Of a stretch of 64,000 nucleotides of DNA, positions 1 through 64,000 are shown one piece after another. The stretch is taken from the IMG/VR virus record IMGVR_UViG_3300021400_000091, positions 1-64,000 of that record; one strand, 5' to 3'. The notes under the pieces are model-generated. The model had not been told where the DNA came from, did not search any database, and was given only the letters and a program-made list of their open reading frames with translations. The translations under genes and the position numbers were made by a program. How positions within the stretch are numbered: the stretch's first letter is position 1; each line of letters begins with the position of its first letter. Source of the stretch: a virus. Taxonomy: Duplodnaviria; Caudoviricetes.

Positions 1-3000
1 TTGGTCTACTTCTACAACTCCACCATTACTAGTAAGTCTATCGTTAAAATCAAATTGGAATAATGAATGTTCAGTATGTACTAGAAATATATTTCCAATA
101 GCACATAGATTCATTATGTTTCCCTTGTTTTCTTTTATATTAATATATTGGTCAGTTTCAAATTTTCTCCAACTATTTTCTAATGATTCATCAGCAATAA
201 CATTTGAACGTCTAATAGTTTGGTCAAATATATAAGTATTATTATATTCTCTTAAATAATTTGTTAGTGTTTTAGGATAATTTTCATTAATTCTAAATTG
301 AGGATTTTCCCATAAATCTATAGTATCAGTAGGTTGAACAAAAGTTCCAATTATATAAGATGATAAATCTGTAATATTATCTCTACCTTTATATTTATCT
401 ATAACAGTAACAACTGATTGAGGTTCACTTCTAAATCTTCTAGATTCGAAATAATAATTAGAATAATCAAAATATCTAACTACTTTTAAAATATCATCTT
501 CAGTAGTTCCAACTCCAAGTATTTTAGATGACGGAGAATTATTATCAGCATCACCAGTATTATTTGCACTTACAGCGTAGTTAATTTTATATATTAAATT
601 ATCTGCAGCATTATAATAAAATCTACCAGAAAATATTATATGATTAAACTGTGATATAACTCCATTATAATTTGCATCAGGAAATGATATATAATCATTA
701 GTTGAACCATATGTGACTTCTGTAAGAGGAATTAATTTTTTAAATTTTGTATTATAATAAGAAAAATTATCTTTATTTACTAACTTTACATTTATAAAAT
801 TATTGGCTAATCTAGTACTTCCTTCTATAAGTGGAACATATGGAGAAATCCAACTAGTATAACTAGATTCAGAATTATTTAATCTAAGTTTAGTATTACT
901 CCCAAGCATTGATACAGAACCACCAACTAATAACTCAACATTAGTTTTATCAAGTTCACTATCTCTAGTAGCTATAGTATTAAAATTCATATTAATACTA
1001 TCATTTATATCCACCTCATTTGATATAAATAAATTAGTTTCTTTTGCTTCAACTACACCATTATATGCTATAGAATATTCAAATTCTTCATAAGTTATAT
1101 ACCATCCTATATAATTATCTGGAAGTTCAGGAACATCAACAGATAATTCATATTTTGGAAATAGTATTATAGAATTATTTATATCTTTTACGCTACCATA
1201 TGAATGATCAATTATTTTAAAATATGAATCTCCAGTATGTGTATTAAATATTTTATCTATAATACCATTGTTATAGAAATTATTAATTTTATAACCATTC
1301 GATGCTATACCATATTTATCTACAAAATGAATATAAAAATTATATCTCTCTCCTGGAATAAGAGTTTTAAATTTTAACTGAGAAGTTACTGAATTATATA
1401 TTCTATCATAATTTATAGCTAAATTATATTTATGTACATCAAAAGCATAATATTCTCTAGCTGTTCCACCATTTACTTTACTAACCCAAGGATACAAATT
1501 ATTGCATCTATAAGTGTAATTTACATTATTTATTGTAACTTCAATAACAGTGCCCAATGCAGTATTTCTATATACTGTTTTATTTGAACCGCCTATAGGT
1601 CTAATTTCTTCTACAGGTTTTAAATAATAAAATTGACCATCAGTTAAAGATGACATTTTAAGTGCAAATCTTCCAAGTATATCAGTATATGTTCTATTAT
1701 CACTAGTTCTTACTGTAACTATTGTATTATCATCTATATTATTAGTTGACGTTATTGTATTGTTAAGTTGGTTTATATAAGTTAAGCCTACACTAGAACC
1801 TACATAAGGAACCCAACTTAGATGTGCATAGGCTTTATAATCACTCCAAATTGCAAGTAAAGTGTCATAGGCTTCATAGCAATTATCATCTAATTTATAC
1901 AGTCTAAAAGGAGAATTATAGTTACTAGTATTTTTTCCATTTAAATATCCAACATCTATTTGTTCTGTTCTAGAAAAATTATAACTTGATACATCTAAAG
2001 CACCTTCTTCAACAGTTGATTTTTTCTCTACTTTTATTGAAATATTATTTAATATATCACTAGGTATTTCTTGATTATTTTCTTTATAGTTAGATATAAA
2101 TAATTTATTTTTAAAATTAACAACTTCTTTTACATTATAATAGTTAAAATAAGTATATATTAATTCAGAAACTGCAATATCATCAGTAGTTTTAAAATTC
2201 TTAGGACTTACAATTACATTAGTAACACTTGAATCTATATCTGAAGAAACATATGCAGTTGTATTATCTTTTTTCGTATTTATTATGCCAATTTGATATT
2301 TATCATATAAATCTATACTATTCAAGCTAAAATTAAATGATAAAGAACAAATATCTAATCTGTTACTATGAGTAGTATAAAAATTAAAATGTTTACTTTC
2401 ATAATCATCTACAGGAGTATCACCAGAACCATACTTCATAAGTTTAACATGAGCATTTATAAAATCCATATTATACCAATAATCTGTATATATCATTCTA
2501 TGTAAATCATACCATTGAGTATAATCATAATCATTTATCTTAAATCTAATGAATAAATAATTTTGTCCTTTATACCAATTATCATTAATATATTCAAAGT
2601 TTGTAACTTTAGGTATTATTACTTCAGGAATTAAACTTAAAGTATGAGTCTTTTCTGTATTAGCATCTAAATTAAATGTTCTTAAAGGTTCATTTAAACT
2701 ATTATCTTCTTTATATTCACTAAATGCAATTATTAGTTCATTATTTCTATTATAAGTAAATGTACCAACTATTTCTCCACCGTTATATTTTAAATCTGTA
2801 TTTTCTAAATATAATTCATAATTAGCAATTAGCGGTTCTCTTCTAAAATTATGTACTCTAAGTAAAACTAGTTTTACATTTTCTTCATTATTTTCAATAT
2901 AATAACTAATAAAATAAACTATTTCTTTATTACAATTTATAGAACCCACAATATTTACTGTAATTTTATCTTCTAAAATTTCAAAATATCTTGCTAATTG

Positions 3001-3162
3001 TTCTATCGCGTTTGTCCTTATACTAGAATAGTAAGTTAATTTATTATCATTACTTAAACTATTTTGATCTACATCAAACATTATATTCTTTGCGTCAACC
3101 AAACTAAGATTAGTACAATCTTTAGGATGTTTGTTTTGATTAAGTTTAGGTACTATATTCAT
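1..3162 (-). CDS. Tail stabilisation/muzzle protein (P22 gp10-like, Crassvirales), partial, runs off left edge
   Basis: Not in ORF track (no stop in window). ATG at 3162 reads MNIVPKLNQNKHPKDCTNLSLVDAKNIMFD; the same frame at the window edge reads NLCAIGNIFLVHTEHSLFQFDFND. Position after ring protein matches crAss synteny. Both ends translated; not every internal codon checked. Confidence 0.75.
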   Translation of the reverse strand, partial: MNIVPKLNQNKHPKDCTNLSLVDAKNIMFDVDQNSLSNDNKLTYYSSIRTNAIEQLARYFEILEDKITVNIVGSINCNKEIVYFISYYIENNEENVKLVLLRVHNFRREPLIANYELYLENTDLKYNGGEIVGTFTYNRNNELIIAFSEYKEDNSLNEPLRTFNLDANTEKTHTLSLIPEVIIPKVTNFEYINDNWYKGQNYLFIRFKINDYDYTQWYDLHRMIYTDYWYNMDFINAHVKLMKYGSGDTPVDDYESKHFNFYTTHSNRLDICSLSFNFSLNSIDLYDKYQIGIINTKKDNTTAYVSSDIDSSVTNVIVSPKNFKTTDDIAVSELIYTYFNYYNVKEVVNFKNKLFISNYKENNQEIPSDILNNISIKVEKKSTVEEGALDVSSYNFSRTEQIDVGYLNGKNTSNYNSPFRLYKLDDNCYEAYDTLLAIWSDYKAYAHLSWVPYVGSSVGLTYINQLNNTITSTNNIDDNTIVTVRTSDNRTYTDILGRFALKMSSLTDGQFYYLKPVEEIRPIGGSNKTVYRNTALGTVIEVTINNVNYTYRCNNLYPWVSKVNGGTAREYYAFDVHKYNLAINYDRIYNSVTSQLKFKTLIPGERYNFYIHFVDKYGIASNGYKINNFYNNGIIDKIFNTHTGDSYFKIIDHSYGSVKDINNSIILFPKYELSVDVPELPDNYIGWYITYEEFEYSIAYNGVVEAKETNLFISNEVDINDSINMNFNTIATRDSELDKTNVELLVGGSVSMLGSNTKLRLNNSESSYTSWISPYVPLIEGSTRLANNFINVKLVNKDNFSYYNTKFKKLIPLTEVTYGSTNDYISFPDANYNGVISQFNHIIFSGRFYYNAADNLIYKINYAVSANNTGDADNNSPSSKILGVGTTEDDILKVVRYFDYSNYYFESRRFRSEPQSVVTVIDKYKGRDNITDLSSYIIGTFVQPTDTIDLWENPQFRINENYPKTLTNYLREYNNTYIFDQTIRRSNVIADESLENSWRKFETDQYINIKENKGNIMNLCAIGNIFLVHTEHSLFQFDFNDRLTSNGGVVEVDQ

Positions 3163-3230
3163 ATACTATAGAAAAATATTAATTATTTACTTTTTTGCGT
3201 TTTAAGAAAGTCATTCCTAAACTTGATTAA

Positions 3231-4124
3231 CTATACACAATTACATTTTTTTGAAGAACTAGACCCACTAGCGGGCTTCTGTGTCGATTTAGAACCCCCG
3301 AAAGTATTAATGTAAAATGCAGATTGCCATAGGTCACTATCATTTATATCTTCATTAGTATTACCATTAGTAACACTTCTCTTTGCTTGGTCTTTAAGTT
3401 GAGTCCATAGCCAAAATGGATTAGTACCATATTGACTAGCTTGAAGATTCATAACAGGATGTTTATAACCTCTTGTCAACATCTTATACATACAATAATA
3501 GCCAATAGCTTCAATTAGAAGTCCATTGGCAGGAATTACTGGAAATTCACATCCATTATATGTTTCAGTTTTAAGAGATTTAACTTCTGCATAAACAACA
3601 TCAGTATCAAAGTTTAGTTCTAATCGGTTTCTGCCAATACGAACATAATTGTGCTCAGTGTTATTATTGGGATTACCAATATTACCTTCAACTACATTGT
3701 ATCTAGGAGGATACTTTGTTTGTTGATAAACTGCTTGACTTACTGGATGAGTTATATTATCGTCCGTATGGACAACTGTATGAGGAGTTACTATTCTATC
3801 TATTTCAGCACACTGAGAACTCCCCGTAGAGGGAGATGATGCTCCGCAACCACAACTTTTACTATCTTCTGCTTTTACTATCTCACAACCATTCTTATCA
3901 TATAACTTAAAATCATCACATCCTAAATCACAATCAGCAATTCCAAATCTACCATTTATACGAATTGGTATTCGTTTAGTTTCATCCTCTAATAAATCAA
4001 GCATAGACATAGCATCATATACCCATGCTGCTACTCTAGGGATCCAATCACTATTATCAGGATTGAAGTCATTATCAATCTTAGCGATTATTCTTCCTAT
4101 ATTTGTACCTTGATTCTTCGACAT
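3231..4124 (-). CDS. Tail tubular/ring protein (P22 gp4-like)
   Basis: 297 aa; N-terminal IGRIIAKIDNDF..WIPRVAAW and PVIP..LIEAIGYYCMYK pattern; directly upstream of muzzle gene as in crAss phages. Confidence 0.7.
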   Translation of the reverse strand: MSKNQGTNIGRIIAKIDNDFNPDNSDWIPRVAAWVYDAMSMLDLLEDETKRIPIRINGRFGIADCDLGCDDFKLYDKNGCEIVKAEDSKSCGCGASSPSTGSSQCAEIDRIVTPHTVVHTDDNITHPVSQAVYQQTKYPPRYNVVEGNIGNPNNNTEHNYVRIGRNRLELNFDTDVVYAEVKSLKTETYNGCEFPVIPANGLLIEAIGYYCMYKMLTRGYKHPVMNLQASQYGTNPFWLWTQLKDQAKRSVTNGNTNEDINDSDLWQSAFYINTFGGSKSTQKPASGSSSSKKCNCV

Positions 4125-5010
4125 TACGAATAAATTTATAATAATATTCTGGATGTTTAATTAGAATGACATTTAGTTTAACAGTTGTATCTACTTGTAG
4201 ATTATAAACTTCTTCATCTGTATTACAAATAGCTGCAAGTTCTTCATAACTCATTCCTTTAAACTTACCTAATTTCTTATCTTTGTAAAATTCAATATTT
4301 CTAGAAGAATAAATTTTACTATCAGATAAAGTTATTTCATAATAATAAGAGCCTTTTCTATATTTGACATATTCTACACCATCATAAGGTATTCCTTTTT
4401 CTTCATATAATTTAGCCTCTGCTTTATCATAAGGCTTTAACCCCTTATCTAAGAGTTCTTTTTTAGCCTTACGAGTAGCAGAGAAATCTACAACTTTACC
4501 TACATCATCTCTAAGTTTATATCTATTAATGCTAATAACACCAAGACCATTGTTATACCTATAACCAAAACCTTGAAGTAAATTACGATTAACTGTTTCA
4601 TAATAAGTTTCAAGTATAGCTCGATATTGAGCATACGTCACGTTAACTCTATCATCACAAAGTGAAAGAAGTTTATTATAATTGGTTCGTGACTTAATTA
4701 GCTTACAATATCTAGCTAGAGTTATAAGTAGTCTTCTATCGTCAGGATTATCATTATCCCTAAGACATCTCATTGTTAGTTGATAAAGTGATTCTTCAGC
4801 ATCTACTAGTTCATCAATTATCTCTCTACGGGGTGATAATGGTTTTCCTAATAGTGCTTCGATAGCAACAATATTTTCAACTATCAATGATTTACTAGCA
4901 TTAATACTTTTTGTTAATTCAGTTACTTTATTGCTATAATTATATTTGTCAACTTTAGCTCTATTTATGAAATTAAAATAATATTCTTTTTGATTTAAAT
5001 CACAGGTCAT
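4081..5010 (-). CDS. Crassvirales IHF-like conserved protein (tail module)
   Basis: 309 aa; LLQGFGYRYNNGLGVISINRYK..VDFSATRKAK resembles the HU/IHF-like crAss family located between ring genes. Confidence 0.55.
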   Translation of the reverse strand: MTCDLNQKEYYFNFINRAKVDKYNYSNKVTELTKSINASKSLIVENIVAIEALLGKPLSPRREIIDELVDAEESLYQLTMRCLRDNDNPDDRRLLITLARYCKLIKSRTNYNKLLSLCDDRVNVTYAQYRAILETYYETVNRNLLQGFGYRYNNGLGVISINRYKLRDDVGKVVDFSATRKAKKELLDKGLKPYDKAEAKLYEEKGIPYDGVEYVKYRKGSYYYEITLSDSKIYSSRNIEFYKDKKLGKFKGMSYEELAAICNTDEEVYNLQVDTTVKLNVILIKHPEYYYKFIRNVEESRYKYRKNNR

Positions 5011-5729
5011 TGAGCTGTTAATTGACTAGGTATTTCGTTTGTTTGTTTAACTAATTGACCATTAATTGTTTCCAATACTAATTTCTTAATATCATTAACC
5101 ATATCTTCTGGAATAAGAAACTCGTTATCTTCAAGTTCTATAAGTTTATCAGATATTTCTTCTGTTATACCATTATATAAATTTAATTCTTTAAATTCAT
5201 CATCTTGATTTAGATTATCCAAAATTAAATTTGGATATTCAAATGCTGCTTCAACAGTTATAAACTGTAAATCTTTAAGTATATAGTTTTTAGTTGTATC
5301 TATATAAATATAATCGTTAAGATAATCATATGTTACAGAAGGACAAAAACCTGGAAGATTAGCATAATATTTACTCGTTGCAGTTCTTACAAATGCTATC
5401 TCAATAGGATTTTCAACACCTATTGTTCTAACAGAACTAAAAGGTAAATTATTAGTTAATCTTACAGGTCTAGGAACTTTATTTTTAGTTCTCTTTATTT
5501 TAGTAGTATTATTAAATCCAACTAAATCTCCATCTGGAACATCAATTAATTCACATCTGAATCTCTGTTGAAGCCCTCTATCAATATAATTATGTCCTTC
5601 ATAGCTATGTCTAATTAGTTGATTACGACTATGAATTATGGACAAAGCTATTGCTCTTTTAGCAGCAACATTATCTTGTTGTTGAATACTATGAGCAATT
5701 TCAGATGTTAATTGATTAAGTGTTGGCAT
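5007..5729 (-). CDS. Ring/tail structural protein
   Basis: 240 aa; MPTLNQLTSEIAH, KRTKNKVPRPVRL, YDYLNDYIY, EFLIPEDMV motifs; crAss ring-protein synteny. Confidence 0.65.
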   Translation of the reverse strand: MPTLNQLTSEIAHSIQQQDNVAAKRAIALSIIHSRNQLIRHSYEGHNYIDRGLQQRFRCELIDVPDGDLVGFNNTTKIKRTKNKVPRPVRLTNNLPFSSVRTIGVENPIEIAFVRTATSKYYANLPGFCPSVTYDYLNDYIYIDTTKNYILKDLQFITVEAAFEYPNLILDNLNQDDEFKELNLYNGITEEISDKLIELEDNEFLIPEDMVNDIKKLVLETINGQLVKQTNEIPSQLTAQ

Positions 5730-5754
5730 ATTATTTTAAATAGCTTATACAATA

Positions 5755-6294
5755 TTATTCTTCAGCTCTATAATAAACATGAATACAACTCAAGGCTTTT
5801 AATATATCTGCATCTGTATTTTGATTGCTAGTGCCGCTAGGTATAAAATTAAAACTTGTCAATCCATTAGTTAAAGAGGTTTTAATAATATTTGTTAAAT
5901 AATCATTTGCCTCTAACATACTATTATTATCAACAATATCAATTATATCTTCTCTAAAAGCATAAATCTTTATTAAATTACTACCAGCTGTAGTAGTTAT
6001 AAATATAGTTTTAGATTGATTTGCTAGTGGTTTAACGTCAAATTGTAAATCCAGCTTATCATAAACAAAATCTGTACAGCGAAATCTAATATTTAAATTA
6101 TCAAAATCTTTAATTGCAAATTCTACTTTAACAAATTTATCCCAAGTAAAGTCATCTAACCTTGTTTTATTATTTAAATAACTAAATGGTATTACTCTAA
6201 GACCTTCTGAACTAGAATCACCATTATTTTTTGTTGTTGAAAAATAACCAATAATGTTATTTTTAAAATTCTTAATTGTTGATGTTAGTTTCAT
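5755..6294 (-). CDS. Hypothetical protein (variable tail region)
   Basis: 179 aa ORF co-oriented and tightly packed. Confidence 0.6.
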   Translation of the reverse strand: MKLTSTIKNFKNNIIGYFSTTKNNGDSSSEGLRVIPFSYLNNKTRLDDFTWDKFVKVEFAIKDFDNLNIRFRCTDFVYDKLDLQFDVKPLANQSKTIFITTTAGSNLIKIYAFREDIIDIVDNNSMLEANDYLTNIIKTSLTNGLTSFNFIPSGTSNQNTDADILKALSCIHVYYRAEE

Positions 6295-6306
6295 TTTTCT
6301 TTTTAA

Positions 6307-6666
6307 TTATTTTAATATATATGAACCAATTTTTTCAGTACCTTCCATAGTCATAAAAATAAAATCATATTGAGTACCAGAGTCTTCATCAAAAACTATG
6401 TTTATATTATTGTTTCTATTTATTATAATTTTTGTATTTTTATCAGGTACGTTAACAGAAATAGCTATACCATTAAATTGTAGTTCAAAAAGATCTGGTT
6501 TATTAGTAGGTTGATCTATATTAGTAAAATCATTATCTTTATTTAATACTACTTCCCATCCAAATTTACCAGTTTTAATCCCAGCAATACTAACTAGATT
6601 ATCTTTAGTAAACATTTTAGCTACATCAATATCAGAGCCTAAAGGATATTTAAAAAAGTTATTCAT
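6307..6666 (-). CDS. Hypothetical protein
   Basis: 119 aa ORF in operon. Confidence 0.55.
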   Translation of the reverse strand: MNNFFKYPLGSDIDVAKMFTKDNLVSIAGIKTGKFGWEVVLNKDNDFTNIDQPTNKPDLFELQFNGIAISVNVPDKNTKIIINRNNNINIVFDEDSGTQYDFIFMTMEGTEKIGSYILK

Positions 6667-6850
6667 AACTACTTAAATTTTCTTCGTAATCAATTAATAA
6701 ATAATTAATGTTTCCGTTACTTATTATTACATATTCAAAGCAATTATTATCTTTACTACCAATAATAAGTCCATTATTTAATCTAACATAATTTATGTTT
6801 TTAATGTAAGATAGCAATTGCTTTATATGTGATAATTTAATTTTGTTCAT
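6659..6850 (-). CDS. Small hypothetical protein
   Basis: 63 aa ORF overlapping next gene. Confidence 0.5.
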   Translation of the reverse strand: MNKIKLSHIKQLLSYIKNINYVRLNNGLIIGSKDNNCFEYVIISNGNINYLLIDYEENLSSYE

Positions 6851-6856
6851 TTGTGT

Positions 6857-7318
6857 TTAATCTTCTTGTATATTTACTTTAAACAAATCTCCTTCTTTGT
6901 AGATATGTAAATGCAAAAGATCTATTGTATTATTAACTGTTGTACCTTGTTTTGATAAGGTATGATTACCATCTGTAAAATTATCTATATAATAGGTTTC
7001 ATTTTTATATTTAAAACGGATGTATCCATTAAGTTCTCTACCACTGCTAACTCTTGATAAAAAGTACCAAGAATCATTATATTGATTAATTGAAGGATAT
7101 ATTCTATAAACATTACTATTATTAGTATTACCATCCATTAAAATTATATACCATTTATCATCATCGCTGTCACCACCGCCCTGCTCAATACTATCAACTA
7201 AATCAGCATATCCATCTAACTTTGTATCACTAGGAACTGTAACACCTTTATTTTCTATAGCAGTCTTTAACTCTGCTTTAGCAGTCTGTAATCTTGTTAT
7301 TTCACTTGCTATACTCAT
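6857..7318 (-). CDS. Short tail-fibre/adaptor-type protein
   Basis: N-terminus MSIASEITRLQTAKAELKTAIENKGVTVPSDTKLDGYADLVDSIEQGGG is a helical adaptor typical of gut-phage fibre proteins, followed by ~100 aa variable domain. Confidence 0.6.
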   Translation of the reverse strand: MSIASEITRLQTAKAELKTAIENKGVTVPSDTKLDGYADLVDSIEQGGGDSDDDKWYIILMDGNTNNSNVYRIYPSINQYNDSWYFLSRVSSGRELNGYIRFKYKNETYYIDNFTDGNHTLSKQGTTVNNTIDLLHLHIYKEGDLFKVNIQED

Positions 7319-7320
7319 AA

Positions 7321-7572
7321 TTAAATATTTGCTAATAAAGTTTCTACATTACCAATCGAATCATCTATAGCCTTTAAAGCTACATTAATAGTAGTATCAT
7401 TAGTCACTACACTTCCAGTAGCACCTGTATATTTTATATCATTACCATCATAACTAGGCTTAGTATTTGTTTTTGCCCAATCAGGAACTGTAGGGTCTGT
7501 TTCTTTACAAGTTAAGGGCACTATTGTATCAGTACCCTTAACTAATTTCTTTTTATTTAATTGTGCTTTCAT
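7321..7572 (-). CDS. Small tail-fibre-associated protein
   Basis: 83 aa; ETDPTVPDWAK motif and C-terminal IGNVETLLANI seen in phage fibre proteins. Confidence 0.5.
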   Translation of the reverse strand: MKAQLNKKKLVKGTDTIVPLTCKETDPTVPDWAKTNTKPSYDGNDIKYTGATGSVVTNDTTINVALKAIDDSIGNVETLLANI

Positions 7573-7581
7573 TGAACTATA

Positions 7582-7899
7582 TTAAATTTTAAATGTGTCA
7601 TATTTAGAATAATCTAAATCAAATTTAGCAAGAATAGGTTTCATAACCCAACTCCAAAACACTGGTGCAAGAACAGCACTATTAATTATAAGTTTTATAT
7701 CTGAACCTATTATATAATAAATTATACTAACTATAACAACACAAAGTAAAAGAATTATTCTTTTCTTAGTTGGATTATTAACTAATTTATAATTTATGAA
7801 ATTACATAATTGTATAATTAGATAAGTTAAAACATTTACAACTATACAAAATGCAAAATCAAAACTTGCTAAAGTTGTTTCTATAGCTTGATTAATCAT
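7582..7899 (-). CDS. Holin-like membrane protein
   Basis: 105 aa with three hydrophobic segments. Confidence 0.55.
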   Translation of the reverse strand: MINQAIETTLASFDFAFCIVVNVLTYLIIQLCNFINYKLVNNPTKKRIILLLCVVIVSIIYYIIGSDIKLIINSAVLAPVFWSWVMKPILAKFDLDYSKYDTFKI

Positions 7900-8354
7900 A
7901 GTGATGATACATATCCATAACCAGATGTTCCATTCATTATAGCAGCAAATTTGTAGCTATGTAAAGAACTTATAAATGTACCAGCTATAGGAATTACTAC
8001 TTCAGGATCTAAACCTAATAATGTAGCAACTGCTTCTCCCATACGATCCCCAATAGTAACACTATTTTCATCATCTTTAAAAATAGTTAATTTTAAATCT
8101 GATATAGATTTATCTCTTTCACTATCAACATATGCCCCTACAAAGATTCCATGAAAAAGTATTTCAGCACTATCACTTAAATCTTCAACTGTTTCAACAA
8201 ATGCACCTATAGGAAAATTTATATCATCATCCGGAAATCTAAATAAAACTATCTCATTTTGGTCATTATAAAGTAAACCTATTTTAGGAAAAGTAAAATT
8301 GTTAGAATTAGATGCTCCATCAGTAGGAACTTTTGCAAACTTTGTTAAATTCAT
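7896..8354 (-). CDS. Hypothetical protein (start probably MNLTKFAK at 8354)
   Basis: Track ORF 7896..8405; internal ATG lies downstream of a TATATTTG promoter. Confidence 0.55.
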   Translation of the reverse strand: MNLTKFAKVPTDGASNSNNFTFPKIGLLYNDQNEIVLFRFPDDDINFPIGAFVETVEDLSDSAEILFHGIFVGAYVDSERDKSISDLKLTIFKDDENSVTIGDRMGEAVATLLGLDPEVVIPIAGTFISSLHSYKFAAIMNGTSGYGYVSSL

Positions 8355-8432
8355 AAGCCATTTAATTAATTTGATTATTAATTTCTTTAGCATAAGTAAT
8401 AACATTTAAACCAACTTCTTTAATTAACCGTT

Positions 8433-8440
8433 CAAATATA
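8433..8440 (-). promoter_or_regulatory. Bacteroidota-type -7 promoter element TATATTTG
   Basis: caaatata on + strand, intergenic, just past a terminator. Confidence 0.5.
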
Positions 8441-8480
8441 ATCCTTATTTATATAATATAAGTAGTTAAAAATATATAAA

Positions 8481-8512
8481 AAAAATGAGGGAGCATATAA
8501 CTCCCCCATTTT
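8481..8512 (-). terminator. Intrinsic terminator
   Basis: GGGGAG/CTCCC(C) hairpin followed by long U-run on - strand. Confidence 0.65.
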
Positions 8513-8886
8513 CACATAGTTAGCATTTGTCTAAACTTATTTATATCTTGCATTGTAAGACTGATAGTCTTATCAATCATAGGAACTTTAAGTTTAATTT
8601 GACCATTATCAATCTCTACATCTCCTAATACACCAGTATCTATAACAAAGGGTCTTGTTTCCATCAATGATTTAGTCATATCATTAAGCAAAGGAATAAT
8701 ATCTACATTACCATTTTCATCTGCTATAAGTTTAATTATATTAGTAATCTTATCTACATTATTATTAAGTATCCTACTAATTAATGGTCTGAAAAATGCT
8801 ATAGCTGGATGATTTCCTGCAATATTACTAATCTCACTATTTAAAAATTGGATTAGCTTATCACTAATTACATCAATGTTAATCAT
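8512..8886 (-). CDS. Hypothetical protein, third gene of three-gene operon
   Basis: 124 aa; overlaps upstream gene by 4 nt. Confidence 0.7.
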   Translation of the reverse strand: MINIDVISDKLIQFLNSEISNIAGNHPAIAFFRPLISRILNNNVDKITNIIKLIADENGNVDIIPLLNDMTKSLMETRPFVIDTGVLGDVEIDNGQIKLKVPMIDKTISLTMQDINKFRQMLTM

Positions 8887-9341
8887 AAGTTATTCTTTAA
8901 AAATTCATCATAAGTTATGTTAGGATTCATTTTACTATATTCTCTAAATCTATTAAATAAATCCATTTCTCTGTTTGTATCATTTATAATTTGTTCTTTT
9001 AGTTTCTTAACTAAATCAAGTTGATTTTCAAGAAGAGCCTTACCATTGGCAGTGTTTTCAATTTTATCTCTAACTAGTTTCAATAATTCTTCTTGAACAA
9101 TAGCTTGCAATTTAGTTGCATTAGAAGCATAATCTTGATTAGCAATTAACTTTTGTTTTTGAACATCAGTCATACTAGACACTTCTTTGTCTATTTTGTC
9201 CCATATAGTTTCCCTTTGTCTTCTCTGATTAAGTTCACTTAATTGAGCTTTATATTCTTCAAGTTTTTTAAGTTGACTTTCAATATCAGTGTTACTCTCA
9301 AAAGGATTAGGACTAACTATGAATTGATTTAGAGGATACAT
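8883..9341 (-). CDS. Coiled-coil hypothetical protein, second gene of operon
   Basis: 152 aa; IWDKIDKEVSSM..GKALLENQL..YDEFLK. Confidence 0.7.
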   Translation of the reverse strand: MYPLNQFIVSPNPFESNTDIESQLKKLEEYKAQLSELNQRRQRETIWDKIDKEVSSMTDVQKQKLIANQDYASNATKLQAIVQEELLKLVRDKIENTANGKALLENQLDLVKKLKEQIINDTNREMDLFNRFREYSKMNPNITYDEFLKNNL

Positions 9342-9365
9342 AACTTATAATTTATGAGTTAATAA

Positions 9366-9929
9366 TTAAAGATTGGCTAAAGGATTAAAAGTCGGCTTAG
9401 CAGTCGCAGTGTCTCCAGTTGTAACGCTAGCAATCTCAAGAGGCATAAACTCTCCATTGACATAAGTTACAATAATAGCATCTCCGTAAGCACGCTTAGC
9501 AGCTTCAAGCTGAGTTTGGTAAGATGCAGCCTGAGAAGCATTTGCAATCTGAAGTGGAGTAGTTGCACTAACAACAGCCAACTGAGTCTTTAAATTGCAA
9601 ATCTCTCGCTGAAGTCTATCATCTCTATCACGCATATCTCTATACATACCAAACATCTGACCATTTACAAACTGAGCATCCATAAATCTCTGATCAGCTT
9701 TAGCAAGAGCATAGTTATAAAGATTACCCTGAGCTTCATAACGGTTATCTGCTATCTTGTTCCAAATTTCTTGAGTCTGAGCAGCATCAGCACCCTTATT
9801 AGAACCAAATAAACCAAGACCACCATTCAGTAAACCAAGAGCAGTACCTGCAATACCTAAACCAAGAGCAGTGCCACCAACACCTTTAGAAGCATAGCTC
9901 TTTCCATTTGTACCATCAGTAACGTCCAT
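9366..9929 (-). CDS. Glycine-zipper hypothetical protein (YASKGVGGTALGLGIAGTALGLL family)
   Basis: 187 aa; Gly/Ala hydrophobic N-terminal segment then coiled coil; codon usage like highly expressed genes. Confidence 0.75.
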   Translation of the reverse strand: MDVTDGTNGKSYASKGVGGTALGLGIAGTALGLLNGGLGLFGSNKGADAAQTQEIWNKIADNRYEAQGNLYNYALAKADQRFMDAQFVNGQMFGMYRDMRDRDDRLQREICNLKTQLAVVSATTPLQIANASQAASYQTQLEAAKRAYGDAIIVTYVNGEFMPLEIASVTTGDTATAKPTFNPLANL

Positions 9930-9997
9930 AATTATAAAATTATTTTGTTTGTTAATAAAATGAGTTGAAAAAACTTATGTAAATATATTTACAGGTA

Positions 9998-10042
9998 CAA
10001 AACTATATAGAAAATGCCATAGAACATAATAGTTCTATGGCA
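9998..10042 (-). promoter_or_regulatory. TAGTTTTG -7 element plus 11-bp inverted repeat (operator or terminator)
   Basis: caaaacta at 9998-10005; TGCCATAGAAC-N6-GTTCTATGGCA at 10015-10042. Confidence 0.55.
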
Positions 10043-10065
10043 ATTTGTAAAACAATGTATTTCAG

Positions 10066-10368
10066 TTATTTATGTTTTAACTTTGTTACTACATCATCTA
10101 AATCTTTCTTAATCCAATAAAGTTCTTTGAAACCAGCTCTATGTTTACCTTTTGGAATAATTCCATTAGCAACATATTTATCAAATGTACTTCTTGCTAG
10201 TCCAAGATATACGCAAGCTTCATATTTACTTATTGGTCTATCCTTTTGAGTATATTTTGTTAAACACTCAATAATCTCATTTGCATCAGATTCTGTTATA
10301 TTTGAATTTCCAGAATCAATATCATCTATTACTTTAAGTAATAAGTTCTTTATTACGTTGATTAACAT
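10066..10368 (-). CDS. Helix-turn-helix DNA-binding protein (excisionase/AlpA-like C-terminus)
   Basis: ISKYEACVYLGLARSTFDKYVANGIIPKG..LYW motif. Confidence 0.75.
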   Translation of the reverse strand: MLINVIKNLLLKVIDDIDSGNSNITESDANEIIECLTKYTQKDRPISKYEACVYLGLARSTFDKYVANGIIPKGKHRAGFKELYWIKKDLDDVVTKLKHK

Positions 10369-10729
10369 AAGATATTGTAGCTATAACTATTACAATAAAC
10401 ATTACTAAACAATTAAGAACCACATAATTATAATTATCTAACGGTATTCCTATATATTCATCATATACACTAATTACATAATTTATAACTATATAATGTA
10501 GAAAAATCCTATGATAAAAACAAAACTTAAATACATAAGAAGATACATATAAAAATATCATAGGAATCAATGATAGTCCTCCAAGATAATTAAGAACTCT
10601 AGTATCAATATTAAAATAAGGTAGAATTGTATTAAAGAAATACATCAATGCAAGAACCATTGGTATAAACTTTAATATAATCAATTCTACCTTATACAAT
10701 AGTTTAATTATTGCTCTTCTTTCCTCCAT
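10334..10729 (-). CDS. Membrane protein (4 TM)
   Basis: 131 aa, four hydrophobic helices. Confidence 0.7.
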   Translation of the reverse strand: MEERRAIIKLLYKVELIILKFIPMVLALMYFFNTILPYFNIDTRVLNYLGGLSLIPMIFLYVSSYVFKFCFYHRIFLHYIVINYVISVYDEYIGIPLDNYNYVVLNCLVMFIVIVIATISYVNQRNKELIT

Positions 10730-10844
10730 AAGGATAAGTTCTACCCCTATTTACTCCTGCTCTAGGAACCATAGGATGAGACTTTCTCTCAGTATTACCT
10801 CTAGCTAGAGGTTTACTTGATTTATGCTCTCTATTTTTAGCCAT
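10704..10844 (-). CDS. Small basic peptide (46 aa)
   Basis: Hand-translated MAKNREHKSSKPLARGNTERKSHPMVPRAGVNRGRTYPYGGKKSNN; fills the gap between neighbours. Confidence 0.55.
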   Translation of the reverse strand: MAKNREHKSSKPLARGNTERKSHPMVPRAGVNRGRTYPYGGKKSNN

Positions 10845-10845
10845 A

Positions 10846-11091
10846 TTATCCTACACTAACCATACAAGCAAGAAAGGTAGCAACAGCTCCACCGATACAA
10901 TGACTAATAAAAGTCTTAGTATCAAAAGTAGCACCTTCTTTCATTTTACCAAAAGCATATGAAAGACCAAGACAAAGTGTCATACCAACACCTGCAACAG
11001 CGGTTGCGCCTACATGGCGACCAACAAGAAATGTAATAACTGCTACAAAGAAAACTGCAATAGCAGAAACAACAGAATCAAGAATGTTCAT
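10846..11091 (-). CDS. Small membrane protein
   Basis: 81 aa, three hydrophobic segments. Confidence 0.65.
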   Translation of the reverse strand: MNILDSVVSAIAVFFVAVITFLVGRHVGATAVAGVGMTLCLGLSYAFGKMKEGATFDTKTFISHCIGGAVATFLACMVSVG

Positions 11092-11098
11092 AAGATAA

Positions 11099-11260
11099 TT
11101 AATTTAAATTGTTAATAACTTCACTTATTTTAACTTTTGCAATTTCATCAATATACTCATCAAGTACATCGTTGTCATTACAAAAAGTTTGGCAATCATT
11201 TATAATATCTTTAGCAATATTTGATAAATCTTTGCTATAAGAATTTAATATCTCGTTCAT
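11099..11260 (-). CDS. Small hypothetical protein (53 aa)
   Basis: Hand-translated MNEILNSYSKDLSNIAKDIINDCQTFCND...; ATGA overlap with upstream stop. Confidence 0.5.
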   Translation of the reverse strand: MNEILNSYSKDLSNIAKDIINDCQTFCNDNDVLDEYIDEIAKVKISEVINNLN

Positions 11261-12849
11261 GATATATTTCTTATATATGGTTCAATAGATGCTACATATT
11301 CATAGGAAGGATTATTAGTTACAGATGCACTCATATCTGCTACTCTTTCATCTATATTAGCTGCAACTACGTCAGAACTTCTATCAGTAGGAATAACTAC
11401 TTGGTCATTATTATTATATCTAGCTACACTTTCGAAATCATCAAACAATATAATCATACTATATGTAACATTTGCATCACTATCTATAGTTCCATCTACA
11501 CAATTAAGCATTGGCAATAGCATTATACTAAATTTAGTATTTCTAGGAATAATAAATCTAGTTAAATTTAACTCAGTCCTACCCCAAAATTGAGGTATAG
11601 ACATTCGTAAATTATTTTCATTAAATATTTTTTGCCCACTAAAATATGAACCTACACCTCTATCATGTCCTGTACCTTTATTATATTTTCCTCCAGTAGT
11701 ATCTTGGTTCTTATAATAATTAGCTATATGAAATATAAATTTAAGCTTCTCAGTAAATACTAAAGCATTATATGTTTCAGAATTTAATACATCTAATTCA
11801 TCTGCTCCTCCTATTCCATCATCTAGTCCAATCATAGAGAATAAATCAATATTACATTCAGTATTTATACAATCAAATATATATTCATAATTATCTAAAG
11901 CTGTTGTTCTTATATTTGAGAAACCATTTATTACAAATATTCCATTTTGATCAATAGCAACATATGCTTTAGAATTTATAACTTTATCATTTCTATGTAA
12001 TAATCTTAATTTGCTAGAAGTCCATACTCTGTCAACAATAGTAGGAGTTATTATATAAATATCACCAGCAAATAATAAATCCTGTGTAAGAGTCAATGTT
12101 GTAATTAACTCATCATCATCATTATTAATAAGTATTCTATCAAAGGCATCTCTATAATCAGGAACTTTAAATAATATCCCACCTATTGTTGCAATATCAA
12201 TTTTATTACCTATACTTAACTTAAGTGTTTTAGCATCATTAGTAAATGAAGGAATAGCATGAATAATGAATCCATTTATTCTTGAACTTAATTCTCCATT
12301 GTTTATAGTCTCTAGCGCACTACTTCTAATGACGCTAGTATTATGTGTATTATTATTTTCATTAACTTCAGTAATCAATATATCGTTTGAATTTAATGTA
12401 GTTATATCATCATATATTGAAATATATTGTCTAGTAACAGAATTATAAACCCATACTTTCTTTTTATCTTCTCTTGTTGTTCCATACAACTCTCCTTCTG
12501 GGTTATCTATATCATCAATATCTCCAGATACTGTTACAAATAAATTATATTCTTTAATACTTGAACTTATTTCTATAACATTTACATATTCTAAGTCTGA
12601 TAATGTACTCAGTTGAGGTAATTTAACACTTCTAAGACCTATATTATTTATTTCTCCATTAAATACATTAAACCAATAATTTTCATTACCTATAGATGTA
12701 TTTGCTGGAACATTCGTTTTAGAAATATATACACTCCCCGTAGAGGGAACTTTCACCACACTGAGCTTTTTATATGCTTTAGTAGAATCAAAATCACCTT
12801 CAATAACAAATCCTATTCTACCAAGACTAACTTCTTTATTTATTGCCAT
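11257..12849 (-). CDS. Tail fibre/spike (receptor-binding) protein
   Basis: Probable start MAINKEVSLGRIGFVIEGDFDSTKAYKKLSVV..YISKTNVPANTSIGNENYW, an N-terminal module typical of Bacteroidota phage fibres. Confidence 0.6.
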   Translation of the reverse strand: MAINKEVSLGRIGFVIEGDFDSTKAYKKLSVVKVPSTGSVYISKTNVPANTSIGNENYWFNVFNGEINNIGLRSVKLPQLSTLSDLEYVNVIEISSSIKEYNLFVTVSGDIDDIDNPEGELYGTTREDKKKVWVYNSVTRQYISIYDDITTLNSNDILITEVNENNNTHNTSVIRSSALETINNGELSSRINGFIIHAIPSFTNDAKTLKLSIGNKIDIATIGGILFKVPDYRDAFDRILINNDDDELITTLTLTQDLLFAGDIYIITPTIVDRVWTSSKLRLLHRNDKVINSKAYVAIDQNGIFVINGFSNIRTTALDNYEYIFDCINTECNIDLFSMIGLDDGIGGADELDVLNSETYNALVFTEKLKFIFHIANYYKNQDTTGGKYNKGTGHDRGVGSYFSGQKIFNENNLRMSIPQFWGRTELNLTRFIIPRNTKFSIMLLPMLNCVDGTIDSDANVTYSMIILFDDFESVARYNNNDQVVIPTDRSSDVVAANIDERVADMSASVTNNPSYEYVASIEPYIRNIS

Positions 12850-13525
12850 ATAATTCGCAATTTTCAATTTCCAAATTAAAACTAGTAGGAGTAAAAAACT
12901 CAAACATAGTATCAGTATTATCAGTGTCAACATAACACTTTTCAACTGGACATTTAATATCTCTGTAAAGTTCTTGATCTTCAGTCAAAGTAAACGCTCC
13001 ACTATATTCAACACCTTCTCTATATATATTACTAATCTGTCCTTCTACAAATTTCATAAGAAGTTTACCTTCTTTTTCTCTATGGTTAGTTAATAAATTA
13101 ACTGCAACCATAAATGTTACAAAACAATTTATTACATTATGTTGACAGTAGCATTCTGACTTACATTCATCAAGAACTGTGTCAAGATTTTCTAGAAAAT
13201 ACTCTAGAACTGTTATTCCAAGACATTGATATTCTTCAGGAATTTCGATTGTTTCAATAGAACCATTTATTTCTATATCTTTGAAATTCTCATCTGGCTC
13301 TTCCAATTCATTTACTATTTCCTGTATTTTATACTTTAGTTCCTCGGAGAGTTCATTGTAGAAATCTAGACAATACAAAATTATTAAATAAAAGATTTTT
13401 TCGCATCTGAGCGACTTTTGCTGTCCGCTTACCGATACTACATATTTAGAGTTTTGCGCTTGTGTAGACGAAAGCAGACCCCATAGCGTTGATGCTACTT
13501 TAAGTTTTGCATTATCTAAATCCAT
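12836..13525 (-). CDS. Conserved tail-associated protein
   Basis: 229 aa; IEIPEEY..ECKSECYC..VINCF pattern; position before fibre gene. Confidence 0.5.
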   Translation of the reverse strand: MDLDNAKLKVASTLWGLLSSTQAQNSKYVVSVSGQQKSLRCEKIFYLIILYCLDFYNELSEELKYKIQEIVNELEEPDENFKDIEINGSIETIEIPEEYQCLGITVLEYFLENLDTVLDECKSECYCQHNVINCFVTFMVAVNLLTNHREKEGKLLMKFVEGQISNIYREGVEYSGAFTLTEDQELYRDIKCPVEKCYVDTDNTDTMFEFFTPTSFNLEIENCELYGNK

Positions 13526-14085
13526 TATATCTGATTTATTAGATTAGCACAATATTCATCTACATATAGTTTAATCTTATTACTACATTGATAAATCCTT
13601 TGTTCTTTAGTAAGATTTTTATCATATATAATATCTATAATTGCATCTTTTAAAGAATATGTCCATTCTTTATTTATTTTAGTAATTAGTTTATTTCTAG
13701 AATTACTATATAATAAAACCACAGTAAATATATCTTGATATTCTTTATCTATAGTTTTATTAAGATTTTCAATTATAGATTTTTTATTTTTAATAATATG
13801 ATTATTAATAAGAGTATATACTACAAAATTTAATACTTTATAACTAAAGCTATCAAATACGTCTGTTAAACTCTTATTACATCTTTCTGGTTCTTTATCT
13901 ATAATATCCTGTGTTATATGCTTTAGAAATTCATTTATATTATTAATACAATCTATCATTTGACCATTTAGTTTTGCAGTTTTAGATTCTTTTTTACTAT
14001 CTAGTAGACGAATAATCAAAAGGTACACTGCAACAACAATAGCCGGAGCAATACCTTGTTCTAATGCTGTTTGAAGAATATCCAT
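13525..14085 (-). CDS. Membrane-anchored conserved protein (holin-like N-terminus)
   Basis: 186 aa; N-terminal TM GIAPAIVVAVYLLII. Confidence 0.55.
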   Translation of the reverse strand: MDILQTALEQGIAPAIVVAVYLLIIRLLDSKKESKTAKLNGQMIDCINNINEFLKHITQDIIDKEPERCNKSLTDVFDSFSYKVLNFVVYTLINNHIIKNKKSIIENLNKTIDKEYQDIFTVVLLYSNSRNKLITKINKEWTYSLKDAIIDIIYDKNLTKEQRIYQCSNKIKLYVDEYCANLINQI

Positions 14086-14090
14086 TTTAT

Positions 14091-14126
14091 TAAAAAAGGC
14101 AGCAGTAGACTTAACTACTACTGCCT
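14091..14126 (-). terminator. Intrinsic terminator after capsid operon
   Basis: AGGCAG(C/T)AGTAG...CTAC..CTGCCT hairpin with T-run on - strand. Confidence 0.65.
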
Positions 14127-14139
14127 AAGAAAGTTATGT

Positions 14140-15126
14140 TTAATCGCCAAAAGTACCAGGAGCAATCTTATTAATCATTGCCTTGAAGTCATTATAAACA
14201 AAATCACCAACATCCTTCAAAGGATGAACAATGTTAATAACTTGTTTAACGACATCGCCTGTAGTTTCAACAATTCTAGGTTCAACAAAAGTAATATGAG
14301 TTAATCCTAATGTTCCACCAAATACATCTTCAACTACATTAGTTAAAGTATCCAGCATAAAGTCAACCTCACGAGGTCTTAGTTTATTGGGATAAAAATC
14401 ACCATCCGGACAGTTAATATAGTCAAAACCATAATTGGCATCAGCATCAACAATTAGCTTACGAAGGAATGCTCTAGTAACAAGTTCTACCTTATTAGTA
14501 TCATTAACACTTGTAACAACATTTATCCAAGACGATAAAGTTGCATCCATAGGATGTACATATACATTGTTAACGCACTCAGTCATATAGAACTTAACAC
14601 CAATTAGAGTAGTAACAGGAGGAAGTCCGCCAGTAGCTTCGATAATCTCCATATCTACCCATTCCTTAATTGAGCTGTTCTTAATCTGATTGTAAATACT
14701 TTCTCGTACTTTGGCAACAGTTGTATCAGCAGCTACTCTATAAGAGAAATTCCAACTATTACGTTTATTAAACTTAGCAGGAAGGATAACTCTCACAGTG
14801 ATATCCTGACCAATGATATTTGTAAAATCATAGTCATCTGCAATATCCAAACTGAATACTATAGCACCATCATCATACTTAGCAATCTTCTGTTCAGTAT
14901 CTTTACAATATAGCTCACATAAACTAATAGGAATAACTCTAATCTCTCTATTGCCGAAATTAGCATATCTGCTATCTCCGCCTTTCCATACAAGGTTAAA
15001 TTGCTTATCTAATACTGTACCATGAGTTTTTGCTTTCATTAAAGCAATATCAGTAGTCATAGCATTAACATCAGCAACAAAATCACTTGCAATAGAATTA
15101 CTAGTTAAAAATATATTTGTTCTCAT
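14140..15126 (-). CDS. Auxiliary capsid/structural protein (paralog 2)
   Basis: 328 aa; shares FNKRNSW and DADANYGFDY motifs with neighbour. Confidence 0.6.
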   Translation of the reverse strand: MRTNIFLTSNSIASDFVADVNAMTTDIALMKAKTHGTVLDKQFNLVWKGGDSRYANFGNREIRVIPISLCELYCKDTEQKIAKYDDGAIVFSLDIADDYDFTNIIGQDITVRVILPAKFNKRNSWNFSYRVAADTTVAKVRESIYNQIKNSSIKEWVDMEIIEATGGLPPVTTLIGVKFYMTECVNNVYVHPMDATLSSWINVVTSVNDTNKVELVTRAFLRKLIVDADANYGFDYINCPDGDFYPNKLRPREVDFMLDTLTNVVEDVFGGTLGLTHITFVEPRIVETTGDVVKQVINIVHPLKDVGDFVYNDFKAMINKIAPGTFGD

Positions 15127-15154
15127 ATATTATTTATTGCATTAAAGAGTTTAA

Positions 15155-16144
15155 TTAGTTTTTCCCAGGGCCAACTATTACTTCGCCAGGGTCAAAATTC
15201 GGGGGTAAATTATTAGCAGGAGTTATTCCAAAGAAATTTTCAGCCAAAGAACCAATAGCAGTATTATTACCAATAAATGTATAAGACTGATTAATTCTAG
15301 GGTCTAAAGTTCTAAATAAACTAGGCTCAGATACTTTTATAGAAAGGATACTTAGATTATTTTCGTTAACACCTAAGTCAATTAACTCATTATATAATGC
15401 TTCAGGATTTCTACCTTTATAAAGATTTTCACCTGCTGTTTCGGTATAATCGAAACCATAATCAGCATCACATTCAGTAGTAAATTTTCTGAACATATGA
15501 TGTACATCGTGATTTCTATAATTACCATTTTTAGCAGCATCCTTATAGAAAGCATACTTAGCAAGACCATCAAACATTACATCATAACTGGGTGCCTTCC
15601 AATTACTAGTACCAACTTTAAAATCGGAACCATTTAAAGTAACGCTTAATGTAGAATCAAGTTCTTTAAACCTTGCGTCAAGTATTGTAGCGAAATCTGC
15701 ATAAGTTGTTTCCTCTTTAACAACAATTTCTACATACCATTTATTTCTCTTATTAAAAGGAACATTTCTCTTAACAAGCATAAATCCATAAACACCAGGA
15801 ACTATTTTTCCTTCTGTATCTATAGAAGTATTAGAAATAATACCATGCTCAGTGGTATAATTAGGCAAATAAAAAGTGCTATTAGGAGTTAATACAACAT
15901 CTGTTCTTCTATCTGTAGAACTAATTAATCCGGTTAAATCAGAATAGGTATATGCCAGCCAATCTGCAATCTCTTTAGGAAACGAGAACTTATTTACAGT
16001 TCCATTATGCTTAAAAAAGATTTCAGCATAATTTTTATTTCCATGAGGAATAGTATTAAGATAAATACCATTTTCAGTTGCAGATAAAGCAGTCATATCT
16101 CTAACTATAGATTTACCATTAACTAAAATTAAATGCTTTATCAT
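15155..16144 (-). CDS. Auxiliary capsid/structural protein (paralog 1)
   Basis: 329 aa; FNKRNKW and CDADYGFDY motifs. Confidence 0.6.
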   Translation of the reverse strand: MIKHLILVNGKSIVRDMTALSATENGIYLNTIPHGNKNYAEIFFKHNGTVNKFSFPKEIADWLAYTYSDLTGLISSTDRRTDVVLTPNSTFYLPNYTTEHGIISNTSIDTEGKIVPGVYGFMLVKRNVPFNKRNKWYVEIVVKEETTYADFATILDARFKELDSTLSVTLNGSDFKVGTSNWKAPSYDVMFDGLAKYAFYKDAAKNGNYRNHDVHHMFRKFTTECDADYGFDYTETAGENLYKGRNPEALYNELIDLGVNENNLSILSIKVSEPSLFRTLDPRINQSYTFIGNNTAIGSLAENFFGITPANNLPPNFDPGEVIVGPGKN

Positions 16145-16836
16145 TGATTATTTTGTTCTTGTTGTTGTGAAACTTGTTGACTTGTAGCTCCAATAGACCT
16201 AAAATAAGTATTAACTGCAATCTCAACTATTTCAGGAATAACATAATCTGGTAGTTCAGTGTAATCAAAACTTAGATTATTAACAGTAAAATCATTAGGT
16301 TGTTTTACAAAAGCAACTCTTACAGTTTTCAATTCCCTAGTAGTAGGAAATGCTTTACTTTTATATTCAACCAAAATTCTAAGTTTATTGTTATTATAAA
16401 GATAAGTAATAATAGGAGTTCTCCAACTTGCTTGATTACAATAATCATTGCGATGTTGATAGAACTTATCATAATCTACAACTCTACAGCTAACAATATC
16501 GTTATCATATACTGCATCAAATGATGTGTAATACATCACTTTGACATCTAAATCTATATTTCCACTTTTAGAACCAAACAATGTATCTTCAACTGAAACA
16601 TCTCGATACATCAATAAATTTCTAAGTATATTAGTGCTAGCAAGAGGATTATCTTGCATTGAAACTTTGTCAGTAAATTTGCTTTGAGCATTCTGCATAA
16701 CAGTTGCTCTAACTTTGTTGACAATAGCTTGATTAATGTATACTGCAATATCCTCATTAGAAATGAATCTCATAGAATCAAGACCTTTAGACTGACCTTG
16801 AATCTTAAACATTGTCAGTATATCTTCTACTTTCAT
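16141..16836 (-). CDS. Ring/neck structural protein
   Basis: 231 aa; DIAVYINQA, ELPDYVIPEIVEIAV pattern; crAss synteny downstream of MCP. Confidence 0.65.
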   Translation of the reverse strand: MKVEDILTMFKIQGQSKGLDSMRFISNEDIAVYINQAIVNKVRATVMQNAQSKFTDKVSMQDNPLASTNILRNLLMYRDVSVEDTLFGSKSGNIDLDVKVMYYTSFDAVYDNDIVSCRVVDYDKFYQHRNDYCNQASWRTPIITYLYNNNKLRILVEYKSKAFPTTRELKTVRVAFVKQPNDFTVNNLSFDYTELPDYVIPEIVEIAVNTYFRSIGATSQQVSQQQEQNNQ

Positions 16837-17963
16837 TACATATTATTTAATTTGTTCTGAAAAGCATTAACCAAAGAAGCATTAGCAGGATCGTTAAACC
16901 AAGCAACAGCTTCATTCATATTAGCACCAATAAATGTTCCATCACTTGTAGTAATATTTTGACTATTGCCAATTCTTAATAACTCACCACGAGCGATTAA
17001 CATTTCTATTAGACTAACAAGTTTTAAATTCTTATTTGAGAATATTCTATTAAATTTCTCAGGTTCCTCAGTACTAAATTTGTCAAGATATTCTTCCTTA
17101 ACATTTCTGTCAAGTTTCATAGTCTGAACAATAGGAAGTCCCATAATAGAACAATACTGAACAAAAATGTTATCAAATAACTCATTATCACTAATTGCTT
17201 CAATGTAATGAGCTTTTGCAATATTCTTCGATTTACGAAGTTTAACAATTCGTTCTTGTTCCTTATTATCATCCTTAAAATAAAAACGATAATTTGGATC
17301 ACTATTAATAAGACTAATCTCTTTACAAACATCATTATACAAAAGACAATGACGATACATCAGATAATCTTCAAGATTAATAGGATAGCCAAGTGAGCAT
17401 TTACTAGTTTCGATTTCATTAAGTCGCAGACACTTTACTTTGAGTGCTTTCTTCAAAGCAACTTCATTTCTTTTATCTACAGCATTATATTCATCTTCAA
17501 CTTTTTCAATCTCATTCTTGACTTTCAAATAATCTCTATAAGTATTATACCTAAAAGAAGTATCAAATGTCTTACCATCTTCATCTACTTGTATTCTAAT
17601 GTTATTTAAGTACTGCTTAACTCGAGTAATGAAATTCTCATTGTTAGATGCAATACCAATAAGAGCAGGAAAATAAGTTTCGATTTCTTTTTTATTTGAA
17701 GAAAGTATTCGACTACTATTAATTGAACTACCAATATAATCTACTTTCTTATTCAATACATTAAAGTTTGCTCTACGATATAAACTAAACTTTTGAATAA
17801 GAGCAATAGTAATACTTGAATGTTCAACATATTCAGCGTCTAAATCTCTTTCAACTTTATGTTCTTCAGAGGAACCCTTATTTGTCCCATCTGGCTCTTT
17901 TAGATTAGTAGTTTCTTGTTTAGCTTTGCCAAAATTGACTTGTACTGCTTCACTATCTGCCAT
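16836..17963 (-). CDS. Conserved Crassvirales capsid-module protein (gene 75-like)
   Basis: 375 aa directly downstream of MCP; YPINLEDYLMYRHCL, IGANMNEAVAWF. Confidence 0.7.
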   Translation of the reverse strand: MADSEAVQVNFGKAKQETTNLKEPDGTNKGSSEEHKVERDLDAEYVEHSSITIALIQKFSLYRRANFNVLNKKVDYIGSSINSSRILSSNKKEIETYFPALIGIASNNENFITRVKQYLNNIRIQVDEDGKTFDTSFRYNTYRDYLKVKNEIEKVEDEYNAVDKRNEVALKKALKVKCLRLNEIETSKCSLGYPINLEDYLMYRHCLLYNDVCKEISLINSDPNYRFYFKDDNKEQERIVKLRKSKNIAKAHYIEAISDNELFDNIFVQYCSIMGLPIVQTMKLDRNVKEEYLDKFSTEEPEKFNRIFSNKNLKLVSLIEMLIARGELLRIGNSQNITTSDGTFIGANMNEAVAWFNDPANASLVNAFQNKLNNM

Positions 17964-17992
17964 ATCTTATTTTAGTTTTAATTGATTAATAA

Positions 17993-19462
17993 TTACAACT
18001 TGCACTGCATTAAGAACATCTTGCTTGAGTTGTCAACCTGTAAGCCAATGCTACCCATAATTTCATAGCGGCTCATATCGACATCAGTAGAGATATAGTT
18101 AGTATCTCCAACACCCCAAGAAGCAGGAATATCAGCCATTCCCTTATAGACCTTAGCCTTATAAACACGACCCTTCTGATGCACTAAACGAACATTCTGA
18201 TGTCCATTATAAGAACTAAAGTCAATGAAAGCAGCTTGATGCGAAGTGATAGGATAACCAGTACGAGGATGTACATTACCGTTAGCCTTAGCAGCTTCAG
18301 CAAGTGTACCCTTATCGAAGAAAGCACAATGCTTAGCAGTTACAGTATGACCATCAACAGTCTTATACTTACGGAAGTAAGCACCATACTCAAGACCATA
18401 GCCACTACCACTAATTTCCTTCTCACCAAGGGGAGTCAAGAAACCATTTTCACGAGCATCCTGCTTGATAGCCTCATCAAAGTCCTCAAGGAAGCCCTTG
18501 CCACCCATAAGAACAATGTCCATATGACCATCGTCAGTATCTCTATCGAAAACATCACCAACAGTTCTCTTAATCTTATTCAGAGTAAGAATTTCACCAT
18601 AGGTGTCATAATTGTTTTCTCTACAGATTTCAAGCATACCTGCAGTATGAGGAATGGGCTTACCTGTATCACGGCTACGAAGAGTTACTTCACCATTTTC
18701 AGTTCTATTGTACTGAGCAAGCCAAAGTCTTTCTTCATTCTTAACTCTATTCTGAATATTAAACTGCTTCATTTCCTCATTAATCCAAAGACGAGAGGAA
18801 GCTCCAGCACCATTCTTAAATTCATATTCAGTAATAGTGTTTGCAAGATTACCAGCAATTTCCTTAGAATAGCGATAGAACTCTAATTGGCTAGTCATCT
18901 TACCAGGCCCCATAACATTACTACGGTTACCCTTAGAATACGATTCCTCAACAGTAGAAGCACCAATGCTCCAATACTTACCAGTAGTTAACAGTTCAGC
19001 AGGAACATAAGCATTGGGGTCAGGACTAACAAGACGAATAAGATATTCATAACCATTAACACCTTCACCCATATCTTTCTGAATACGGAACTGAGTTTCA
19101 CCATCGGGAGCAATCAGAGTATGCTGCTCAATAAACCAATGAGTTGAGAAAGAAACTACAAATTCAGCACCACCAAGACCAATCTTTTCTCCTCTTGGAG
19201 CATTTGTCAGCATATCAATAAACTTCATACGACCCATAACAGGCCAAGTCCATTGAACAGTATTTACTTCAACAACACCATTTCTACCCTGACCCTCTGT
19301 TAAGAAAGTAAGAGGAAATCTGTCGTCATCCAAACCATAATTATAAGTAAGGAAAGCATTAATAGCCTCAGGCTTTTGAAGCTGGAGATAAGCAATACTT
19401 TCTTCATTGCTATAACCTCTATCATCAAACTTGCCTTTGGACACAACGTGCATTTTATACAT
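17993..19462 (-). CDS. Major capsid protein
   Basis: 489 aa; DDRFPLTFLTEGQG, EESYSKGN, KNEERLW, YKTVDGHTVT motifs; highly biased codon usage; synteny. Confidence 0.9.
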   Translation of the reverse strand: MYKMHVVSKGKFDDRGYSNEESIAYLQLQKPEAINAFLTYNYGLDDDRFPLTFLTEGQGRNGVVEVNTVQWTWPVMGRMKFIDMLTNAPRGEKIGLGGAEFVVSFSTHWFIEQHTLIAPDGETQFRIQKDMGEGVNGYEYLIRLVSPDPNAYVPAELLTTGKYWSIGASTVEESYSKGNRSNVMGPGKMTSQLEFYRYSKEIAGNLANTITEYEFKNGAGASSRLWINEEMKQFNIQNRVKNEERLWLAQYNRTENGEVTLRSRDTGKPIPHTAGMLEICRENNYDTYGEILTLNKIKRTVGDVFDRDTDDGHMDIVLMGGKGFLEDFDEAIKQDARENGFLTPLGEKEISGSGYGLEYGAYFRKYKTVDGHTVTAKHCAFFDKGTLAEAAKANGNVHPRTGYPITSHQAAFIDFSSYNGHQNVRLVHQKGRVYKAKVYKGMADIPASWGVGDTNYISTDVDMSRYEIMGSIGLQVDNSSKMFLMQCKL

Positions 19463-19501
19463 ACTAATTACAAAATTTTTAAGTTAATAATTAAGTTGTG
19501 G

Positions 19502-20761
19502 TTAATATCCGAAGTCAGTATCTTTTGGATTTACTTTGGTAGGTTTATTTATTCTAAGTGTAGATTTTCTATCACGTTGTGCAGCTTTCAATCGAAGTGT
19601 TTTAACATTCTTTTCATTGATTGCGTAATCTACTAAATTAGCATAATTACCACCAGTAAACATAAGAAAAGCTCTAAGAAGTTCATCATTAAGTCTATCT
19701 TCGGGCTTTGTATTCATAAGGTCTCTTTCATAAGCAGAATGACCTTCTTTATCTACCATATAAACATAGTTAAAGAAATCATTAGGAGTTGCAGAAGTTT
19801 TAGTTCCGTTACGGTTAATAACAATAGTTTCCGGAATCTTATAACCAGCAAGTTCTCTCTTATCAATAACTTGCTTAACTCCATCCCAATATTGTTTAAT
19901 TTCTTCTTGATGTTGTTTCTCAGCAGCAGCAGCTTTCTCTTCAACTTGCTTTCGATATGCAGCATCTTTTTCTTTAAGACCTTGCAATTCTTCTTGAGCT
20001 GTAGCTAATAGAGTACCACTGTTTTTGAGATAATCAATATAACCATTAACATCACCTTTCTGACCTCTTTCTTGCCAAGCAGTCTTAATGATGTAAATCT
20101 GTTGCTCTTCATTTTTGTCATCTATTGTAATTTTACTACGGTCAGGAACTTGTCCATAACCTCGTAAAGAATTACCATTTGCAACATAATAATTTAATAA
20201 ATTAGGAAGAAAATCAAATCTAGCAAAAAGTGTATCTAATGCTTGTTTTTGCTGTTCTTCTCTACCAGTTTCAAGCACTGCCTCAATATACTGCTTAACT
20301 CCATCGGGAGTATTTTCGAAAACAACAGGCTTGTCATTTTCATCAGTAATTTCAATATCAAGTGCTTTCTGAATAGAATCAATAGTTAAATCATCAGTTA
20401 CATCTTCTTCTTCATCAAATGACTTTCTCCATTCAGCAATCTCATCTTTCTTTTTAAAAATATTACCATCTTTATCAACAAGATTGCCATCTTTATCTAC
20501 TGTATATTTATCATCACCAACTTCTAAAACAGTACCTTCTTCTAAAACATCATTGCTATCGTTACCTTCTTCATCTGAATCATTATTATCTTGATTATCA
20601 TCAGGAGTATCATCATTATTGATTTGCTGAGGGTCAGGTTCATTACCTGGTTTTGTAGGTTCCCCACTGTCAATATCTGTAGGCTCTTCTACAGGTTCAG
20701 TTTCGCCACCACCCACTGGTTGGGTTATAGGGTCGGCATATCCAAAATCCATATCTGGCAT
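19502..20761 (-). CDS. Acidic capsid-assembly/scaffold-like protein (gene 77-like)
   Basis: 419 aa, acidic disordered N-terminus, between portal and MCP. Confidence 0.7.
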   Translation of the reverse strand: MPDMDFGYADPITQPVGGGETEPVEEPTDIDSGEPTKPGNEPDPQQINNDDTPDDNQDNNDSDEEGNDSNDVLEEGTVLEVGDDKYTVDKDGNLVDKDGNIFKKKDEIAEWRKSFDEEEDVTDDLTIDSIQKALDIEITDENDKPVVFENTPDGVKQYIEAVLETGREEQQKQALDTLFARFDFLPNLLNYYVANGNSLRGYGQVPDRSKITIDDKNEEQQIYIIKTAWQERGQKGDVNGYIDYLKNSGTLLATAQEELQGLKEKDAAYRKQVEEKAAAAEKQHQEEIKQYWDGVKQVIDKRELAGYKIPETIVINRNGTKTSATPNDFFNYVYMVDKEGHSAYERDLMNTKPEDRLNDELLRAFLMFTGGNYANLVDYAINEKNVKTLRLKAAQRDRKSTLRINKPTKVNPKDTDFGY

Positions 20762-20794
20762 AATAATAATATTTAGATTGTTAATAATTCAATG

Positions 20795-20825
20795 CAATAA
20801 TAGCAATAAAACTATTATTACCAAA
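20795..20825 (-). promoter_or_regulatory. Bacteroidota-type promoter (TTTG-N19-TATTATTG)
   Basis: caataata 20795-20802 and caaa 20822-20825 on + strand, upstream of scaffold/MCP. Confidence 0.5.
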
Positions 20826-20973
20826 ATCAAAAATAACTAACATTGCATTATTAAGTACTACCGAACTCATTGAAAACTGCCCGTAAAGACAAACACATCA
20901 GTTAGTTATACAAAAATAGTCACCTACTTTCACAAGCAAGTGACTACATTAACACAATAAAACAAAAAAACTA

Positions 20974-23385
20974 TTACTTCTTTTTCTTTACATCATATTT
21001 ATTTTTATTTTGTTTAGCAATTCTTTCTTTACTAGCCATATCCTCTCGTTTAACTTTTCTGTCTTCCTCTTTATTATAAGTATCTAAAAGTAATTTTTGT
21101 CTTTCAAGTTGTAGCTTTTCTCTATCAACTTGTGCTCTTTGAGCATTAAGACGATCAATACCTGCTTCTTGATTCTCTTGTCCAACTTCAGCATTAAACG
21201 AAATCATATTAGCATCAGCCTTAATCAATTCAATCTCTTTCTTAATATTGCCTTCAAGTTCAGTTATCTGCATATCTATTTCACCCTTCATCTGTATCTT
21301 CTGCAATTCATATTCCTGTTCCATCTGCATTGTTTGCTGTTCCATTTGTTTCATTTGCTCTTCATGTTGTCTATTTATCTCATCATATCTCATTATAAGT
21401 TTCTTAATACTAGCAATATTATCTCCAGTAATTGCAGCAACTGCCATTTTCATGTCACCATTTTGACTAGCATTAAATGCAAATTGCTTTAATTGATTAA
21501 GTTTATCTCTTTCATCTATTGAGTTCTTTGCAGCAATAACATAATCTGCATATACATGATTGTCAACATTAAGTGATATATATTTCAAATCACCACTTAA
21601 ATCCCTATAAGATGTATCAAGACCGTCGATCCATGCTAGCTTAGAATAATCCATATCTCTAGCATAATCACGTTCTCTCATCTTATCAACCATATATTCA
21701 ATAATTACAGAACCCATTGAACCTCTAGCGATTGCTTCTTCAGTTGTAGCTTTGCCAGCACTAGTAGCAATTTCACCAAATCTTTGTGGTGTCATATCTA
21801 CTTGCATATTAGCATCATTCTTAATCTCCATAAGAAGATTAGTAAGTTGACTAATATACTGACCCATATCAGCATTAACCATTCTAATCTGCTGTGCTCT
21901 AAGCATACCTTGGTCATTCTCATCATCTATATAAAGAACACCATCAGCAATCATTTTATAAATAGTATCTTCAGGAACTTTACCAAGTAATGATTTAGCA
22001 AGAATTAGAATATTTAATTTATTCTTTGCTATAACCATTTCTCTATGATATGCTACAATATTATAAAACACTTGATAAGGAAGAATTGTTTCTACAATAC
22101 TAAATCTACCTAATCCAGGAAGTAATTCCATAAGACCATTATAAGGTAGCTTACCATTTCTTTCATAAGCAATAGCCCTTGCTCCATAAGGATATATTGC
22201 CATATTTCTAGTTCCTATTCTAACACATTCATATACTTGAGGTTCATATTCATATTGAATATCTAGATCTCCAGCTTCTGGATTAAGTTTATATGTATCA
22301 GGCATTACTCGTTGTGCTACAACACCTGCCTCATTTACATAGCTAACTATTGCTTTTCTAGCTTCTCCTCTCCAAACAACATGCCATACGTCATATAAAT
22401 CAGCATTTAAATCTCTAATATAAATTGGTTTATCTTTAAAAAACTTTCTTTCTTCACTACTAAATTTCTTGCAAATATCACCATAATCTTTTTCATATTG
22501 GTCAAACATTAGAGCTGTAGGAGCATCAGCTCTACCTTTAGAATACCAACTTTCTAAAAATTTAGTATCTTTAGGATTTAAATATTTACTATATTCATCC
22601 ATTATTTCTTGATATGTCATTCTCCTTCTTTCAGCAAACATATCAAAATCTTCTACAAACATTGAATTGTTTGGGATAGGAAAAGCATCTAAAGGCTGAA
22701 TATTTCTCTTTATTAACTTTTGTCCTTCAACATCACTATAAGTATAACATTCACCAAATGTACAAAAATCAGCAAATGCTTTAATATATAATAGTGAATC
22801 ATCTGTAATATCTCTAATTACATTTAATATATTCTGACCTTGTTCACTTATTTCATCTACATAATTTTCTTCAAATTCCTTAACAAATGCTTCAACATCA
22901 AATTGACTTTGAGGATCAAACTCTTGAGGATCACCACCTTCTTGGACAAATTGAGCATACATTTGTTGTATTCTAGCAGCAATTTCATTCTGTAATATTA
23001 CAGATATTTCAGCTTTTAGTTTAGCATTTTTAGCAAATACTACTTCAGGATTATTTGCACCTACAGTATATTCATGTGGATTTCTACTATATTCTCCAAC
23101 ATATCTTCTAACAACTCCAGCAATCATATCATAGTTTCTCATAGTTGCCGGAAATCTAGTAAATTTCTCTTTAGTAGTATTATAAGGATTTAATATTTTT
23201 CTATAAAACTCATCAGGTATTTCACCATGAGCAACTTTATATAGTTTGATTAATTCTTCTTCGTCTTTAATAGCCTGTCCTTGAGCTATAATCCAATCTG
23301 CACATTGAGCAGCCCAAGTAATATCTTTTTTAGAACTAGGTATTCTCTGACGAGGAAAGTCGTATGATTGTCTAAAACCTTGCAT
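20974..23385 (-). CDS. Portal protein
   Basis: 803 aa; FPRQRIP, FPATMRNYD, KLPYNG, C-terminal coiled coil; follows terminase. Confidence 0.9.
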   Translation of the reverse strand: MQGFRQSYDFPRQRIPSSKKDITWAAQCADWIIAQGQAIKDEEELIKLYKVAHGEIPDEFYRKILNPYNTTKEKFTRFPATMRNYDMIAGVVRRYVGEYSRNPHEYTVGANNPEVVFAKNAKLKAEISVILQNEIAARIQQMYAQFVQEGGDPQEFDPQSQFDVEAFVKEFEENYVDEISEQGQNILNVIRDITDDSLLYIKAFADFCTFGECYTYSDVEGQKLIKRNIQPLDAFPIPNNSMFVEDFDMFAERRRMTYQEIMDEYSKYLNPKDTKFLESWYSKGRADAPTALMFDQYEKDYGDICKKFSSEERKFFKDKPIYIRDLNADLYDVWHVVWRGEARKAIVSYVNEAGVVAQRVMPDTYKLNPEAGDLDIQYEYEPQVYECVRIGTRNMAIYPYGARAIAYERNGKLPYNGLMELLPGLGRFSIVETILPYQVFYNIVAYHREMVIAKNKLNILILAKSLLGKVPEDTIYKMIADGVLYIDDENDQGMLRAQQIRMVNADMGQYISQLTNLLMEIKNDANMQVDMTPQRFGEIATSAGKATTEEAIARGSMGSVIIEYMVDKMRERDYARDMDYSKLAWIDGLDTSYRDLSGDLKYISLNVDNHVYADYVIAAKNSIDERDKLNQLKQFAFNASQNGDMKMAVAAITGDNIASIKKLIMRYDEINRQHEEQMKQMEQQTMQMEQEYELQKIQMKGEIDMQITELEGNIKKEIELIKADANMISFNAEVGQENQEAGIDRLNAQRAQVDREKLQLERQKLLLDTYNKEEDRKVKREDMASKERIAKQNKNKYDVKKKK

Positions 23386-23391
23386 AATTTA

Positions 23392-25632
23392 TTAAAACCA
23401 ATCTCTGTTTAAAATATCATTATCATCTAGGTTTTCTTCATTCAAATCTTTATGAACCTTAAGTGAATCTTCAGCAATAAGATTATATGCTTTCCATTCA
23501 ATGCCTCTAAGAAGCATCTGAGATACACGGTCAAAGTTACCTAGACTATTCCATTTTTTGAGTTCAATAATAGATTGATAATCATATATTCGATGGAAGT
23601 TTCTAATAGGTTTTCCATTTTCATCTTTACCAATCTCTTCATATAAGAACTCTTTGAGTAATCGAACACAATCAAGTTTCCTTGCAGCACCTGATATATT
23701 ATAACCATAAGTGCTATTATATTTACCTTTAAAGGTAGGATCCCAAACAAATAGAGGTTCATAACTAAGATATTTAAGAGCTTTCCATTTCTTAAAATTA
23801 CTAACAGTTTCACCTCTATTTATCTCAACATTAGTTGTTCTAACACAACCATAATACACTGCTAACATATAACAAATTCTATCTGCTTCTTCTAGAGTAT
23901 CTGGTCTACCATAATATGTAGCTACTAGTTTTTGTTTAAAATTATTAAGAGGATGAGGGTTCATCCATACCGCTATACTATTATGAGAATGTTTATCAGT
24001 TATTTCATTTTTAGTTTTATCTACACCTACAGGGTCATAAGTAATACTATATAGTCCTTTAGGTATTTCTCGTCTTTCTCCGTATTCGGTTTTAACTGTG
24101 ACTTTTTCCGGAGAAAAGAATCTTCTTATACAACCATGAGGATCTTCACTACTTCTTCTGGGAACACCAAATATATAATCATATACTTTTTTACCTTCAA
24201 CCCTAAGTCTTTCATTACTTCTAAATTCTACAATACCTGGAGATACTTCTATTAATTGTCCATCTACATAAAACTTTAAGCCATCATCTGTTCTAAGTCT
24301 TGCTTCCCATTCATTTAATTCTTCACTAGTAAATATATTATCACTAGCATTACTAAATGATTCATTTGGAGTATTAGCATATTGACCTAAATAGTTAATA
24401 TACTCTGAATAAGTTTTTGCTGTTTCTTTTTTAGCAAGTCTTTCTTTTTTAGCAATCTCTAATCCTACAAGTATATTACTATTTCCATCTTCATCTACTC
24501 CATAGTTTCCATTTATTTCACCTTGAAGTCCCCAACAATAAGGTTTAAAAAATCCACATACTTCTTGTCTACAATCTTTATCCCATACATTTTCAAATGG
24601 CATAAAATGATATGCTCCAGGATTATAAAAGTTTTGTTCAAAAACTTGCATATTACCACTAGTGGCAGTTCCCCAAGCCATCAATATACCAGTTGTATAA
24701 GCACCAGTTCGCATTGCAGGTTCAGTAACTTCCATAAAAGCATCAAAATTATCCATAGTAGATAACTCCTCAACTTTAACAGCCACTGCATCTTTACCAA
24801 TAGCGCAATCTGGATTATTCATTGCAGAAACAGATTGTAAAGAACTCCTCCAAGATTTATCAGCTTCTACACCACTAGGTAATTTATATCCTAATCTAAA
24901 ATCGGTTTTAACTGTACTGAATATACCTCTTACAAAAGGTGTAGCTTCTTCATAAAATTTTAAGTCATTTACTGCAAAATCAGTAAGACCACCGGTATTT
25001 GTTAAATATTTTTTATCAGCTGCAACATGGATAACTACTTTTCTTGATTGATTATTAACTCTATTAGCACTATCTGCAGCCATCATATAAGAAAAACCAC
25101 CACGACGAGTTTTGTCAATAATAAGATGAAAACCATTATTTTCAGCAAATTCCATTACATGAAACATCCAAAACTGACTATCAAAAAACTTTGGAAAATC
25201 ATAAAATTTCTTTGCTGTATTAGTTACACCTTTTTTAATTGTTCTAGTATCAAGCTGTTCTATTCTAGTATAATTCAAAAAATTATAGTGTGAACCAGTT
25301 ATTCTAACATTAACTATTCTTCCATCTTCTTTCAATAAACAAGGAGCTGAATATCCGTGAACTCGTCTATATTGTTCTCTTCTTCTAAATTGTCTATGTG
25401 GAATACTATCAACTTTGTAATTAGTAAATTTACCATTTGCTCTATAATAATCTGCAACTTCATAAAGCAAATGTGTATTAACAAATCTATCTTTAGGATT
25501 TATGTTTAATAGAAATCCTCCACTATCACCTATTAAAAATAAATCATCATCGTCAACATATCCACAATCCTTTGCATGTTTATAATGAGATTTATCTTCA
25601 TTAATATAATCAAGAAAAGGATAACTTTCCAT
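23392..25632 (-). CDS. terL: Terminase large subunit
   Basis: 746 aa; Walker A-like KTRRGGFSY, Walker B VKVEE, GTA coupling motif, nuclease YDP and GNFDRVS. Confidence 0.92.
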   Translation of the reverse strand: MESYPFLDYINEDKSHYKHAKDCGYVDDDDLFLIGDSGGFLLNINPKDRFVNTHLLYEVADYYRANGKFTNYKVDSIPHRQFRRREQYRRVHGYSAPCLLKEDGRIVNVRITGSHYNFLNYTRIEQLDTRTIKKGVTNTAKKFYDFPKFFDSQFWMFHVMEFAENNGFHLIIDKTRRGGFSYMMAADSANRVNNQSRKVVIHVAADKKYLTNTGGLTDFAVNDLKFYEEATPFVRGIFSTVKTDFRLGYKLPSGVEADKSWRSSLQSVSAMNNPDCAIGKDAVAVKVEELSTMDNFDAFMEVTEPAMRTGAYTTGILMAWGTATSGNMQVFEQNFYNPGAYHFMPFENVWDKDCRQEVCGFFKPYCWGLQGEINGNYGVDEDGNSNILVGLEIAKKERLAKKETAKTYSEYINYLGQYANTPNESFSNASDNIFTSEELNEWEARLRTDDGLKFYVDGQLIEVSPGIVEFRSNERLRVEGKKVYDYIFGVPRRSSEDPHGCIRRFFSPEKVTVKTEYGERREIPKGLYSITYDPVGVDKTKNEITDKHSHNSIAVWMNPHPLNNFKQKLVATYYGRPDTLEEADRICYMLAVYYGCVRTTNVEINRGETVSNFKKWKALKYLSYEPLFVWDPTFKGKYNSTYGYNISGAARKLDCVRLLKEFLYEEIGKDENGKPIRNFHRIYDYQSIIELKKWNSLGNFDRVSQMLLRGIEWKAYNLIAEDSLKVHKDLNEENLDDNDILNRDWF

Positions 25633-25635
25633 AAT

Positions 25636-26022
25636 TTATTTTATTATATTTAAAACAAGAGAAATAGTTAAAGCAATACCAAGAGCTATTGCTGTGTATT
25701 TCATAGTATTATATTTTTTATTCAGAGTATTATGAAGACTTTCTTTACTTGCAAGCGCACTCTTTGTATCCTTAACTATTTTCTCTTGTTCTTTTATGTA
25801 TTCAGCTTGATTATTAATAATACTATCTTGTGCTTCAGTTATTTTTAACAAATACTTACGCTCAATAAGTTTTTTATTTATTTCACGAACTTCTGCTATT
25901 GTTACTGTTATAGTTGTATCAGCGTTTTGAGTACTCCCCGTGGGGAGAAGGTTCATTGACCAACTCTCTAAACAATATAATAGCACTGTCGTTAGTAATA
26001 TAATCAATCTGTGCAACTTCAT
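25636..26022 (-). CDS. Spanin-like protein (N-terminal signal, coiled coil, C-terminal TM)
   Basis: 128 aa, overlaps upstream gene, in lysis cassette. Confidence 0.5.
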   Translation of the reverse strand: MKLHRLIILLTTVLLYCLESWSMNLLPTGSTQNADTTITVTIAEVREINKKLIERKYLLKITEAQDSIINNQAEYIKEQEKIVKDTKSALASKESLHNTLNKKYNTMKYTAIALGIALTISLVLNIIK

Positions 26023-26209
26023 TTGTCATAATGTCTTTATAAACAATTATAGAATTTTCATCATATAGTATTAATTCTCTCAATGAATCAAGTTTTAGTT
26101 CTACATCTCTATTACTAATACTATTAGTTTTATATGTGTCACATATAACACCAACACAAAAACATATTGCAACACATATTATTATAGTAATTAATAATTT
26201 TTTATCCAT
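25919..26209 (-). CDS. Inner-membrane spanin-like protein
   Basis: 96 aa, N-terminal TM, directly after endolysin. Confidence 0.5.
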   Translation of the reverse strand: MDKKLLITIIICVAICFCVGVICDTYKTNSISNRDVELKLDSLRELILYDENSIIVYKDIMTNEVAQIDYITNDSAIILFRELVNEPSPHGEYSKR

Positions 26210-26654
26210 CTCTTAAATCTTTTAATCTTACAAACCAACTATAATTAAACTTACCAGTTTGTGGAACATTTAATGTTTTCTGTGCAAGTTTAATTGCCGC
26301 ACTTACTCCCATATTAACTGCTGTTTCAAACAACTGATAAGCAATCTTTTCAGATCTCATTTCGTCTAAATGTAGAGCATCCCAATAATTCTTTTTATAA
26401 ATTCTTTCTACTTCTTTAGTAACTATATCGTTATTTTCTAATAATTTGTTTATAGTTTTAACTTTACTCATATCAGAACTTGTATTACCTTTAATACTAG
26501 ATTTAATCCTATCTATCTCTTTCCACATTATACTAGTTGAGTGAAATCTTCTTGCAATGCCTTTATAGGTTTCTCCTCCGGCATCGTCTTTGTCATTAGC
26601 ATATCCACCCTCATAAGCTAATACTTTCTTAAGTGCTGGTCTGAATGAAGCCAT
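26202..26654 (-). CDS. Endolysin, glycoside hydrolase family 108
   Basis: EGGYANDKDDAGGETYKGIA catalytic motif; YKKNYWD; FETAVNMG. Confidence 0.88.
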   Translation of the reverse strand: MASFRPALKKVLAYEGGYANDKDDAGGETYKGIARRFHSTSIMWKEIDRIKSSIKGNTSSDMSKVKTINKLLENNDIVTKEVERIYKKNYWDALHLDEMRSEKIAYQLFETAVNMGVSAAIKLAQKTLNVPQTGKFNYSWFVRLKDLRDG

Positions 26655-26932
26655 TATACAATACTTTTTAAATATTTTTCAATAGCATCTACTATTTGAG
26701 GTGCTGGTACAGTACCAACAATTTTTCTTGTATATTTCTTATCATCACTTTCAAATATTAATGTTGGTAAACTTCGTATCATATATTTATCAAGAAGTCC
26801 ATCTTCATCATTTTCTGCATCAACCTCAATAAGATTAACTATTGGATAATCTTTGACAACCTCTTTAACTATTGGTTCCATAGTTTTACAACCTGAACAC
26901 CAATCTGCACTAAATTTATATATGTTTAACAT
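26654..26932 (-). CDS. Thioredoxin-like protein
   Basis: FSADWCSGCK CxxC motif and IRSLPTL cis-Pro loop. Confidence 0.88.
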   Translation of the reverse strand: MLNIYKFSADWCSGCKTMEPIVKEVVKDYPIVNLIEVDAENDEDGLLDKYMIRSLPTLIFESDDKKYTRKIVGTVPAPQIVDAIEKYLKSIV

Positions 26933-27171
26933 ATTATTCTTGTTATGTCATTTAATATTAAAAATCTAATTGCAGTTCCTAGTATTGTGCCTAGTGTATC
27001 AGCAATTATATCATTCCAATCAAATTTACCTCCCCAAGAATAATCTTTATATTCTATGGCTAATCCTGTAATCATAGATGGAACAAATCCACAAATTAGT
27101 GCTATAATAGCACAAGCACTAAGATGTTTATAATGATTACTATTTATAAACCATTTCCAAATTATATTCAT
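26926..27171 (-). CDS. Small membrane protein (VanZ/YfiM-like)
   Basis: KH..EYKD..GGKFDWNDIIADTLG pattern. Confidence 0.6.
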   Translation of the reverse strand: MNIIWKWFINSNHYKHLSACAIIALICGFVPSMITGLAIEYKDYSWGGKFDWNDIIADTLGTILGTAIRFLILNDITRIIC

Positions 27172-27401
27172 TTCTGTAATCGTCTAAGTAATCCTTGTAA
27201 ATGCAATGTATTATTATATGTATCTTCAGTTGTTTTAATTGTTATATCTGGGAGTATTCTTCTCTTTAATCTAAGTTCAAGCCAACTTGTTACAAAATAA
27301 TTATCATAACTAGATTTATAACAATGTGTAACTCTTACTAGTTTAAATCTTCCTTCTTCTTTAATTACTTCAGTCATTCTTCTAATGCTCTTCGAATCCA
27401 A
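27168..27401 (-). CDS. Hypothetical protein
   Basis: 77 aa ORF overlapping both neighbours. Confidence 0.55.
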   Translation of the reverse strand: MDSKSIRRMTEVIKEEGRFKLVRVTHCYKSSYDNYFVTSWLELRLKRRILPDITIKTTEDTYNNTLHLQGLLRRLQK

Positions 27402-27775
27402 CCTCTTAAATATTTAATGTTATTACCTTTTGCTGCGATAGCATTATATTGACTTATTTTATTAAGTTTATATTGAGCTTTAAATAACTCAACTCTTAAA
27501 CTATCGTTTTTAATTTCTATATCATTTATTTTATTTTCATAGATTTTATCCTTTGCTTTAGAAGCATCTTCATAATAATCTATAATACTATCAATCATTG
27601 CTTCATATTTAATGCTATCATCATATCTAATTGCAGCTATCACACTATCCATTCCCTCTACGGGCAGATTATAACAAGCTAATGCAGTTGTGTCAGCTAT
27701 GACATCTTTATCTGCAATAGTCTTGTTACAACTAATTCCAAATAACAACAATGGTACTAATAATAACTTTTTCAT
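27374..27775 (-). CDS. Putative lipoprotein
   Basis: Probable start MKKLLLVPLLLFGISC (lipobox) followed by coiled coil. Confidence 0.6.
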   Translation of the reverse strand: MKKLLLVPLLLFGISCNKTIADKDVIADTTALACYNLPVEGMDSVIAAIRYDDSIKYEAMIDSIIDYYEDASKAKDKIYENKINDIEIKNDSLRVELFKAQYKLNKISQYNAIAAKGNNIKYLRGWIRRALEE

Positions 27776-27776
27776 C

Positions 27777-28775
27777 TTAAAACAAATTAAATTCTTTATT
27801 AATTGTAGCATTAATAACTTTTCTTCTATCTTTAAGAAGATTTGCTATTTCTTGCTTTAAATATTTCATTTTATGCAATGTTACTTTTTCTACTGGATTA
27901 TCTTTAATATGATATAAACCATCAGGGAATCGTTTAGGCATTCCGTATTCATTAAGAATAAAATCACTATCTATATGACAAAGCCATAAACCAGCACAAG
28001 GAATACCCAATATACTTTCAACCATCCAAGCATACATAGAAAGTTGAAGATTATAAATAGAACCATTACAATCTTGAAGATTGCTTACAGGTGGAAGAAG
28101 TCTAGAGTCTTTAGGACACCAAATATTTGTTTGTTGTGCTGGTTTTTGTTGTTTATCTTTTTTATAATATCCACTTTCAAATTTAAGTCCACCTCTATTA
28201 GTTTTCCAATCCCCAATTACAAATTTATCTTCTTTAATACATAAAACATCAATAGTTCCAGAGATTAAATAGTCAATTAAAAATGCTCCTATTTCTGAAT
28301 AAATCTTATATCCTTTAGAAGTATAAAAATCAAACACTTTATAAACATCGTCATATTTATAATTAGTATGACGCTTAAACTCTTCAATATCTAACTCTTT
28401 AACTCTATTATTAATATCAGGAAGATCTGCAACAGTAATCATTTTACCTTCACCTCTCTCTAAATATCTAATAGCATTCTTAAACATTGAAGAATCTTTA
28501 ATACCATCTTCTAATCCATTATGTGTTCTAGTACCTCTATCACAAGCTTCATTCTTAATAGAATCCCATTGGTTTGCTAACACTTTAGGACTAATTTTAA
28601 GTTCTTTTGCTTTCTTCCTTAACCAATAATCATATTCAAATGGTTGTTGATAATCGTGAAGAAAAGTAGTAGTACTTAAATATTCATTTCCTAAAGTATC
28701 AGTATATTTATGACCATCTTCTCTGAAAATAAGTTGGATGTCATTATATCTGGTATCTTTAAGTTGTAAACTCAT
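27777..28775 (-). CDS. PD-(D/E)XK nuclease
   Basis: RGTRTH, SE, SGTIDVL, IGDWKT, YNLQLSMY motifs. Confidence 0.85.
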   Translation of the reverse strand: MSLQLKDTRYNDIQLIFREDGHKYTDTLGNEYLSTTTFLHDYQQPFEYDYWLRKKAKELKISPKVLANQWDSIKNEACDRGTRTHNGLEDGIKDSSMFKNAIRYLERGEGKMITVADLPDINNRVKELDIEEFKRHTNYKYDDVYKVFDFYTSKGYKIYSEIGAFLIDYLISGTIDVLCIKEDKFVIGDWKTNRGGLKFESGYYKKDKQQKPAQQTNIWCPKDSRLLPPVSNLQDCNGSIYNLQLSMYAWMVESILGIPCAGLWLCHIDSDFILNEYGMPKRFPDGLYHIKDNPVEKVTLHKMKYLKQEIANLLKDRRKVINATINKEFNLF

Positions 28776-29389
28776 AGTATTTCTTCGTCTGCGTCCATTG
28801 AACTTAATATTTGTTTACCACCTCTAGCAAGTTGTTCTTCTTCTTCTGCTCTAAGATTTTCATAAGCAACATTAATAGATTTCATAAGATTTGGCAATTC
28901 CTTAACATTACTTGAAACATTATTAAGCATTGCTAAATATAATTGAATATCCTCTTTAGATACAGCATCTTGCAATTTATCATTTAAAAATTGGTTAATC
29001 TTATTTGCGGCAAGAGTAACAAGATGAACAGACTTACGTAAGGCATCTAAAGCCATACCTGCTTCAGTTATATTTTGAACATAATATTTATCTATAAGTT
29101 TCTTAACTAAAGCATCAGGCTGATAATCTTTATCTAAATCAAAATTATCTATACATAATTTGAGTATTTCTTTATCACTAAGACCTTGTTGATGAGCTGG
29201 ACTTTTTGGGTCACCAAAATAATATATAACTCCACATTCTTTTAGATAATGTCTTTTATCTTTAGACTTATCTCGAAGATATAGTAGAGCTAAATCTTTA
29301 TCTAATAGTTGTTTAATATCTGGAGGACAAGGCATTCCAGTATTATCAACTGTTAGCATTCTATCTATATTAAGATGATTTGTTGCCAT
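28772..29389 (-). CDS. Conserved Crassvirales protein (possible small terminase)
   Basis: 205 aa helical, C-terminal ARGG; conserved position upstream of terL; function is inference. Confidence 0.5.
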   Translation of the reverse strand: MATNHLNIDRMLTVDNTGMPCPPDIKQLLDKDLALLYLRDKSKDKRHYLKECGVIYYFGDPKSPAHQQGLSDKEILKLCIDNFDLDKDYQPDALVKKLIDKYYVQNITEAGMALDALRKSVHLVTLAANKINQFLNDKLQDAVSKEDIQLYLAMLNNVSSNVKELPNLMKSINVAYENLRAEEEEQLARGGKQILSSMDADEEIL

Positions 29390-29897
29390 ATAAATATTGT
29401 AAATGTCTTTCTAATTCTATATCAAACTCAACAGGTTTAGCTTCTAATAGAAATCTAAACCAAAGACTAGCATATAAAATCCCAAGTTTAAGTGCATAAT
29501 GCTCATATTGTTTTTTAAATCTACTTCTATATCTTTTAACCTTTAATTTATCAAAGTTTTTATTCCTTTCTTCTTCTTTCCATTTATCAATACTACCACC
29601 TACATATTCTTTATATTCTTCTTTAGTCATACTCTTTCTAGCTTGTTTAAAATCTTTATAATGTTCGGCTATTCTTTTTCTTATTGGATTATATCGGTAA
29701 TTACCTATTCTCGGAATTTTAATAGTTAGTCCTCGTTTAATTCCTTCAACAGCATCTTTTTCAAGATTTTCAATAATAGATTTGGCTAATAATTTTTCAT
29801 TTTCATCTTTAAATGCTTCCGAAATAATATCGTCAGTATTTTTAGTTATTATTGAAAAATCACTAGCCAAATCATCATTATAGTCAACTATTGCCAT
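29370..29897 (-). CDS. HU/IHF-like DNA-binding protein
   Basis: GIKRGLTIKIPRIGNYRY resembles HU/IHF beta-arm; basic. Confidence 0.5.
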   Translation of the reverse strand: MAIVDYNDDLASDFSIITKNTDDIISEAFKDENEKLLAKSIIENLEKDAVEGIKRGLTIKIPRIGNYRYNPIRKRIAEHYKDFKQARKSMTKEEYKEYVGGSIDKWKEEERNKNFDKLKVKRYRSRFKKQYEHYALKLGILYASLWFRFLLEAKPVEFDIELERHLQYLYGNKSS

Positions 29898-29966
29898 CGT
29901 TACAGTAATTGCTGTAATTGCTTTTTATAATTTCCCCGTAGAGGGAATGATTGCAGCAAGATAGCT

Positions 29967-30500
29967 TTACTTATCTTCTTCTTTTACTAAAAATGGGTCA
30001 TTACCCATCTTTCTAGTAGCAGTAATGCAACCATGAATAGCATTTACTGGAACAATCTTGAACTCAATAATATAAACATTTTCATTCTTGAATTTAGTTC
30101 CAGCAAAAATATCTCTACGAAGAGACTCGTCTGAATCTAAGTATTCTCTAACATTATTGTCAGTAATCATAGTATTAAGATACAAATGGTCACCTCTTTC
30201 AAGATCACTGACTGCTATAACTACTCGCTTACCTGCTTCAGCATTAATTTCCTTTGCAGCTTCATCACCAATCTTTGCTAGCACCGGAGTAACACTGACT
30301 CTAATATTAGCTTTCTTGTTACCACTAGTTGCTAAAAGAAATTGAGCAAGATTAACTTGCTTACAAAGTGCTATAACTGCATAATACTTAGGAAGATTAA
30401 TATGAGCAGTAATTTCAGCTAAAACTTCTTTAGTAATCTCATCTACAGATGTAGGAAGATTAATTCCGTAACTTAATTTGTCACTTTTTAATGTAATCAT
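29967..30500 (-). CDS. Conserved hypothetical protein
   Basis: 177 aa; INLPTSVDEI, EFKIVPVNAIHG. Confidence 0.65.
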   Translation of the reverse strand: MITLKSDKLSYGINLPTSVDEITKEVLAEITAHINLPKYYAVIALCKQVNLAQFLLATSGNKKANIRVSVTPVLAKIGDEAAKEINAEAGKRVVIAVSDLERGDHLYLNTMITDNNVREYLDSDESLRRDIFAGTKFKNENVYIIEFKIVPVNAIHGCITATRKMGNDPFLVKEEDK

Positions 30501-30524
30501 ACTGTTAATTATTTGAATTATTAA

Positions 30525-30962
30525 TTATCTATTGTCAGTAAGTCTAATGACAATAAATTTTGGTTCAGTGTTGAATTTATCTGAGAAATTATAATTTATA
30601 TTAATTTTAATATAATCTACTCCACAACTGCTAACTACTCGTTTTTCTATAAGACCTTTAATAGCTTTATAATAAGCTCGCATTGTTTTACCATAATGTT
30701 CTATTGCTTTATCTATAACGTGAGTAATAAGACTTTGATTTCTTCCAGTTTCTTTTATAAGAGTAAGAAGAACTTTATAAACTTCAGTTTCACTATCATT
30801 TAGTTTAAGTAGTCTAGCAATAATATCAGCAGTAAGAGTAAGAGTATCACTATCTTCATTGAGAATAGCAAGATTAATAATATCATTACTATCTGCATAA
30901 GTAGAAGTTTCTTTATCTAGATAAATTCCACCAGGAATAGCATCGTCAACTTTAATAAGCAT
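30525..30962 (-). CDS. RepL-like winged-helix protein
   Basis: 145 aa; MRAYYKAIKGLIEKRVV..YIKININY wHTH-like; first gene of late arm as in crAss genomes. Confidence 0.5.
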   Translation of the reverse strand: MLIKVDDAIPGGIYLDKETSTYADSNDIINLAILNEDSDTLTLTADIIARLLKLNDSETEVYKVLLTLIKETGRNQSLITHVIDKAIEHYGKTMRAYYKAIKGLIEKRVVSSCGVDYIKININYNFSDKFNTEPKFIVIRLTDNR

Positions 30963-30996
30963 ATTACTATAATTAACTTGATTAATACTTTCGGTA

Positions 30997-31028
30997 CAAA
31001 GATAATGAACTATTTGTTCAATACCAAG
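30997..31028 (-). promoter_or_regulatory. Bacteroidota-type promoter driving left arm (TTG..TATCTTTG)
   Basis: caaagata 30997-31004, ccaag 31024-31028. Confidence 0.6.
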
Positions 31029-31070
31029 AAAAATTATGTTAAAAATTGTAAAAGATACTTCCCTTATATA

Positions 31071-31190
31071 AGGTATTCTTTTATATAATAATATATAAAT
31101 ATATTATTATATAAAAGAATACCTAATTATATTTATATATACTTATATATAAATATAATTATATATTTATATATAAGTATATATAAATAT
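31071..31190. repeat. Nested perfect AT-rich inverted repeats (candidate replication origin)
   Basis: 25-bp IR 31071-31124; 18-bp IR 31124-31161; 29-bp IR 31129-31190. Confidence 0.8.
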
Positions 31191-31735
31191 TAATATTAAT
31201 ATAGTTACAGTAACTAATACTAATAAAGACACGACCACTTTTTTGAGTGATATTGAAGCAAGAGAGCTTACAAGTAAAGCTGGTAATAATAGCAGTATTA
31301 TTGTTCTAGGTACTTAAATGAAAGTACCCCGTGGTCTTGTTATAGTTTTTGATAATAATTTTAGCAATACTGAAGTAATTGAAGTTATTAATAGAGATTA
31401 AGTTGGAGAAAAGGATTTTGGAAAAAGAGATTTAAAGGTTTTTGAATAGTGCGAAGATTGTTGAGTTGGAGTTGTAATTTATTGTGTTATTTAAGAAAAA
31501 GATTAAGTGAGTCTTTAAAGTAATGATTTAAGTGAGAGTTTTAATGAAGATTAAGTGAAAGTAGGGTTTAGTGAAATTTAGTCGGAGATTGTGAGAGGGG
31601 AGGTGCCACTATGAATCCCCCGTATAGTAATATCGAATGTCAATACCCCCATACTTAAATACATATTAAATATTATTTTGTTGAAATTATTGTTATTATA
31701 GTATTGATAAATATATTGTATCTTTGTGGATATTG

Positions 31736-31770
31736 TACCTCAAAAGGAGATATAACAAATAAAATTTTGA
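31736..31770 (+). promoter_or_regulatory. 35-bp early-region motif, copy 1
   Basis: TACCTCAAAAGGAGATATAACAAATAAAATTTTGA. Confidence 0.7.
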
Positions 31771-31776
31771 GTGATA

Positions 31777-31869
31777 TAGCACATCACTCAATGGAGTTGA
31801 GCTTGCTCCTCCACCAAGTCTCGCAAGTAACGGCGAGCCAGGCTATCTAGGATAGTGCTGCTTGTGCTA
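31777..31869 (+). ncRNA. Candidate multibranched structured RNA/leader
   Basis: Closing stem TAGCACA/TGTGCTA enclosing three hairpins. Confidence 0.35.
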
Positions 31870-31962
31870 CACTTAACCCCGAAGAAGTGTATAAATAAAC
31901 TGAGGGAGTTACTGGTACAGCTAAAGCCCAAGGTTGGGTGGAAGTCGAGGCCATTTAATGTC

Positions 31963-32697
31963 ATGAAGAAGAATCTGAATGACCAAGTTACAATGATTGT
32001 TGCCAACATCAAGGGCATCACAGTGTGGAATCGGGAGTTGCCATCTCCCTACACAGAGGGGAAGGTTGTCCTCCGAAAGGAGGTGCAACTGCATCTCGAC
32101 GAGGTGTTGGAGGCAAACACAGAGAGTGGAGAGATGTCATCTCTCGGCGTGTTGTGGGTCGACCTGAAAAAGGTCATCCGCAACTTGCCATGCGGGGATA
32201 TCTACTTCTCGCTGCTCCCTAAATGGGAGCCGGACATCCTCGACCAGGAGGTGAAGGATGAGGAGAAGGCAAAGCCCGATGATGCTTTTGCCAACCACAT
32301 CTATCCTCTGTTCAAGGGAGCCAAAGTGGTACTGCTCCAGTCCAAGAAGATGGTAGAAGCCACCGATGAGAATGGGGCTACTGCTGAGGTTGCTCAGTAC
32401 ATTCGTGGTCTAGCTACGAGTAAGAGAGCTGAGCAGATGGGGGTTGCTCAGCAGCTCGAGAAGGAGCTGGCTACACTAAAGATGAGTGTGGTGGAGCTGG
32501 CACCGATCTTTAAAGTGAAAGGTGCTATTGAGAAACTCCTCCAGCTTCGTCTCGAAAAGCAGATGCGCGACAAGGAGGAGGCTGAGAAATTGGGCATTGA
32601 GTTCACTCCTAAGCCCTACTACGAGGAGAAGCTTCAGCTTCTGTACAAGAAGGAGGAGGAGTTGACAGCCGACGAGATGCTCGACGGCATCCTCTAA
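31963..32697 (+). CDS. GC-rich first early gene, hypothetical (probable start MKKNLNDQ)
   Basis: Track ORF 31855..32697; first ATG at 31963; about 50% GC by eye. Confidence 0.75.
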   Translation: MKKNLNDQVTMIVANIKGITVWNRELPSPYTEGKVVLRKEVQLHLDEVLEANTESGEMSSLGVLWVDLKKVIRNLPCGDIYFSLLPKWEPDILDQEVKDEEKAKPDDAFANHIYPLFKGAKVVLLQSKKMVEATDENGATAEVAQYIRGLATSKRAEQMGVAQQLEKELATLKMSVVELAPIFKVKGAIEKLLQLRLEKQMRDKEEAEKLGIEFTPKPYYEEKLQLLYKKEEELTADEMLDGIL

Positions 32698-32808
32698 TCG
32701 TTGTTAGTATGACTCCAGTGTTGAGTGGTGGCAACACTGGAGTCTTTCCTAGTAAATCTATTAATAGTAGTGGCGTACTTAGGTATGCTACTGCTATTAA
32801 TAGATATA

Positions 32809-32843
32809 TACCTCAAAATCAGAGAAAACATATAAGATTTTGA
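32809..32843 (+). promoter_or_regulatory. 35-bp early-region motif, copy 2
   Basis: TACCTCAAAATCAGAGAAAACATATAAGATTTTGA, 16 nt before ATG at 32860. Confidence 0.7.
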
Positions 32844-32859
32844 GTTGTTAAAGTAAATC

Positions 32860-33141
32860 ATGAAACTAAAAATGATAACGGCTTTGCTCTTCATTATGCT
32901 TGCTGCTTTTGTGTGTAATGCACAAGAGCAACTTGTCATTAAGGATGGCAAGGTTGCTGTCGTTAAGGTTGACACCACCAAAAAAACTCAAAAGCCTGCT
33001 GAAAAAGTTGGTGATTACACAGTTAATGGTAAAAAAGTTACTGTGTATAGAGGGTCTAGAGGTGGATACTTCTATTATACGGGCAAAGTCGATAAAAACG
33101 GCAAGCCTGTTAAGAAGTATATAAAGACGTATAAACCTTGA
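32860..33141 (+). CDS. Small secreted basic protein
   Basis: Signal peptide (..VCNA|QE) then VYRGSRGGYFYY..KKYI. Confidence 0.7.
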   Translation: MKLKMITALLFIMLAAFVCNAQEQLVIKDGKVAVVKVDTTKKTQKPAEKVGDYTVNGKKVTVYRGSRGGYFYYTGKVDKNGKPVKKYIKTYKP

Positions 33142-33259
33142 CGGCAAAGTTGGGTTCAGACTATTCCCAGCTTCACAGACAAAATAGTGACTAGCCAAAG
33201 GGGAGATGGCTATGTTCTCCCCAAAGTTGTTTTCCAAATAAAAAATAAAGATAGAAGAT

Positions 33260-33637
33260 ATGGAAAACTATGATGAGATGTTAGAACAGATTCAACACAA
33301 AATAAACGTGTTAGAAGGCAAAAAGGCTGCACTTATACAGAACTTTATTCTCGAGAACGAGGCAACACTATTCGGGGAGGTCTTAGACTTGTTAACTAGG
33401 ACTAATATTGTGGCTGGGGATTATTATGCTCCAACTCGTAAATATTCCACTATTAGTGGGATTAAAAATCTCCGTGTTTCCTGTCAAGACAACGAGGGAA
33501 ATGTTGTGATAAATATTAAGGTAGAGAGCAAAAAGGGAGAATATTTTGCTCAATATTGGAAATCACAAAAGCCAGTTCTTATTAAGGAGTACAAAGTGTC
33601 TTTTTGCTATTCTTATAGCAAGAGATACTACGAGTAA
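33260..33637 (+). CDS. Early hypothetical protein
   Basis: 125 aa ORF. Confidence 0.65.
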   Translation: MENYDEMLEQIQHKINVLEGKKAALIQNFILENEATLFGEVLDLLTRTNIVAGDYYAPTRKYSTISGIKNLRVSCQDNEGNVVINIKVESKKGEYFAQYWKSQKPVLIKEYKVSFCYSYSKRYYE

Positions 33638-33678
33638 TAATCAACCCTTTGCGGTTGGGGGTTAAACCGCTTTTCGTT

Positions 33679-34167
33679 ATGAAATTATTACATGTTGAAG
33701 GATGTAGTATCAAAGAAGCCATTGTGGCTCTTGGTATATATCATCATGGGCATAAAATGCCAAAAGATGGCAAGTACAAAGTTGGGCATGGAAGAGCATA
33801 TATTGGACACATTTCAGAGATAACTCCTAATCCAGTGTGCCGTGAGAATGATTATATAATAACTCGTTTTAGAAGTGAGCTACGAGTTTATGATTGTAAT
33901 CAATCATACATTCTTGATACTATTGGGGGTGGACCTGAATCATGGGGCACAGTTATGAAAGTTAGCATGGAAGTCCTAAACGATTGGTTAATTAGTTCAG
34001 CCAAATTGCGTATATGTGATGTTATTAGAACCGCCAGACTTCAAGAATTAGGTTTTCCTGAACTTAATTTCAATTATAAACTAGCTGAAGAATGGGATGG
34101 AAAAGTTACCCCGCAATTTGTAAGAGTATGGCCAAATGAAGAAGATGAAATTAAATCACGTCTTTGA
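33679..34167 (+). CDS. Early hypothetical protein
   Basis: Track ORF 33649..34167, first ATG 33679. Confidence 0.6.
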   Translation: MKLLHVEGCSIKEAIVALGIYHHGHKMPKDGKYKVGHGRAYIGHISEITPNPVCRENDYIITRFRSELRVYDCNQSYILDTIGGGPESWGTVMKVSMEVLNDWLISSAKLRICDVIRTARLQELGFPELNFNYKLAEEWDGKVTPQFVRVWPNEEDEIKSRL

Positions 34168-34260
34168 CTTTGTGCTAGGTGATGACAAGATAGAGGGGCT
34201 GATACAGCTCCTCTATATTGTCTCAATGTTGTTATTTCCGATATTAATTTTGCTTTAACT

Positions 34261-34509
34261 ATGATTACAATTAAAGATAAAGGTCTAATTGAGAAATTGT
34301 GTGAAATCTTTAATGTAAAAACAGATGAAGATGTAACACTTTTTCACAATGACTATGGGTTTTATATCCAATTTGGAGAAACCAGAAGAAAAGTAGTCAA
34401 TTATTATCAAATAATAGATAAAGATGTGGAATTAGTAATATGTATGCCACTAGGGCTGTTCCATATATTTAACATCACAAAGAAAGAGTACAAAGAGTTA
34501 CAACTATAA
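34261..34509 (+). CDS. Early hypothetical protein
   Basis: 82 aa ORF. Confidence 0.6.
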   Translation: MITIKDKGLIEKLCEIFNVKTDEDVTLFHNDYGFYIQFGETRRKVVNYYQIIDKDVELVICMPLGLFHIFNITKKEYKELQL

Positions 34510-34514
34510 AAATT

Positions 34515-34805
34515 ATGTCAATAACATATTATATTAATGCACTTAAAAAGTACTATTTGAGAAAAATCACTATCATAAAAACTAATAATACCCGTTATGA
34601 TACTGATGACCTTGACATAATAGTACAACATCATTTTTATAGAAAGGGACTTTACGTGAATTATATTATCTATAATGATGGTGAAGATAAATGGAAAATA
34701 GAAAAATTAATTAGCATTGATGATGTATTGCCAACTGAAGAAAATAGAACTATGCTAATTAACATACTTTGCCACATAAAAGATAATATCCCATTTGCTC
34801 AATAA
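34515..34805 (+). CDS. Early hypothetical protein
   Basis: 96 aa ORF followed by terminator-like hairpin 34807-34846. Confidence 0.6.
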   Translation: MSITYYINALKKYYLRKITIIKTNNTRYDTDDLDIIVQHHFYRKGLYVNYIIYNDGEDKWKIEKLISIDDVLPTEENRTMLINILCHIKDNIPFAQ

Positions 34806-34900
34806 GTTGCAGCGGTAGTCGTAATGGCTATCGCTGCAATTATTTTTGATTATAAGGTTACAAATCTAAATTGTAATCTTATAACAAACCTTACAGGTAT

Positions 34901-34935
34901 TACCTCAAAAACAGAGATAACATATAAAATTTTGA
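34901..34935 (+). promoter_or_regulatory. 35-bp early-region motif, copy 3
   Basis: TACCTCAAAAACAGAGATAACATATAAAATTTTGA. Confidence 0.7.
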
Positions 34936-35042
34936 TTGTTTTAACATATAAAAATAGTCATTATAATAATGGTAAATGCTAGAGCCGTTATTGTAATTAT
35001 TAATTCTAGCGATGTTGTTGTCCTTAAATTGATATTATAACT

Positions 35043-35495
35043 ATGGACAATCGAATTAAAAAACTAGCACTTGAAGGTCTAATTAATCGAGTAAGCGCTG
35101 ACCCTGGCGCAGGCATTGAGCCTGCATATCTTCTAAAGAAGGATTTTGTTGACCGAGTAATTGAAGTTATTGGCTGTTTGGATGAAGAGGTTTTGCTTTA
35201 TCTTTCAGGTGATGTTAAATTGCCTGAAGTTGGAAGCAGTTTTGTGATAAGAAAAGGTGATAAGGATGTAGAGTGTATTGTAGAGGCTATTAACCTTACC
35301 GATGCTACTATTACTCTTACTCATCTCGTTCCTAAAACTTACTATTTCAAAACTACCGAAGCAGCCCAAACTTTTACCACTACTGGTAAAAAGGGTAACT
35401 ACTCTGATTGGGATGATAATCATTCAGATAATTATCCTTACAAGGGAGAGCACGAAGTAGAGCAGAGAGAACTAATCGGATTCGACAGACTGTAA
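35043..35495 (+). CDS. Early hypothetical protein
   Basis: 150 aa ORF. Confidence 0.65.
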   Translation: MDNRIKKLALEGLINRVSADPGAGIEPAYLLKKDFVDRVIEVIGCLDEEVLLYLSGDVKLPEVGSSFVIRKGDKDVECIVEAINLTDATITLTHLVPKTYYFKTTEAAQTFTTTGKKGNYSDWDDNHSDNYPYKGEHEVEQRELIGFDRL

Positions 35496-35620
35496 GAACA
35501 ACACTAATACTATTATCAATAAACGCCATAAAACTATTACCTATAGATGGGTTTAAATTATTGATAATAGTATTAGTTTCTCTTTAATAAACATAATAAA
35601 CTTTTAAAAAAATTTGAAAA

Positions 35621-36340
35621 ATGGCTAAGAAAGAAAGAACTGACGAACTTGATGATATTATCAAGAACGTAGAAGAAGAAGCTAAGAAGGCTAAAGCAGA
35701 AGCTGATGCTGATGTTAACAATGAAGCTGATGCTGATGAGCTTGAAGATGTAGACGACGATGATGACGACAATGATGACGACACTGCCACTGAAAGTACT
35801 AAGGATGATGAAGAAAAGTCCTTTGCACAAATCTGTCGTGACATCCTCAAGGACAAGAACAACAAGCGTTGGAACGGCTTAGTAATCAAGCGAATTTCGT
35901 TTGATGAAAAAGCAAACTACACGCAAGTGAATGTAACACTAAACAAGAAAATCCCTAGCACTAGTCAATATGCTGTTGATGGTAAGCACAAAACGCTTTA
36001 CACTAACACTTTTGCTATTGCTAGTGTTATTCGTGAACTCCCATTTGCATGGCTTGCTACTCATGTAATTGATGAGCCGGAATGTATGGAACAAATCCTT
36101 ACTGGTGCTACTATTGATATTATTCAAGTTTTCACTCCTGAAAACGAAGAATTTGTCAATCCTTTCAGCACCAAGAGCAATCCTGATGTTTATGTTAGCG
36201 AAGAAGACACTATTCGTGACTTTATTGTTAACATTAAGCTTAGCAATATGGGTATGGCTTATCTTATGGAATATGCTCGTGACCTTCGTAATGAGCGTCG
36301 TCGCCAAAAGCAAATGGCTTCAATGATGATGTCGATGTAA
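35621..36340 (+). CDS. Early protein with poly-acidic N-terminus
   Basis: 239 aa; DELEDVDDDDDDNDDD tract. Confidence 0.75.
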   Translation: MAKKERTDELDDIIKNVEEEAKKAKAEADADVNNEADADELEDVDDDDDDNDDDTATESTKDDEEKSFAQICRDILKDKNNKRWNGLVIKRISFDEKANYTQVNVTLNKKIPSTSQYAVDGKHKTLYTNTFAIASVIRELPFAWLATHVIDEPECMEQILTGATIDIIQVFTPENEEFVNPFSTKSNPDVYVSEEDTIRDFIVNIKLSNMGMAYLMEYARDLRNERRRQKQMASMMMSM

Positions 36341-36538
36341 AACTTGTAAATAGATAATTAGCAGTTGTTGTACATAGTATAGCAACTGCTAATGTCTAAG
36401 TTCTTGCATCAAACTTGTCTTAAAATGTTAACAACTTTTTTATATTGATTTATATCTACCGATAATGCAGATAATACTAGTTTTCTTGCTACAACTTTAT
36501 AAAATTCATTTAATCACTTAAAAATTTTATGAAATATT

Positions 36539-36568
36539 TTTGTAGTTCGAAAACTAGTATTATATTTG
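36539..36568 (+). promoter_or_regulatory. Bacteroidota-type promoter TTTG-N18-TATATTTG
   Basis: Matches -33/-7 consensus upstream of ATG 36599. Confidence 0.7.
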
Positions 36569-36598
36569 CATTGTCTAACATTTAAATATAATACTGAT

Positions 36599-37168
36599 AT
36601 GTATAAGAACAGATTTAACCAAACTCGTAGAGCATTTAATAAAGTAAATAGAAATGCTCAAGGTCGTGAAAATGAAAATCAAGGAGCTAAACGCGGTCTT
36701 CCTAGAAATATCGCTCCTATCGTTCATGTCCTTAAAACTAATAAGGATATTAGAACATATTGTAGCAAAGTTTTGATTAATCTTCATCGTCATAACGGCG
36801 ATATTGAGGATAATCAAAAAGTTTTCGTTGAATTTAATAATGGAGTTTACTCTATTATCAAATATCCGAAAACTGATGATGGCATTAAGTCAATGCCAAT
36901 TCGTAACGACTATCCTTATACCACTAAGGAATTCTATCTTGCTCTTCAAGCAAGTGCGATGATTTTGCTGAATATTATTGTTAACAATTTTGCAAACTAC
37001 TTTGTAACTTATAAACCAACTTTTGACCTGAAAGATACAAATCTTGACAAGATATTCGAAGGTCAAGTGAAAAAAGTAAGTGATGCTGAAATAGCGTTTC
37101 AAAATAATTTACTTCACGAGGGAGAAGAAGAAGTTGTTACTGAAAACACTGACAAAGATGCCGAGTGA
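36599..37168 (+). CDS. Hypothetical protein
   Basis: Track ORF 36566..37168; first ATG after promoter. Confidence 0.65.
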   Translation: MYKNRFNQTRRAFNKVNRNAQGRENENQGAKRGLPRNIAPIVHVLKTNKDIRTYCSKVLINLHRHNGDIEDNQKVFVEFNNGVYSIIKYPKTDDGIKSMPIRNDYPYTTKEFYLALQASAMILLNIIVNNFANYFVTYKPTFDLKDTNLDKIFEGQVKKVSDAEIAFQNNLLHEGEEEVVTENTDKDAE

Positions 37169-37283
37169 ATACGAAGTAGAAATGTCCAATGAGATTTTCT
37201 CAGAAGATATAGATAAAATTGACACTTATGATACAGAGAATGATGCAATTGCTCCAGATGATGGAGCAGAATACGGCTATTGA
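37158..37283 (+). CDS. Small acidic peptide (41 aa)
   Basis: Hand-translated MPSEYEVEMSNEIFSEDIDKIDTYDTENDAIAPDDGAEYGY; overlaps both neighbours. Confidence 0.45.
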   Translation: MPSEYEVEMSNEIFSEDIDKIDTYDTENDAIAPDDGAEYGY

Positions 37284-37581
37284 TGCCGTAAAGGAACTTT
37301 GCTGTAAGGATATTCATCCAACCAGCAAGCTGTATAATGTTTTTAATGGTAATATTATTAATGCCATCGAAGGTATTGATAATCCTACTATCTTAAAAGC
37401 AATAGCTGCCAACCTTAAGAATCTCCGCAAGCAAATTGATAATGCTATTGCTGATGTCAAAGGAACTTGTGAGGCTAAGATTCAAGCGCTTGAAAATGAT
37501 AAAAAGCGTTTTGAGTCTATGTCTAGAGAAGATATGATTGCTCGTATTAAAGAACTTGAAGCAAAAGAAGAAGATAACTAA
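37261..37581 (+). CDS. Coiled-coil hypothetical protein
   Basis: Track ORF 37219..37581; start uncertain. Confidence 0.6.
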   Translation: MEQNTAIDAVKELCCKDIHPTSKLYNVFNGNIINAIEGIDNPTILKAIAANLKNLRKQIDNAIADVKGTCEAKIQALENDKKRFESMSREDMIARIKELEAKEEDN

Positions 37582-37713
37582 CTTGCTTCTGCTATCATTC
37601 CCTCTACGGGCAGTTCTCAACAAGCTGTAACGGCAATTACGGCAATGGTTGCCGTTACAGTTATTTAGAGTTAAACATTGCTAATTGTTAAACCACATAA
37701 TATAGATAGAACT

Positions 37714-38043
37714 ATGTGGAAGCTGACAAAAATTATACTATTTGGGCTATTAATGTTTTGCCTTGGTCTTGTTACAGCTAAGATTGATATTACTCATCGT
37801 TATAATTGTCTTAATGATGTTCAGTATGCAAATTATCTTACTATACCTTACAAAGTTAAGTGTATTCAAAGTGGAGAAGAACTCCATGATTGGGCACTTA
37901 AAAATGTTCCTGCTTATTATGATTCTATTTGTTCTCAACAATGTGATGAATACATAAGGTATTGTTATTATCATTATTATCTTCTTGATAATCCTGATAG
38001 TACTAGTTACGAAGATTACAAAGAAACATTCGACAATTTTTAA
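37714..38043 (+). CDS. Membrane-anchored hypothetical protein
   Basis: MWKLTKIILFGLLMFCLGLVTA N-terminal TM. Confidence 0.55.
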   Translation: MWKLTKIILFGLLMFCLGLVTAKIDITHRYNCLNDVQYANYLTIPYKVKCIQSGEELHDWALKNVPAYYDSICSQQCDEYIRYCYYHYYLLDNPDSTSYEDYKETFDNF

Positions 38044-38047
38044 AGGT

Positions 38048-38164
38048 ATGAGTATTGCAACAGGATTTTATATTGTTTTAGGTATTGGAGTTGGATATAT
38101 TCTATTCAACCTTTTGCCAAAAGCAATTAAGGATATTAAAGATGGGGTCACTAAAGACCTCTAG
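38048..38164 (+). CDS. Small single-TM peptide (38 aa)
   Basis: Hand-translated MSIATGFYIVLGIGVGYILFNLLPKAIKDIKDGVTKDL. Confidence 0.45.
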   Translation: MSIATGFYIVLGIGVGYILFNLLPKAIKDIKDGVTKDL

Positions 38165-38275
38165 ACGTTCACATTTTACATCTGCGCTCGTTTAATGCTT
38201 TACTAGTACATTCCATCATAACAAGGCATTAAAGCGTTAAACGGCGCAAATTTTAATTTTTAACAATTTTGTATT

Positions 38276-38569
38276 ATGGCTCAATTAGTAAGTTTTAATA
38301 AAGAGATTATTAAAGACATTATTGAAATGTCTGGTGTTAAGGTTAACGAAGATAATGTTCTGTTCATTAAATTTAATGATCAGAAACATAAAACATATAT
38401 TGTTACTAAAGCAAATACCGAATCAGGTTTTGCTTATAAAGGTGTTGTTAATTTCCCCGTAGAGGGAATCATCACCTATAATAAAGGTAACAATAGTATT
38501 GTTCTCTTTGATAAAAGCTATCTTGTATGGGATATAGAATTAGGTAAGCACAAATTTATTAATGGTTAA
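38276..38569 (+). CDS. Hypothetical protein
   Basis: 97 aa ORF. Confidence 0.6.
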   Translation: MAQLVSFNKEIIKDIIEMSGVKVNEDNVLFIKFNDQKHKTYIVTKANTESGFAYKGVVNFPVEGIITYNKGNNSIVLFDKSYLVWDIELGKHKFING

Positions 38570-38622
38570 TTGTTAAAAAGGTTATCCGATTGCTACGGTC
38601 TGTGAAGATAGTAGCAATATTA

Positions 38623-38706
38623 GCCACCATGTTGGAATAGGTAGACAAGACGGACTTAAAATCCGTTGAGCATTTGCTCGTGTGGGTTCAAGTCCCACTG
38701 GTGGTA
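38623..38706 (+). tRNA. tRNA-Leu(TAA)
   Basis: Acceptor GCCACCA/TGGTGGT, anticodon arm ACGGA-CTTAAAA-TCCGT, long variable arm, GGTTCAAGTCC T-loop. Confidence 0.92.
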
Positions 38707-38773
38707 CTACTTTCGTTTCAATGATTTTCATAATACTATTACTATGGTCTGTGAAGATAATAGTAATATTTCT

Positions 38774-38846
38774 GCCCCAATAGCTCAAAGGATAGAGCAA
38801 CAGTCTTCTAAACTGTGGGTTGAAGGTTCGAGTCCTTCTTGGGGTA
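38774..38846 (+). tRNA. tRNA-Arg(TCT)
   Basis: Acceptor GCCCCAA/TTGGGGT, anticodon arm ACAGT-CTTCTAA-ACTGT, GGTTCGAGTCC. Confidence 0.92.
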
Positions 38847-38917
38847 CTAGTGTGGATTTTAAGGGAATTAGATTAAATGTTACTATTATTGCTTGTGAAA
38901 GTAGTAATAGTATTTAT

Positions 38918-38990
38918 GGCAGTATCGTCTAAATGGTTAGGACGCCACTCTTTCAAGGTGGAAATTCGGGTTCGATTCCCGATATTGCTA
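38918..38990 (+). tRNA. tRNA-Glu(TTC)
   Basis: Acceptor GGCAGTA/TATTGCT, anticodon arm CCACT-CTTTCAA-GGTGG, GGTTCGATTCC. Confidence 0.9.
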
Positions 38991-39031
38991 CTAGAGATAA
39001 TTAACATTGTTGTTTTCTAATTCTTAATAAT

Positions 39032-39268
39032 ATGAGTAGAAGTAAAAGAAAACATCCAAGATTCAAATGTGCTGATAGCATTAGTAACAAACTAGCTAAA
39101 TCAAAAGCTAATCGAAAATTTCGTCGAGTTAATAAAATTATTCTTAAAAAAGGAGAAGATTTCTTTAAATTAATTCGTGAAGTTAGCAATGTTTGGGCAG
39201 ATTTTCCTAGTGATGGTCTTGCAGATCATTATTTACCAAATGCGAGCAAGAAAGATATGTCGAAATAA
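39032..39268 (+). CDS. Small basic hypothetical protein
   Basis: 78 aa MSRSKRK..KSKANRKFRR..WADF. Confidence 0.65.
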   Translation: MSRSKRKHPRFKCADSISNKLAKSKANRKFRRVNKIILKKGEDFFKLIREVSNVWADFPSDGLADHYLPNASKKDMSK

Positions 39269-39362
39269 ATACTAATTTTAATGGGGCAGTTAAAAGGACT
39301 ATACGTTGTTTTCTGTCATAAGCTAATTCCTAATGCTGCCCCTTATAATTTGATATGTTTTA

Positions 39363-39436
39363 GCTCCTGTAGCTCAGTCGGTTAGAGCAGCTGACTCATA
39401 ATCAGAAGGTCACAGGTTCAAGCCCTGTTGGGAGCA
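39363..39436 (+). tRNA. tRNA with CAT anticodon (elongator Met or Ile2)
   Basis: Acceptor GCTCCTG/TGGGAGC, CTGA-CTCATAA-TCAG, GGTTCAAGCCC. Confidence 0.9.
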
Positions 39437-39440
39437 CTAC

Positions 39441-39480
39441 TGCTAGAGTAGTTTAACTTATAACTACTCTAGCATTTTTT
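39441..39480 (+). terminator. Intrinsic terminator after tRNA cluster
   Basis: TGCTAGAGTAGTT/AACTACTCTAGCA stem then T-run. Confidence 0.75.
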
Positions 39481-39506
39481 GTTTAATTTTTAAAAACTAA
39501 CGTAAA

Positions 39507-39830
39507 ATGAGAAAGAAAACTTATGATGAAGTTAGTGTCGTTAAGGCACTTAACAAGAAAAGAGATGTTAAGGTCTATTATTATGACAAGAGAATTGAAG
39601 TTACCATTGGTACTACTGAATGTGGTAATGGTACATGGGGTAAGATTGATTACCTAGTGCATTATTGTGGTTATGTTCAACTTTGGGTTAAACAACAAGC
39701 TAATGCTGCTAATGTTGAAAAAGTAGCTTCTAATAAAGCTACTAAACGTCAAAAGAAAGAATCTACTGAGAGTGCTCCTAGAGCTTTGGGGAAGAAAATG
39801 AGGAATTTCAAATTGAGAACCAATGCCTGA
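39507..39830 (+). CDS. Conserved basic hypothetical protein
   Basis: 107 aa; CGNGTWGKIDYLVHYCGY. Confidence 0.65.
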   Translation: MRKKTYDEVSVVKALNKKRDVKVYYYDKRIEVTIGTTECGNGTWGKIDYLVHYCGYVQLWVKQQANAANVEKVASNKATKRQKKESTESAPRALGKKMRNFKLRTNA

Positions 39831-40287
39831 ATTTAATTTCAAAGTTCAAGTTGTTACTAAAATACCTACTGGCAGAAAAAGTAAGTATAAAATAATAACT
39901 AAAACTGAGAATGTTCATGTTAACATAGAAGGAGTTGTTCATATTAATATGAATGGCTCTTATTATGTTAAATGTGAATATGGGGAATTCCCTATACATC
40001 CTGATTGTTTCAGTGTTGCTGGGATAAAGGTCATATATCCAAAAAAATTACTAGATGGAAGAAGATATTTAATTCGTCGTGACGAATATTATGGTCTTCC
40101 TGATGTAAAAGGGTATTTACCTTTTAGCCCAGGCTGCAAAGTTAAAGGAAATGCAGTTCATAATTCTATTATTAACCTATCCTTTTTTAAGATTAAAAAA
40201 GTATGGGAAGATGATTGGGATGAAGAATGTATTGCCGCAAGTAGATTTTATCGTGAACATTATAACGAAATCTTCAAAAAGAAATGA
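39823..40287 (+). CDS. Hypothetical protein
   Basis: 154 aa, overlapping neighbours. Confidence 0.65.
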   Translation: MPEFNFKVQVVTKIPTGRKSKYKIITKTENVHVNIEGVVHINMNGSYYVKCEYGEFPIHPDCFSVAGIKVIYPKKLLDGRRYLIRRDEYYGLPDVKGYLPFSPGCKVKGNAVHNSIINLSFFKIKKVWEDDWDEECIAASRFYREHYNEIFKKK

Positions 40288-41750
40288 GTAACTTACCAGT
40301 AAAAGTTGCTAATTCTAAATTAGTCGGTGGTTCTGTTAACTTTACTCCTGACCAAAAGGAGGCAGTTGATGGAATCATCGACTTTATTAATTCAGAATTT
40401 AGCAAGAATCATTATGCTGTTGGGTTATGTGGTCCAGGTGGAGTTGGTAAAACTTTTGTAACGAATTATATTATTAGTAATTGTAAATACGCTAATAGTG
40501 CAATTCGTTGTACAAGTCCAACTCATAAAGCTTGTAGAGTATTTTCTTCCGCTATTGGTGGAAAAGATGTATATACTATTCAAGCTACTTTTGGATTTAG
40601 ACTTGATTTAAATCTAGAAAACTTTAATCCTGATAGACCACAATTTAATCCAAAAGCTAAAGCTAAATTAGATAATATTAGAGTACTTTTTATAGACGAA
40701 AGCAGTATGTTACCAGCAGGTCTAGTAGGTTATATTATGAAAACCTGTAAGGAAAAACAAATTAAAATTATATTTATTGGAGATGATAATCAATTACCTC
40801 CGGTAAATGAAAGAAAAAGTACTGCATTTGCTAGATGTGCAAAGATATATTATTTAACAACGATAGTAAGACAAGAACAAGATAATCCAATTAGAGGATT
40901 ACTTCAAATGCTTAGAAAGGATATTGATAATAGAAGTTTTAATTTTATAAATTATATATCTAAGCATATTGGTGAAAGCTATTATAACGAAGTTGGAGAA
41001 GGATTTACTATAACTAATCCTTTAGGGTTTAAGCAATGTATTGATATATCTTTTAATGATGAAAAATTTACAGAGAACATTGATATGTATAGAATTATTG
41101 CTTATACTAACTTAAGAATTTCATCTTGGAATAATTATGTTAGAAATTATATCATTAAAGGCTCTGATAAAGGAGTTTTAACAAAGAATGATTTAATTAT
41201 GAGCAATGAAACTATTGTTGATGATTTTCTTTCTCCTGTAATTATTAATTCAGAAGAATATATTATTAAAGATATTGTCAATTATGTTGATTCTACTTAT
41301 GGATTTAAAGGATATATGGTAAAATTCCAATTAATCCATGGTGGAAAAGTTACTTCTCCATTATTTGTCATTGATAGTAAAGATATTAATAGTATCATAT
41401 TGTACGATAGAACTCTAAATGAACTATTAGTATCAGCAAAACAAGCAACTGGAGGTACAAGAGTTAGTAAATGGAAAGAATACTTTAATTTCAAGAAGAA
41501 ATATCTTCTAATTACTAATATTGTAGATAGAAATAATAACATTAAAACTAGAGCTAGTATAGATTATGGATTTGCAATTACAAGTCATAAATCTCAAGGT
41601 TCTACGTACGATAATGTTTTTGTTGATATTAATGATATAGTTTTTGATAGAAATAATCGTATTCGGACTAATACTGATGAAGTTCTTCGTATGTTATATG
41701 TTGCTTGTTCTAGAGCACGAAAACAATTAATATTATGCTATGGAAATTAA
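40284..41750 (+). CDS. SF1B helicase (Dda/RecD-like)
   Basis: GPGGVGKT Walker A, FIDESSM Walker B, IGDDNQLPPV, AITSHKSQGSTY, YVACSRAR. Confidence 0.92.
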   Translation: MSNLPVKVANSKLVGGSVNFTPDQKEAVDGIIDFINSEFSKNHYAVGLCGPGGVGKTFVTNYIISNCKYANSAIRCTSPTHKACRVFSSAIGGKDVYTIQATFGFRLDLNLENFNPDRPQFNPKAKAKLDNIRVLFIDESSMLPAGLVGYIMKTCKEKQIKIIFIGDDNQLPPVNERKSTAFARCAKIYYLTTIVRQEQDNPIRGLLQMLRKDIDNRSFNFINYISKHIGESYYNEVGEGFTITNPLGFKQCIDISFNDEKFTENIDMYRIIAYTNLRISSWNNYVRNYIIKGSDKGVLTKNDLIMSNETIVDDFLSPVIINSEEYIIKDIVNYVDSTYGFKGYMVKFQLIHGGKVTSPLFVIDSKDINSIILYDRTLNELLVSAKQATGGTRVSKWKEYFNFKKKYLLITNIVDRNNNIKTRASIDYGFAITSHKSQGSTYDNVFVDINDIVFDRNNRIRTNTDEVLRMLYVACSRARKQLILCYGN

Positions 41751-42249
41751 ACATATTGATACTCGAAATGAAATAAAACGAGTAAAAACTTGTTATAATT
41801 GTCCGGCTAAACTATATGCAAAAGATGGTGAAACTATAAAACTTGGATTTGGTAATTCATTTGCTGATAAAGTAATAGTTTTACCATCTTATAGTTTAGT
41901 AGAGAAAGGAGATTATATTAGTTGTGCTAAGGTTCTATTGGACATTGTGGGCAGTCGGTTATATGAGGATTTCTATGTTACCAGGGATATTAAGTGTTAC
42001 AATGTGAGTAGTTATGATATTCATGATGCTTGTGTTGCAAATTGTAATACTTTTTTGAATTATGAGTTATCTAAATTCATAGGTAAAAAGCTATTTGTCT
42101 TTGGTAATGTAGATTTATCTAGAATTGATAAAAATATTATTAATACTTATAAAGTTTATAGATTATTTAATCCTTATATAATGATTGTTGGAGAACAGGT
42201 TTTAAAAAATAAGTTTATTAATGATGTAAAAATGATGATGAACTTATGA
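41740..42249 (+). CDS. Uracil-DNA-glycosylase-like (family 4, probably degenerate)
   Basis: CYNCP, GFGN, YVTRDIKC, C..FLNYEL cysteine pattern. Confidence 0.55.
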   Translation: MEIKHIDTRNEIKRVKTCYNCPAKLYAKDGETIKLGFGNSFADKVIVLPSYSLVEKGDYISCAKVLLDIVGSRLYEDFYVTRDIKCYNVSSYDIHDACVANCNTFLNYELSKFIGKKLFVFGNVDLSRIDKNIINTYKVYRLFNPYIMIVGEQVLKNKFINDVKMMMNL

Positions 42250-44540
42250 TTAAAATGTGGGCTTATGATGTTGAAGTCCTACCTAATTTCTTTTCAGTTG
42301 TATTTGTAGATATAGTAGATTATATGAATAAATTTGAGGATTGTGTTATAAATGATAAAGCAATTCCTTTAACTCAAAAACTTTCAGTAGAAGAAATAAA
42401 AGATAGATTAAGTAAAGTAAATACTAAATCTTTTTATATTACTGATAAAAATGATGACCAGTTATTACAAATGATTGGATTCATTAATGCTATGATACCA
42501 CATCGTGAAAATGGTGTTGCTATTAGAAACGATGTTTTTGGCTATAATAGTATGTCTTATGATAAGCTGATGATTGCTTGTCTGTTAATGAATGCAACGG
42601 AATGTAATAATACTAAAGAGTTAATTACTAAATTATATACTACAAGTAAAAAGATTATAGAATTACAAGATAAAGATGATAACGTAAAAGATTATTATAT
42701 AGAAACATTAAAGAATTATAAATTACCATATAAAGATATAGATATAATGAAAGTATTTGCACTTAATAAAGTAGGTGCAATGAATGATGATAATGGTGAA
42801 AAGAAATATTATGGTAAAGGACTTAAACAAGTCAGTATCAACCTTCAATGGTATGATATTATAGAATATGAGCTACCAGATATATCAAATGTTGATAGAC
42901 ATTATTATAATAAAGATGTTTTCGATCCTTATACTGATAAACAACTAAGTAAGATAATAGAGAAATGGGATAGATATATTATAGATGATTGGATTGCAGA
43001 TACTATGAAATATAATACAAATGATGTTTTCATAGTTGCTGAAATGGTTAGATTATATAGTGATGAGATTAAATTACGATATAATTTAACTAAAGCTTAT
43101 GAAGTTGATTTACTTAATAGTTCTAGAAGTAACATAGCTGATAGATTATTTATTAAGTTTTATTCTGAATTTAGTGGTCTTGACTATAAAAGATGGGGTA
43201 AAAAGAAAACTGAAAGAAGAGCAATGGCTTTTAATAAAGTTATCTTTGATAATATTAAATTTAAAACTCCAGAGTTACAGAATCTTTTAGAAGAAATGAA
43301 AAATGTGACTATTTATAGTATAGGCAAAGATTCATTTAAGAAAGAGATCAAACTTGGTAATTTAGTATATACTATTGCTACTGGAGGATTACATAGTCAA
43401 GATATTCCTAGAGAATTAAAAAGTAAAGTACCAGCTATCATTCCCTCTACGGGCAGTGTATGGCAGGCTATGGAAAGCGATGATTACATTTATGTACATT
43501 GGGATATTTCTAGTTTTTATCCTAGTATTATATCTGTATATAAAGTTGCTCCTAAGCATATGGATACTTTTACTTTTTGTAAACTAGTTACATGGTTAAG
43601 AGATACCAGAATTGCTGCTAAACATAGTGAAGAACCTTATATAGATGGTATTCCTAAAAAATTATTAGCTGAAGCATTAAAGATTGTGATTAATAGTATA
43701 TATGGTAAGTTAGGTTATGAATATGGTGATATTTGTGATAGACTTGCAGTGCTAAAAGTAACAATAAATGGTCAGTTAATGATTATGATGCTATGTGAAG
43801 AACTAGAACTTAATGGTATAGAAGTTGTATCTGCAAATACAGATGGTATTGTAGTTAAATTATATAAGGATAAAAAAGAAACATTTGATGAAATAGCTAA
43901 TAGATGGATGGAATATACAGGACTAAGTGCTGATAGTGAAGAGTATAAAGCTTATATTAATAGAGATATTAATAATTATATTTGTCAAGAGTTTAATGGA
44001 AAAGTAACATATAAAGGTGCATTAAATCCTAATATGTATTTAGTTGATTTATCTAAAGGATATGATATGCCTATTGTTGCTAAAGCAGTCAGTAAATATT
44101 TTCTAAATGGAGTTCCTATTTTAGATACTTTATATAATGAAGATAATATATTAATGTTTTGTAAAACACAAAATGTTGGTAAACAATTTCATGTAGAATT
44201 TAAAAAAGGAACTGAAACTACTGAACTACAAAGATATGTAAGATTTTATGTATCTTTAGATGGAGGAAGTATTTATAAAGTTAGAAATGTAGTGGTAACT
44301 ACAGGTCAAATGAATAATATGGCTGCTGGATATTATGTTACTGTACTTAATACATTAGATGATAGAAATATTGCTGTTAGAAATATTAATTATACTTATT
44401 ATTATAATGAATGTATGAAAATCATAGACCCTATTAAACTCAGAATTAGTCCTGGACAAGAACCTGGTAGAGGTAAAGCCGGTAAAACTTTGATTAAGAA
44501 ATATAGTGGACAATATAATACATTATTTGACGATGAATGA
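42246..44540 (+). CDS. polB: DNA polymerase family B
   Basis: ExoI YDVE, ExoII GYNSMSYD, motif A WDISSFYPS, motif B KIVINSIYGKLG, motif C SANTDG. Confidence 0.92.
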   Translation: MIKMWAYDVEVLPNFFSVVFVDIVDYMNKFEDCVINDKAIPLTQKLSVEEIKDRLSKVNTKSFYITDKNDDQLLQMIGFINAMIPHRENGVAIRNDVFGYNSMSYDKLMIACLLMNATECNNTKELITKLYTTSKKIIELQDKDDNVKDYYIETLKNYKLPYKDIDIMKVFALNKVGAMNDDNGEKKYYGKGLKQVSINLQWYDIIEYELPDISNVDRHYYNKDVFDPYTDKQLSKIIEKWDRYIIDDWIADTMKYNTNDVFIVAEMVRLYSDEIKLRYNLTKAYEVDLLNSSRSNIADRLFIKFYSEFSGLDYKRWGKKKTERRAMAFNKVIFDNIKFKTPELQNLLEEMKNVTIYSIGKDSFKKEIKLGNLVYTIATGGLHSQDIPRELKSKVPAIIPSTGSVWQAMESDDYIYVHWDISSFYPSIISVYKVAPKHMDTFTFCKLVTWLRDTRIAAKHSEEPYIDGIPKKLLAEALKIVINSIYGKLGYEYGDICDRLAVLKVTINGQLMIMMLCEELELNGIEVVSANTDGIVVKLYKDKKETFDEIANRWMEYTGLSADSEEYKAYINRDINNYICQEFNGKVTYKGALNPNMYLVDLSKGYDMPIVAKAVSKYFLNGVPILDTLYNEDNILMFCKTQNVGKQFHVEFKKGTETTELQRYVRFYVSLDGGSIYKVRNVVVTTGQMNNMAAGYYVTVLNTLDDRNIAVRNINYTYYYNECMKIIDPIKLRISPGQEPGRGKAGKTLIKKYSGQYNTLFDDE

Positions 44541-45894
44541 TACATTACTAGTTAATAGAGTATTAAATACATTTCATAATATGAGATGTAGAATGTCTAT
44601 GTATTGTCTTGATGAAGATATTAGACTTACCATAGTTAAAACTTTGATAGAAAGAATGGTAGAAAAGAATAATACAATAAAGATTCTAGTAGCAGTAGAC
44701 GATTTTAATGATAGAACATCTTTAAAAAAGATTATAAATCCTGATTTATTTGCTAATAATATAATATGTTTAACAACAGGATTTATTAATCCTTATTATA
44801 ACTATAAATATAATTGTTTAATATATATTGGTAGTTTTATAGAAGAAAAAGTATTCCTAAAATTAATAGAACAGAATAAGTTTGGACTAATATTGCTAAC
44901 TGAAAATATTATGGATAGTAATTTTATAAATTACATTCGTCGAACTTGTCCAGATGCTGGATTTGCTATCCAAGATTATCGTAGTGATGTGACACGCCCC
45001 GTAGAAGGAGAATTATGTCCAGTTGACTTATCTAATGATGATAGAGAATTATATAAACAATATACTAGATACACTAATGATACAATATCTGTATTTGGTA
45101 GCATAGAAATGGTAAATATGGCTAGAAGTGGTAATTCTAAAACAAATACTAGTGCTACCGAAATTAGAGATACTATTGCTAGAAATAATGGATGGAGTGA
45201 AACTTTAGATACAAGTCAGGATTATAATAGACAAATAGATGATATTTATAATCCTAATGCTCTATATGAAAGAGCGTGTAATTTCTTTAATATTGCTGAT
45301 AAAAGAAGAAAACTAGTTATACAAAATGAACTTAAGCTAGAAAAGATATTAGAAATAATAAAAGAAAATGACACTGCTAAAATATTGATAGTTAGTAAAA
45401 ATGACCAATTTGCTAATACTGTATCTGAATATCTAAGACAAGAAGGGTATCAATGTGGTGATTATCACGATGATATTCCAGAACAACTTGATATTGATGA
45501 TAATGGTGTGCTTAGGTACATAAAAAGCGGAAAGAACGCTGGAAAAGTGCGAATTATTAAATCTAAAGCGATTTCAAGTCGTGACGAACAAAGGTTTAAT
45601 AACTCTATTATCCGGCTACTTTCAATCAAATCTGCATCGAATGTGGGCTTGTCAGTGCATTGTGATATGGTCATTTTCACGTCAACATTATGTGATGATA
45701 TAGAAAGTTTTAAGACTAGATTTAGAAATGTTAAAATAAATGGTATTCCGAATAAAGTATATTATATATATAGTAGTGATACAATAGAAGAAAATAATAT
45801 AAAGAACTTGCAAACAATACCTTTTTTAACACTACATAGTGAGCAAGAAAAAAATGCAGTGTTTGATGAAAATAGTAACCAAATAATTTTGTAG
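44506..45894 (+). CDS. SF2 helicase-like protein, probably inactive
   Basis: 462 aa; C-terminal KLEKILEII..KILIVS helicase-C-like fold, no Walker A; crAss synteny after PolB. Confidence 0.55.
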   Translation: MDNIIHYLTMNDTLLVNRVLNTFHNMRCRMSMYCLDEDIRLTIVKTLIERMVEKNNTIKILVAVDDFNDRTSLKKIINPDLFANNIICLTTGFINPYYNYKYNCLIYIGSFIEEKVFLKLIEQNKFGLILLTENIMDSNFINYIRRTCPDAGFAIQDYRSDVTRPVEGELCPVDLSNDDRELYKQYTRYTNDTISVFGSIEMVNMARSGNSKTNTSATEIRDTIARNNGWSETLDTSQDYNRQIDDIYNPNALYERACNFFNIADKRRKLVIQNELKLEKILEIIKENDTAKILIVSKNDQFANTVSEYLRQEGYQCGDYHDDIPEQLDIDDNGVLRYIKSGKNAGKVRIIKSKAISSRDEQRFNNSIIRLLSIKSASNVGLSVHCDMVIFTSTLCDDIESFKTRFRNVKINGIPNKVYYIYSSDTIEENNIKNLQTIPFLTLHSEQEKNAVFDENSNQIIL

Positions 45895-45918
45895 GTTAAA
45901 AACTATGTGTTATATTTG
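45888..45918 (+). promoter_or_regulatory. Bacteroidota-type promoter TTTG-N19-TATATTTG
   Basis: Upstream of ATG 45946. Confidence 0.7.
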
Positions 45919-45945
45919 CAGTGTAATTAAAAGTTCCTTGACATT

Positions 45946-46920
45946 ATGAATGAGATAAAAGAAGAACAAAGTGCTAATCAAATTAATGATGGCACTAATG
46001 AACAAACTAGTAAATCTTCTTCTATTGTAAAACATGAGCATAAAGCTCCTGTTATTGTTGATAATGGTATGAGTTCAATAGATTTGTTTAATCCTGAACA
46101 ACTTGCTGCTGCTGAGTCATTTCTCAAGAGGATTATGAGAAGTGAAAAAGGTGGTATTAAAACAGTTGAAGATGGATTTGCAATAATGATGCGAGCAAAG
46201 GATTTAAATCTTCCTTTCTCAACTTGTATTGAACACGTACACGTTATTAATGGTAAAACTGGAGTTGATATTCATGTTATAAAAGCTTTGTTGTCGAGGG
46301 CAGGAGTAATTTGGGAACACACTAAAGATTATGCTCCTCTGTATGAATATACAGACGGCTTCAATGTTTTTCTTGATGGAAGTCTTCCCAATTATGTTCA
46401 TAAGTGCCGAGATGCTAAAAGTGCTAGAGAAGCTAATGAAAGGGCAGCATCTGAAGAACGTGAAGATATTTATGTATATCCTGTAAAGTGGTATCAAGAT
46501 TTTAAAGGTAATCTTTATAAAGAGTATCAACTAAGTTCTTCTAGATTTGGTATTGCAGTTACTCGACAGCAAATTGCTGAAATTTCCAATAGTGGAAAAA
46601 TTGCCGTATATCGTATTCCTAATAAACCAGTAGATTTTGTAGATGAATACAAATTTGAAAGAATGGTTAATGGAAGGAATACGATTGCGTATGGTCATTT
46701 CTCATATAGTGAGGCTCAACAAGCTGATTTATTCTCTAAAGATACTTATGCTAAGTATCCTAGAGTTATGATTGGTCATAGAGCTTTTACTTATGGTGCT
46801 AGAGAAATTGCTAGCGACGTCTTATTTGGTGTTATGGAAACTACTGAATTAAAGGTTGTCGCTGGTAAAGAATTAGATGATGCTGATATTGTTGATATTG
46901 AAGCATCAGAAGTAAATTAG
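45946..46920 (+). CDS. RecT/Bet-like single-strand annealing protein
   Basis: IEHVHVINGK, FSYSEAQQADL, YAKYPRVMIGHRA..AREIASDVLFG. Confidence 0.7.
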   Translation: MNEIKEEQSANQINDGTNEQTSKSSSIVKHEHKAPVIVDNGMSSIDLFNPEQLAAAESFLKRIMRSEKGGIKTVEDGFAIMMRAKDLNLPFSTCIEHVHVINGKTGVDIHVIKALLSRAGVIWEHTKDYAPLYEYTDGFNVFLDGSLPNYVHKCRDAKSAREANERAASEEREDIYVYPVKWYQDFKGNLYKEYQLSSSRFGIAVTRQQIAEISNSGKIAVYRIPNKPVDFVDEYKFERMVNGRNTIAYGHFSYSEAQQADLFSKDTYAKYPRVMIGHRAFTYGAREIASDVLFGVMETTELKVVAGKELDDADIVDIEASEVN

Positions 46921-46978
46921 TAAACTAATTATTTAGTTATTAAAACATTAATGTTTAACTATCAAAATTTTCAAAACA

Positions 46979-47773
46979 ATGAAGAAAGTTATGTTTGGCG
47001 TTAACGCCGTGAATGCTGGTCAGCGTAATGTTGAAGTTGCCCCTGCAATTATTGCAACAAGTACTAATGGTGGTTTCCGTATGACCGCTCCTGTGAGTCG
47101 TGCTCTGTCTTGTGCTCATGGTGATTACATGATGTTCCTTAATACTATTGATGGTGTTGAGGCTGCAATTCGTAACAATGATCCAAATCTTGTTGCTTAT
47201 TGTGAGGAGAATGGTCTTGAGTTTGGTACTCCTGAAGCAGCTATTGCTATTCATAAGGCATTTGATCAGTGGTTTGTTGCTAAGGGTATTGTTCTGAAGG
47301 ATGGTAAGGGCAATTACCAGACTACTAATGAGCGTCTTACTAAGAAGGATAAGGTTACTTATGCTACTCAGAATTTTGACGCTATGTACAATGCAGCTCT
47401 TGAAGGTGCTGATGAGGAGACTATTGCTTCTCTTACTCGCGAAGGTATCACTAAGGAAGAGCAGATTGATATTCTGTCAAACTTTGTAATGCCAAAGGAG
47501 ATTAAGAAGTATCAGGGCTGCAAGATGGCTAACAATAGTAAGCTGACTGGTATTGGTGCTGCTCTTACTGGTACTGACAGCAATGTTTGGAATCAGCTTA
47601 AGGAAGACCTTGACGATAAGGAAAGTGTCAATCGTATTTTCGAGATTGATCTTAGTGAGCCTTATGAGATGGAAGTTAGCAATGGTTATGAGAATGTAAC
47701 TGTTGTTGCTTATGCTCTCGGTGCTTCGAAAGATGAGGCTCCTATCGTTCGTGGTGGTAAGGATGCTGAGTAA
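46979..47773 (+). CDS. Conserved highly expressed protein of replication module
   Basis: 264 aa with strong codon bias; followed by terminator 47808-47847. Confidence 0.7.
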   Translation: MKKVMFGVNAVNAGQRNVEVAPAIIATSTNGGFRMTAPVSRALSCAHGDYMMFLNTIDGVEAAIRNNDPNLVAYCEENGLEFGTPEAAIAIHKAFDQWFVAKGIVLKDGKGNYQTTNERLTKKDKVTYATQNFDAMYNAALEGADEETIASLTREGITKEEQIDILSNFVMPKEIKKYQGCKMANNSKLTGIGAALTGTDSNVWNQLKEDLDDKESVNRIFEIDLSEPYEMEVSNGYENVTVVAYALGASKDEAPIVRGGKDAE

Positions 47774-47886
47774 TTTATCTCGTTCATAATACAAAGATAG
47801 ATTTTTTAAAAGGTGTGGTATGAGAAATTAACTCTATCACACCTTTTATTATCCCTATTATTTAACATTTTAAAAAGCTTTTAAAA

Positions 47887-48819
47887 ATGGCAGAAGAAAT
47901 TAAGAATGAAGCAACAACTGCGCAACCTGTTGCTAAAAAGAACCGTAGAGGTTTAGGTAGTGCTCGTGGTACTAATCGTCTTAAGTTTGACCATAAAGAT
48001 GCTAAAGGAAATGGTTTATTTCTTGGTCATCTTGATAGTGTTGAGCTTAAGAATATTAAGATTGGTGAAGATACCACTGGTATGCCTAGCTTTAATGGTC
48101 TTGAGATCCCTCGTCTTTTATTTACTTTTGCAAGTAACGAACCTGAAGTTGCAAAGCGTAAGTTTGTAACTCTTCAATTCCAAGCTCAAGAAAGTAATAT
48201 TGAAACTATCCCTGGAGGAAGTAAAGCATGGGCTGTAGATTCAGTATTTAATTGGTTAAAGCATATTATTGTAACTTATCTTCCTACAGTTACAGAAGAG
48301 CAACTTGATGTTCTTGCTTTGCCTTTTGATGATACTGATGATGAGGGTCAATATGTGCAAGTAGATCCAGAAACTGTAGTTGCTGGTTGGAAGGAGTTTT
48401 TCGAGAACGTCTATACTCTTATTACTACAGGTAGTAATGGTAAGCCTATTTATCAAGATAATAATGGCAAGGCTAAAACTATTTGGATGAAGCTTCTTCG
48501 TCATATTAAGACTGGTAAAGGTCGCAATGCTAAATGGAAGAATGTTGGTAATAACGGAGATTTAGGTTTTCCTGCTATTGTCGGTGAAGGATGTATTGAG
48601 CTTTATAAGGCTAATACAATGCCTGCTCTTCGTGTCAATGTTCTTACTGAAAGTATTCAGCCTAAGCAGATTGAAGAGGCTAAGACTCCAAATGTAGGTG
48701 TACAAGTTGGTGGAGGCTTCAATGCTATGGGAGGAGTTCCAGTTTCTGACCCGATGGCTCAAGGATTTGAGGATATGGGAGGAATTGGAATGGAAGCCGC
48801 TGAAGAAGTGCCATTCTAA
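47887..48819 (+). CDS. Single-stranded DNA-binding protein (crAss type)
   Basis: 310 aa, Gly-rich linker and acidic C-terminal EEVPF tail; upstream of primase. Confidence 0.7.
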   Translation: MAEEIKNEATTAQPVAKKNRRGLGSARGTNRLKFDHKDAKGNGLFLGHLDSVELKNIKIGEDTTGMPSFNGLEIPRLLFTFASNEPEVAKRKFVTLQFQAQESNIETIPGGSKAWAVDSVFNWLKHIIVTYLPTVTEEQLDVLALPFDDTDDEGQYVQVDPETVVAGWKEFFENVYTLITTGSNGKPIYQDNNGKAKTIWMKLLRHIKTGKGRNAKWKNVGNNGDLGFPAIVGEGCIELYKANTMPALRVNVLTESIQPKQIEEAKTPNVGVQVGGGFNAMGGVPVSDPMAQGFEDMGGIGMEAAEEVPF

Positions 48820-48878
48820 ATTCTTAATAGTTAGCCTAGGGTTATAGAATATTCTATAGCTCTAGGCTATTTTTGTAT

Positions 48879-50066
48879 ATGGGAAGAACTATAAATAGTG
48901 GTAAATTAACAAAACAATATGTTCTCTCTAAAGTTAGCCAAATAACTATTTTTAGTACTTATCTTGGATTATCAGATTCTATAATTCAACATTGTATAGA
49001 AACTGGTGAGTTAATTCGTTCTCCATTAAGAATTGATGCTCATCCAACTTGCGGATTTAGATATGATAAAAAAGGTAAACTTAAATTTAGAGATTTTGCT
49101 GGATATTTTTGGGGAGATTGTTTTGATTTAGTAGCTTATGTTATTAGTAATATAACAGACAAAAAGATAGATGTTTCTGATAAAAAAGATTTTATAGGAG
49201 TTTTGACCCATATAACTCGAGTTTTTAAAGATATATTTTATGGCAAAGAAAGAGATGTAAATCTCATAAACGAAATAAACACTTCTATTGATTCTATCAA
49301 AAATAAAAAGAATATAATAGAACTAGTAACTAGGGATTGGAATAATGATGATGTAAAATATTGGAAACAATTTGGAATAGGACTAAAGGATTTAAATATC
49401 AATTTTGTATATCCTGTTGATCAATTCTATGTGAATAGAAAAATAAATCCTAAACCCAAATATTATTATGATGTTAAAGACCCTTGTTATGGTTATTTAT
49501 TAGGCAGAGATAGAAATGGAATTAGTAATATCAAGTTGTATTTTCCTAAAAGAGATAAAGGTTATACTAAATTTATGTGTAATTGTAATCATCTTGAAGG
49601 CATTTATCAACTTGAAAGAAACGATTATAACTGTATTGTTATTACTAAATCTACAAAAGATAGAATTGCAATAGGCTGTGCTGTTAAGCGATACATTTCC
49701 CTCTACGGGGGAATTAATGTAGGCAACATTGGAGTTATTAATATTCCACATGAAACATATCATTTAAGACATAACGAGTATGATTGGCTTACTAGTAAAC
49801 TATCTAAACAAGGAGTTATATTATCTCTTATGGATAATGATAGAACTGGTAAAGTTGAAGCGCTTTGGCTTCGTAAAACTTATGGGATAAAACCTATATT
49901 GATTAATCGTAAATATAATGCCAAAGATTTTAGTGAACTCGTTGCGAATAATGATAAAGATACCGTAGATAGGTTAATTACAGAAACTTTAATGTATTTA
50001 GAAAATGTCAAAGTACAATATCTTAAATACGAGAAAGAACACAATTCTTTGCCGTATTGGAACTAA
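48879..50066 (+). CDS. DNA primase (DnaG-like TOPRIM)
   Basis: SPLRIDAHPTCGF, ITKSTKD, MDNDRTG, AKDFSE motifs. Confidence 0.85.
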   Translation: MGRTINSGKLTKQYVLSKVSQITIFSTYLGLSDSIIQHCIETGELIRSPLRIDAHPTCGFRYDKKGKLKFRDFAGYFWGDCFDLVAYVISNITDKKIDVSDKKDFIGVLTHITRVFKDIFYGKERDVNLINEINTSIDSIKNKKNIIELVTRDWNNDDVKYWKQFGIGLKDLNINFVYPVDQFYVNRKINPKPKYYYDVKDPCYGYLLGRDRNGISNIKLYFPKRDKGYTKFMCNCNHLEGIYQLERNDYNCIVITKSTKDRIAIGCAVKRYISLYGGINVGNIGVINIPHETYHLRHNEYDWLTSKLSKQGVILSLMDNDRTGKVEALWLRKTYGIKPILINRKYNAKDFSELVANNDKDTVDRLITETLMYLENVKVQYLKYEKEHNSLPYWN

Positions 50067-50499
50067 ACTTGACCCAGGAGTTATTGTAATGCAACAAATT
50101 ACTCCAAAGCAAGAAGAAGAAATAGATAATTCAGTAAATGAAAATGTTTATAAAAAAAGTAGATTTTATTTTAATGAAGATTTCTTTGTAGAAGGTAAAG
50201 AAATTCTTGCTTATGGCGAGATTAATTTAAAAAATAAAGATGATATAGACTTAATTAGAAATTTACCTATTATAGATGATAATGTTATGGATTGTAAAAA
50301 TGTTATTCCAACTACTTTTGATTATGACGCCGGCACTATAGATGGAGTAAATCCTTGGACTCATACCTGGGATAATCTTTTATGGTTTAAATATCATCAT
50401 TGTATAATTGGTAAACCTAAAAGAATTATAATTTATAAAATTAGTAGAAAGAATTATAATAGACTAAATGAATTATACAGAATGGAGAACACTAAGTAG
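50005..50499 (+). CDS. Hypothetical protein
   Basis: 164 aa in operon. Confidence 0.6.
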   Translation: MSKYNILNTRKNTILCRIGTKLDPGVIVMQQITPKQEEEIDNSVNENVYKKSRFYFNEDFFVEGKEILAYGEINLKNKDDIDLIRNLPIIDDNVMDCKNVIPTTFDYDAGTIDGVNPWTHTWDNLLWFKYHHCIIGKPKRIIIYKISRKNYNRLNELYRMENTK

Positions 50500-50974
50500 T
50501 AATCTTAATAGTAAATCTGCAATTGTATTATGTGAAGAACTATTAAGATGGCATAGTGCAAAAAGAAGAGGTCTTAATTTTGAAACTGACTATACTACAA
50601 GAAATTATGAAGAGTCTTTCAAAAATGCTTTTACCTATTATCTTAATCATATCTACAATCCTTTTACTTATAATAAAATGTATAATATGTTTCTTGCAGT
50701 TCATGAAGAAAATATTATAATAAAGGATGCTAGTATTGGAATAGAAAAGGCTAAGGTTAAGACTACAAGTAAGAAATCAAAACCAAAAAATCAATATTAT
50801 AAGCTAGAAAGTAAAGATATTTTTGGTAATACTACTTATAACTATGTTAATCCTAAAACTGGAGATAGTTTCTTTAGTGATGACCCAAATCTTCTTGATG
50901 AACTCAATAAGAAGAAAGTTAAAACTAATGTAGTATCTCTAGATAATATGACATTTAGCTTTAAAAAGAAATGA
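50468..50974 (+). CDS. Hypothetical protein
   Basis: 168 aa in operon. Confidence 0.6.
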   Translation: MNYTEWRTLSSNLNSKSAIVLCEELLRWHSAKRRGLNFETDYTTRNYEESFKNAFTYYLNHIYNPFTYNKMYNMFLAVHEENIIIKDASIGIEKAKVKTTSKKSKPKNQYYKLESKDIFGNTTYNYVNPKTGDSFFSDDPNLLDELNKKKVKTNVVSLDNMTFSFKKK

Positions 50975-51312
50975 AAGATGAGATAATTGTTTGCAAATGT
51001 GCAGAGATAAATCATTGTTGTATTATTACATACAATGAAGAAGATAAAGAAGTTTATCTAAATATTCATTTAAATAGACTTCCTTTTTGGAAGAGATTAA
51101 GATATGGAATTAAATATATCTTTGGTTATAGAAGCACTTTAGGTGAAGGTGCTTTTGCTGAAGTAATTGTAGGAGAAAAAGACTGGAAAAAGTTTAAGAA
51201 GATTTCATATATGCTTAAACCTGAAAGTATAGAGAATAATCCAAAGATTAGAAAAGGTATAGAAAAGATTGTTGGTAATAACAAAAAACAAGATTATGAT
51301 GTACACCTTTAA
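50971..51312 (+). CDS. Hypothetical protein
   Basis: 113 aa; CKC..H, FWKRLRYGIKYIFGY. Confidence 0.6.
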   Translation: MKDEIIVCKCAEINHCCIITYNEEDKEVYLNIHLNRLPFWKRLRYGIKYIFGYRSTLGEGAFAEVIVGEKDWKKFKKISYMLKPESIENNPKIRKGIEKIVGNNKKQDYDVHL

Positions 51313-52528
51313 TTGGATTAAAGCTCTTTATAGAAGAAATAACTATAATGAGCCATGTGTTTGGGCTATAGAGAAATTTGATGATACTAGTCTAGATATA
51401 TATCATGGTATAGTTGGAAAAAAGTTAATTAAAGAAGTAATAGTTACTCCCAGAAGTTTAGATGCTGAGATTAAATCTAGAGTTAATGCTAAACGAAAAG
51501 CCGGATATAAATATCTTTATGAAATTAAAGATAATGTTAATCTGCCCGTAGAGGGAGAGTTACTGAATTATCTCAATACATATCTTCCTATAGATAGAAC
51601 TAATAGTGAAGGTAATCTATTACCTATGCTAGCAAAAGTATTTGATAATACTAGAAATAAACTATTTAAGAATGTTGCTAGTTATATTGGTCAATGGAAA
51701 ATAAATGGATTGAGATGTTTTATTAAAGTAGAAATTAATGAAAATGATTTATTTAATAAATACAAACTTATATTTCAATCTAGAGAAGGAACTATTTGGA
51801 CTAGTTTAAATAATTTAGAGCAATATCTTCTTTCAGTTATAGATGATAAACTTCTTAAACATATGTGGGAACAACATATAGCTTTAGATGGAGAATTATA
51901 TATTCCTAATTGTACAGTGAATCAAATTAATCATTATGTAAAAGATCCTACTAGTTTTAGAAATAAAGATGTTCAATATTGGTGTTATGATTTAGCTGCT
52001 GAAGATACGCCACAGTATAGAAGAACTTATATTCTTCGTTCTTCATTTGCTAATTTTCTTATTGATATTAAATCTAAAGAAGAACATCTTGCTAATACTA
52101 ATAGATTCGTAGTTCTTCCTACGTTTTTAATTTATTCAGAAGATGATGCTTTTAATTATAGAAATGAATTTATAGATATTGGCTTTGAAGGTCTTATTAT
52201 GCGTCATCCTGATAAAGAATATCAATTTGGTAAACGTAATGGTTCTATGATTAAATATAAAAGAACCACTGATGGTGTGTTTACTATTGTTGATATTTAT
52301 CCAGAAGGAGGAATAAGACATGAAATACCTTTATTCAAATGTAAAAATGATATTAATAATGAGACATTTGAAGTACATATTAATGGAACACTAGATTCTC
52401 AAGCCTATTATCTTAAACATAGAGATGAATATATAGGTAAAAAGCTATATATTAGCTATGGTGAAAGAAGTGGAGTTAATCAAGTTCCATTTCATGTAAA
52501 GGAAGTTAAACTCTATGGAAATAGTTAA
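51269..52528 (+). CDS. ATP-dependent DNA ligase
   Basis: Motif I QWKINGLRC, LDGELY, EGLIMR, KRNGSMIKYK. Confidence 0.9.
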   Translation: MLVITKNKIMMYTFNWIKALYRRNNYNEPCVWAIEKFDDTSLDIYHGIVGKKLIKEVIVTPRSLDAEIKSRVNAKRKAGYKYLYEIKDNVNLPVEGELLNYLNTYLPIDRTNSEGNLLPMLAKVFDNTRNKLFKNVASYIGQWKINGLRCFIKVEINENDLFNKYKLIFQSREGTIWTSLNNLEQYLLSVIDDKLLKHMWEQHIALDGELYIPNCTVNQINHYVKDPTSFRNKDVQYWCYDLAAEDTPQYRRTYILRSSFANFLIDIKSKEEHLANTNRFVVLPTFLIYSEDDAFNYRNEFIDIGFEGLIMRHPDKEYQFGKRNGSMIKYKRTTDGVFTIVDIYPEGGIRHEIPLFKCKNDINNETFEVHINGTLDSQAYYLKHRDEYIGKKLYISYGERSGVNQVPFHVKEVKLYGNS

Positions 52529-52865
52529 ATATGACATAATAGATAAAATTGTTAATAAAAACAAACCTTTCTTCGATAAGAAGAGAGGTTTTTTTGTATT
52601 TAGAATTGATGACAAAGAATATAATTATTTTTTACAAGCTAAACAAAGTAATAAATATGGTGATTATGATTATTTTATATTATTAGGAAAAGATAAATTT
52701 CATAATAGTTGTAAAAAATGTTATAAAGATGATATTGGTAGATATAAAATTAGACTAACTAAAGAATTAAAAGAATATGTTAGTAATACAATAGAAGATA
52801 CACCTAATTTTGAACTTAATTATATCGAGTCATTGGATTCTTGTGATGTGTGGCAAATAATCTAA
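52515..52865 (+). CDS. Hypothetical protein
   Basis: 116 aa in operon. Confidence 0.6.
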   Translation: MEIVKYDIIDKIVNKNKPFFDKKRGFFVFRIDDKEYNYFLQAKQSNKYGDYDYFILLGKDKFHNSCKKCYKDDIGRYKIRLTKELKEYVSNTIEDTPNFELNYIESLDSCDVWQII

Positions 52866-53013
52866 AATTTGCTGCCTAGCGTTGCTTATACGAGCGTTTT
52901 ATGTGGGGAATGAGTAACTATATTACTCCACATTTAACGCCCGCAGAAAGGCTGTATTTAAGTCAAAATAATTCACGTTTTTACGAAATATTTTGTAAAT
53001 TTGCTGAAAATAA

Positions 53014-53271
53014 TTGATATTGAATATGATTGATATAAGTGATATTCTTGAACGAATTGAAGAAACTGATAATTCAAGAGTAGATAAATGTGTTATGTAC
53101 TCTGAAATAGTATTATTTCTACAAAGTTGGATTAACAGTTTTGAAGTTCGTGATACTGGGAATAAAATTCATAATGTTGTTCTTAATAGAATAATCACTG
53201 AAATAAATTCTCAAGTATTAAATTTACAAGATGAAGTAAAAAACTTTATAGCATTAAATTTAATAAAATGA
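53014..53271 (+). CDS. Hypothetical protein
   Basis: 85 aa ORF after TAAATTTG element at 52996-53003. Confidence 0.55.
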   Translation: MILNMIDISDILERIEETDNSRVDKCVMYSEIVLFLQSWINSFEVRDTGNKIHNVVLNRIITEINSQVLNLQDEVKNFIALNLIK

Positions 53272-53474
53272 GTAATATGTTTCCTTTTATACAAGTTGAT
53301 GTTAAAGGTTATGATGAACCACATTATATTAATGTCAACTTAATTGCAAGAGTTTATAGAGGAAAAGATAGACAAATATTTGTACAATTTATTGATGGTA
53401 CTACTATAGAACTTGAAGAAGGTTCTCTTATTACAGTAACAATGAGAAAAATTAAAGAACTATATGAAAACTAA
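53268..53474 (+). CDS. Small hypothetical protein
   Basis: 68 aa; YINVNLIARVY. Confidence 0.55.
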   Translation: MSNMFPFIQVDVKGYDEPHYINVNLIARVYRGKDRQIFVQFIDGTTIELEEGSLITVTMRKIKELYEN

Positions 53475-54201
53475 AATTGTAGCAGTTGCTGGAAAGAAAG
53501 GCAGTGGTAAAGATACAGTGATTAGTATGATTCATTATATTAATACTGTTGGTACTATTGCTAGTTATGAAGGATGGGTAGAGCGTAGTTCTTCCCTTAC
53601 GGGGAGTTTATCATTAGTTAAAGTTGCTTTTGCTGATCCTCTTAAAGATATTCTTGCAGGAATGTTTAAAATACCTAGAGCATATTTTGATGACAGAATA
53701 CATAAGGATTTAACTTACTTTTGTCCACATAATGGTAAATTTGTTACTTGGGCTGATATTCCAAAATTTAATTACCTTTATATATGTAAAGATGAATACG
53801 ATTTATTTGAGTTTGCTGATTTTATTAATAGTGAACTTAAAGTTAAAGGTAAATATATTGTTCTCAAATTAAGAGAACTTATGCAATATTTTGGAACAGA
53901 TATTTGTAGAAAAATTCTAGGTGAAGATATATGGATTAATATTACTGAAAATACAATAAAGCATTTGACTAAAGTTCATAATGTTTGTTATGTTTCTGAT
54001 GTTAGATATAAGAATGAAGCAGATTTAATATGTGAACTTGATGGTAGAATAATTAAAGTTATTAGAAATGAGGATGATGAAGATGAATACTCTCATGATT
54101 CTGAAATTGTAGACATTAATCCACATATTATTATATATAATAACAAGAGTCTTGTAAACCTATTTTATCAAGTACTTCAAATAACACAGGATGTATTATG
54201 A
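53464..54201 (+). CDS. Deoxynucleoside monophosphate kinase
   Basis: GKKGSGKDT P-loop, FADPLK, RELMQYFGTD, SDVRYKNE. Confidence 0.88.
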   Translation: MKTKIVAVAGKKGSGKDTVISMIHYINTVGTIASYEGWVERSSSLTGSLSLVKVAFADPLKDILAGMFKIPRAYFDDRIHKDLTYFCPHNGKFVTWADIPKFNYLYICKDEYDLFEFADFINSELKVKGKYIVLKLRELMQYFGTDICRKILGEDIWINITENTIKHLTKVHNVCYVSDVRYKNEADLICELDGRIIKVIRNEDDEDEYSHDSEIVDINPHIIIYNNKSLVNLFYQVLQITQDVL

Positions 54202-55016
54202 TTATAGTCGAACCTAAAGCCGAACTTTGGAAACAAGGCGAAGATATTAAAGCACATATTGTTAGATGTGCTAAAGTATGTTATAGAAGTGAAAGAGATG
54301 TAGATAATGATAAATTTTTAGATGCTCGTATTAAAGGTGGTCACTTATCTATATTTAGACATGGTACTAGATATTATAAAATTCCACTTAGTAAACTTAC
54401 TGATTATATAGAAACAATAATATCTAATAATATTCTTATTAATTATATATATATAGAAAGTTATGTATATCTTGCTATTAATTGTCAGTATCTATTAAAC
54501 AATGAATTTTTTAGTAATATTATTGAAGAATTTAACATAGATATTATAGAAGCTGAAAATAATGAAATTATTTTTAGATATATATTTAGATATAGTTTTT
54601 ATTTGCAAACTCAAATTTCAACAACTAGAGAACTTAATAGAGTTAGTCCTAATAATATATTAGAAGAAAGTACTAGATATGTAGACCAAGGAACTATATG
54701 TAGACCTTGGTGGTTTGATTTGCCAAATAAATATGATAAACGTATTAAAAATAGATACATTAATTCTGTAAATAATTCATTTTATAATTATGAAATTAAT
54801 TTAATGGAAGGTATGAGTAAACAAGATGCTAGAGGATTATTACCTTTAGATACTTGTACTCATGTTGTTTATACTTATTCAATTAAAGAATGGAGAGATA
54901 TTATAGATAAAAGATATTATGGTACTACTGGCAAACCACATCCAAATTGTGTTGAAATAATGGAACAAATTGTTAATCTTTTAAAAGAAGAAGGTCATGA
55001 GTTTCGAGATAGGTAA
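54198..55016 (+). CDS. thyX: Flavin-dependent thymidylate synthase (divergent motif)
   Basis: GHLSIFRH, STTRELNR..EESTRYV, QDARGLLP, HP. Confidence 0.8.
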   Translation: MIIVEPKAELWKQGEDIKAHIVRCAKVCYRSERDVDNDKFLDARIKGGHLSIFRHGTRYYKIPLSKLTDYIETIISNNILINYIYIESYVYLAINCQYLLNNEFFSNIIEEFNIDIIEAENNEIIFRYIFRYSFYLQTQISTTRELNRVSPNNILEESTRYVDQGTICRPWWFDLPNKYDKRIKNRYINSVNNSFYNYEINLMEGMSKQDARGLLPLDTCTHVVYTYSIKEWRDIIDKRYYGTTGKPHPNCVEIMEQIVNLLKEEGHEFRDR

Positions 55017-55350
55017 AAAGTATTTTGGAATACTTCATCTAGATAAAATGGGTATTAATACTCCAAACGACATTCCAATATGTTTACATACAAAATATGG
55101 GAATCTTTATGTTATAAAAAAAGATGATGGTGGTTGTCTTGAATGTATTGGAGATATAACAAATTGTCTTAGTTGTGATAATGTTCATTGTTCAACTGTG
55201 TTAATTAAGAAATATAATAAACATAATGAAAAGGTATTACTTAGTTTTATAAAAGATAGAATTGAACATATGAAAACAACAAATCCTGAAAATGACTGGA
55301 GTTTATTTTATCTAAATAAATTAACATCATATTTATATCACGCAAGATGA
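54997..55350 (+). CDS. Cys-rich hypothetical protein
   Basis: 117 aa; CLEC..CLSCDNVHC. Confidence 0.55.
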   Translation: MSFEIGKKYFGILHLDKMGINTPNDIPICLHTKYGNLYVIKKDDGGCLECIGDITNCLSCDNVHCSTVLIKKYNKHNEKVLLSFIKDRIEHMKTTNPENDWSLFYLNKLTSYLYHAR

Positions 55351-55505
55351 AAAGATTAATGTGTATTTTAGGTTTTCATAACTATGAAGTCATCAAAGAA
55401 GAAGACTTAGTTATGTTTGATAAAGTTATTGGTAAGATTATTATCAGTAGATGTATTCATTGTGGAAAAATCAAAGAATATGTATATCATACTGTAAAGT
55501 ATTAA
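55347..55505 (+). CDS. Small zinc-binding protein (DUF1660-like)
   Basis: Hand-translated MKRLMCILGFHNY...SRCIHCGKIK. Confidence 0.55.
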   Translation: MKRLMCILGFHNYEVIKEEDLVMFDKVIGKIIISRCIHCGKIKEYVYHTVKY

Positions 55506-55517
55506 GTTATATTAGTT

Positions 55518-56282
55518 ATGGCAAGTATTTATGATATTAGTTCTGACCTTCTAGAACTATTTCAAGCAATTGAAGAACAAGAAGGAGAAATTACTGAAGA
55601 GCAAGAGAAAGTATTAGAAATTAAAGAAGAAGAACTTTCTGATAAACTTCAAAAGTATGCTCAAGCAGTAAGGCAATTTGAATTAGATATTAACTCTTGC
55701 AAAGAAGAAGAGAAACGTATTAAGGCTAGAAGAGATGTTTATACCAAACGAATTGAACGACTTAAAAAAGTAATGCTTGATGCTGTTCAAATGTTTGGTA
55801 AAGAAACAAAATCTGGTAGTAAGTATATTGAATTACCTACTATGAGATTAGGAACTAGAAATAGTACATCTGTTACATTAGATGAATATAGAGAACAAGA
55901 GATTATTGATAGAACTATTCAGTATGTAGATGAATTACTTGATGAAGGTATATTTGATATAGATAATTTTGATATGGAAGGATTCTTACAAGCGCTAAAC
56001 GCTAATTATAAAGCAGAATTTGAAGCTAATCCATTTAATGCTGATAAAGAATTTATTCCTATTACTGCAAATGATTTAATTAGTATAAAGTGTAAACTTG
56101 TTTTTGATAGTAAATTAATTGATTTATTAAGACGTGGACAATTACTTATAGCACATAATGCTATATATGTTGATTCATCTTGTGAATGTAATACTAGTAA
56201 AACTGAGATGAAAGAAATATTAAATGATAAAGAAGTTACATTTGCAGAATTAAATAACAATGTATCATTAACAATGAAATGA
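55518..56282 (+). CDS. Siphovirus Gp157-like protein
   Basis: MASIYDI..EQEGEITEE..KEEEKRIKARR..ERLKKVM..LGTRNS. Confidence 0.75.
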   Translation: MASIYDISSDLLELFQAIEEQEGEITEEQEKVLEIKEEELSDKLQKYAQAVRQFELDINSCKEEEKRIKARRDVYTKRIERLKKVMLDAVQMFGKETKSGSKYIELPTMRLGTRNSTSVTLDEYREQEIIDRTIQYVDELLDEGIFDIDNFDMEGFLQALNANYKAEFEANPFNADKEFIPITANDLISIKCKLVFDSKLIDLLRRGQLLIAHNAIYVDSSCECNTSKTEMKEILNDKEVTFAELNNNVSLTMK

Positions 56283-56716
56283 AATGTGTAAATCATTGTC
56301 CTTTTAGAATTAAAATAACTAGGGCACTTGAAGTTTCTAGATGGGGTACAAAGAAACAATTTAAAGAATCTAGTATCCCATCTAGATTTAATAATGAAAA
56401 TGTTTCTATATTTGTAAAATCTGGAGGAGGATATATAACAGGTAAATATTTACCTTCTCAATTATATTATGATAGAGATTTTGATGATTTTGAAGAAATG
56501 GATAGAATGAATAATTATATTGATCCTATAATAATTCCAGTTACATCATTGTATGATGCTATTTTAAATACTTATATATTTGTATGTGATATTAAAATAC
56601 TAAATGAATATATAGAAACATTAAAACAAATTCATATTGTTGAATTTGAAGTTAATGAAGAAATAAAAAACCAACATTATATTATTAATCACAGAACAAT
56701 AAATTATGGAAACTAG
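56279..56716 (+). CDS. Hypothetical protein
   Basis: 145 aa in operon. Confidence 0.55.
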   Translation: MKCVNHCPFRIKITRALEVSRWGTKKQFKESSIPSRFNNENVSIFVKSGGGYITGKYLPSQLYYDRDFDDFEEMDRMNNYIDPIIIPVTSLYDAILNTYIFVCDIKILNEYIETLKQIHIVEFEVNEEIKNQHYIINHRTINYGN

Positions 56717-57728
56717 AGGAATGCCTTTTGTTTTTGGAGGAGTTAAAAATGTCGACGACTGCAAAACTGCTGAAGAGGTTATTGAAAAAGCTGGTTTAAA
56801 TTGGGATGTTAGGAAAGCTGAAATATATGCTATGATTCCTAATGCAAAAACTATATGTCCTGGTGGTATATATGCCAATTCAGGAGTATATAATCCTGTA
56901 GAAAATATGTATGCTACTTATAGAAGCGATACTGGGCAACCACTTGGTATTGTTAAAGGTAGATATGAACCTGTGCAGAATAGAGATGCTTTTAAATTCT
57001 TTAATGATGCTATTGGTAAGAATGAAGCAATTTGGCAAACTGCTGGATGTTGTGATGGTGGTAGTAGAGTATTTGTTAGTGCTAAGTTACCTAATACAAT
57101 TACAATAAATGGAGATCCGGTAGATAATTATTTAGTATTTGTAACTAGTCATGACGGAAGTACTGGTGTAAAGATTATGCTTACCCCAATTAGAATCTTT
57201 TGTCAAAATTGTTTAAATGCTGCTGTTAAAAATGCTGATAGTTATATTAGTTATAGACATACTAAGAGTGTTCATAAAAATATAGATTTAGCTCATGAAA
57301 TTCTTGGTATTTGTAATACTAAGATTAAGAATTTACAGTTAGTTTATGATTTACTTGGTAAAAAGGAAATGAGTGATGCTAAAGCACAAGAAGCATTTTG
57401 TGATTTAATTTTAACTGACGCTGAGGTTCAACAACTTGCTGATACAGGTCATACCAAGTTTGAAATTGTTAATAGAAATTATAGAGCTATTAACGATAGC
57501 GGAATATCTATGAAGAAAGTTAATACTATTAGTAATCTAAATGATTATTATTATAATGGTATTGCTCAGAAGGAAATAGTCGGTACAGCATGGGGAGTGT
57601 ATAATGCTGTTACAGGTTATTATTCAAATGTAGACAATGTCGAAGGACAAAAGAGATTTGATTCTCTTCTGTTTGGAGATAAAGCTAACAAAATTAAAGC
57701 ATTTAGTGATTATTTACTTGAAGTTTAA
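56706..57728 (+). CDS. DUF932 family protein
   Basis: AGLNWDV, LGIVKGRYEPVQNRDAF, TSHDGS, TPIRIFCQN, RHT, GTAWGVYNAVT. Confidence 0.85.
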   Translation: METRGMPFVFGGVKNVDDCKTAEEVIEKAGLNWDVRKAEIYAMIPNAKTICPGGIYANSGVYNPVENMYATYRSDTGQPLGIVKGRYEPVQNRDAFKFFNDAIGKNEAIWQTAGCCDGGSRVFVSAKLPNTITINGDPVDNYLVFVTSHDGSTGVKIMLTPIRIFCQNCLNAAVKNADSYISYRHTKSVHKNIDLAHEILGICNTKIKNLQLVYDLLGKKEMSDAKAQEAFCDLILTDAEVQQLADTGHTKFEIVNRNYRAINDSGISMKKVNTISNLNDYYYNGIAQKEIVGTAWGVYNAVTGYYSNVDNVEGQKRFDSLLFGDKANKIKAFSDYLLEV

Positions 57729-57730
57729 TT

Positions 57731-58180
57731 ATGGATGTAAAGTTCAAAAAACTTGTTGATGGAGCAGTTACTCCAAAGTATGCCAAGCCAGGTGATGCTG
57801 GAATGGATTTAGTTGCTGTGAATTATAAATATGATGAAGAATTAGATAATCATATTTATGGAACTGGTATTGCGATTGAAATTCCTGAAGGTTATGTTGG
57901 TTTATTATTTCCTAGAAGTTCCAATAGAAAAACTAGTGCTTATATGACTAATCATGTTGGCATTATTGATTCTGGATATAGAGGAGAAATTATGGTAACC
58001 TTTAAGCAAAGAGATTTCAATGGTGATCCGATTACTGATGAAACTCCAACTCCATATAAAGTTGGTGATAGAATTGCTCAATTAATTATTATGCCTTATC
58101 CACAAATTAATCTAGTTGAAACAGATGAGCTTTCCGAAACTGAGCGAGGAACAGGTGGGCATGGCAGTACAGGAGCTTAA
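57731..58180 (+). CDS. dut: dUTPase (trimeric)
   Basis: AGMDL, PRSS, GIIDSGYRGEI, RIAQL, RGTGGHGSTG. Confidence 0.95.
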   Translation: MDVKFKKLVDGAVTPKYAKPGDAGMDLVAVNYKYDEELDNHIYGTGIAIEIPEGYVGLLFPRSSNRKTSAYMTNHVGIIDSGYRGEIMVTFKQRDFNGDPITDETPTPYKVGDRIAQLIIMPYPQINLVETDELSETERGTGGHGSTGA

Positions 58181-58487
58181 AGGCTTCATTGGCTGTGCTA
58201 AATTTACTCATGTTGAAAAAGGACATACATATTTCATTAGAGATGTTCTAAAATCTAAACATCCTGATACTGGTGAATGGTATTATGCAGTACTATATTA
58301 TCAAGTAGAATCTAAAGAAAGATTTGTAAGGAGTTTAGAATCATTTTTAGAGAATTTTATAATGCTAGATGAAGATATATTTTGTCCTATAAAAAGATGT
58401 TATTGTGAATTTTGTTATATGATTCCTATAACAAAGTATTTCTTTTGTAATAAAGAATTTGAAAACGAAAAATGTTGTAAATCATAA
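58116..58487 (+). CDS. DUF1653-like protein
   Basis: FTHVEKGHTY..HPDTGEW..VLY..FVRSLESF; true start probably 58161. Confidence 0.6.
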   Translation: MKQMSFPKLSEEQVGMAVQELKGFIGCAKFTHVEKGHTYFIRDVLKSKHPDTGEWYYAVLYYQVESKERFVRSLESFLENFIMLDEDIFCPIKRCYCEFCYMIPITKYFFCNKEFENEKCCKS

Positions 58488-58493
58488 GAAATT

Positions 58494-58778
58494 ATGAAAG
58501 AACTAAAAGATACTGTTGATTTGATGCTGTCTGATGATTATGTAGACAGATTTAAAGCTGAATATTATCAACTAGAAACTAGATTTATTAAACTTGCGTC
58601 GATTGTTGGAAATTGGGATAAACTTAATTTTACCCCAAATATGAGTAGAGAATTTTATATAAAGCAGCTTCATATTATGGCAATGTATTTATATTATTTA
58701 ATCTTTAGAAGTGGCATAGAAAAAGTAAATATTGATAAGAGTGAAAATATAGATGAAATTATCCTTGTATATATGTGA
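58494..58778 (+). CDS. Conserved phage protein (crAss001_48-like)
   Basis: MLSDDYVDRFKAEYYQL..QLHIMAMYL. Confidence 0.65.
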   Translation: MKELKDTVDLMLSDDYVDRFKAEYYQLETRFIKLASIVGNWDKLNFTPNMSREFYIKQLHIMAMYLYYLIFRSGIEKVNIDKSENIDEIILVYM

Positions 58779-58963
58779 TGCCTAAAAAAGTAATTGCCAC
58801 TTATAATATCTTGAATAATTGTTATCAATTTGAATGTCCTACTTGTGAAAAGAAACATATAATGAATCTTTCTATGGAAGAAGAAATGACTCTTGAACTT
58901 GGTTATGGACTTCAAGTTGAATGTAATGATTGCGGACAAGATATAAAGGTATTCATTGAGTAG
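58775..58963 (+). CDS. Small zinc-ribbon protein
   Basis: CPTC..CNDC. Confidence 0.6.
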   Translation: MMPKKVIATYNILNNCYQFECPTCEKKHIMNLSMEEEMTLELGYGLQVECNDCGQDIKVFIE

Positions 58964-59179
58964 CAATTCTCCCTTTACGGGCAGTGAGTAGTAAGCAACA
59001 TTGGTGTTACGCTTGCGTTAACATTGATGATTATATTAGTCAAACTGTAATAATTAAAATTAGTGTTAATTGGTTTTGTACTTGTGCTAATTTTGCGAAA
59101 TCAGCTTATTATAATCTGCCCGTAGAGGGAATCATTGCTACTTACACTATTTTACTAACAATTTTTCAATGTTGCAACA

Positions 59180-59521
59180 ATGAAAGTTTTACTTATTTCT
59201 ATTTTAGTTTTATTAGTCATAACTATTGTTTTAGGTTTTGTATTACTTAATGGTATTAAGAATCTTATACAATTAATAGGTAGTTTTGCTGAAGTAACTG
59301 CTGATAATTTTGTTACTGTAGATAATTCTGTACATTCTTGTGAAATTAATTCTAAGAATATAGAAAATAAAATTGAGAAATTAGATGATAAAATTGACAC
59401 TGTTCAAGATACTCTTGAAGTAATTGTTCCTCTATGTAGAAACGGATATCCTAAATTAGATGAAATAATTGAAAATACTAAACCAAAACCTAGAAAGACT
59501 AAGAAAACTAGTGAAAAATAA
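59180..59521 (+). CDS. Membrane-anchored coiled-coil protein
   Basis: 113 aa, N-terminal TM; last gene of + arm. Confidence 0.6.
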   Translation: MKVLLISILVLLVITIVLGFVLLNGIKNLIQLIGSFAEVTADNFVTVDNSVHSCEINSKNIENKIEKLDDKIDTVQDTLEVIVPLCRNGYPKLDEIIENTKPKPRKTKKTSEK

Positions 59522-59599
59522 TTTATAAACTATTAAGTTTTTTGGTGTTTCAGTGATTTAATCTTCATAGTAATATAGTTCATCAGATTTAATAAGAAA

Positions 59600-59642
59600 G
59601 CCCCACAGCTGCCAATTATGGCGGTTGTGGGGCATTTTTTTT
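59600..59642. terminator. Terminator between convergent arms (probably bidirectional)
   Basis: GCCCCACAGCTGCCA-ATTA-TGGCGGTTGTGGGGC then T-run; A-rich on other side. Confidence 0.8.
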
Positions 59643-59645
59643 CTA

Positions 59646-62600
59646 CTACCAAGAGTTTAAACTTGAGTTGAAATCATTTTGACTTGCATCAAAAGTATAA
59701 TTAAAATCTCTATTTAGATAATCATATTGAACTCCAGAATCATAATCATTTTCATATCCGGCAAGAGCTTTAGCTATTTTTGTAGATATTCCTTTATTAC
59801 CAACTCTATAATATCTATTATTTTTTCCTATATTTTTAATTCTATTTATAACTCTAGTAGGAGCAAATAATCTTTTAGCGACAACATTAAGTCTATTATC
59901 ACCAGCATTTGGACCACTATGAATTGTTAAATCTTCTCCCATTAAAGTTTCAGTTCCATAATATAGTAGATATATCCAATCCAATGCTGCTGAACCACTT
60001 GCAACTGGAGAACCCCAAAGTGTTTTAGCTTCTTGAACTGTACCATATCCATTATAAGCAATGGTTTCAGACATTAATCTATCCATAGCATATATAATAC
60101 TACTTGCTAAATTATTATCTCTTAATTCATCATCATCTCCACCAAAAGCAGAAAATATCATAGCTTGAACAACAATTGGAACAGTCATACCAATTAATTC
60201 TCCCATAATCTTTTTCATATTTTGCTTCTGATGTCTAGGAAGAAAACGATAGTTAATATATAACTCAGGTATTAATCCTATAGTTGATTTAACAATAGCT
60301 TGGAATGCTGCAAGAGCAGGATTTGTTCCATCTTTTCTAGCATTATTATAATTATTTATGATTGACATTGATTGAACAAGTAAATGAGCTATATCTGTAA
60401 ACATACCTCTATCAACTGTTCCTCTACGTTCACTAAAATTACCTTTATTTTTATAATGTTTCATAAAACCAGTCCATAGATGTTTATGGAATTGCATAAT
60501 ATTTGCGCCAAAAGCATATTTCTCTATTAATGCTGCACCATCTTTATCATATACACCATGAATTTTCTTATTAACACCAATTACTCTTTCTCTAAATTCT
60601 CCATAATACTTTTTAAACTTTTCATCAAATACAAGTTTTCCATTAACTACTTTTATCATTTGATTCAATGTCTTATTTCTTGAATCATTAAATTCTTCAT
60701 CAGCTTCTTTATCTAATCTTTCTTTTTCTTTTAAATACTTATCTAAAATCTTTTTATCTTTAGTTCCAGTAATTGAACCATAGTAAACTTCTTTTATAAA
60801 ATCAATACTAAAATTATATTTAAATTTAGCATACTTGTACATTTCTCTTTTATCTCCAAGTTTCTTTCTTTTATATTGTTCAAAAGCATCTAATAGTTTT
60901 TGGTCACCTTGAAGAATATTATATAATGCAACTATTTCATTATATCTCTTATATTGTTCTTTACTAACTAATTCTTCATTACCATTTAATTTATTCCTCA
61001 TTATTTTTGTACCATTAAGCATAGCTATTAACACAGTATTTTGCATTAAATGCTCACCAGCACTTTGAGTACCAAACATAATATTTCTAAGATGTTTCAT
61101 ACCATTGTGCATTTTATCATTAGGCCTAGTTTCAAGTTTTAAGTCATAGTCAATTATATTAAATCTATGAATTATTAAGTTAATTCTATTGGTAATATTC
61201 TTTCTCTCTTCACCGCTAAAATTCAAAACATCTTGAAGATAACTAAAACCACCTTTAGCATATTCTGCTTGTGCTTTTATAGCATCTGCTTTTGTAAAAT
61301 ATTCATTTCCAAAAAATTCCATTGTCATATTAACATAACCAGTTGCTATATTTGCAAAACCAGAATAAGGATTTAATGCAATGTATCTACTACTAGCATT
61401 TGTTCTAAAACTATCAAATATATCTCTCCATACATTATGTCTATTATAATCTTTATATATAATTCTTCTTGCCCAATTCTCTAAAATTTCCATAGCATTC
61501 TTACTTTCTTCAGTTTTATATTCATTAGTATCTATACTTCTAATTGAATCTCTTTCCATTTTGCCTTTAGAATTTATAAGATAATGCTTATTAATCTTTA
61601 ATTCTTCCATTAATAGAAATATAGTATTAGCCATTGTGTGTCTATTATTATATTCTATAGCTCCGGCAATATAATCTTTGATTACATTAATCCAATCCCT
61701 ATCAAGAACTGCTTTTTCTAATTCTCTATTATGTGCTTCAATTTTTCTACTTTCTTCTCTATATTTTCTAAGTTCTTCTTGATATTCTTCTTTTGTTTTT
61801 CCTTCACGTTTTGGATAATCAGGCATAGGTTTAAAACCTTTTGTTTTGAGAGTTTCCATCATCTCAAAATTATCAGTCCATTGCTTAGTATAATCTAATA
61901 TTCCTTCATGGTCTTTAACATTTCTAGTACTATAATATGCTAAACCTGCAATATTTAATAAATCTCTAGCAAAATTAGCAGCTGTATATTCTTTCTTATA
62001 TCTTCTAGGTAAATATCCTTTTGCAGCAAATTTTTCCATTTGATAATTACCACTAGCATATTTCATGACTATAGACTTTAAATACTCTTGTATTCTTCTT
62101 TCTTTTTCAGTCATTCTTGTAGTTGAAGTATATATAGGATTGCCAGCATCTTTAAAATTATCTCCAAATTTACTAAATTTTTCATTTTGCTTTTCTTTTA
62201 CAGCAGCTCTACTTGCAGCTTCATATCTTGGCAATCTTTGAATAGAATCTTTTGCAGAACCTTTATATTGTGGTACAGTCCATATACTTAATGGTTCCCA
62301 TCTTTGAGTATATTGATTGAATATATGGTTCTTTTCATACCATTCATCATATGTACCATCAGCAATAGCTTGTTTTTCTGCATCAAGATAATATTCACTT
62401 GGCACTCTTTCTACCATATCATTTATTGTTGCTAGTGCTTTTGCCTTTTCTTTATCTTCATATTCTTCTTTAGTTGGTACATAATACCCAAAAAATTGAA
62501 ATTTTGGAGTATATAAAGATATAACTTTACCATTCTTTCTACCAATTTTAGCATCAGCAAACATTTTTAACCATTCCTTATATTCATCTTCACTTAATTC

Positions 62601-64000
62601 TCTTCTAGCTTTTGCTTGTTCTCTTTTAAAAGCAGCATTATTATAAGCTTTAGTAACATATTCTTCAAATAATAATTTATAATATTGTCTATTAATTTTA
62701 CCATCTTGAACAGGTATATCAAATAAATCTATATACATAGTATTTAATCTGTTTCTCTCTTCTTTACTTAATGTTTTAAACATTCTTACTGTATCTAAAG
62801 TATTATTATCCTTATCAAAGAATGGTTCAATTATAGCATTAATTTTCTTTATATATTCATCTTTCTTAGAATTATCTCTAGGTTTTCCACTTTCTCTAGC
62901 TCTTACTCTTTCTAATTCTCTTTTTGCTTTAGCATTAAGTAATGGAATATCTTTAGGAACTTCTTTTATTAAACTATTATGTGATGTTCCTCCAATCTTT
63001 TTAATTCTACTTAATTGTTTTTGTTTTATTTTTTCTAATGCACTATCGCTAAGTTTTCTTGGGTCTCTTCTACCAAATTCATCATATGCATTTTCATCAT
63101 TAAGTATTTCAATTATATCTTGAGAAGTACCACCTGAAGCACCAGTTATAATAAAGTAAGCTTTCTCTAATTTATCTCGATTTTCATCACTTAATTGGAA
63201 CCTTACATTTTCTTTTAACCAATAATATGCTTCTCTATATTCTTCAAATTGGTCTAATTTTTCATTTAATGTTAATGTAGCATATTTTTTATCATATCTA
63301 TCTCTAATAGCTAAATAGTTATCAACATCATCTTGAAAACCTTCATATTCCTCATAAGTAAAATATTCAGCATTTATATTTTTTCTAGCTGCAAGAAAAT
63401 CTTTTAATGCTTCAACTTTTCTTAATTCTTGAGAAGATTTTTCTTCACCATCTTCATCTGTTTTAGATAATAGACTATTTAATTGTTCTCTTAAATGTAC
63501 TCTAAGTTTTATTCTTTCTTCTTCACTTAATGATTCATCATAAACATCTTCATATAATCTAGATTGAATTTTCATATATTCCAAATATAATTCTGGAGCA
63601 ATTAATCTAATTCTTTTAAGATTATTTAAAGACCTTCTATAATAATCTTCTAATATAGGTTGTTCTGTATTTTCTAATAGCCATTCATCTCTAGCAATCC
63701 TAGCATCTAACCATTCCATAGAATACATTCCATATTTATGTACAGCATCTCTAGCTCTATCTATAACTTTTTCTTTATCTCTTAAAAATTCATCTGTATA
63801 ATTTGTTCTCCATCTTCCATCAGAAGTTATTATATTATCTATTCTAAATTCTCCAGGAAGTTTCATTAACTCTGCTAGTTCTTGTTCAAATTTTTCAATT
63901 TCTTCAGGAATTACAACACCCTGTATTTCTGAATTCATAGCATTAATTATTTTAGTTATGACTTGAATTTCTGGGTGAGTAACATCTGAAATATCTGCAA
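59646..64000 (-). CDS. Giant virion cargo/ejection protein of the vRNAP locus, partial (5' end outside window)
   Basis: Frame stays open from 63938 to the window edge; helical, C-terminal MQFHKH motif; position matches last large gene of crAss RNAP cluster; no RNAP catalytic motif seen in this part. Confidence 0.7.
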   Translation of the reverse strand, partial: ADISDVTHPEIQVITKIINAMNSEIQGVVIPEEIEKFEQELAELMKLPGEFRIDNIITSDGRWRTNYTDEFLRDKEKVIDRARDAVHKYGMYSMEWLDARIARDEWLLENTEQPILEDYYRRSLNNLKRIRLIAPELYLEYMKIQSRLYEDVYDESLSEEERIKLRVHLREQLNSLLSKTDEDGEEKSSQELRKVEALKDFLAARKNINAEYFTYEEYEGFQDDVDNYLAIRDRYDKKYATLTLNEKLDQFEEYREAYYWLKENVRFQLSDENRDKLEKAYFIITGASGGTSQDIIEILNDENAYDEFGRRDPRKLSDSALEKIKQKQLSRIKKIGGTSHNSLIKEVPKDIPLLNAKAKRELERVRARESGKPRDNSKKDEYIKKINAIIEPFFDKDNNTLDTVRMFKTLSKEERNRLNTMYIDLFDIPVQDGKINRQYYKLLFEEYVTKAYNNAAFKREQAKARRELSEDEYKEWLKMFADAKIGRKNGKVISLYTPKFQFFGYYVPTKEEYEDKEKAKALATINDMVERVPSEYYLDAEKQAIADGTYDEWYEKNHIFNQYTQRWEPLSIWTVPQYKGSAKDSIQRLPRYEAASRAAVKEKQNEKFSKFGDNFKDAGNPIYTSTTRMTEKERRIQEYLKSIVMKYASGNYQMEKFAAKGYLPRRYKKEYTAANFARDLLNIAGLAYYSTRNVKDHEGILDYTKQWTDNFEMMETLKTKGFKPMPDYPKREGKTKEEYQEELRKYREESRKIEAHNRELEKAVLDRDWINVIKDYIAGAIEYNNRHTMANTIFLLMEELKINKHYLINSKGKMERDSIRSIDTNEYKTEESKNAMEILENWARRIIYKDYNRHNVWRDIFDSFRTNASSRYIALNPYSGFANIATGYVNMTMEFFGNEYFTKADAIKAQAEYAKGGFSYLQDVLNFSGEERKNITNRINLIIHRFNIIDYDLKLETRPNDKMHNGMKHLRNIMFGTQSAGEHLMQNTVLIAMLNGTKIMRNKLNGNEELVSKEQYKRYNEIVALYNILQGDQKLLDAFEQYKRKKLGDKREMYKYAKFKYNFSIDFIKEVYYGSITGTKDKKILDKYLKEKERLDKEADEEFNDSRNKTLNQMIKVVNGKLVFDEKFKKYYGEFRERVIGVNKKIHGVYDKDGAALIEKYAFGANIMQFHKHLWTGFMKHYKNKGNFSERRGTVDRGMFTDIAHLLVQSMSIINNYNNARKDGTNPALAAFQAIVKSTIGLIPELYINYRFLPRHQKQNMKKIMGELIGMTVPIVVQAMIFSAFGGDDDELRDNNLASSIIYAMDRLMSETIAYNGYGTVQEAKTLWGSPVASGSAALDWIYLLYYGTETLMGEDLTIHSGPNAGDNRLNVVAKRLFAPTRVINRIKNIGKNNRYYRVGNKGISTKIAKALAGYENDYDSGVQYDYLNRDFNYTFDASQNDFNSSLNSW

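What the first reader, a model, noticed from the sequence alone, without database searches (positions are those of the whole stretch)
3821..59130. Genome-wide GC-rich signal CCCGTAGAGGGA written through core genes in different frames and both orientations
Seen: ten 14-bp sites with the exact core CCCGTAGAGGGA (3821+, 12735+, 27653-, 29933+, 37599-, 38454+, 43442-, 49698-, 51543+, 59117+) and six variants, mostly purine swaps (4821-, 20878+, 25935+, 44996+, 53592-, 58970-), usually 1-8 kb apart. At about 30% GC a rough estimate gives under 0.001 chance copies of this 12-mer per window. Eleven copies lie inside genes and translate differently: PSTG (ring protein, tail fibre, PolB), PVEG (ligase, lipoprotein, helicase-like, 38276 ORF), SLYGG (primase), SPRRE (IHF-like), SLTG (dNMP kinase), LPTG (spanin-like). 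So the constraint is on the nucleic acid, not the protein. Orientation is independent of transcription direction in both arms, which argues against a plain promoter or an oriented stoperator. The TCCC-N6-GGGA version can form a mini-hairpin. Inference: a phage-encoded site-plus-protein system, e.g. parS-like or nucleoid-organising sites for one of the IHF-like/RepL/HTH proteins, packaging or ejection marks, recombination/priming sites, or relics of a tiny mobile element tolerated in protein loops. I know of no description of it in Crassvirales, but cannot verify novelty.
Basis: partly seen in the sequence, partly recalled or inferred. Interest (0 to 1): 0.9.

Follow-up and report, generated by a model that had tools for sequence, protein, structure and literature searches.

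The report
Strand-alternating DNA signal in crAss phages
This crAss-like gut phage, like its whole family including the prototypical crAssphage, keeps a GC-rich 12-base DNA word at the same spots inside and between genes on alternating strands, so it looks like a recognition signal I could not find described, and its reader and purpose are still unknown.

Summary
CCCGTAGAGGGA occurs 10 times in the window (0 expected) and 14 times in the 88,420-bp genome. The 18 copies with up to 2 mismatches alternate strictly between strands.

It is the core of an element of about 20-36 bp. It is under selection at the DNA level:
- A codon-preserving shuffle leaves about 0 coding copies.
- Three or more reading frames are used.
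- 94 of 173 aligned ortholog positions in 17 Intestiviridae genomes keep a same-orientation copy, and none keeps an opposite one.

Lineage "dialects" occur in all 20 relative records scanned (15 IMG/VR, 5 GenBank), including Carjivirus communis and crAss002. The motif is absent from four genomes of other crAss families.

It is not a mobile insert, an oriented promoter or stoperator, or a conserved hairpin.

The alternation reduces to a short-range exclusion of same-strand copies. Below 1 kb there are 73 inverted neighbour pairs and 2 direct ones. A hard-core null explains most of the even spacing.

My best guess, at low confidence, is a strand-specific cis signal for an unidentified DNA-processing factor. 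The main rival is an unoriented binding site whose direct repeats are purged by the phage's annealing recombination system.

I found no description in print. This scan has reported the same signal before, on at least 8 other crAss genomes.

The parts
3823..3834 (+). exact core; antisense in ORF 3231..4124 (reads PSTG)
   Evidence: A same-orientation copy sits at the aligned place in 12 of 17 relatives.
4821..4832 (-). 1-mismatch copy; sense in ORF 4081..5010 (reads SPRRE)
   Evidence: Lineage-specific: 0 of 12 aligned relatives.
12737..12748 (+). exact core; antisense in ORF 11257..12945 (PSTG)
   Evidence: 0 of 5 aligned relatives.
20880..20891 (+). decayed copy (3 mismatches) with the typical 5' flank
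   Evidence: The close relative L012 has a 1-mismatch copy at the matching place.
25937..25948 (+). decayed copy (3 mismatches)
   Evidence: 8 of 11 aligned relatives keep a copy here. L012 has a 1-mismatch copy.
27653..27664 (-). exact core; sense in ORF 27374..27811 (PVEG)
   Evidence: 3 of 5 aligned relatives.
29935..29946 (+). exact core; intergenic between two minus-strand genes, antisense to their transcription, next to hairpins
   Evidence: Also present in L004; L012 has it with a 1-base deletion.
37599..37610 (-). exact core; intergenic, antisense to transcription, followed by a long perfect hairpin
   Evidence: Also present in L004.
38456..38467 (+). exact core; sense in short ORF 38276..38569 (PVEG)
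   Evidence: L004 keeps the core while the flanks differ.
43442..43453 (-). exact core; antisense in the family B DNA polymerase gene 42246..44540 (PSTG), in an indel-rich loop
   Evidence: 9 of 17 relatives.
44998..45009 (+). 1-mismatch copy; sense in ORF 44506..45894, homologue of the SNF2-like ATPase gp17 of BK010471
   Evidence: 16 of 17 relatives, the best conserved position.
49698..49709 (-). exact core; antisense in the primase gene 48873..50066 (SLYG)
   Evidence: 15 of 16 relatives.
51545..51556 (+). exact core; sense in the ATP-dependent DNA ligase gene 51269..52528 (PVEG)
   Evidence: 10 of 16 relatives.
53592..53603 (-). decayed copy (3 mismatches) in ORF 53464..54201 (dNMP kinase domain)
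   Evidence: 0 of 11 aligned relatives.
58970..58981 (-). 1-mismatch copy; left arm of a fold-back element formed with 59119+
   Evidence: 191 nt folds at -30 kcal/mol, z = -5.7.
59119..59130 (+). exact core; right arm of the fold-back element near the convergence of two gene arms

Best explanation
CCCGTAGAGGGA is the invariant core of an asymmetric DNA recognition element about 20-36 bp long. The Intestiviridae crAss-like phages keep it by purifying selection on the DNA itself. There are 15-34 copies per genome, at largely fixed positions, in protein loops and between genes.

Shown:
- The motif is real and family-wide.
- It is positionally conserved and independent of reading frame and of transcription direction.
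- Its spelling drifts by lineage.
- Copies on the same strand exclude each other at short range, whereas copies on opposite strands do not.

Inferred:
- A sequence-specific factor, probably phage-encoded because the spelling co-evolves with the phage lineage, reads the site in a strand-specific (polar) way.
- The site acts as a cis signal for a DNA-processing machine of replication, recombination or packaging. Examples would be a site-specific nick or priming/loading site on that strand, or a signal that stops or modifies a tracking nuclease or translocase.
- Under this reading a second copy of the same polarity nearby is redundant and decays, while a copy of the opposite polarity serves the other direction. 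That would produce the alternation.

I hold with high confidence (about 0.85) that this is a selected DNA-level recognition site. I hold the polar processing mechanism only weakly; the confidence below is for the whole statement.
For: Enrichment:
- 10 copies against 0 expected in the window.
- 14 exact and 18 near copies in the genome.
- About 0 coding copies after a codon-preserving shuffle, against 11 observed.

Extended asymmetric context. In Carjivirus communis it grows to a consensus of 20 or more bp over 31 copies.

Family-wide distribution:
- 4-30 copies in each of 15 IMG/VR records G001-G015. The two lowest counts are 16-17-kb fragments.
- 7-29 copies in 5 named Intestiviridae.
- The backwards-pattern controls gave 0-3.

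Positional conservation:
- 94 of 173 aligned cells keep a same-orientation copy and 0 an opposite one.
- Core identity is 0.81-0.99, against 0.67-0.85 in the immediate flanks and 0.83 farther out.

Polarity:
- G000 alternates at 17 of 17 steps (2^-17 by my arithmetic).
- 212 of 288 steps alternate over 14 genomes, and 272 of 370 with matrix-called sites.
- Neighbour pairs below 1 kb: 73 inverted, 2 direct. At 300-1000 bp: 33 against 0. Above 5 kb: 44 against 41.
- In G000 the alternation runs on across both switches of gene direction, at about 31 kb and 59.6 kb. It is therefore a property of the DNA, not of the transcripts.
- Permuting strand labels gives less even same-strand spacing in 11 of 13 genomes at P<0.02.
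Against: - No reader protein was found.
- No physical evidence exists for nicks, primers or ends. All 20 public runs found are kept as contigs only.
- A null model that only forbids same-strand neighbours closer than 2-3.5 kb explains most of the even spacing. The largest same-strand gap is not smaller than under that null (P 0.05-0.93). So 'needed at regular intervals' is not shown.
- Gaps of 15-50 kb on one strand exist.
- GC and AT skew do not shift at the sites, as a replication-polar element might cause.
- Synonymous divergence is raised only within 15 nt of the sites (0.21 against about 0.15, n=270). There is no broad nick-type hypervariability.
- Known phage nick motifs lie on one strand only (PMC3517423, passages read).
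- The phage encodes a Gam-like Sipho_Gp157 protein. That makes a host-RecBCD-directed Chi-like role less necessary.
- Sites in related genomes share ancestry, so the pooled counts are not independent events.
Confidence: 0.35

Rival explanations
1. The motif is an unoriented binding site for an architectural or partition-type DNA-binding protein, for example for genome condensation, packaging or plasmid-like maintenance. Its orientation has no function. The alternation arises because close direct repeats of a 12-24-bp word are deleted by the phage's own single-strand-annealing recombination system, so only inverted neighbours survive.
For: - The exclusion of direct pairs is strictly short-range. 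It is almost complete below 1 kb (2 of 75), partial at 1-5 kb (47 of 192) and absent above 5 kb (41 of 85).
- The hard-core null accounts for most of the even spacing.
- The genome encodes a homologue of the gene annotated RecT in BK010471 and a PD-(D/E)XK exonuclease (PHROG 298).
- There is no skew shift at the sites.
- Inverted pairs closer than 300 bp number 40. My own back-calculation for two independent strands expects about 14 (from the counts). They fold into strong hairpins.
Against: - The element is asymmetric over 20-36 bp.
- At conserved positions the orientation is never reversed: 0 opposite of 173 cells.
- If orientation were neutral, nearby inverted copies would be as redundant as direct ones. 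Yet pairs at 300-1000 bp occur at about the number expected for two independent strands (33 observed, about 31 by my calculation).
- Deletion between 12-16-bp repeats several kb apart is expected to be rare. This is general knowledge and was not measured here.
- No deletion joint between two sites appeared among the 15 joints listed (91 more were not shown) in four public runs.
Confidence: 0.27
2. The motif is a set of site-specific single-strand interruption (nick) sites, as in T5, phiKMV-like and tf/LUZ24-like phages, but placed on both strands.
For: - It shares with those motifs a short asymmetric consensus, positions conserved among relatives, and lineage-specific spellings (PMC3517423, passages read).
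- The phage encodes its own ATP-dependent ligase.
- Three contig ends in two public runs fall on two sites: 51546 and 51552 in X7, 53599 in X2. Only the longest pieces were listed and 1,928 were not shown. Strain bubbles near the variable flanks can break contigs too, so I give this no weight.
Against: - All known nick motifs sit on one strand. Here the counts are 9 and 9.
- Opposite-strand sites only 30-300 bp apart are common (40 pairs). If both were nicked they would nearly break the duplex.
- There is no broad hypervariability around the sites.
- No raw reads were available to see ends.
Confidence: 0.12
3. The motif is a transcription or RNA-level signal: a promoter, terminator part, stoperator-like roadblock or RNA-processing site.
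For: - 102 of 370 sites are intergenic, although only about 7% of this genome is non-coding.
- Between co-directional genes the motif is antisense in 59 cases and sense in 24.
- Inverted pairs make terminator-like hairpins.
Against: - 268 of 370 sites are inside genes, with sense and antisense balanced at 127 to 141.
- The alternation ignores gene direction.
- No Rfam family overlaps a site.
- Sigma-70-like hits are at chance, 113 against 99.
- The crAss transcription preprint found sigma-70-like middle promoters and no common motif for early transcripts in phi14:2 (10.1101/2020.03.07.982082, passages read).
Confidence: 0.07
4. The copies are relics of a tiny selfish insertion element (like a MITE or a Rickettsia palindromic element) tolerated in protein loops.
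For: - The sites lie in variable, indel-rich loops.
- There is a longer shared flank at some copies.
Against: - The same positions are occupied across subfamilies at 25-79% protein identity.
- The core is kept while the flanks diverge.
- Some losses occur without a gap, for example 67737 against G002.
- I saw no terminal repeats or target duplications.
- The 16-mer found outside the family in IMG/VR gave single copies only, in 19 of 21 loci.
Confidence: 0.03

Closest known systems
Localized single-strand-interruption (nick) motifs of phages T5, phiKMV-like and tf/LUZ24-like
   Same: A dispersed short asymmetric consensus, about 4-14 or more copies per genome, with positions similar among related phages and spelling that differs by lineage. 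The function of those nicks is also unknown (PMC3517423, passages read).
   Different: Those motifs are confined to one DNA strand. Here both strands carry equal numbers, with close inverted pairs. No nick has been shown here.
DNA uptake sequences of Neisseriaceae (DUS) and Pasteurellaceae (USS)
   Same: A 9-12-bp core with weaker flanks, both orientations, written through genes in several frames, lineage 'dialects', and inverted pairs that form terminator-like hairpins. The DUS/USS properties are recalled. Of PMC2346458 I saw only the search listing and the start of the abstract.
   Different: Those are bacterial signals read by a competence receptor, at about one per kb. This is a phage signal at about one per 3-6 kb, with exclusion of same-strand neighbours. 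No uptake step is known in phage biology.
Chi sites read by RecBCD/AddAB
   Same: An over-represented, polar, strand-specific signal read by a DNA-tracking enzyme. It marks DNA as 'self' (recalled knowledge).
   Different: Chi is 5-8 nt, host-defined and co-oriented with replication. This motif is 12-24 bp, phage-lineage-specific and not strand-biased. The phage also carries a Gam-like gene.
Stoperators of Cluster A mycobacteriophages
   Same: About 20-35 asymmetric 13-14-bp sites per genome, in coding and non-coding DNA (recalled knowledge).
   Different: Stoperators are oriented with transcription. Here sense and antisense are balanced. No repressor is known here.
REP/BIME elements of enterobacteria
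   Same: Copies in alternating orientation (recalled knowledge).
   Different: REPs are extragenic imperfect palindromes in tight clusters. Here 72% of the sites are inside genes and kilobases apart.

Membership tests
Phage localized-nick motifs (T5, phiKMV-like, tf) | All sites lie on one DNA strand | tested here: not met
   9 plus-strand and 9 minus-strand sites in G000. Both strands are used in all 20 relative records scanned. The tf paper states that the sites are in one strand only.
Phage localized-nick motifs (T5, phiKMV-like, tf) | A physical nick with 3'-OH and 5'-P at the site in virion DNA | not testable with these tools
   All 20 runs found are stored as contigs, and no molecule ends are visible.
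Phage localized-nick motifs (T5, phiKMV-like, tf) | Short asymmetric consensus at similar positions in related phages | tested here: met
   94 of 173 aligned cells keep a same-orientation copy.
DNA uptake sequences (DUS/USS) | Both orientations, several reading frames, lineage dialects | tested here: met
DNA uptake sequences (DUS/USS) | Read by the competence machinery of a naturally transformable bacterium | not testable with these tools
   The carrier is a phage genome. No such machinery was looked for or expected.
Chi sites | 5-8-nt host-specific word, co-oriented with replication | tested here: not met
   The core is 12 bp with flanks. Strand use is equal. There is no skew change at the sites.
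Stoperators (Cluster A mycobacteriophages) | Site orientation follows the direction of transcription | tested here: not met
   127 sense against 141 antisense coding sites. The alternation crosses gene-direction switches.
In-frame selfish mini-elements (MITE / RPE type) | Presence or absence as an insertion relative to orthologues; young, non-orthologous copies | tested here: not met
   The positions are orthologous across subfamilies. A loss occurs without a gap at 67737 against G002.
Promoters (host sigma-70-type or phage RNAP) | Upstream of genes and co-oriented with them | tested here: not met
   72% of the sites are intragenic and orientation is balanced. The sigma-70 scan is at chance.
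parS / ParB-type partition sites | Palindromic site, clustered near the partition operon | tested here: not met
   The element is asymmetric and dispersed over the whole genome. A ParB gene was not searched for.
Known RNA families (Rfam 15) | Match at gathering score | tested here: not met
   Only 4 tRNAs matched in the window, none at a site.

The most novel reading that the evidence does not exclude
The Intestiviridae, including the most abundant human gut phage, run a phage-private, strand-specific 'self-marking' system. A lineage-specific word of 12-24 bp is written at fixed places on both strands. It is read by a so far unknown phage-encoded DNA-tracking or nicking factor that controls replication priming, recombination or nuclease attack. 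This would be a new class of genome-wide cis signal in viruses, comparable in logic to Chi or uptake sequences but with its own reader.
Probability: 0.2. Interest if true: 0.85.

Novelty: new variant of a known kind. Interest (0 to 1): 0.68.

Why it matters
The signal marks the genomes of a whole family of the most abundant human and animal gut phages. It is kept even inside the polymerase, primase, ligase and virion RNA polymerase genes.

Finding its reader would expose an unknown step of crAss-phage DNA metabolism. That could concern replication start, recombination, packaging or self/non-self discrimination. It could be tested directly in the cultured relatives (crAss002, 'Rudgehvirus jaberico') and in culture systems for Carjivirus communis.

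Practically, the lineage-specific spellings give a compact signature for recognising and typing Intestiviridae contigs. The rule that direct copies are never close is a constraint to respect when such genomes are recoded for study.

Tried and rejected
**Hairpin reading.** I compared the consensus lines by eye. The 5' flank can pair with the 3' purine run in only about 3-4 of 8 spellings, and the loop letters are invariant. I rejected the hairpin as the conserved feature. This was not a computed covariation test.

**Recombination-hotspot or mosaic-boundary idea.** Identity profiles of close pairs seemed to dip near some sites. The oriented average over 151 site rows showed only 0.865-0.877 at the site against 0.87-0.90 elsewhere. 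I dropped the idea.

**Nick-type hypervariability.** Only the nearest 15 nt have raised 4-fold divergence. First and second codon positions are raised within 30 nt. This fits relaxed loops.

**Skew change at sites.** None was seen (235 sites of 9 genomes, chosen as one or two per lineage out of 14).

**Reader protein.**
- RepL of BK010471 has no detectable relative in this genome.
- The ORFs next to site pairs have no informative Pfam or PHROG hits.
- The IHF-like ORFs have no significant PDB sequence match: none at E<=1 for 4081..5010, best E 0.11 and 0.2 for the other two.
- tblastn between crAss families was too insensitive for a presence/absence comparison.
- The spellings follow phylogeny, so co-variation with a protein had no power and I did not attempt it.

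**Public reads.** The 20 runs found hold the stretch only as contigs. No starts or ends were visible (table 6: none). Contig ends at 51546/51552 (X7) and 53599 (X2) coincide with two sites. I do not count them as evidence, because 1,928 pieces were not shown and strain bubbles can break contigs.

**Spacing null.** I replaced it with a label-swap chain. The number of samples per genome there is small (85-1,135), so its P values are rough.

**Literature.**
- The 12-mer on both strands: 0 papers.
- The 10-mers: 92 papers, and the 30 listed are primers and unrelated topics.
- One search was too broad and useless.
- The crAss RNAP preprint (passages read) does not mention the motif.
- Passage searches of the phage-plasmid preprint and the crAss001 atlas for other terms turned up nothing on it.
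The promoter lists of the RNAP preprint (its Supplementary file 1) could not be checked.

**IHF-like genes.** My passing idea that the IHF-like genes are the tail-hub proteins was wrong. In the crAss001 record gp42 is annotated HU/IHF-like and is distinct from gp38 and gp39.

Full report
**1.

CCCGTAGAGGGA occurs 10 times in the window, at exactly the places given. None of 100 dinucleotide-preserving shuffles produced a single copy. With up to 2 mismatches there are 13 matches against 0.54 expected.

The window is the first 64 kb of a single-contig genome of 88,420 bp with 29% GC. The whole genome holds 14 exact copies and 18 with up to 2 mismatches. They carry the characteristic 5' flank and score well above shuffles on the genome's own weight matrix.

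The core sits in a wider asymmetric context. Over the 14 exact copies this is A-16, G-15, C-14, T-7, A-6, A-5, Y-3, T-2, S-1, then the core, then R+12, G+18 and C+19.

**2. The constraint is on the DNA**

I permuted synonymous codons among 88 ORFs 200 times. A mean of 3.02 exact copies remained. These are the three intergenic copies that the shuffle does not touch. About 0 coding copies are therefore expected, against 11 observed.

Every PVEG (6), PSTG (4) and SLYG (2) tetrapeptide of the proteome is encoded by the motif.

I called 370 sites in 14 genomes with a weight matrix. Of these, 268 are coding. They divide into sense frames 100/26/1 and antisense frames 39/13/89. The nearly empty sense frame is the one where the motif contains a stop codon.

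**3. It is a family trait with fixed positions**

A PolB search in IMG/VR gave 21 relatives at 33-67% identity.
- All 15 IMG/VR records scanned (13 reached through PolB, 2 through the 16-mer) carry the motif within 2 mismatches: 13-30 copies in the 13 larger records, and 5 and 4 in two 16-17-kb fragments. The backwards pattern gave 0-3.
- So do Carjivirus communis, the prototypical crAssphage (16), cr3_1 (29), crAss002 (10), cr8_1 (10) and 'Rudgehvirus jaberico' (7).
- These named genomes belong to three subfamilies of the Intestiviridae.
- The spellings differ by lineage.
- In Carjivirus communis a seed of 7 letters finds 31 copies with a consensus of more than 20 bp.
- Genomes of three other families lack the motif. 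These are crAss001 (Steigviridae), cr127_1 (Crevaviridae), and cr52_1 and cr273_1 (Suoliviridae). Their matches number 3-5, against 6-9 for the control.

The positions are orthologous. For the G000 sites that lie in long ORFs, 173 site-by-genome cells could be aligned by tblastn in 17 relatives. Of these, 94 hold a copy in the same orientation within 8 codons, and none holds one in the opposite orientation.
- The copy in the SNF2-like ATPase gene is kept in 16 of 17 genomes.
- The copy in the primase gene is kept in 15 of 16.
- Three G000 sites (4821, 12737, 53592) have no counterpart.

In 163 aligned site pairs (of 235 site rows) from eight genome pairs, identity is 0.81-0.99 at the 12 core positions. 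It is 0.67-0.85 in the adjoining 30 bases and 0.83 farther out.

The sites sit in relaxed protein loops. First and second codon positions differ more within 30 nt (0.105-0.114 against 0.07-0.08). Four-fold sites differ more only within 15 nt (0.21 against about 0.15, n=270). Indels are common beside the sites.

Some losses happened without a gap, for example 67737 against G002. This excludes young mobile inserts.

**4. Orientation**

The 18 copies of G000 alternate strictly: +-+-+-+-+-+-+-+-+-. The chance of this is 2^-17 by my arithmetic. Another first-stage note, e1-6235341, had said the same.

The three decayed copies are the only ones that break the pattern.

The alternation continues across the two points where gene direction switches, at about 31 kb and 59.6 kb. 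It is therefore not a property of the transcripts.

Over 14 genomes, 212 of 288 neighbour steps change strand. With matrix-called sites on circular maps the figure is 272 of 370. These counts are not independent, because related genomes inherit the same sites.

I sorted neighbour pairs in 13 complete genomes by distance; the fragment G003 was left out:

| Distance | Inverted pairs | Direct pairs |
|---|---|---|
| below 1 kb | 73 | 2 |
| 300-1000 bp (a subset of the row above) | 33 | 0 |
| 1-5 kb | 145 | 47 |
| above 5 kb | 44 | 41 |

Permuting the strand labels over the fixed positions gives less even same-strand spacing at P<0.02 in 11 of 13 genomes.

Against a null that merely forbids same-strand neighbours closer than 2 or 3.5 kb, the observed evenness is only mildly better (P from 0.000 to 0.82). 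The largest same-strand gap is not smaller (P 0.05-0.93).

So the hard fact is a short-range exclusion of direct copies. A need for regular spacing is not shown. Earlier reports of this scan that speak of 'even spacing' should be read with that in mind.

**5. What it is not**

- Not a promoter or stoperator. Coding sites are 127 sense and 141 antisense. Sigma-70-like hits are at chance.
- Not a known RNA family.
- Not a conserved hairpin, from my reading of the consensus lines.
- Not a replication-polar element that leaves a skew mark.
- Not a mosaic boundary.

**6. Other features**

Sites are enriched between genes: 102 of 370, although about 7% of this genome is non-coding. Between co-directional genes, 59 are antisense and 24 sense.

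Close inverted pairs make strong fold-backs:
- 58955-59145 in the window folds at -30 kcal/mol with z = -5.7. This confirms note e1-6235344 in outline.
- In Carjivirus communis the pair at 28077/28177 folds at -106 kcal/mol, and the pair at 22901/22932 forms a terminator-like stem.

**7. Mechanism**

The evidence shows a selected, asymmetric recognition site whose spelling co-evolves with the phage lineage. That points to a phage-encoded reader.

Two readings fit the orientation rule.

(a) The site is polar. A neighbour of the same polarity is redundant and decays, while one of the opposite polarity serves the other direction. This fits a strand-specific nick or priming/loading site, or a signal for a tracking nuclease or translocase.

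(b) Orientation has no function. Direct repeats that lie close together are removed because the phage carries an annealing recombination system. It has a homologue of the gene annotated RecT in BK010471 and a PHROG 298 exonuclease.

I prefer (a) slightly, for three reasons:
- The element is asymmetric over 20-36 bp.
- Orientation is never reversed at conserved positions.
- Inverted neighbours at 300-1000 bp are as frequent as two independent strands would give. This is my calculation from the counts.

The preference is weak.

Known phage nick motifs share the dispersed consensus, the conserved positions and the dialects. However, they lie on one strand only (PMC3517423, passages read).

No run with raw reads was available, so ends and nicks could not be examined.

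**8. Candidate readers**

None could be named.
- The RepL-like label of 30525..30962 is unsupported.
- The two ORFs at 4081..5729 are homologues of the genes annotated as IHF subunits in BK010471. The one I scanned (4081..5010) has no Pfam hit, and neither has a significant PDB sequence match.
- The replication module holds a Dda-like helicase, PolB, an SNF2-like ATPase, a RecT-like protein, primase, ligase, a Gam-like Sipho_Gp157 protein and a DUF932 protein.

**9. Novelty**

Full-text searches for the 12-mer on both strands found nothing. Searches for the 10-mers found only unrelated papers among the 30 listed of 92. A term search combining crAssphage with nick, uptake-sequence and motif words found nothing relevant.

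The crAss virion RNA polymerase preprint does not mention the motif in the passages I read. Passage searches of the phage-plasmid preprint and the crAss001 structural atlas, made for other terms, turned up nothing on it. Supplements were closed.

Within this scan the same signal has already been reported and followed up on at least 8 other crAss genomes, with similar conclusions. This window adds another member lineage, from ruminant gut by the run records. It also adds:
- the strictest alternation seen in my set;
- the codon-shuffle test;
- the ortholog table;
- the hard-core null, which tempers the 'even spacing' claim.

**10. Verdict**

This is a real, family-wide, DNA-level recognition signal that I could not find described, with an unknown reader. 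The specific mechanism remains open.

Noticed in passing
MH675552.1 (crAss001), whole record; sites listed: crAss001 (Steigviridae) lacks the Intestiviridae motif. It has its own dispersed 12-mer, TCTCCAGAAGGA: 14 copies within 1 mismatch, on both strands, over 13.8-99 kb. This may be an analogous signal in a cultured, well-studied phage.
   Followed up: partly
NC_055886.1 (cr127_1), 10 places listed: A conserved element of about 45 bp (a TAAT-like box, then GGCCACAAGGGC and a conserved tail) occurs 10 times on both strands. Several copies form inverted pairs about 170-560 bp apart. It looks like a different kind of repeated regulatory or RNA element.
   Followed up: no
BK010471.1 28077-28200 and 95745-95890: In Carjivirus communis, inverted motif pairs lie about 540 bp and about 270 bp upstream of the two genes annotated RepL. 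The first pair folds at -106 kcal/mol. This may be origin- or terminus-related.
   Followed up: partly
BK010471.1, crAss002 and G002 sites: A subset of copies, mostly intergenic, is preceded by 3-5 tandem GC-rich pentamers (of the GCTNC kind). In the window the matching copies have 9-bp periodic TTGC units upstream.
   Followed up: no
window 29835-30046 and 37499-37710: The two intergenic copies share about 100 bp: the 3' end of the upstream gene, the motif, then hairpins. These are paralogous gene ends, as noted in e1-6235332.
   Followed up: partly
window 59646 to genome 73214: One open frame of 4,522 codons from stop to stop runs on the minus strand. By position and by site conservation it corresponds to the virion RNA polymerase gene of BK010471 (gp44). 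It is followed by a frame of 2,646 codons.
   Followed up: no
window 51546/51552 and 53599: Contigs of two public runs (X7, X2) end exactly at two motif sites. This could be strain bubbles in the variable flanks or a coverage effect. I could not follow it up because only contigs are served.
   Followed up: no
genome ends (G000 and relatives): The 'terminal repeats' of 55, 99, 107, 119 and 127 bp in these records look like assembler k-mer overlaps of circular assemblies rather than biological ends.
   Followed up: no
window 38334-39667: Depth in four public runs is 5-60 times higher over the tRNA cluster than elsewhere (table 2). This is most likely cross-mapping of tRNA genes from other organisms.
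   Followed up: no
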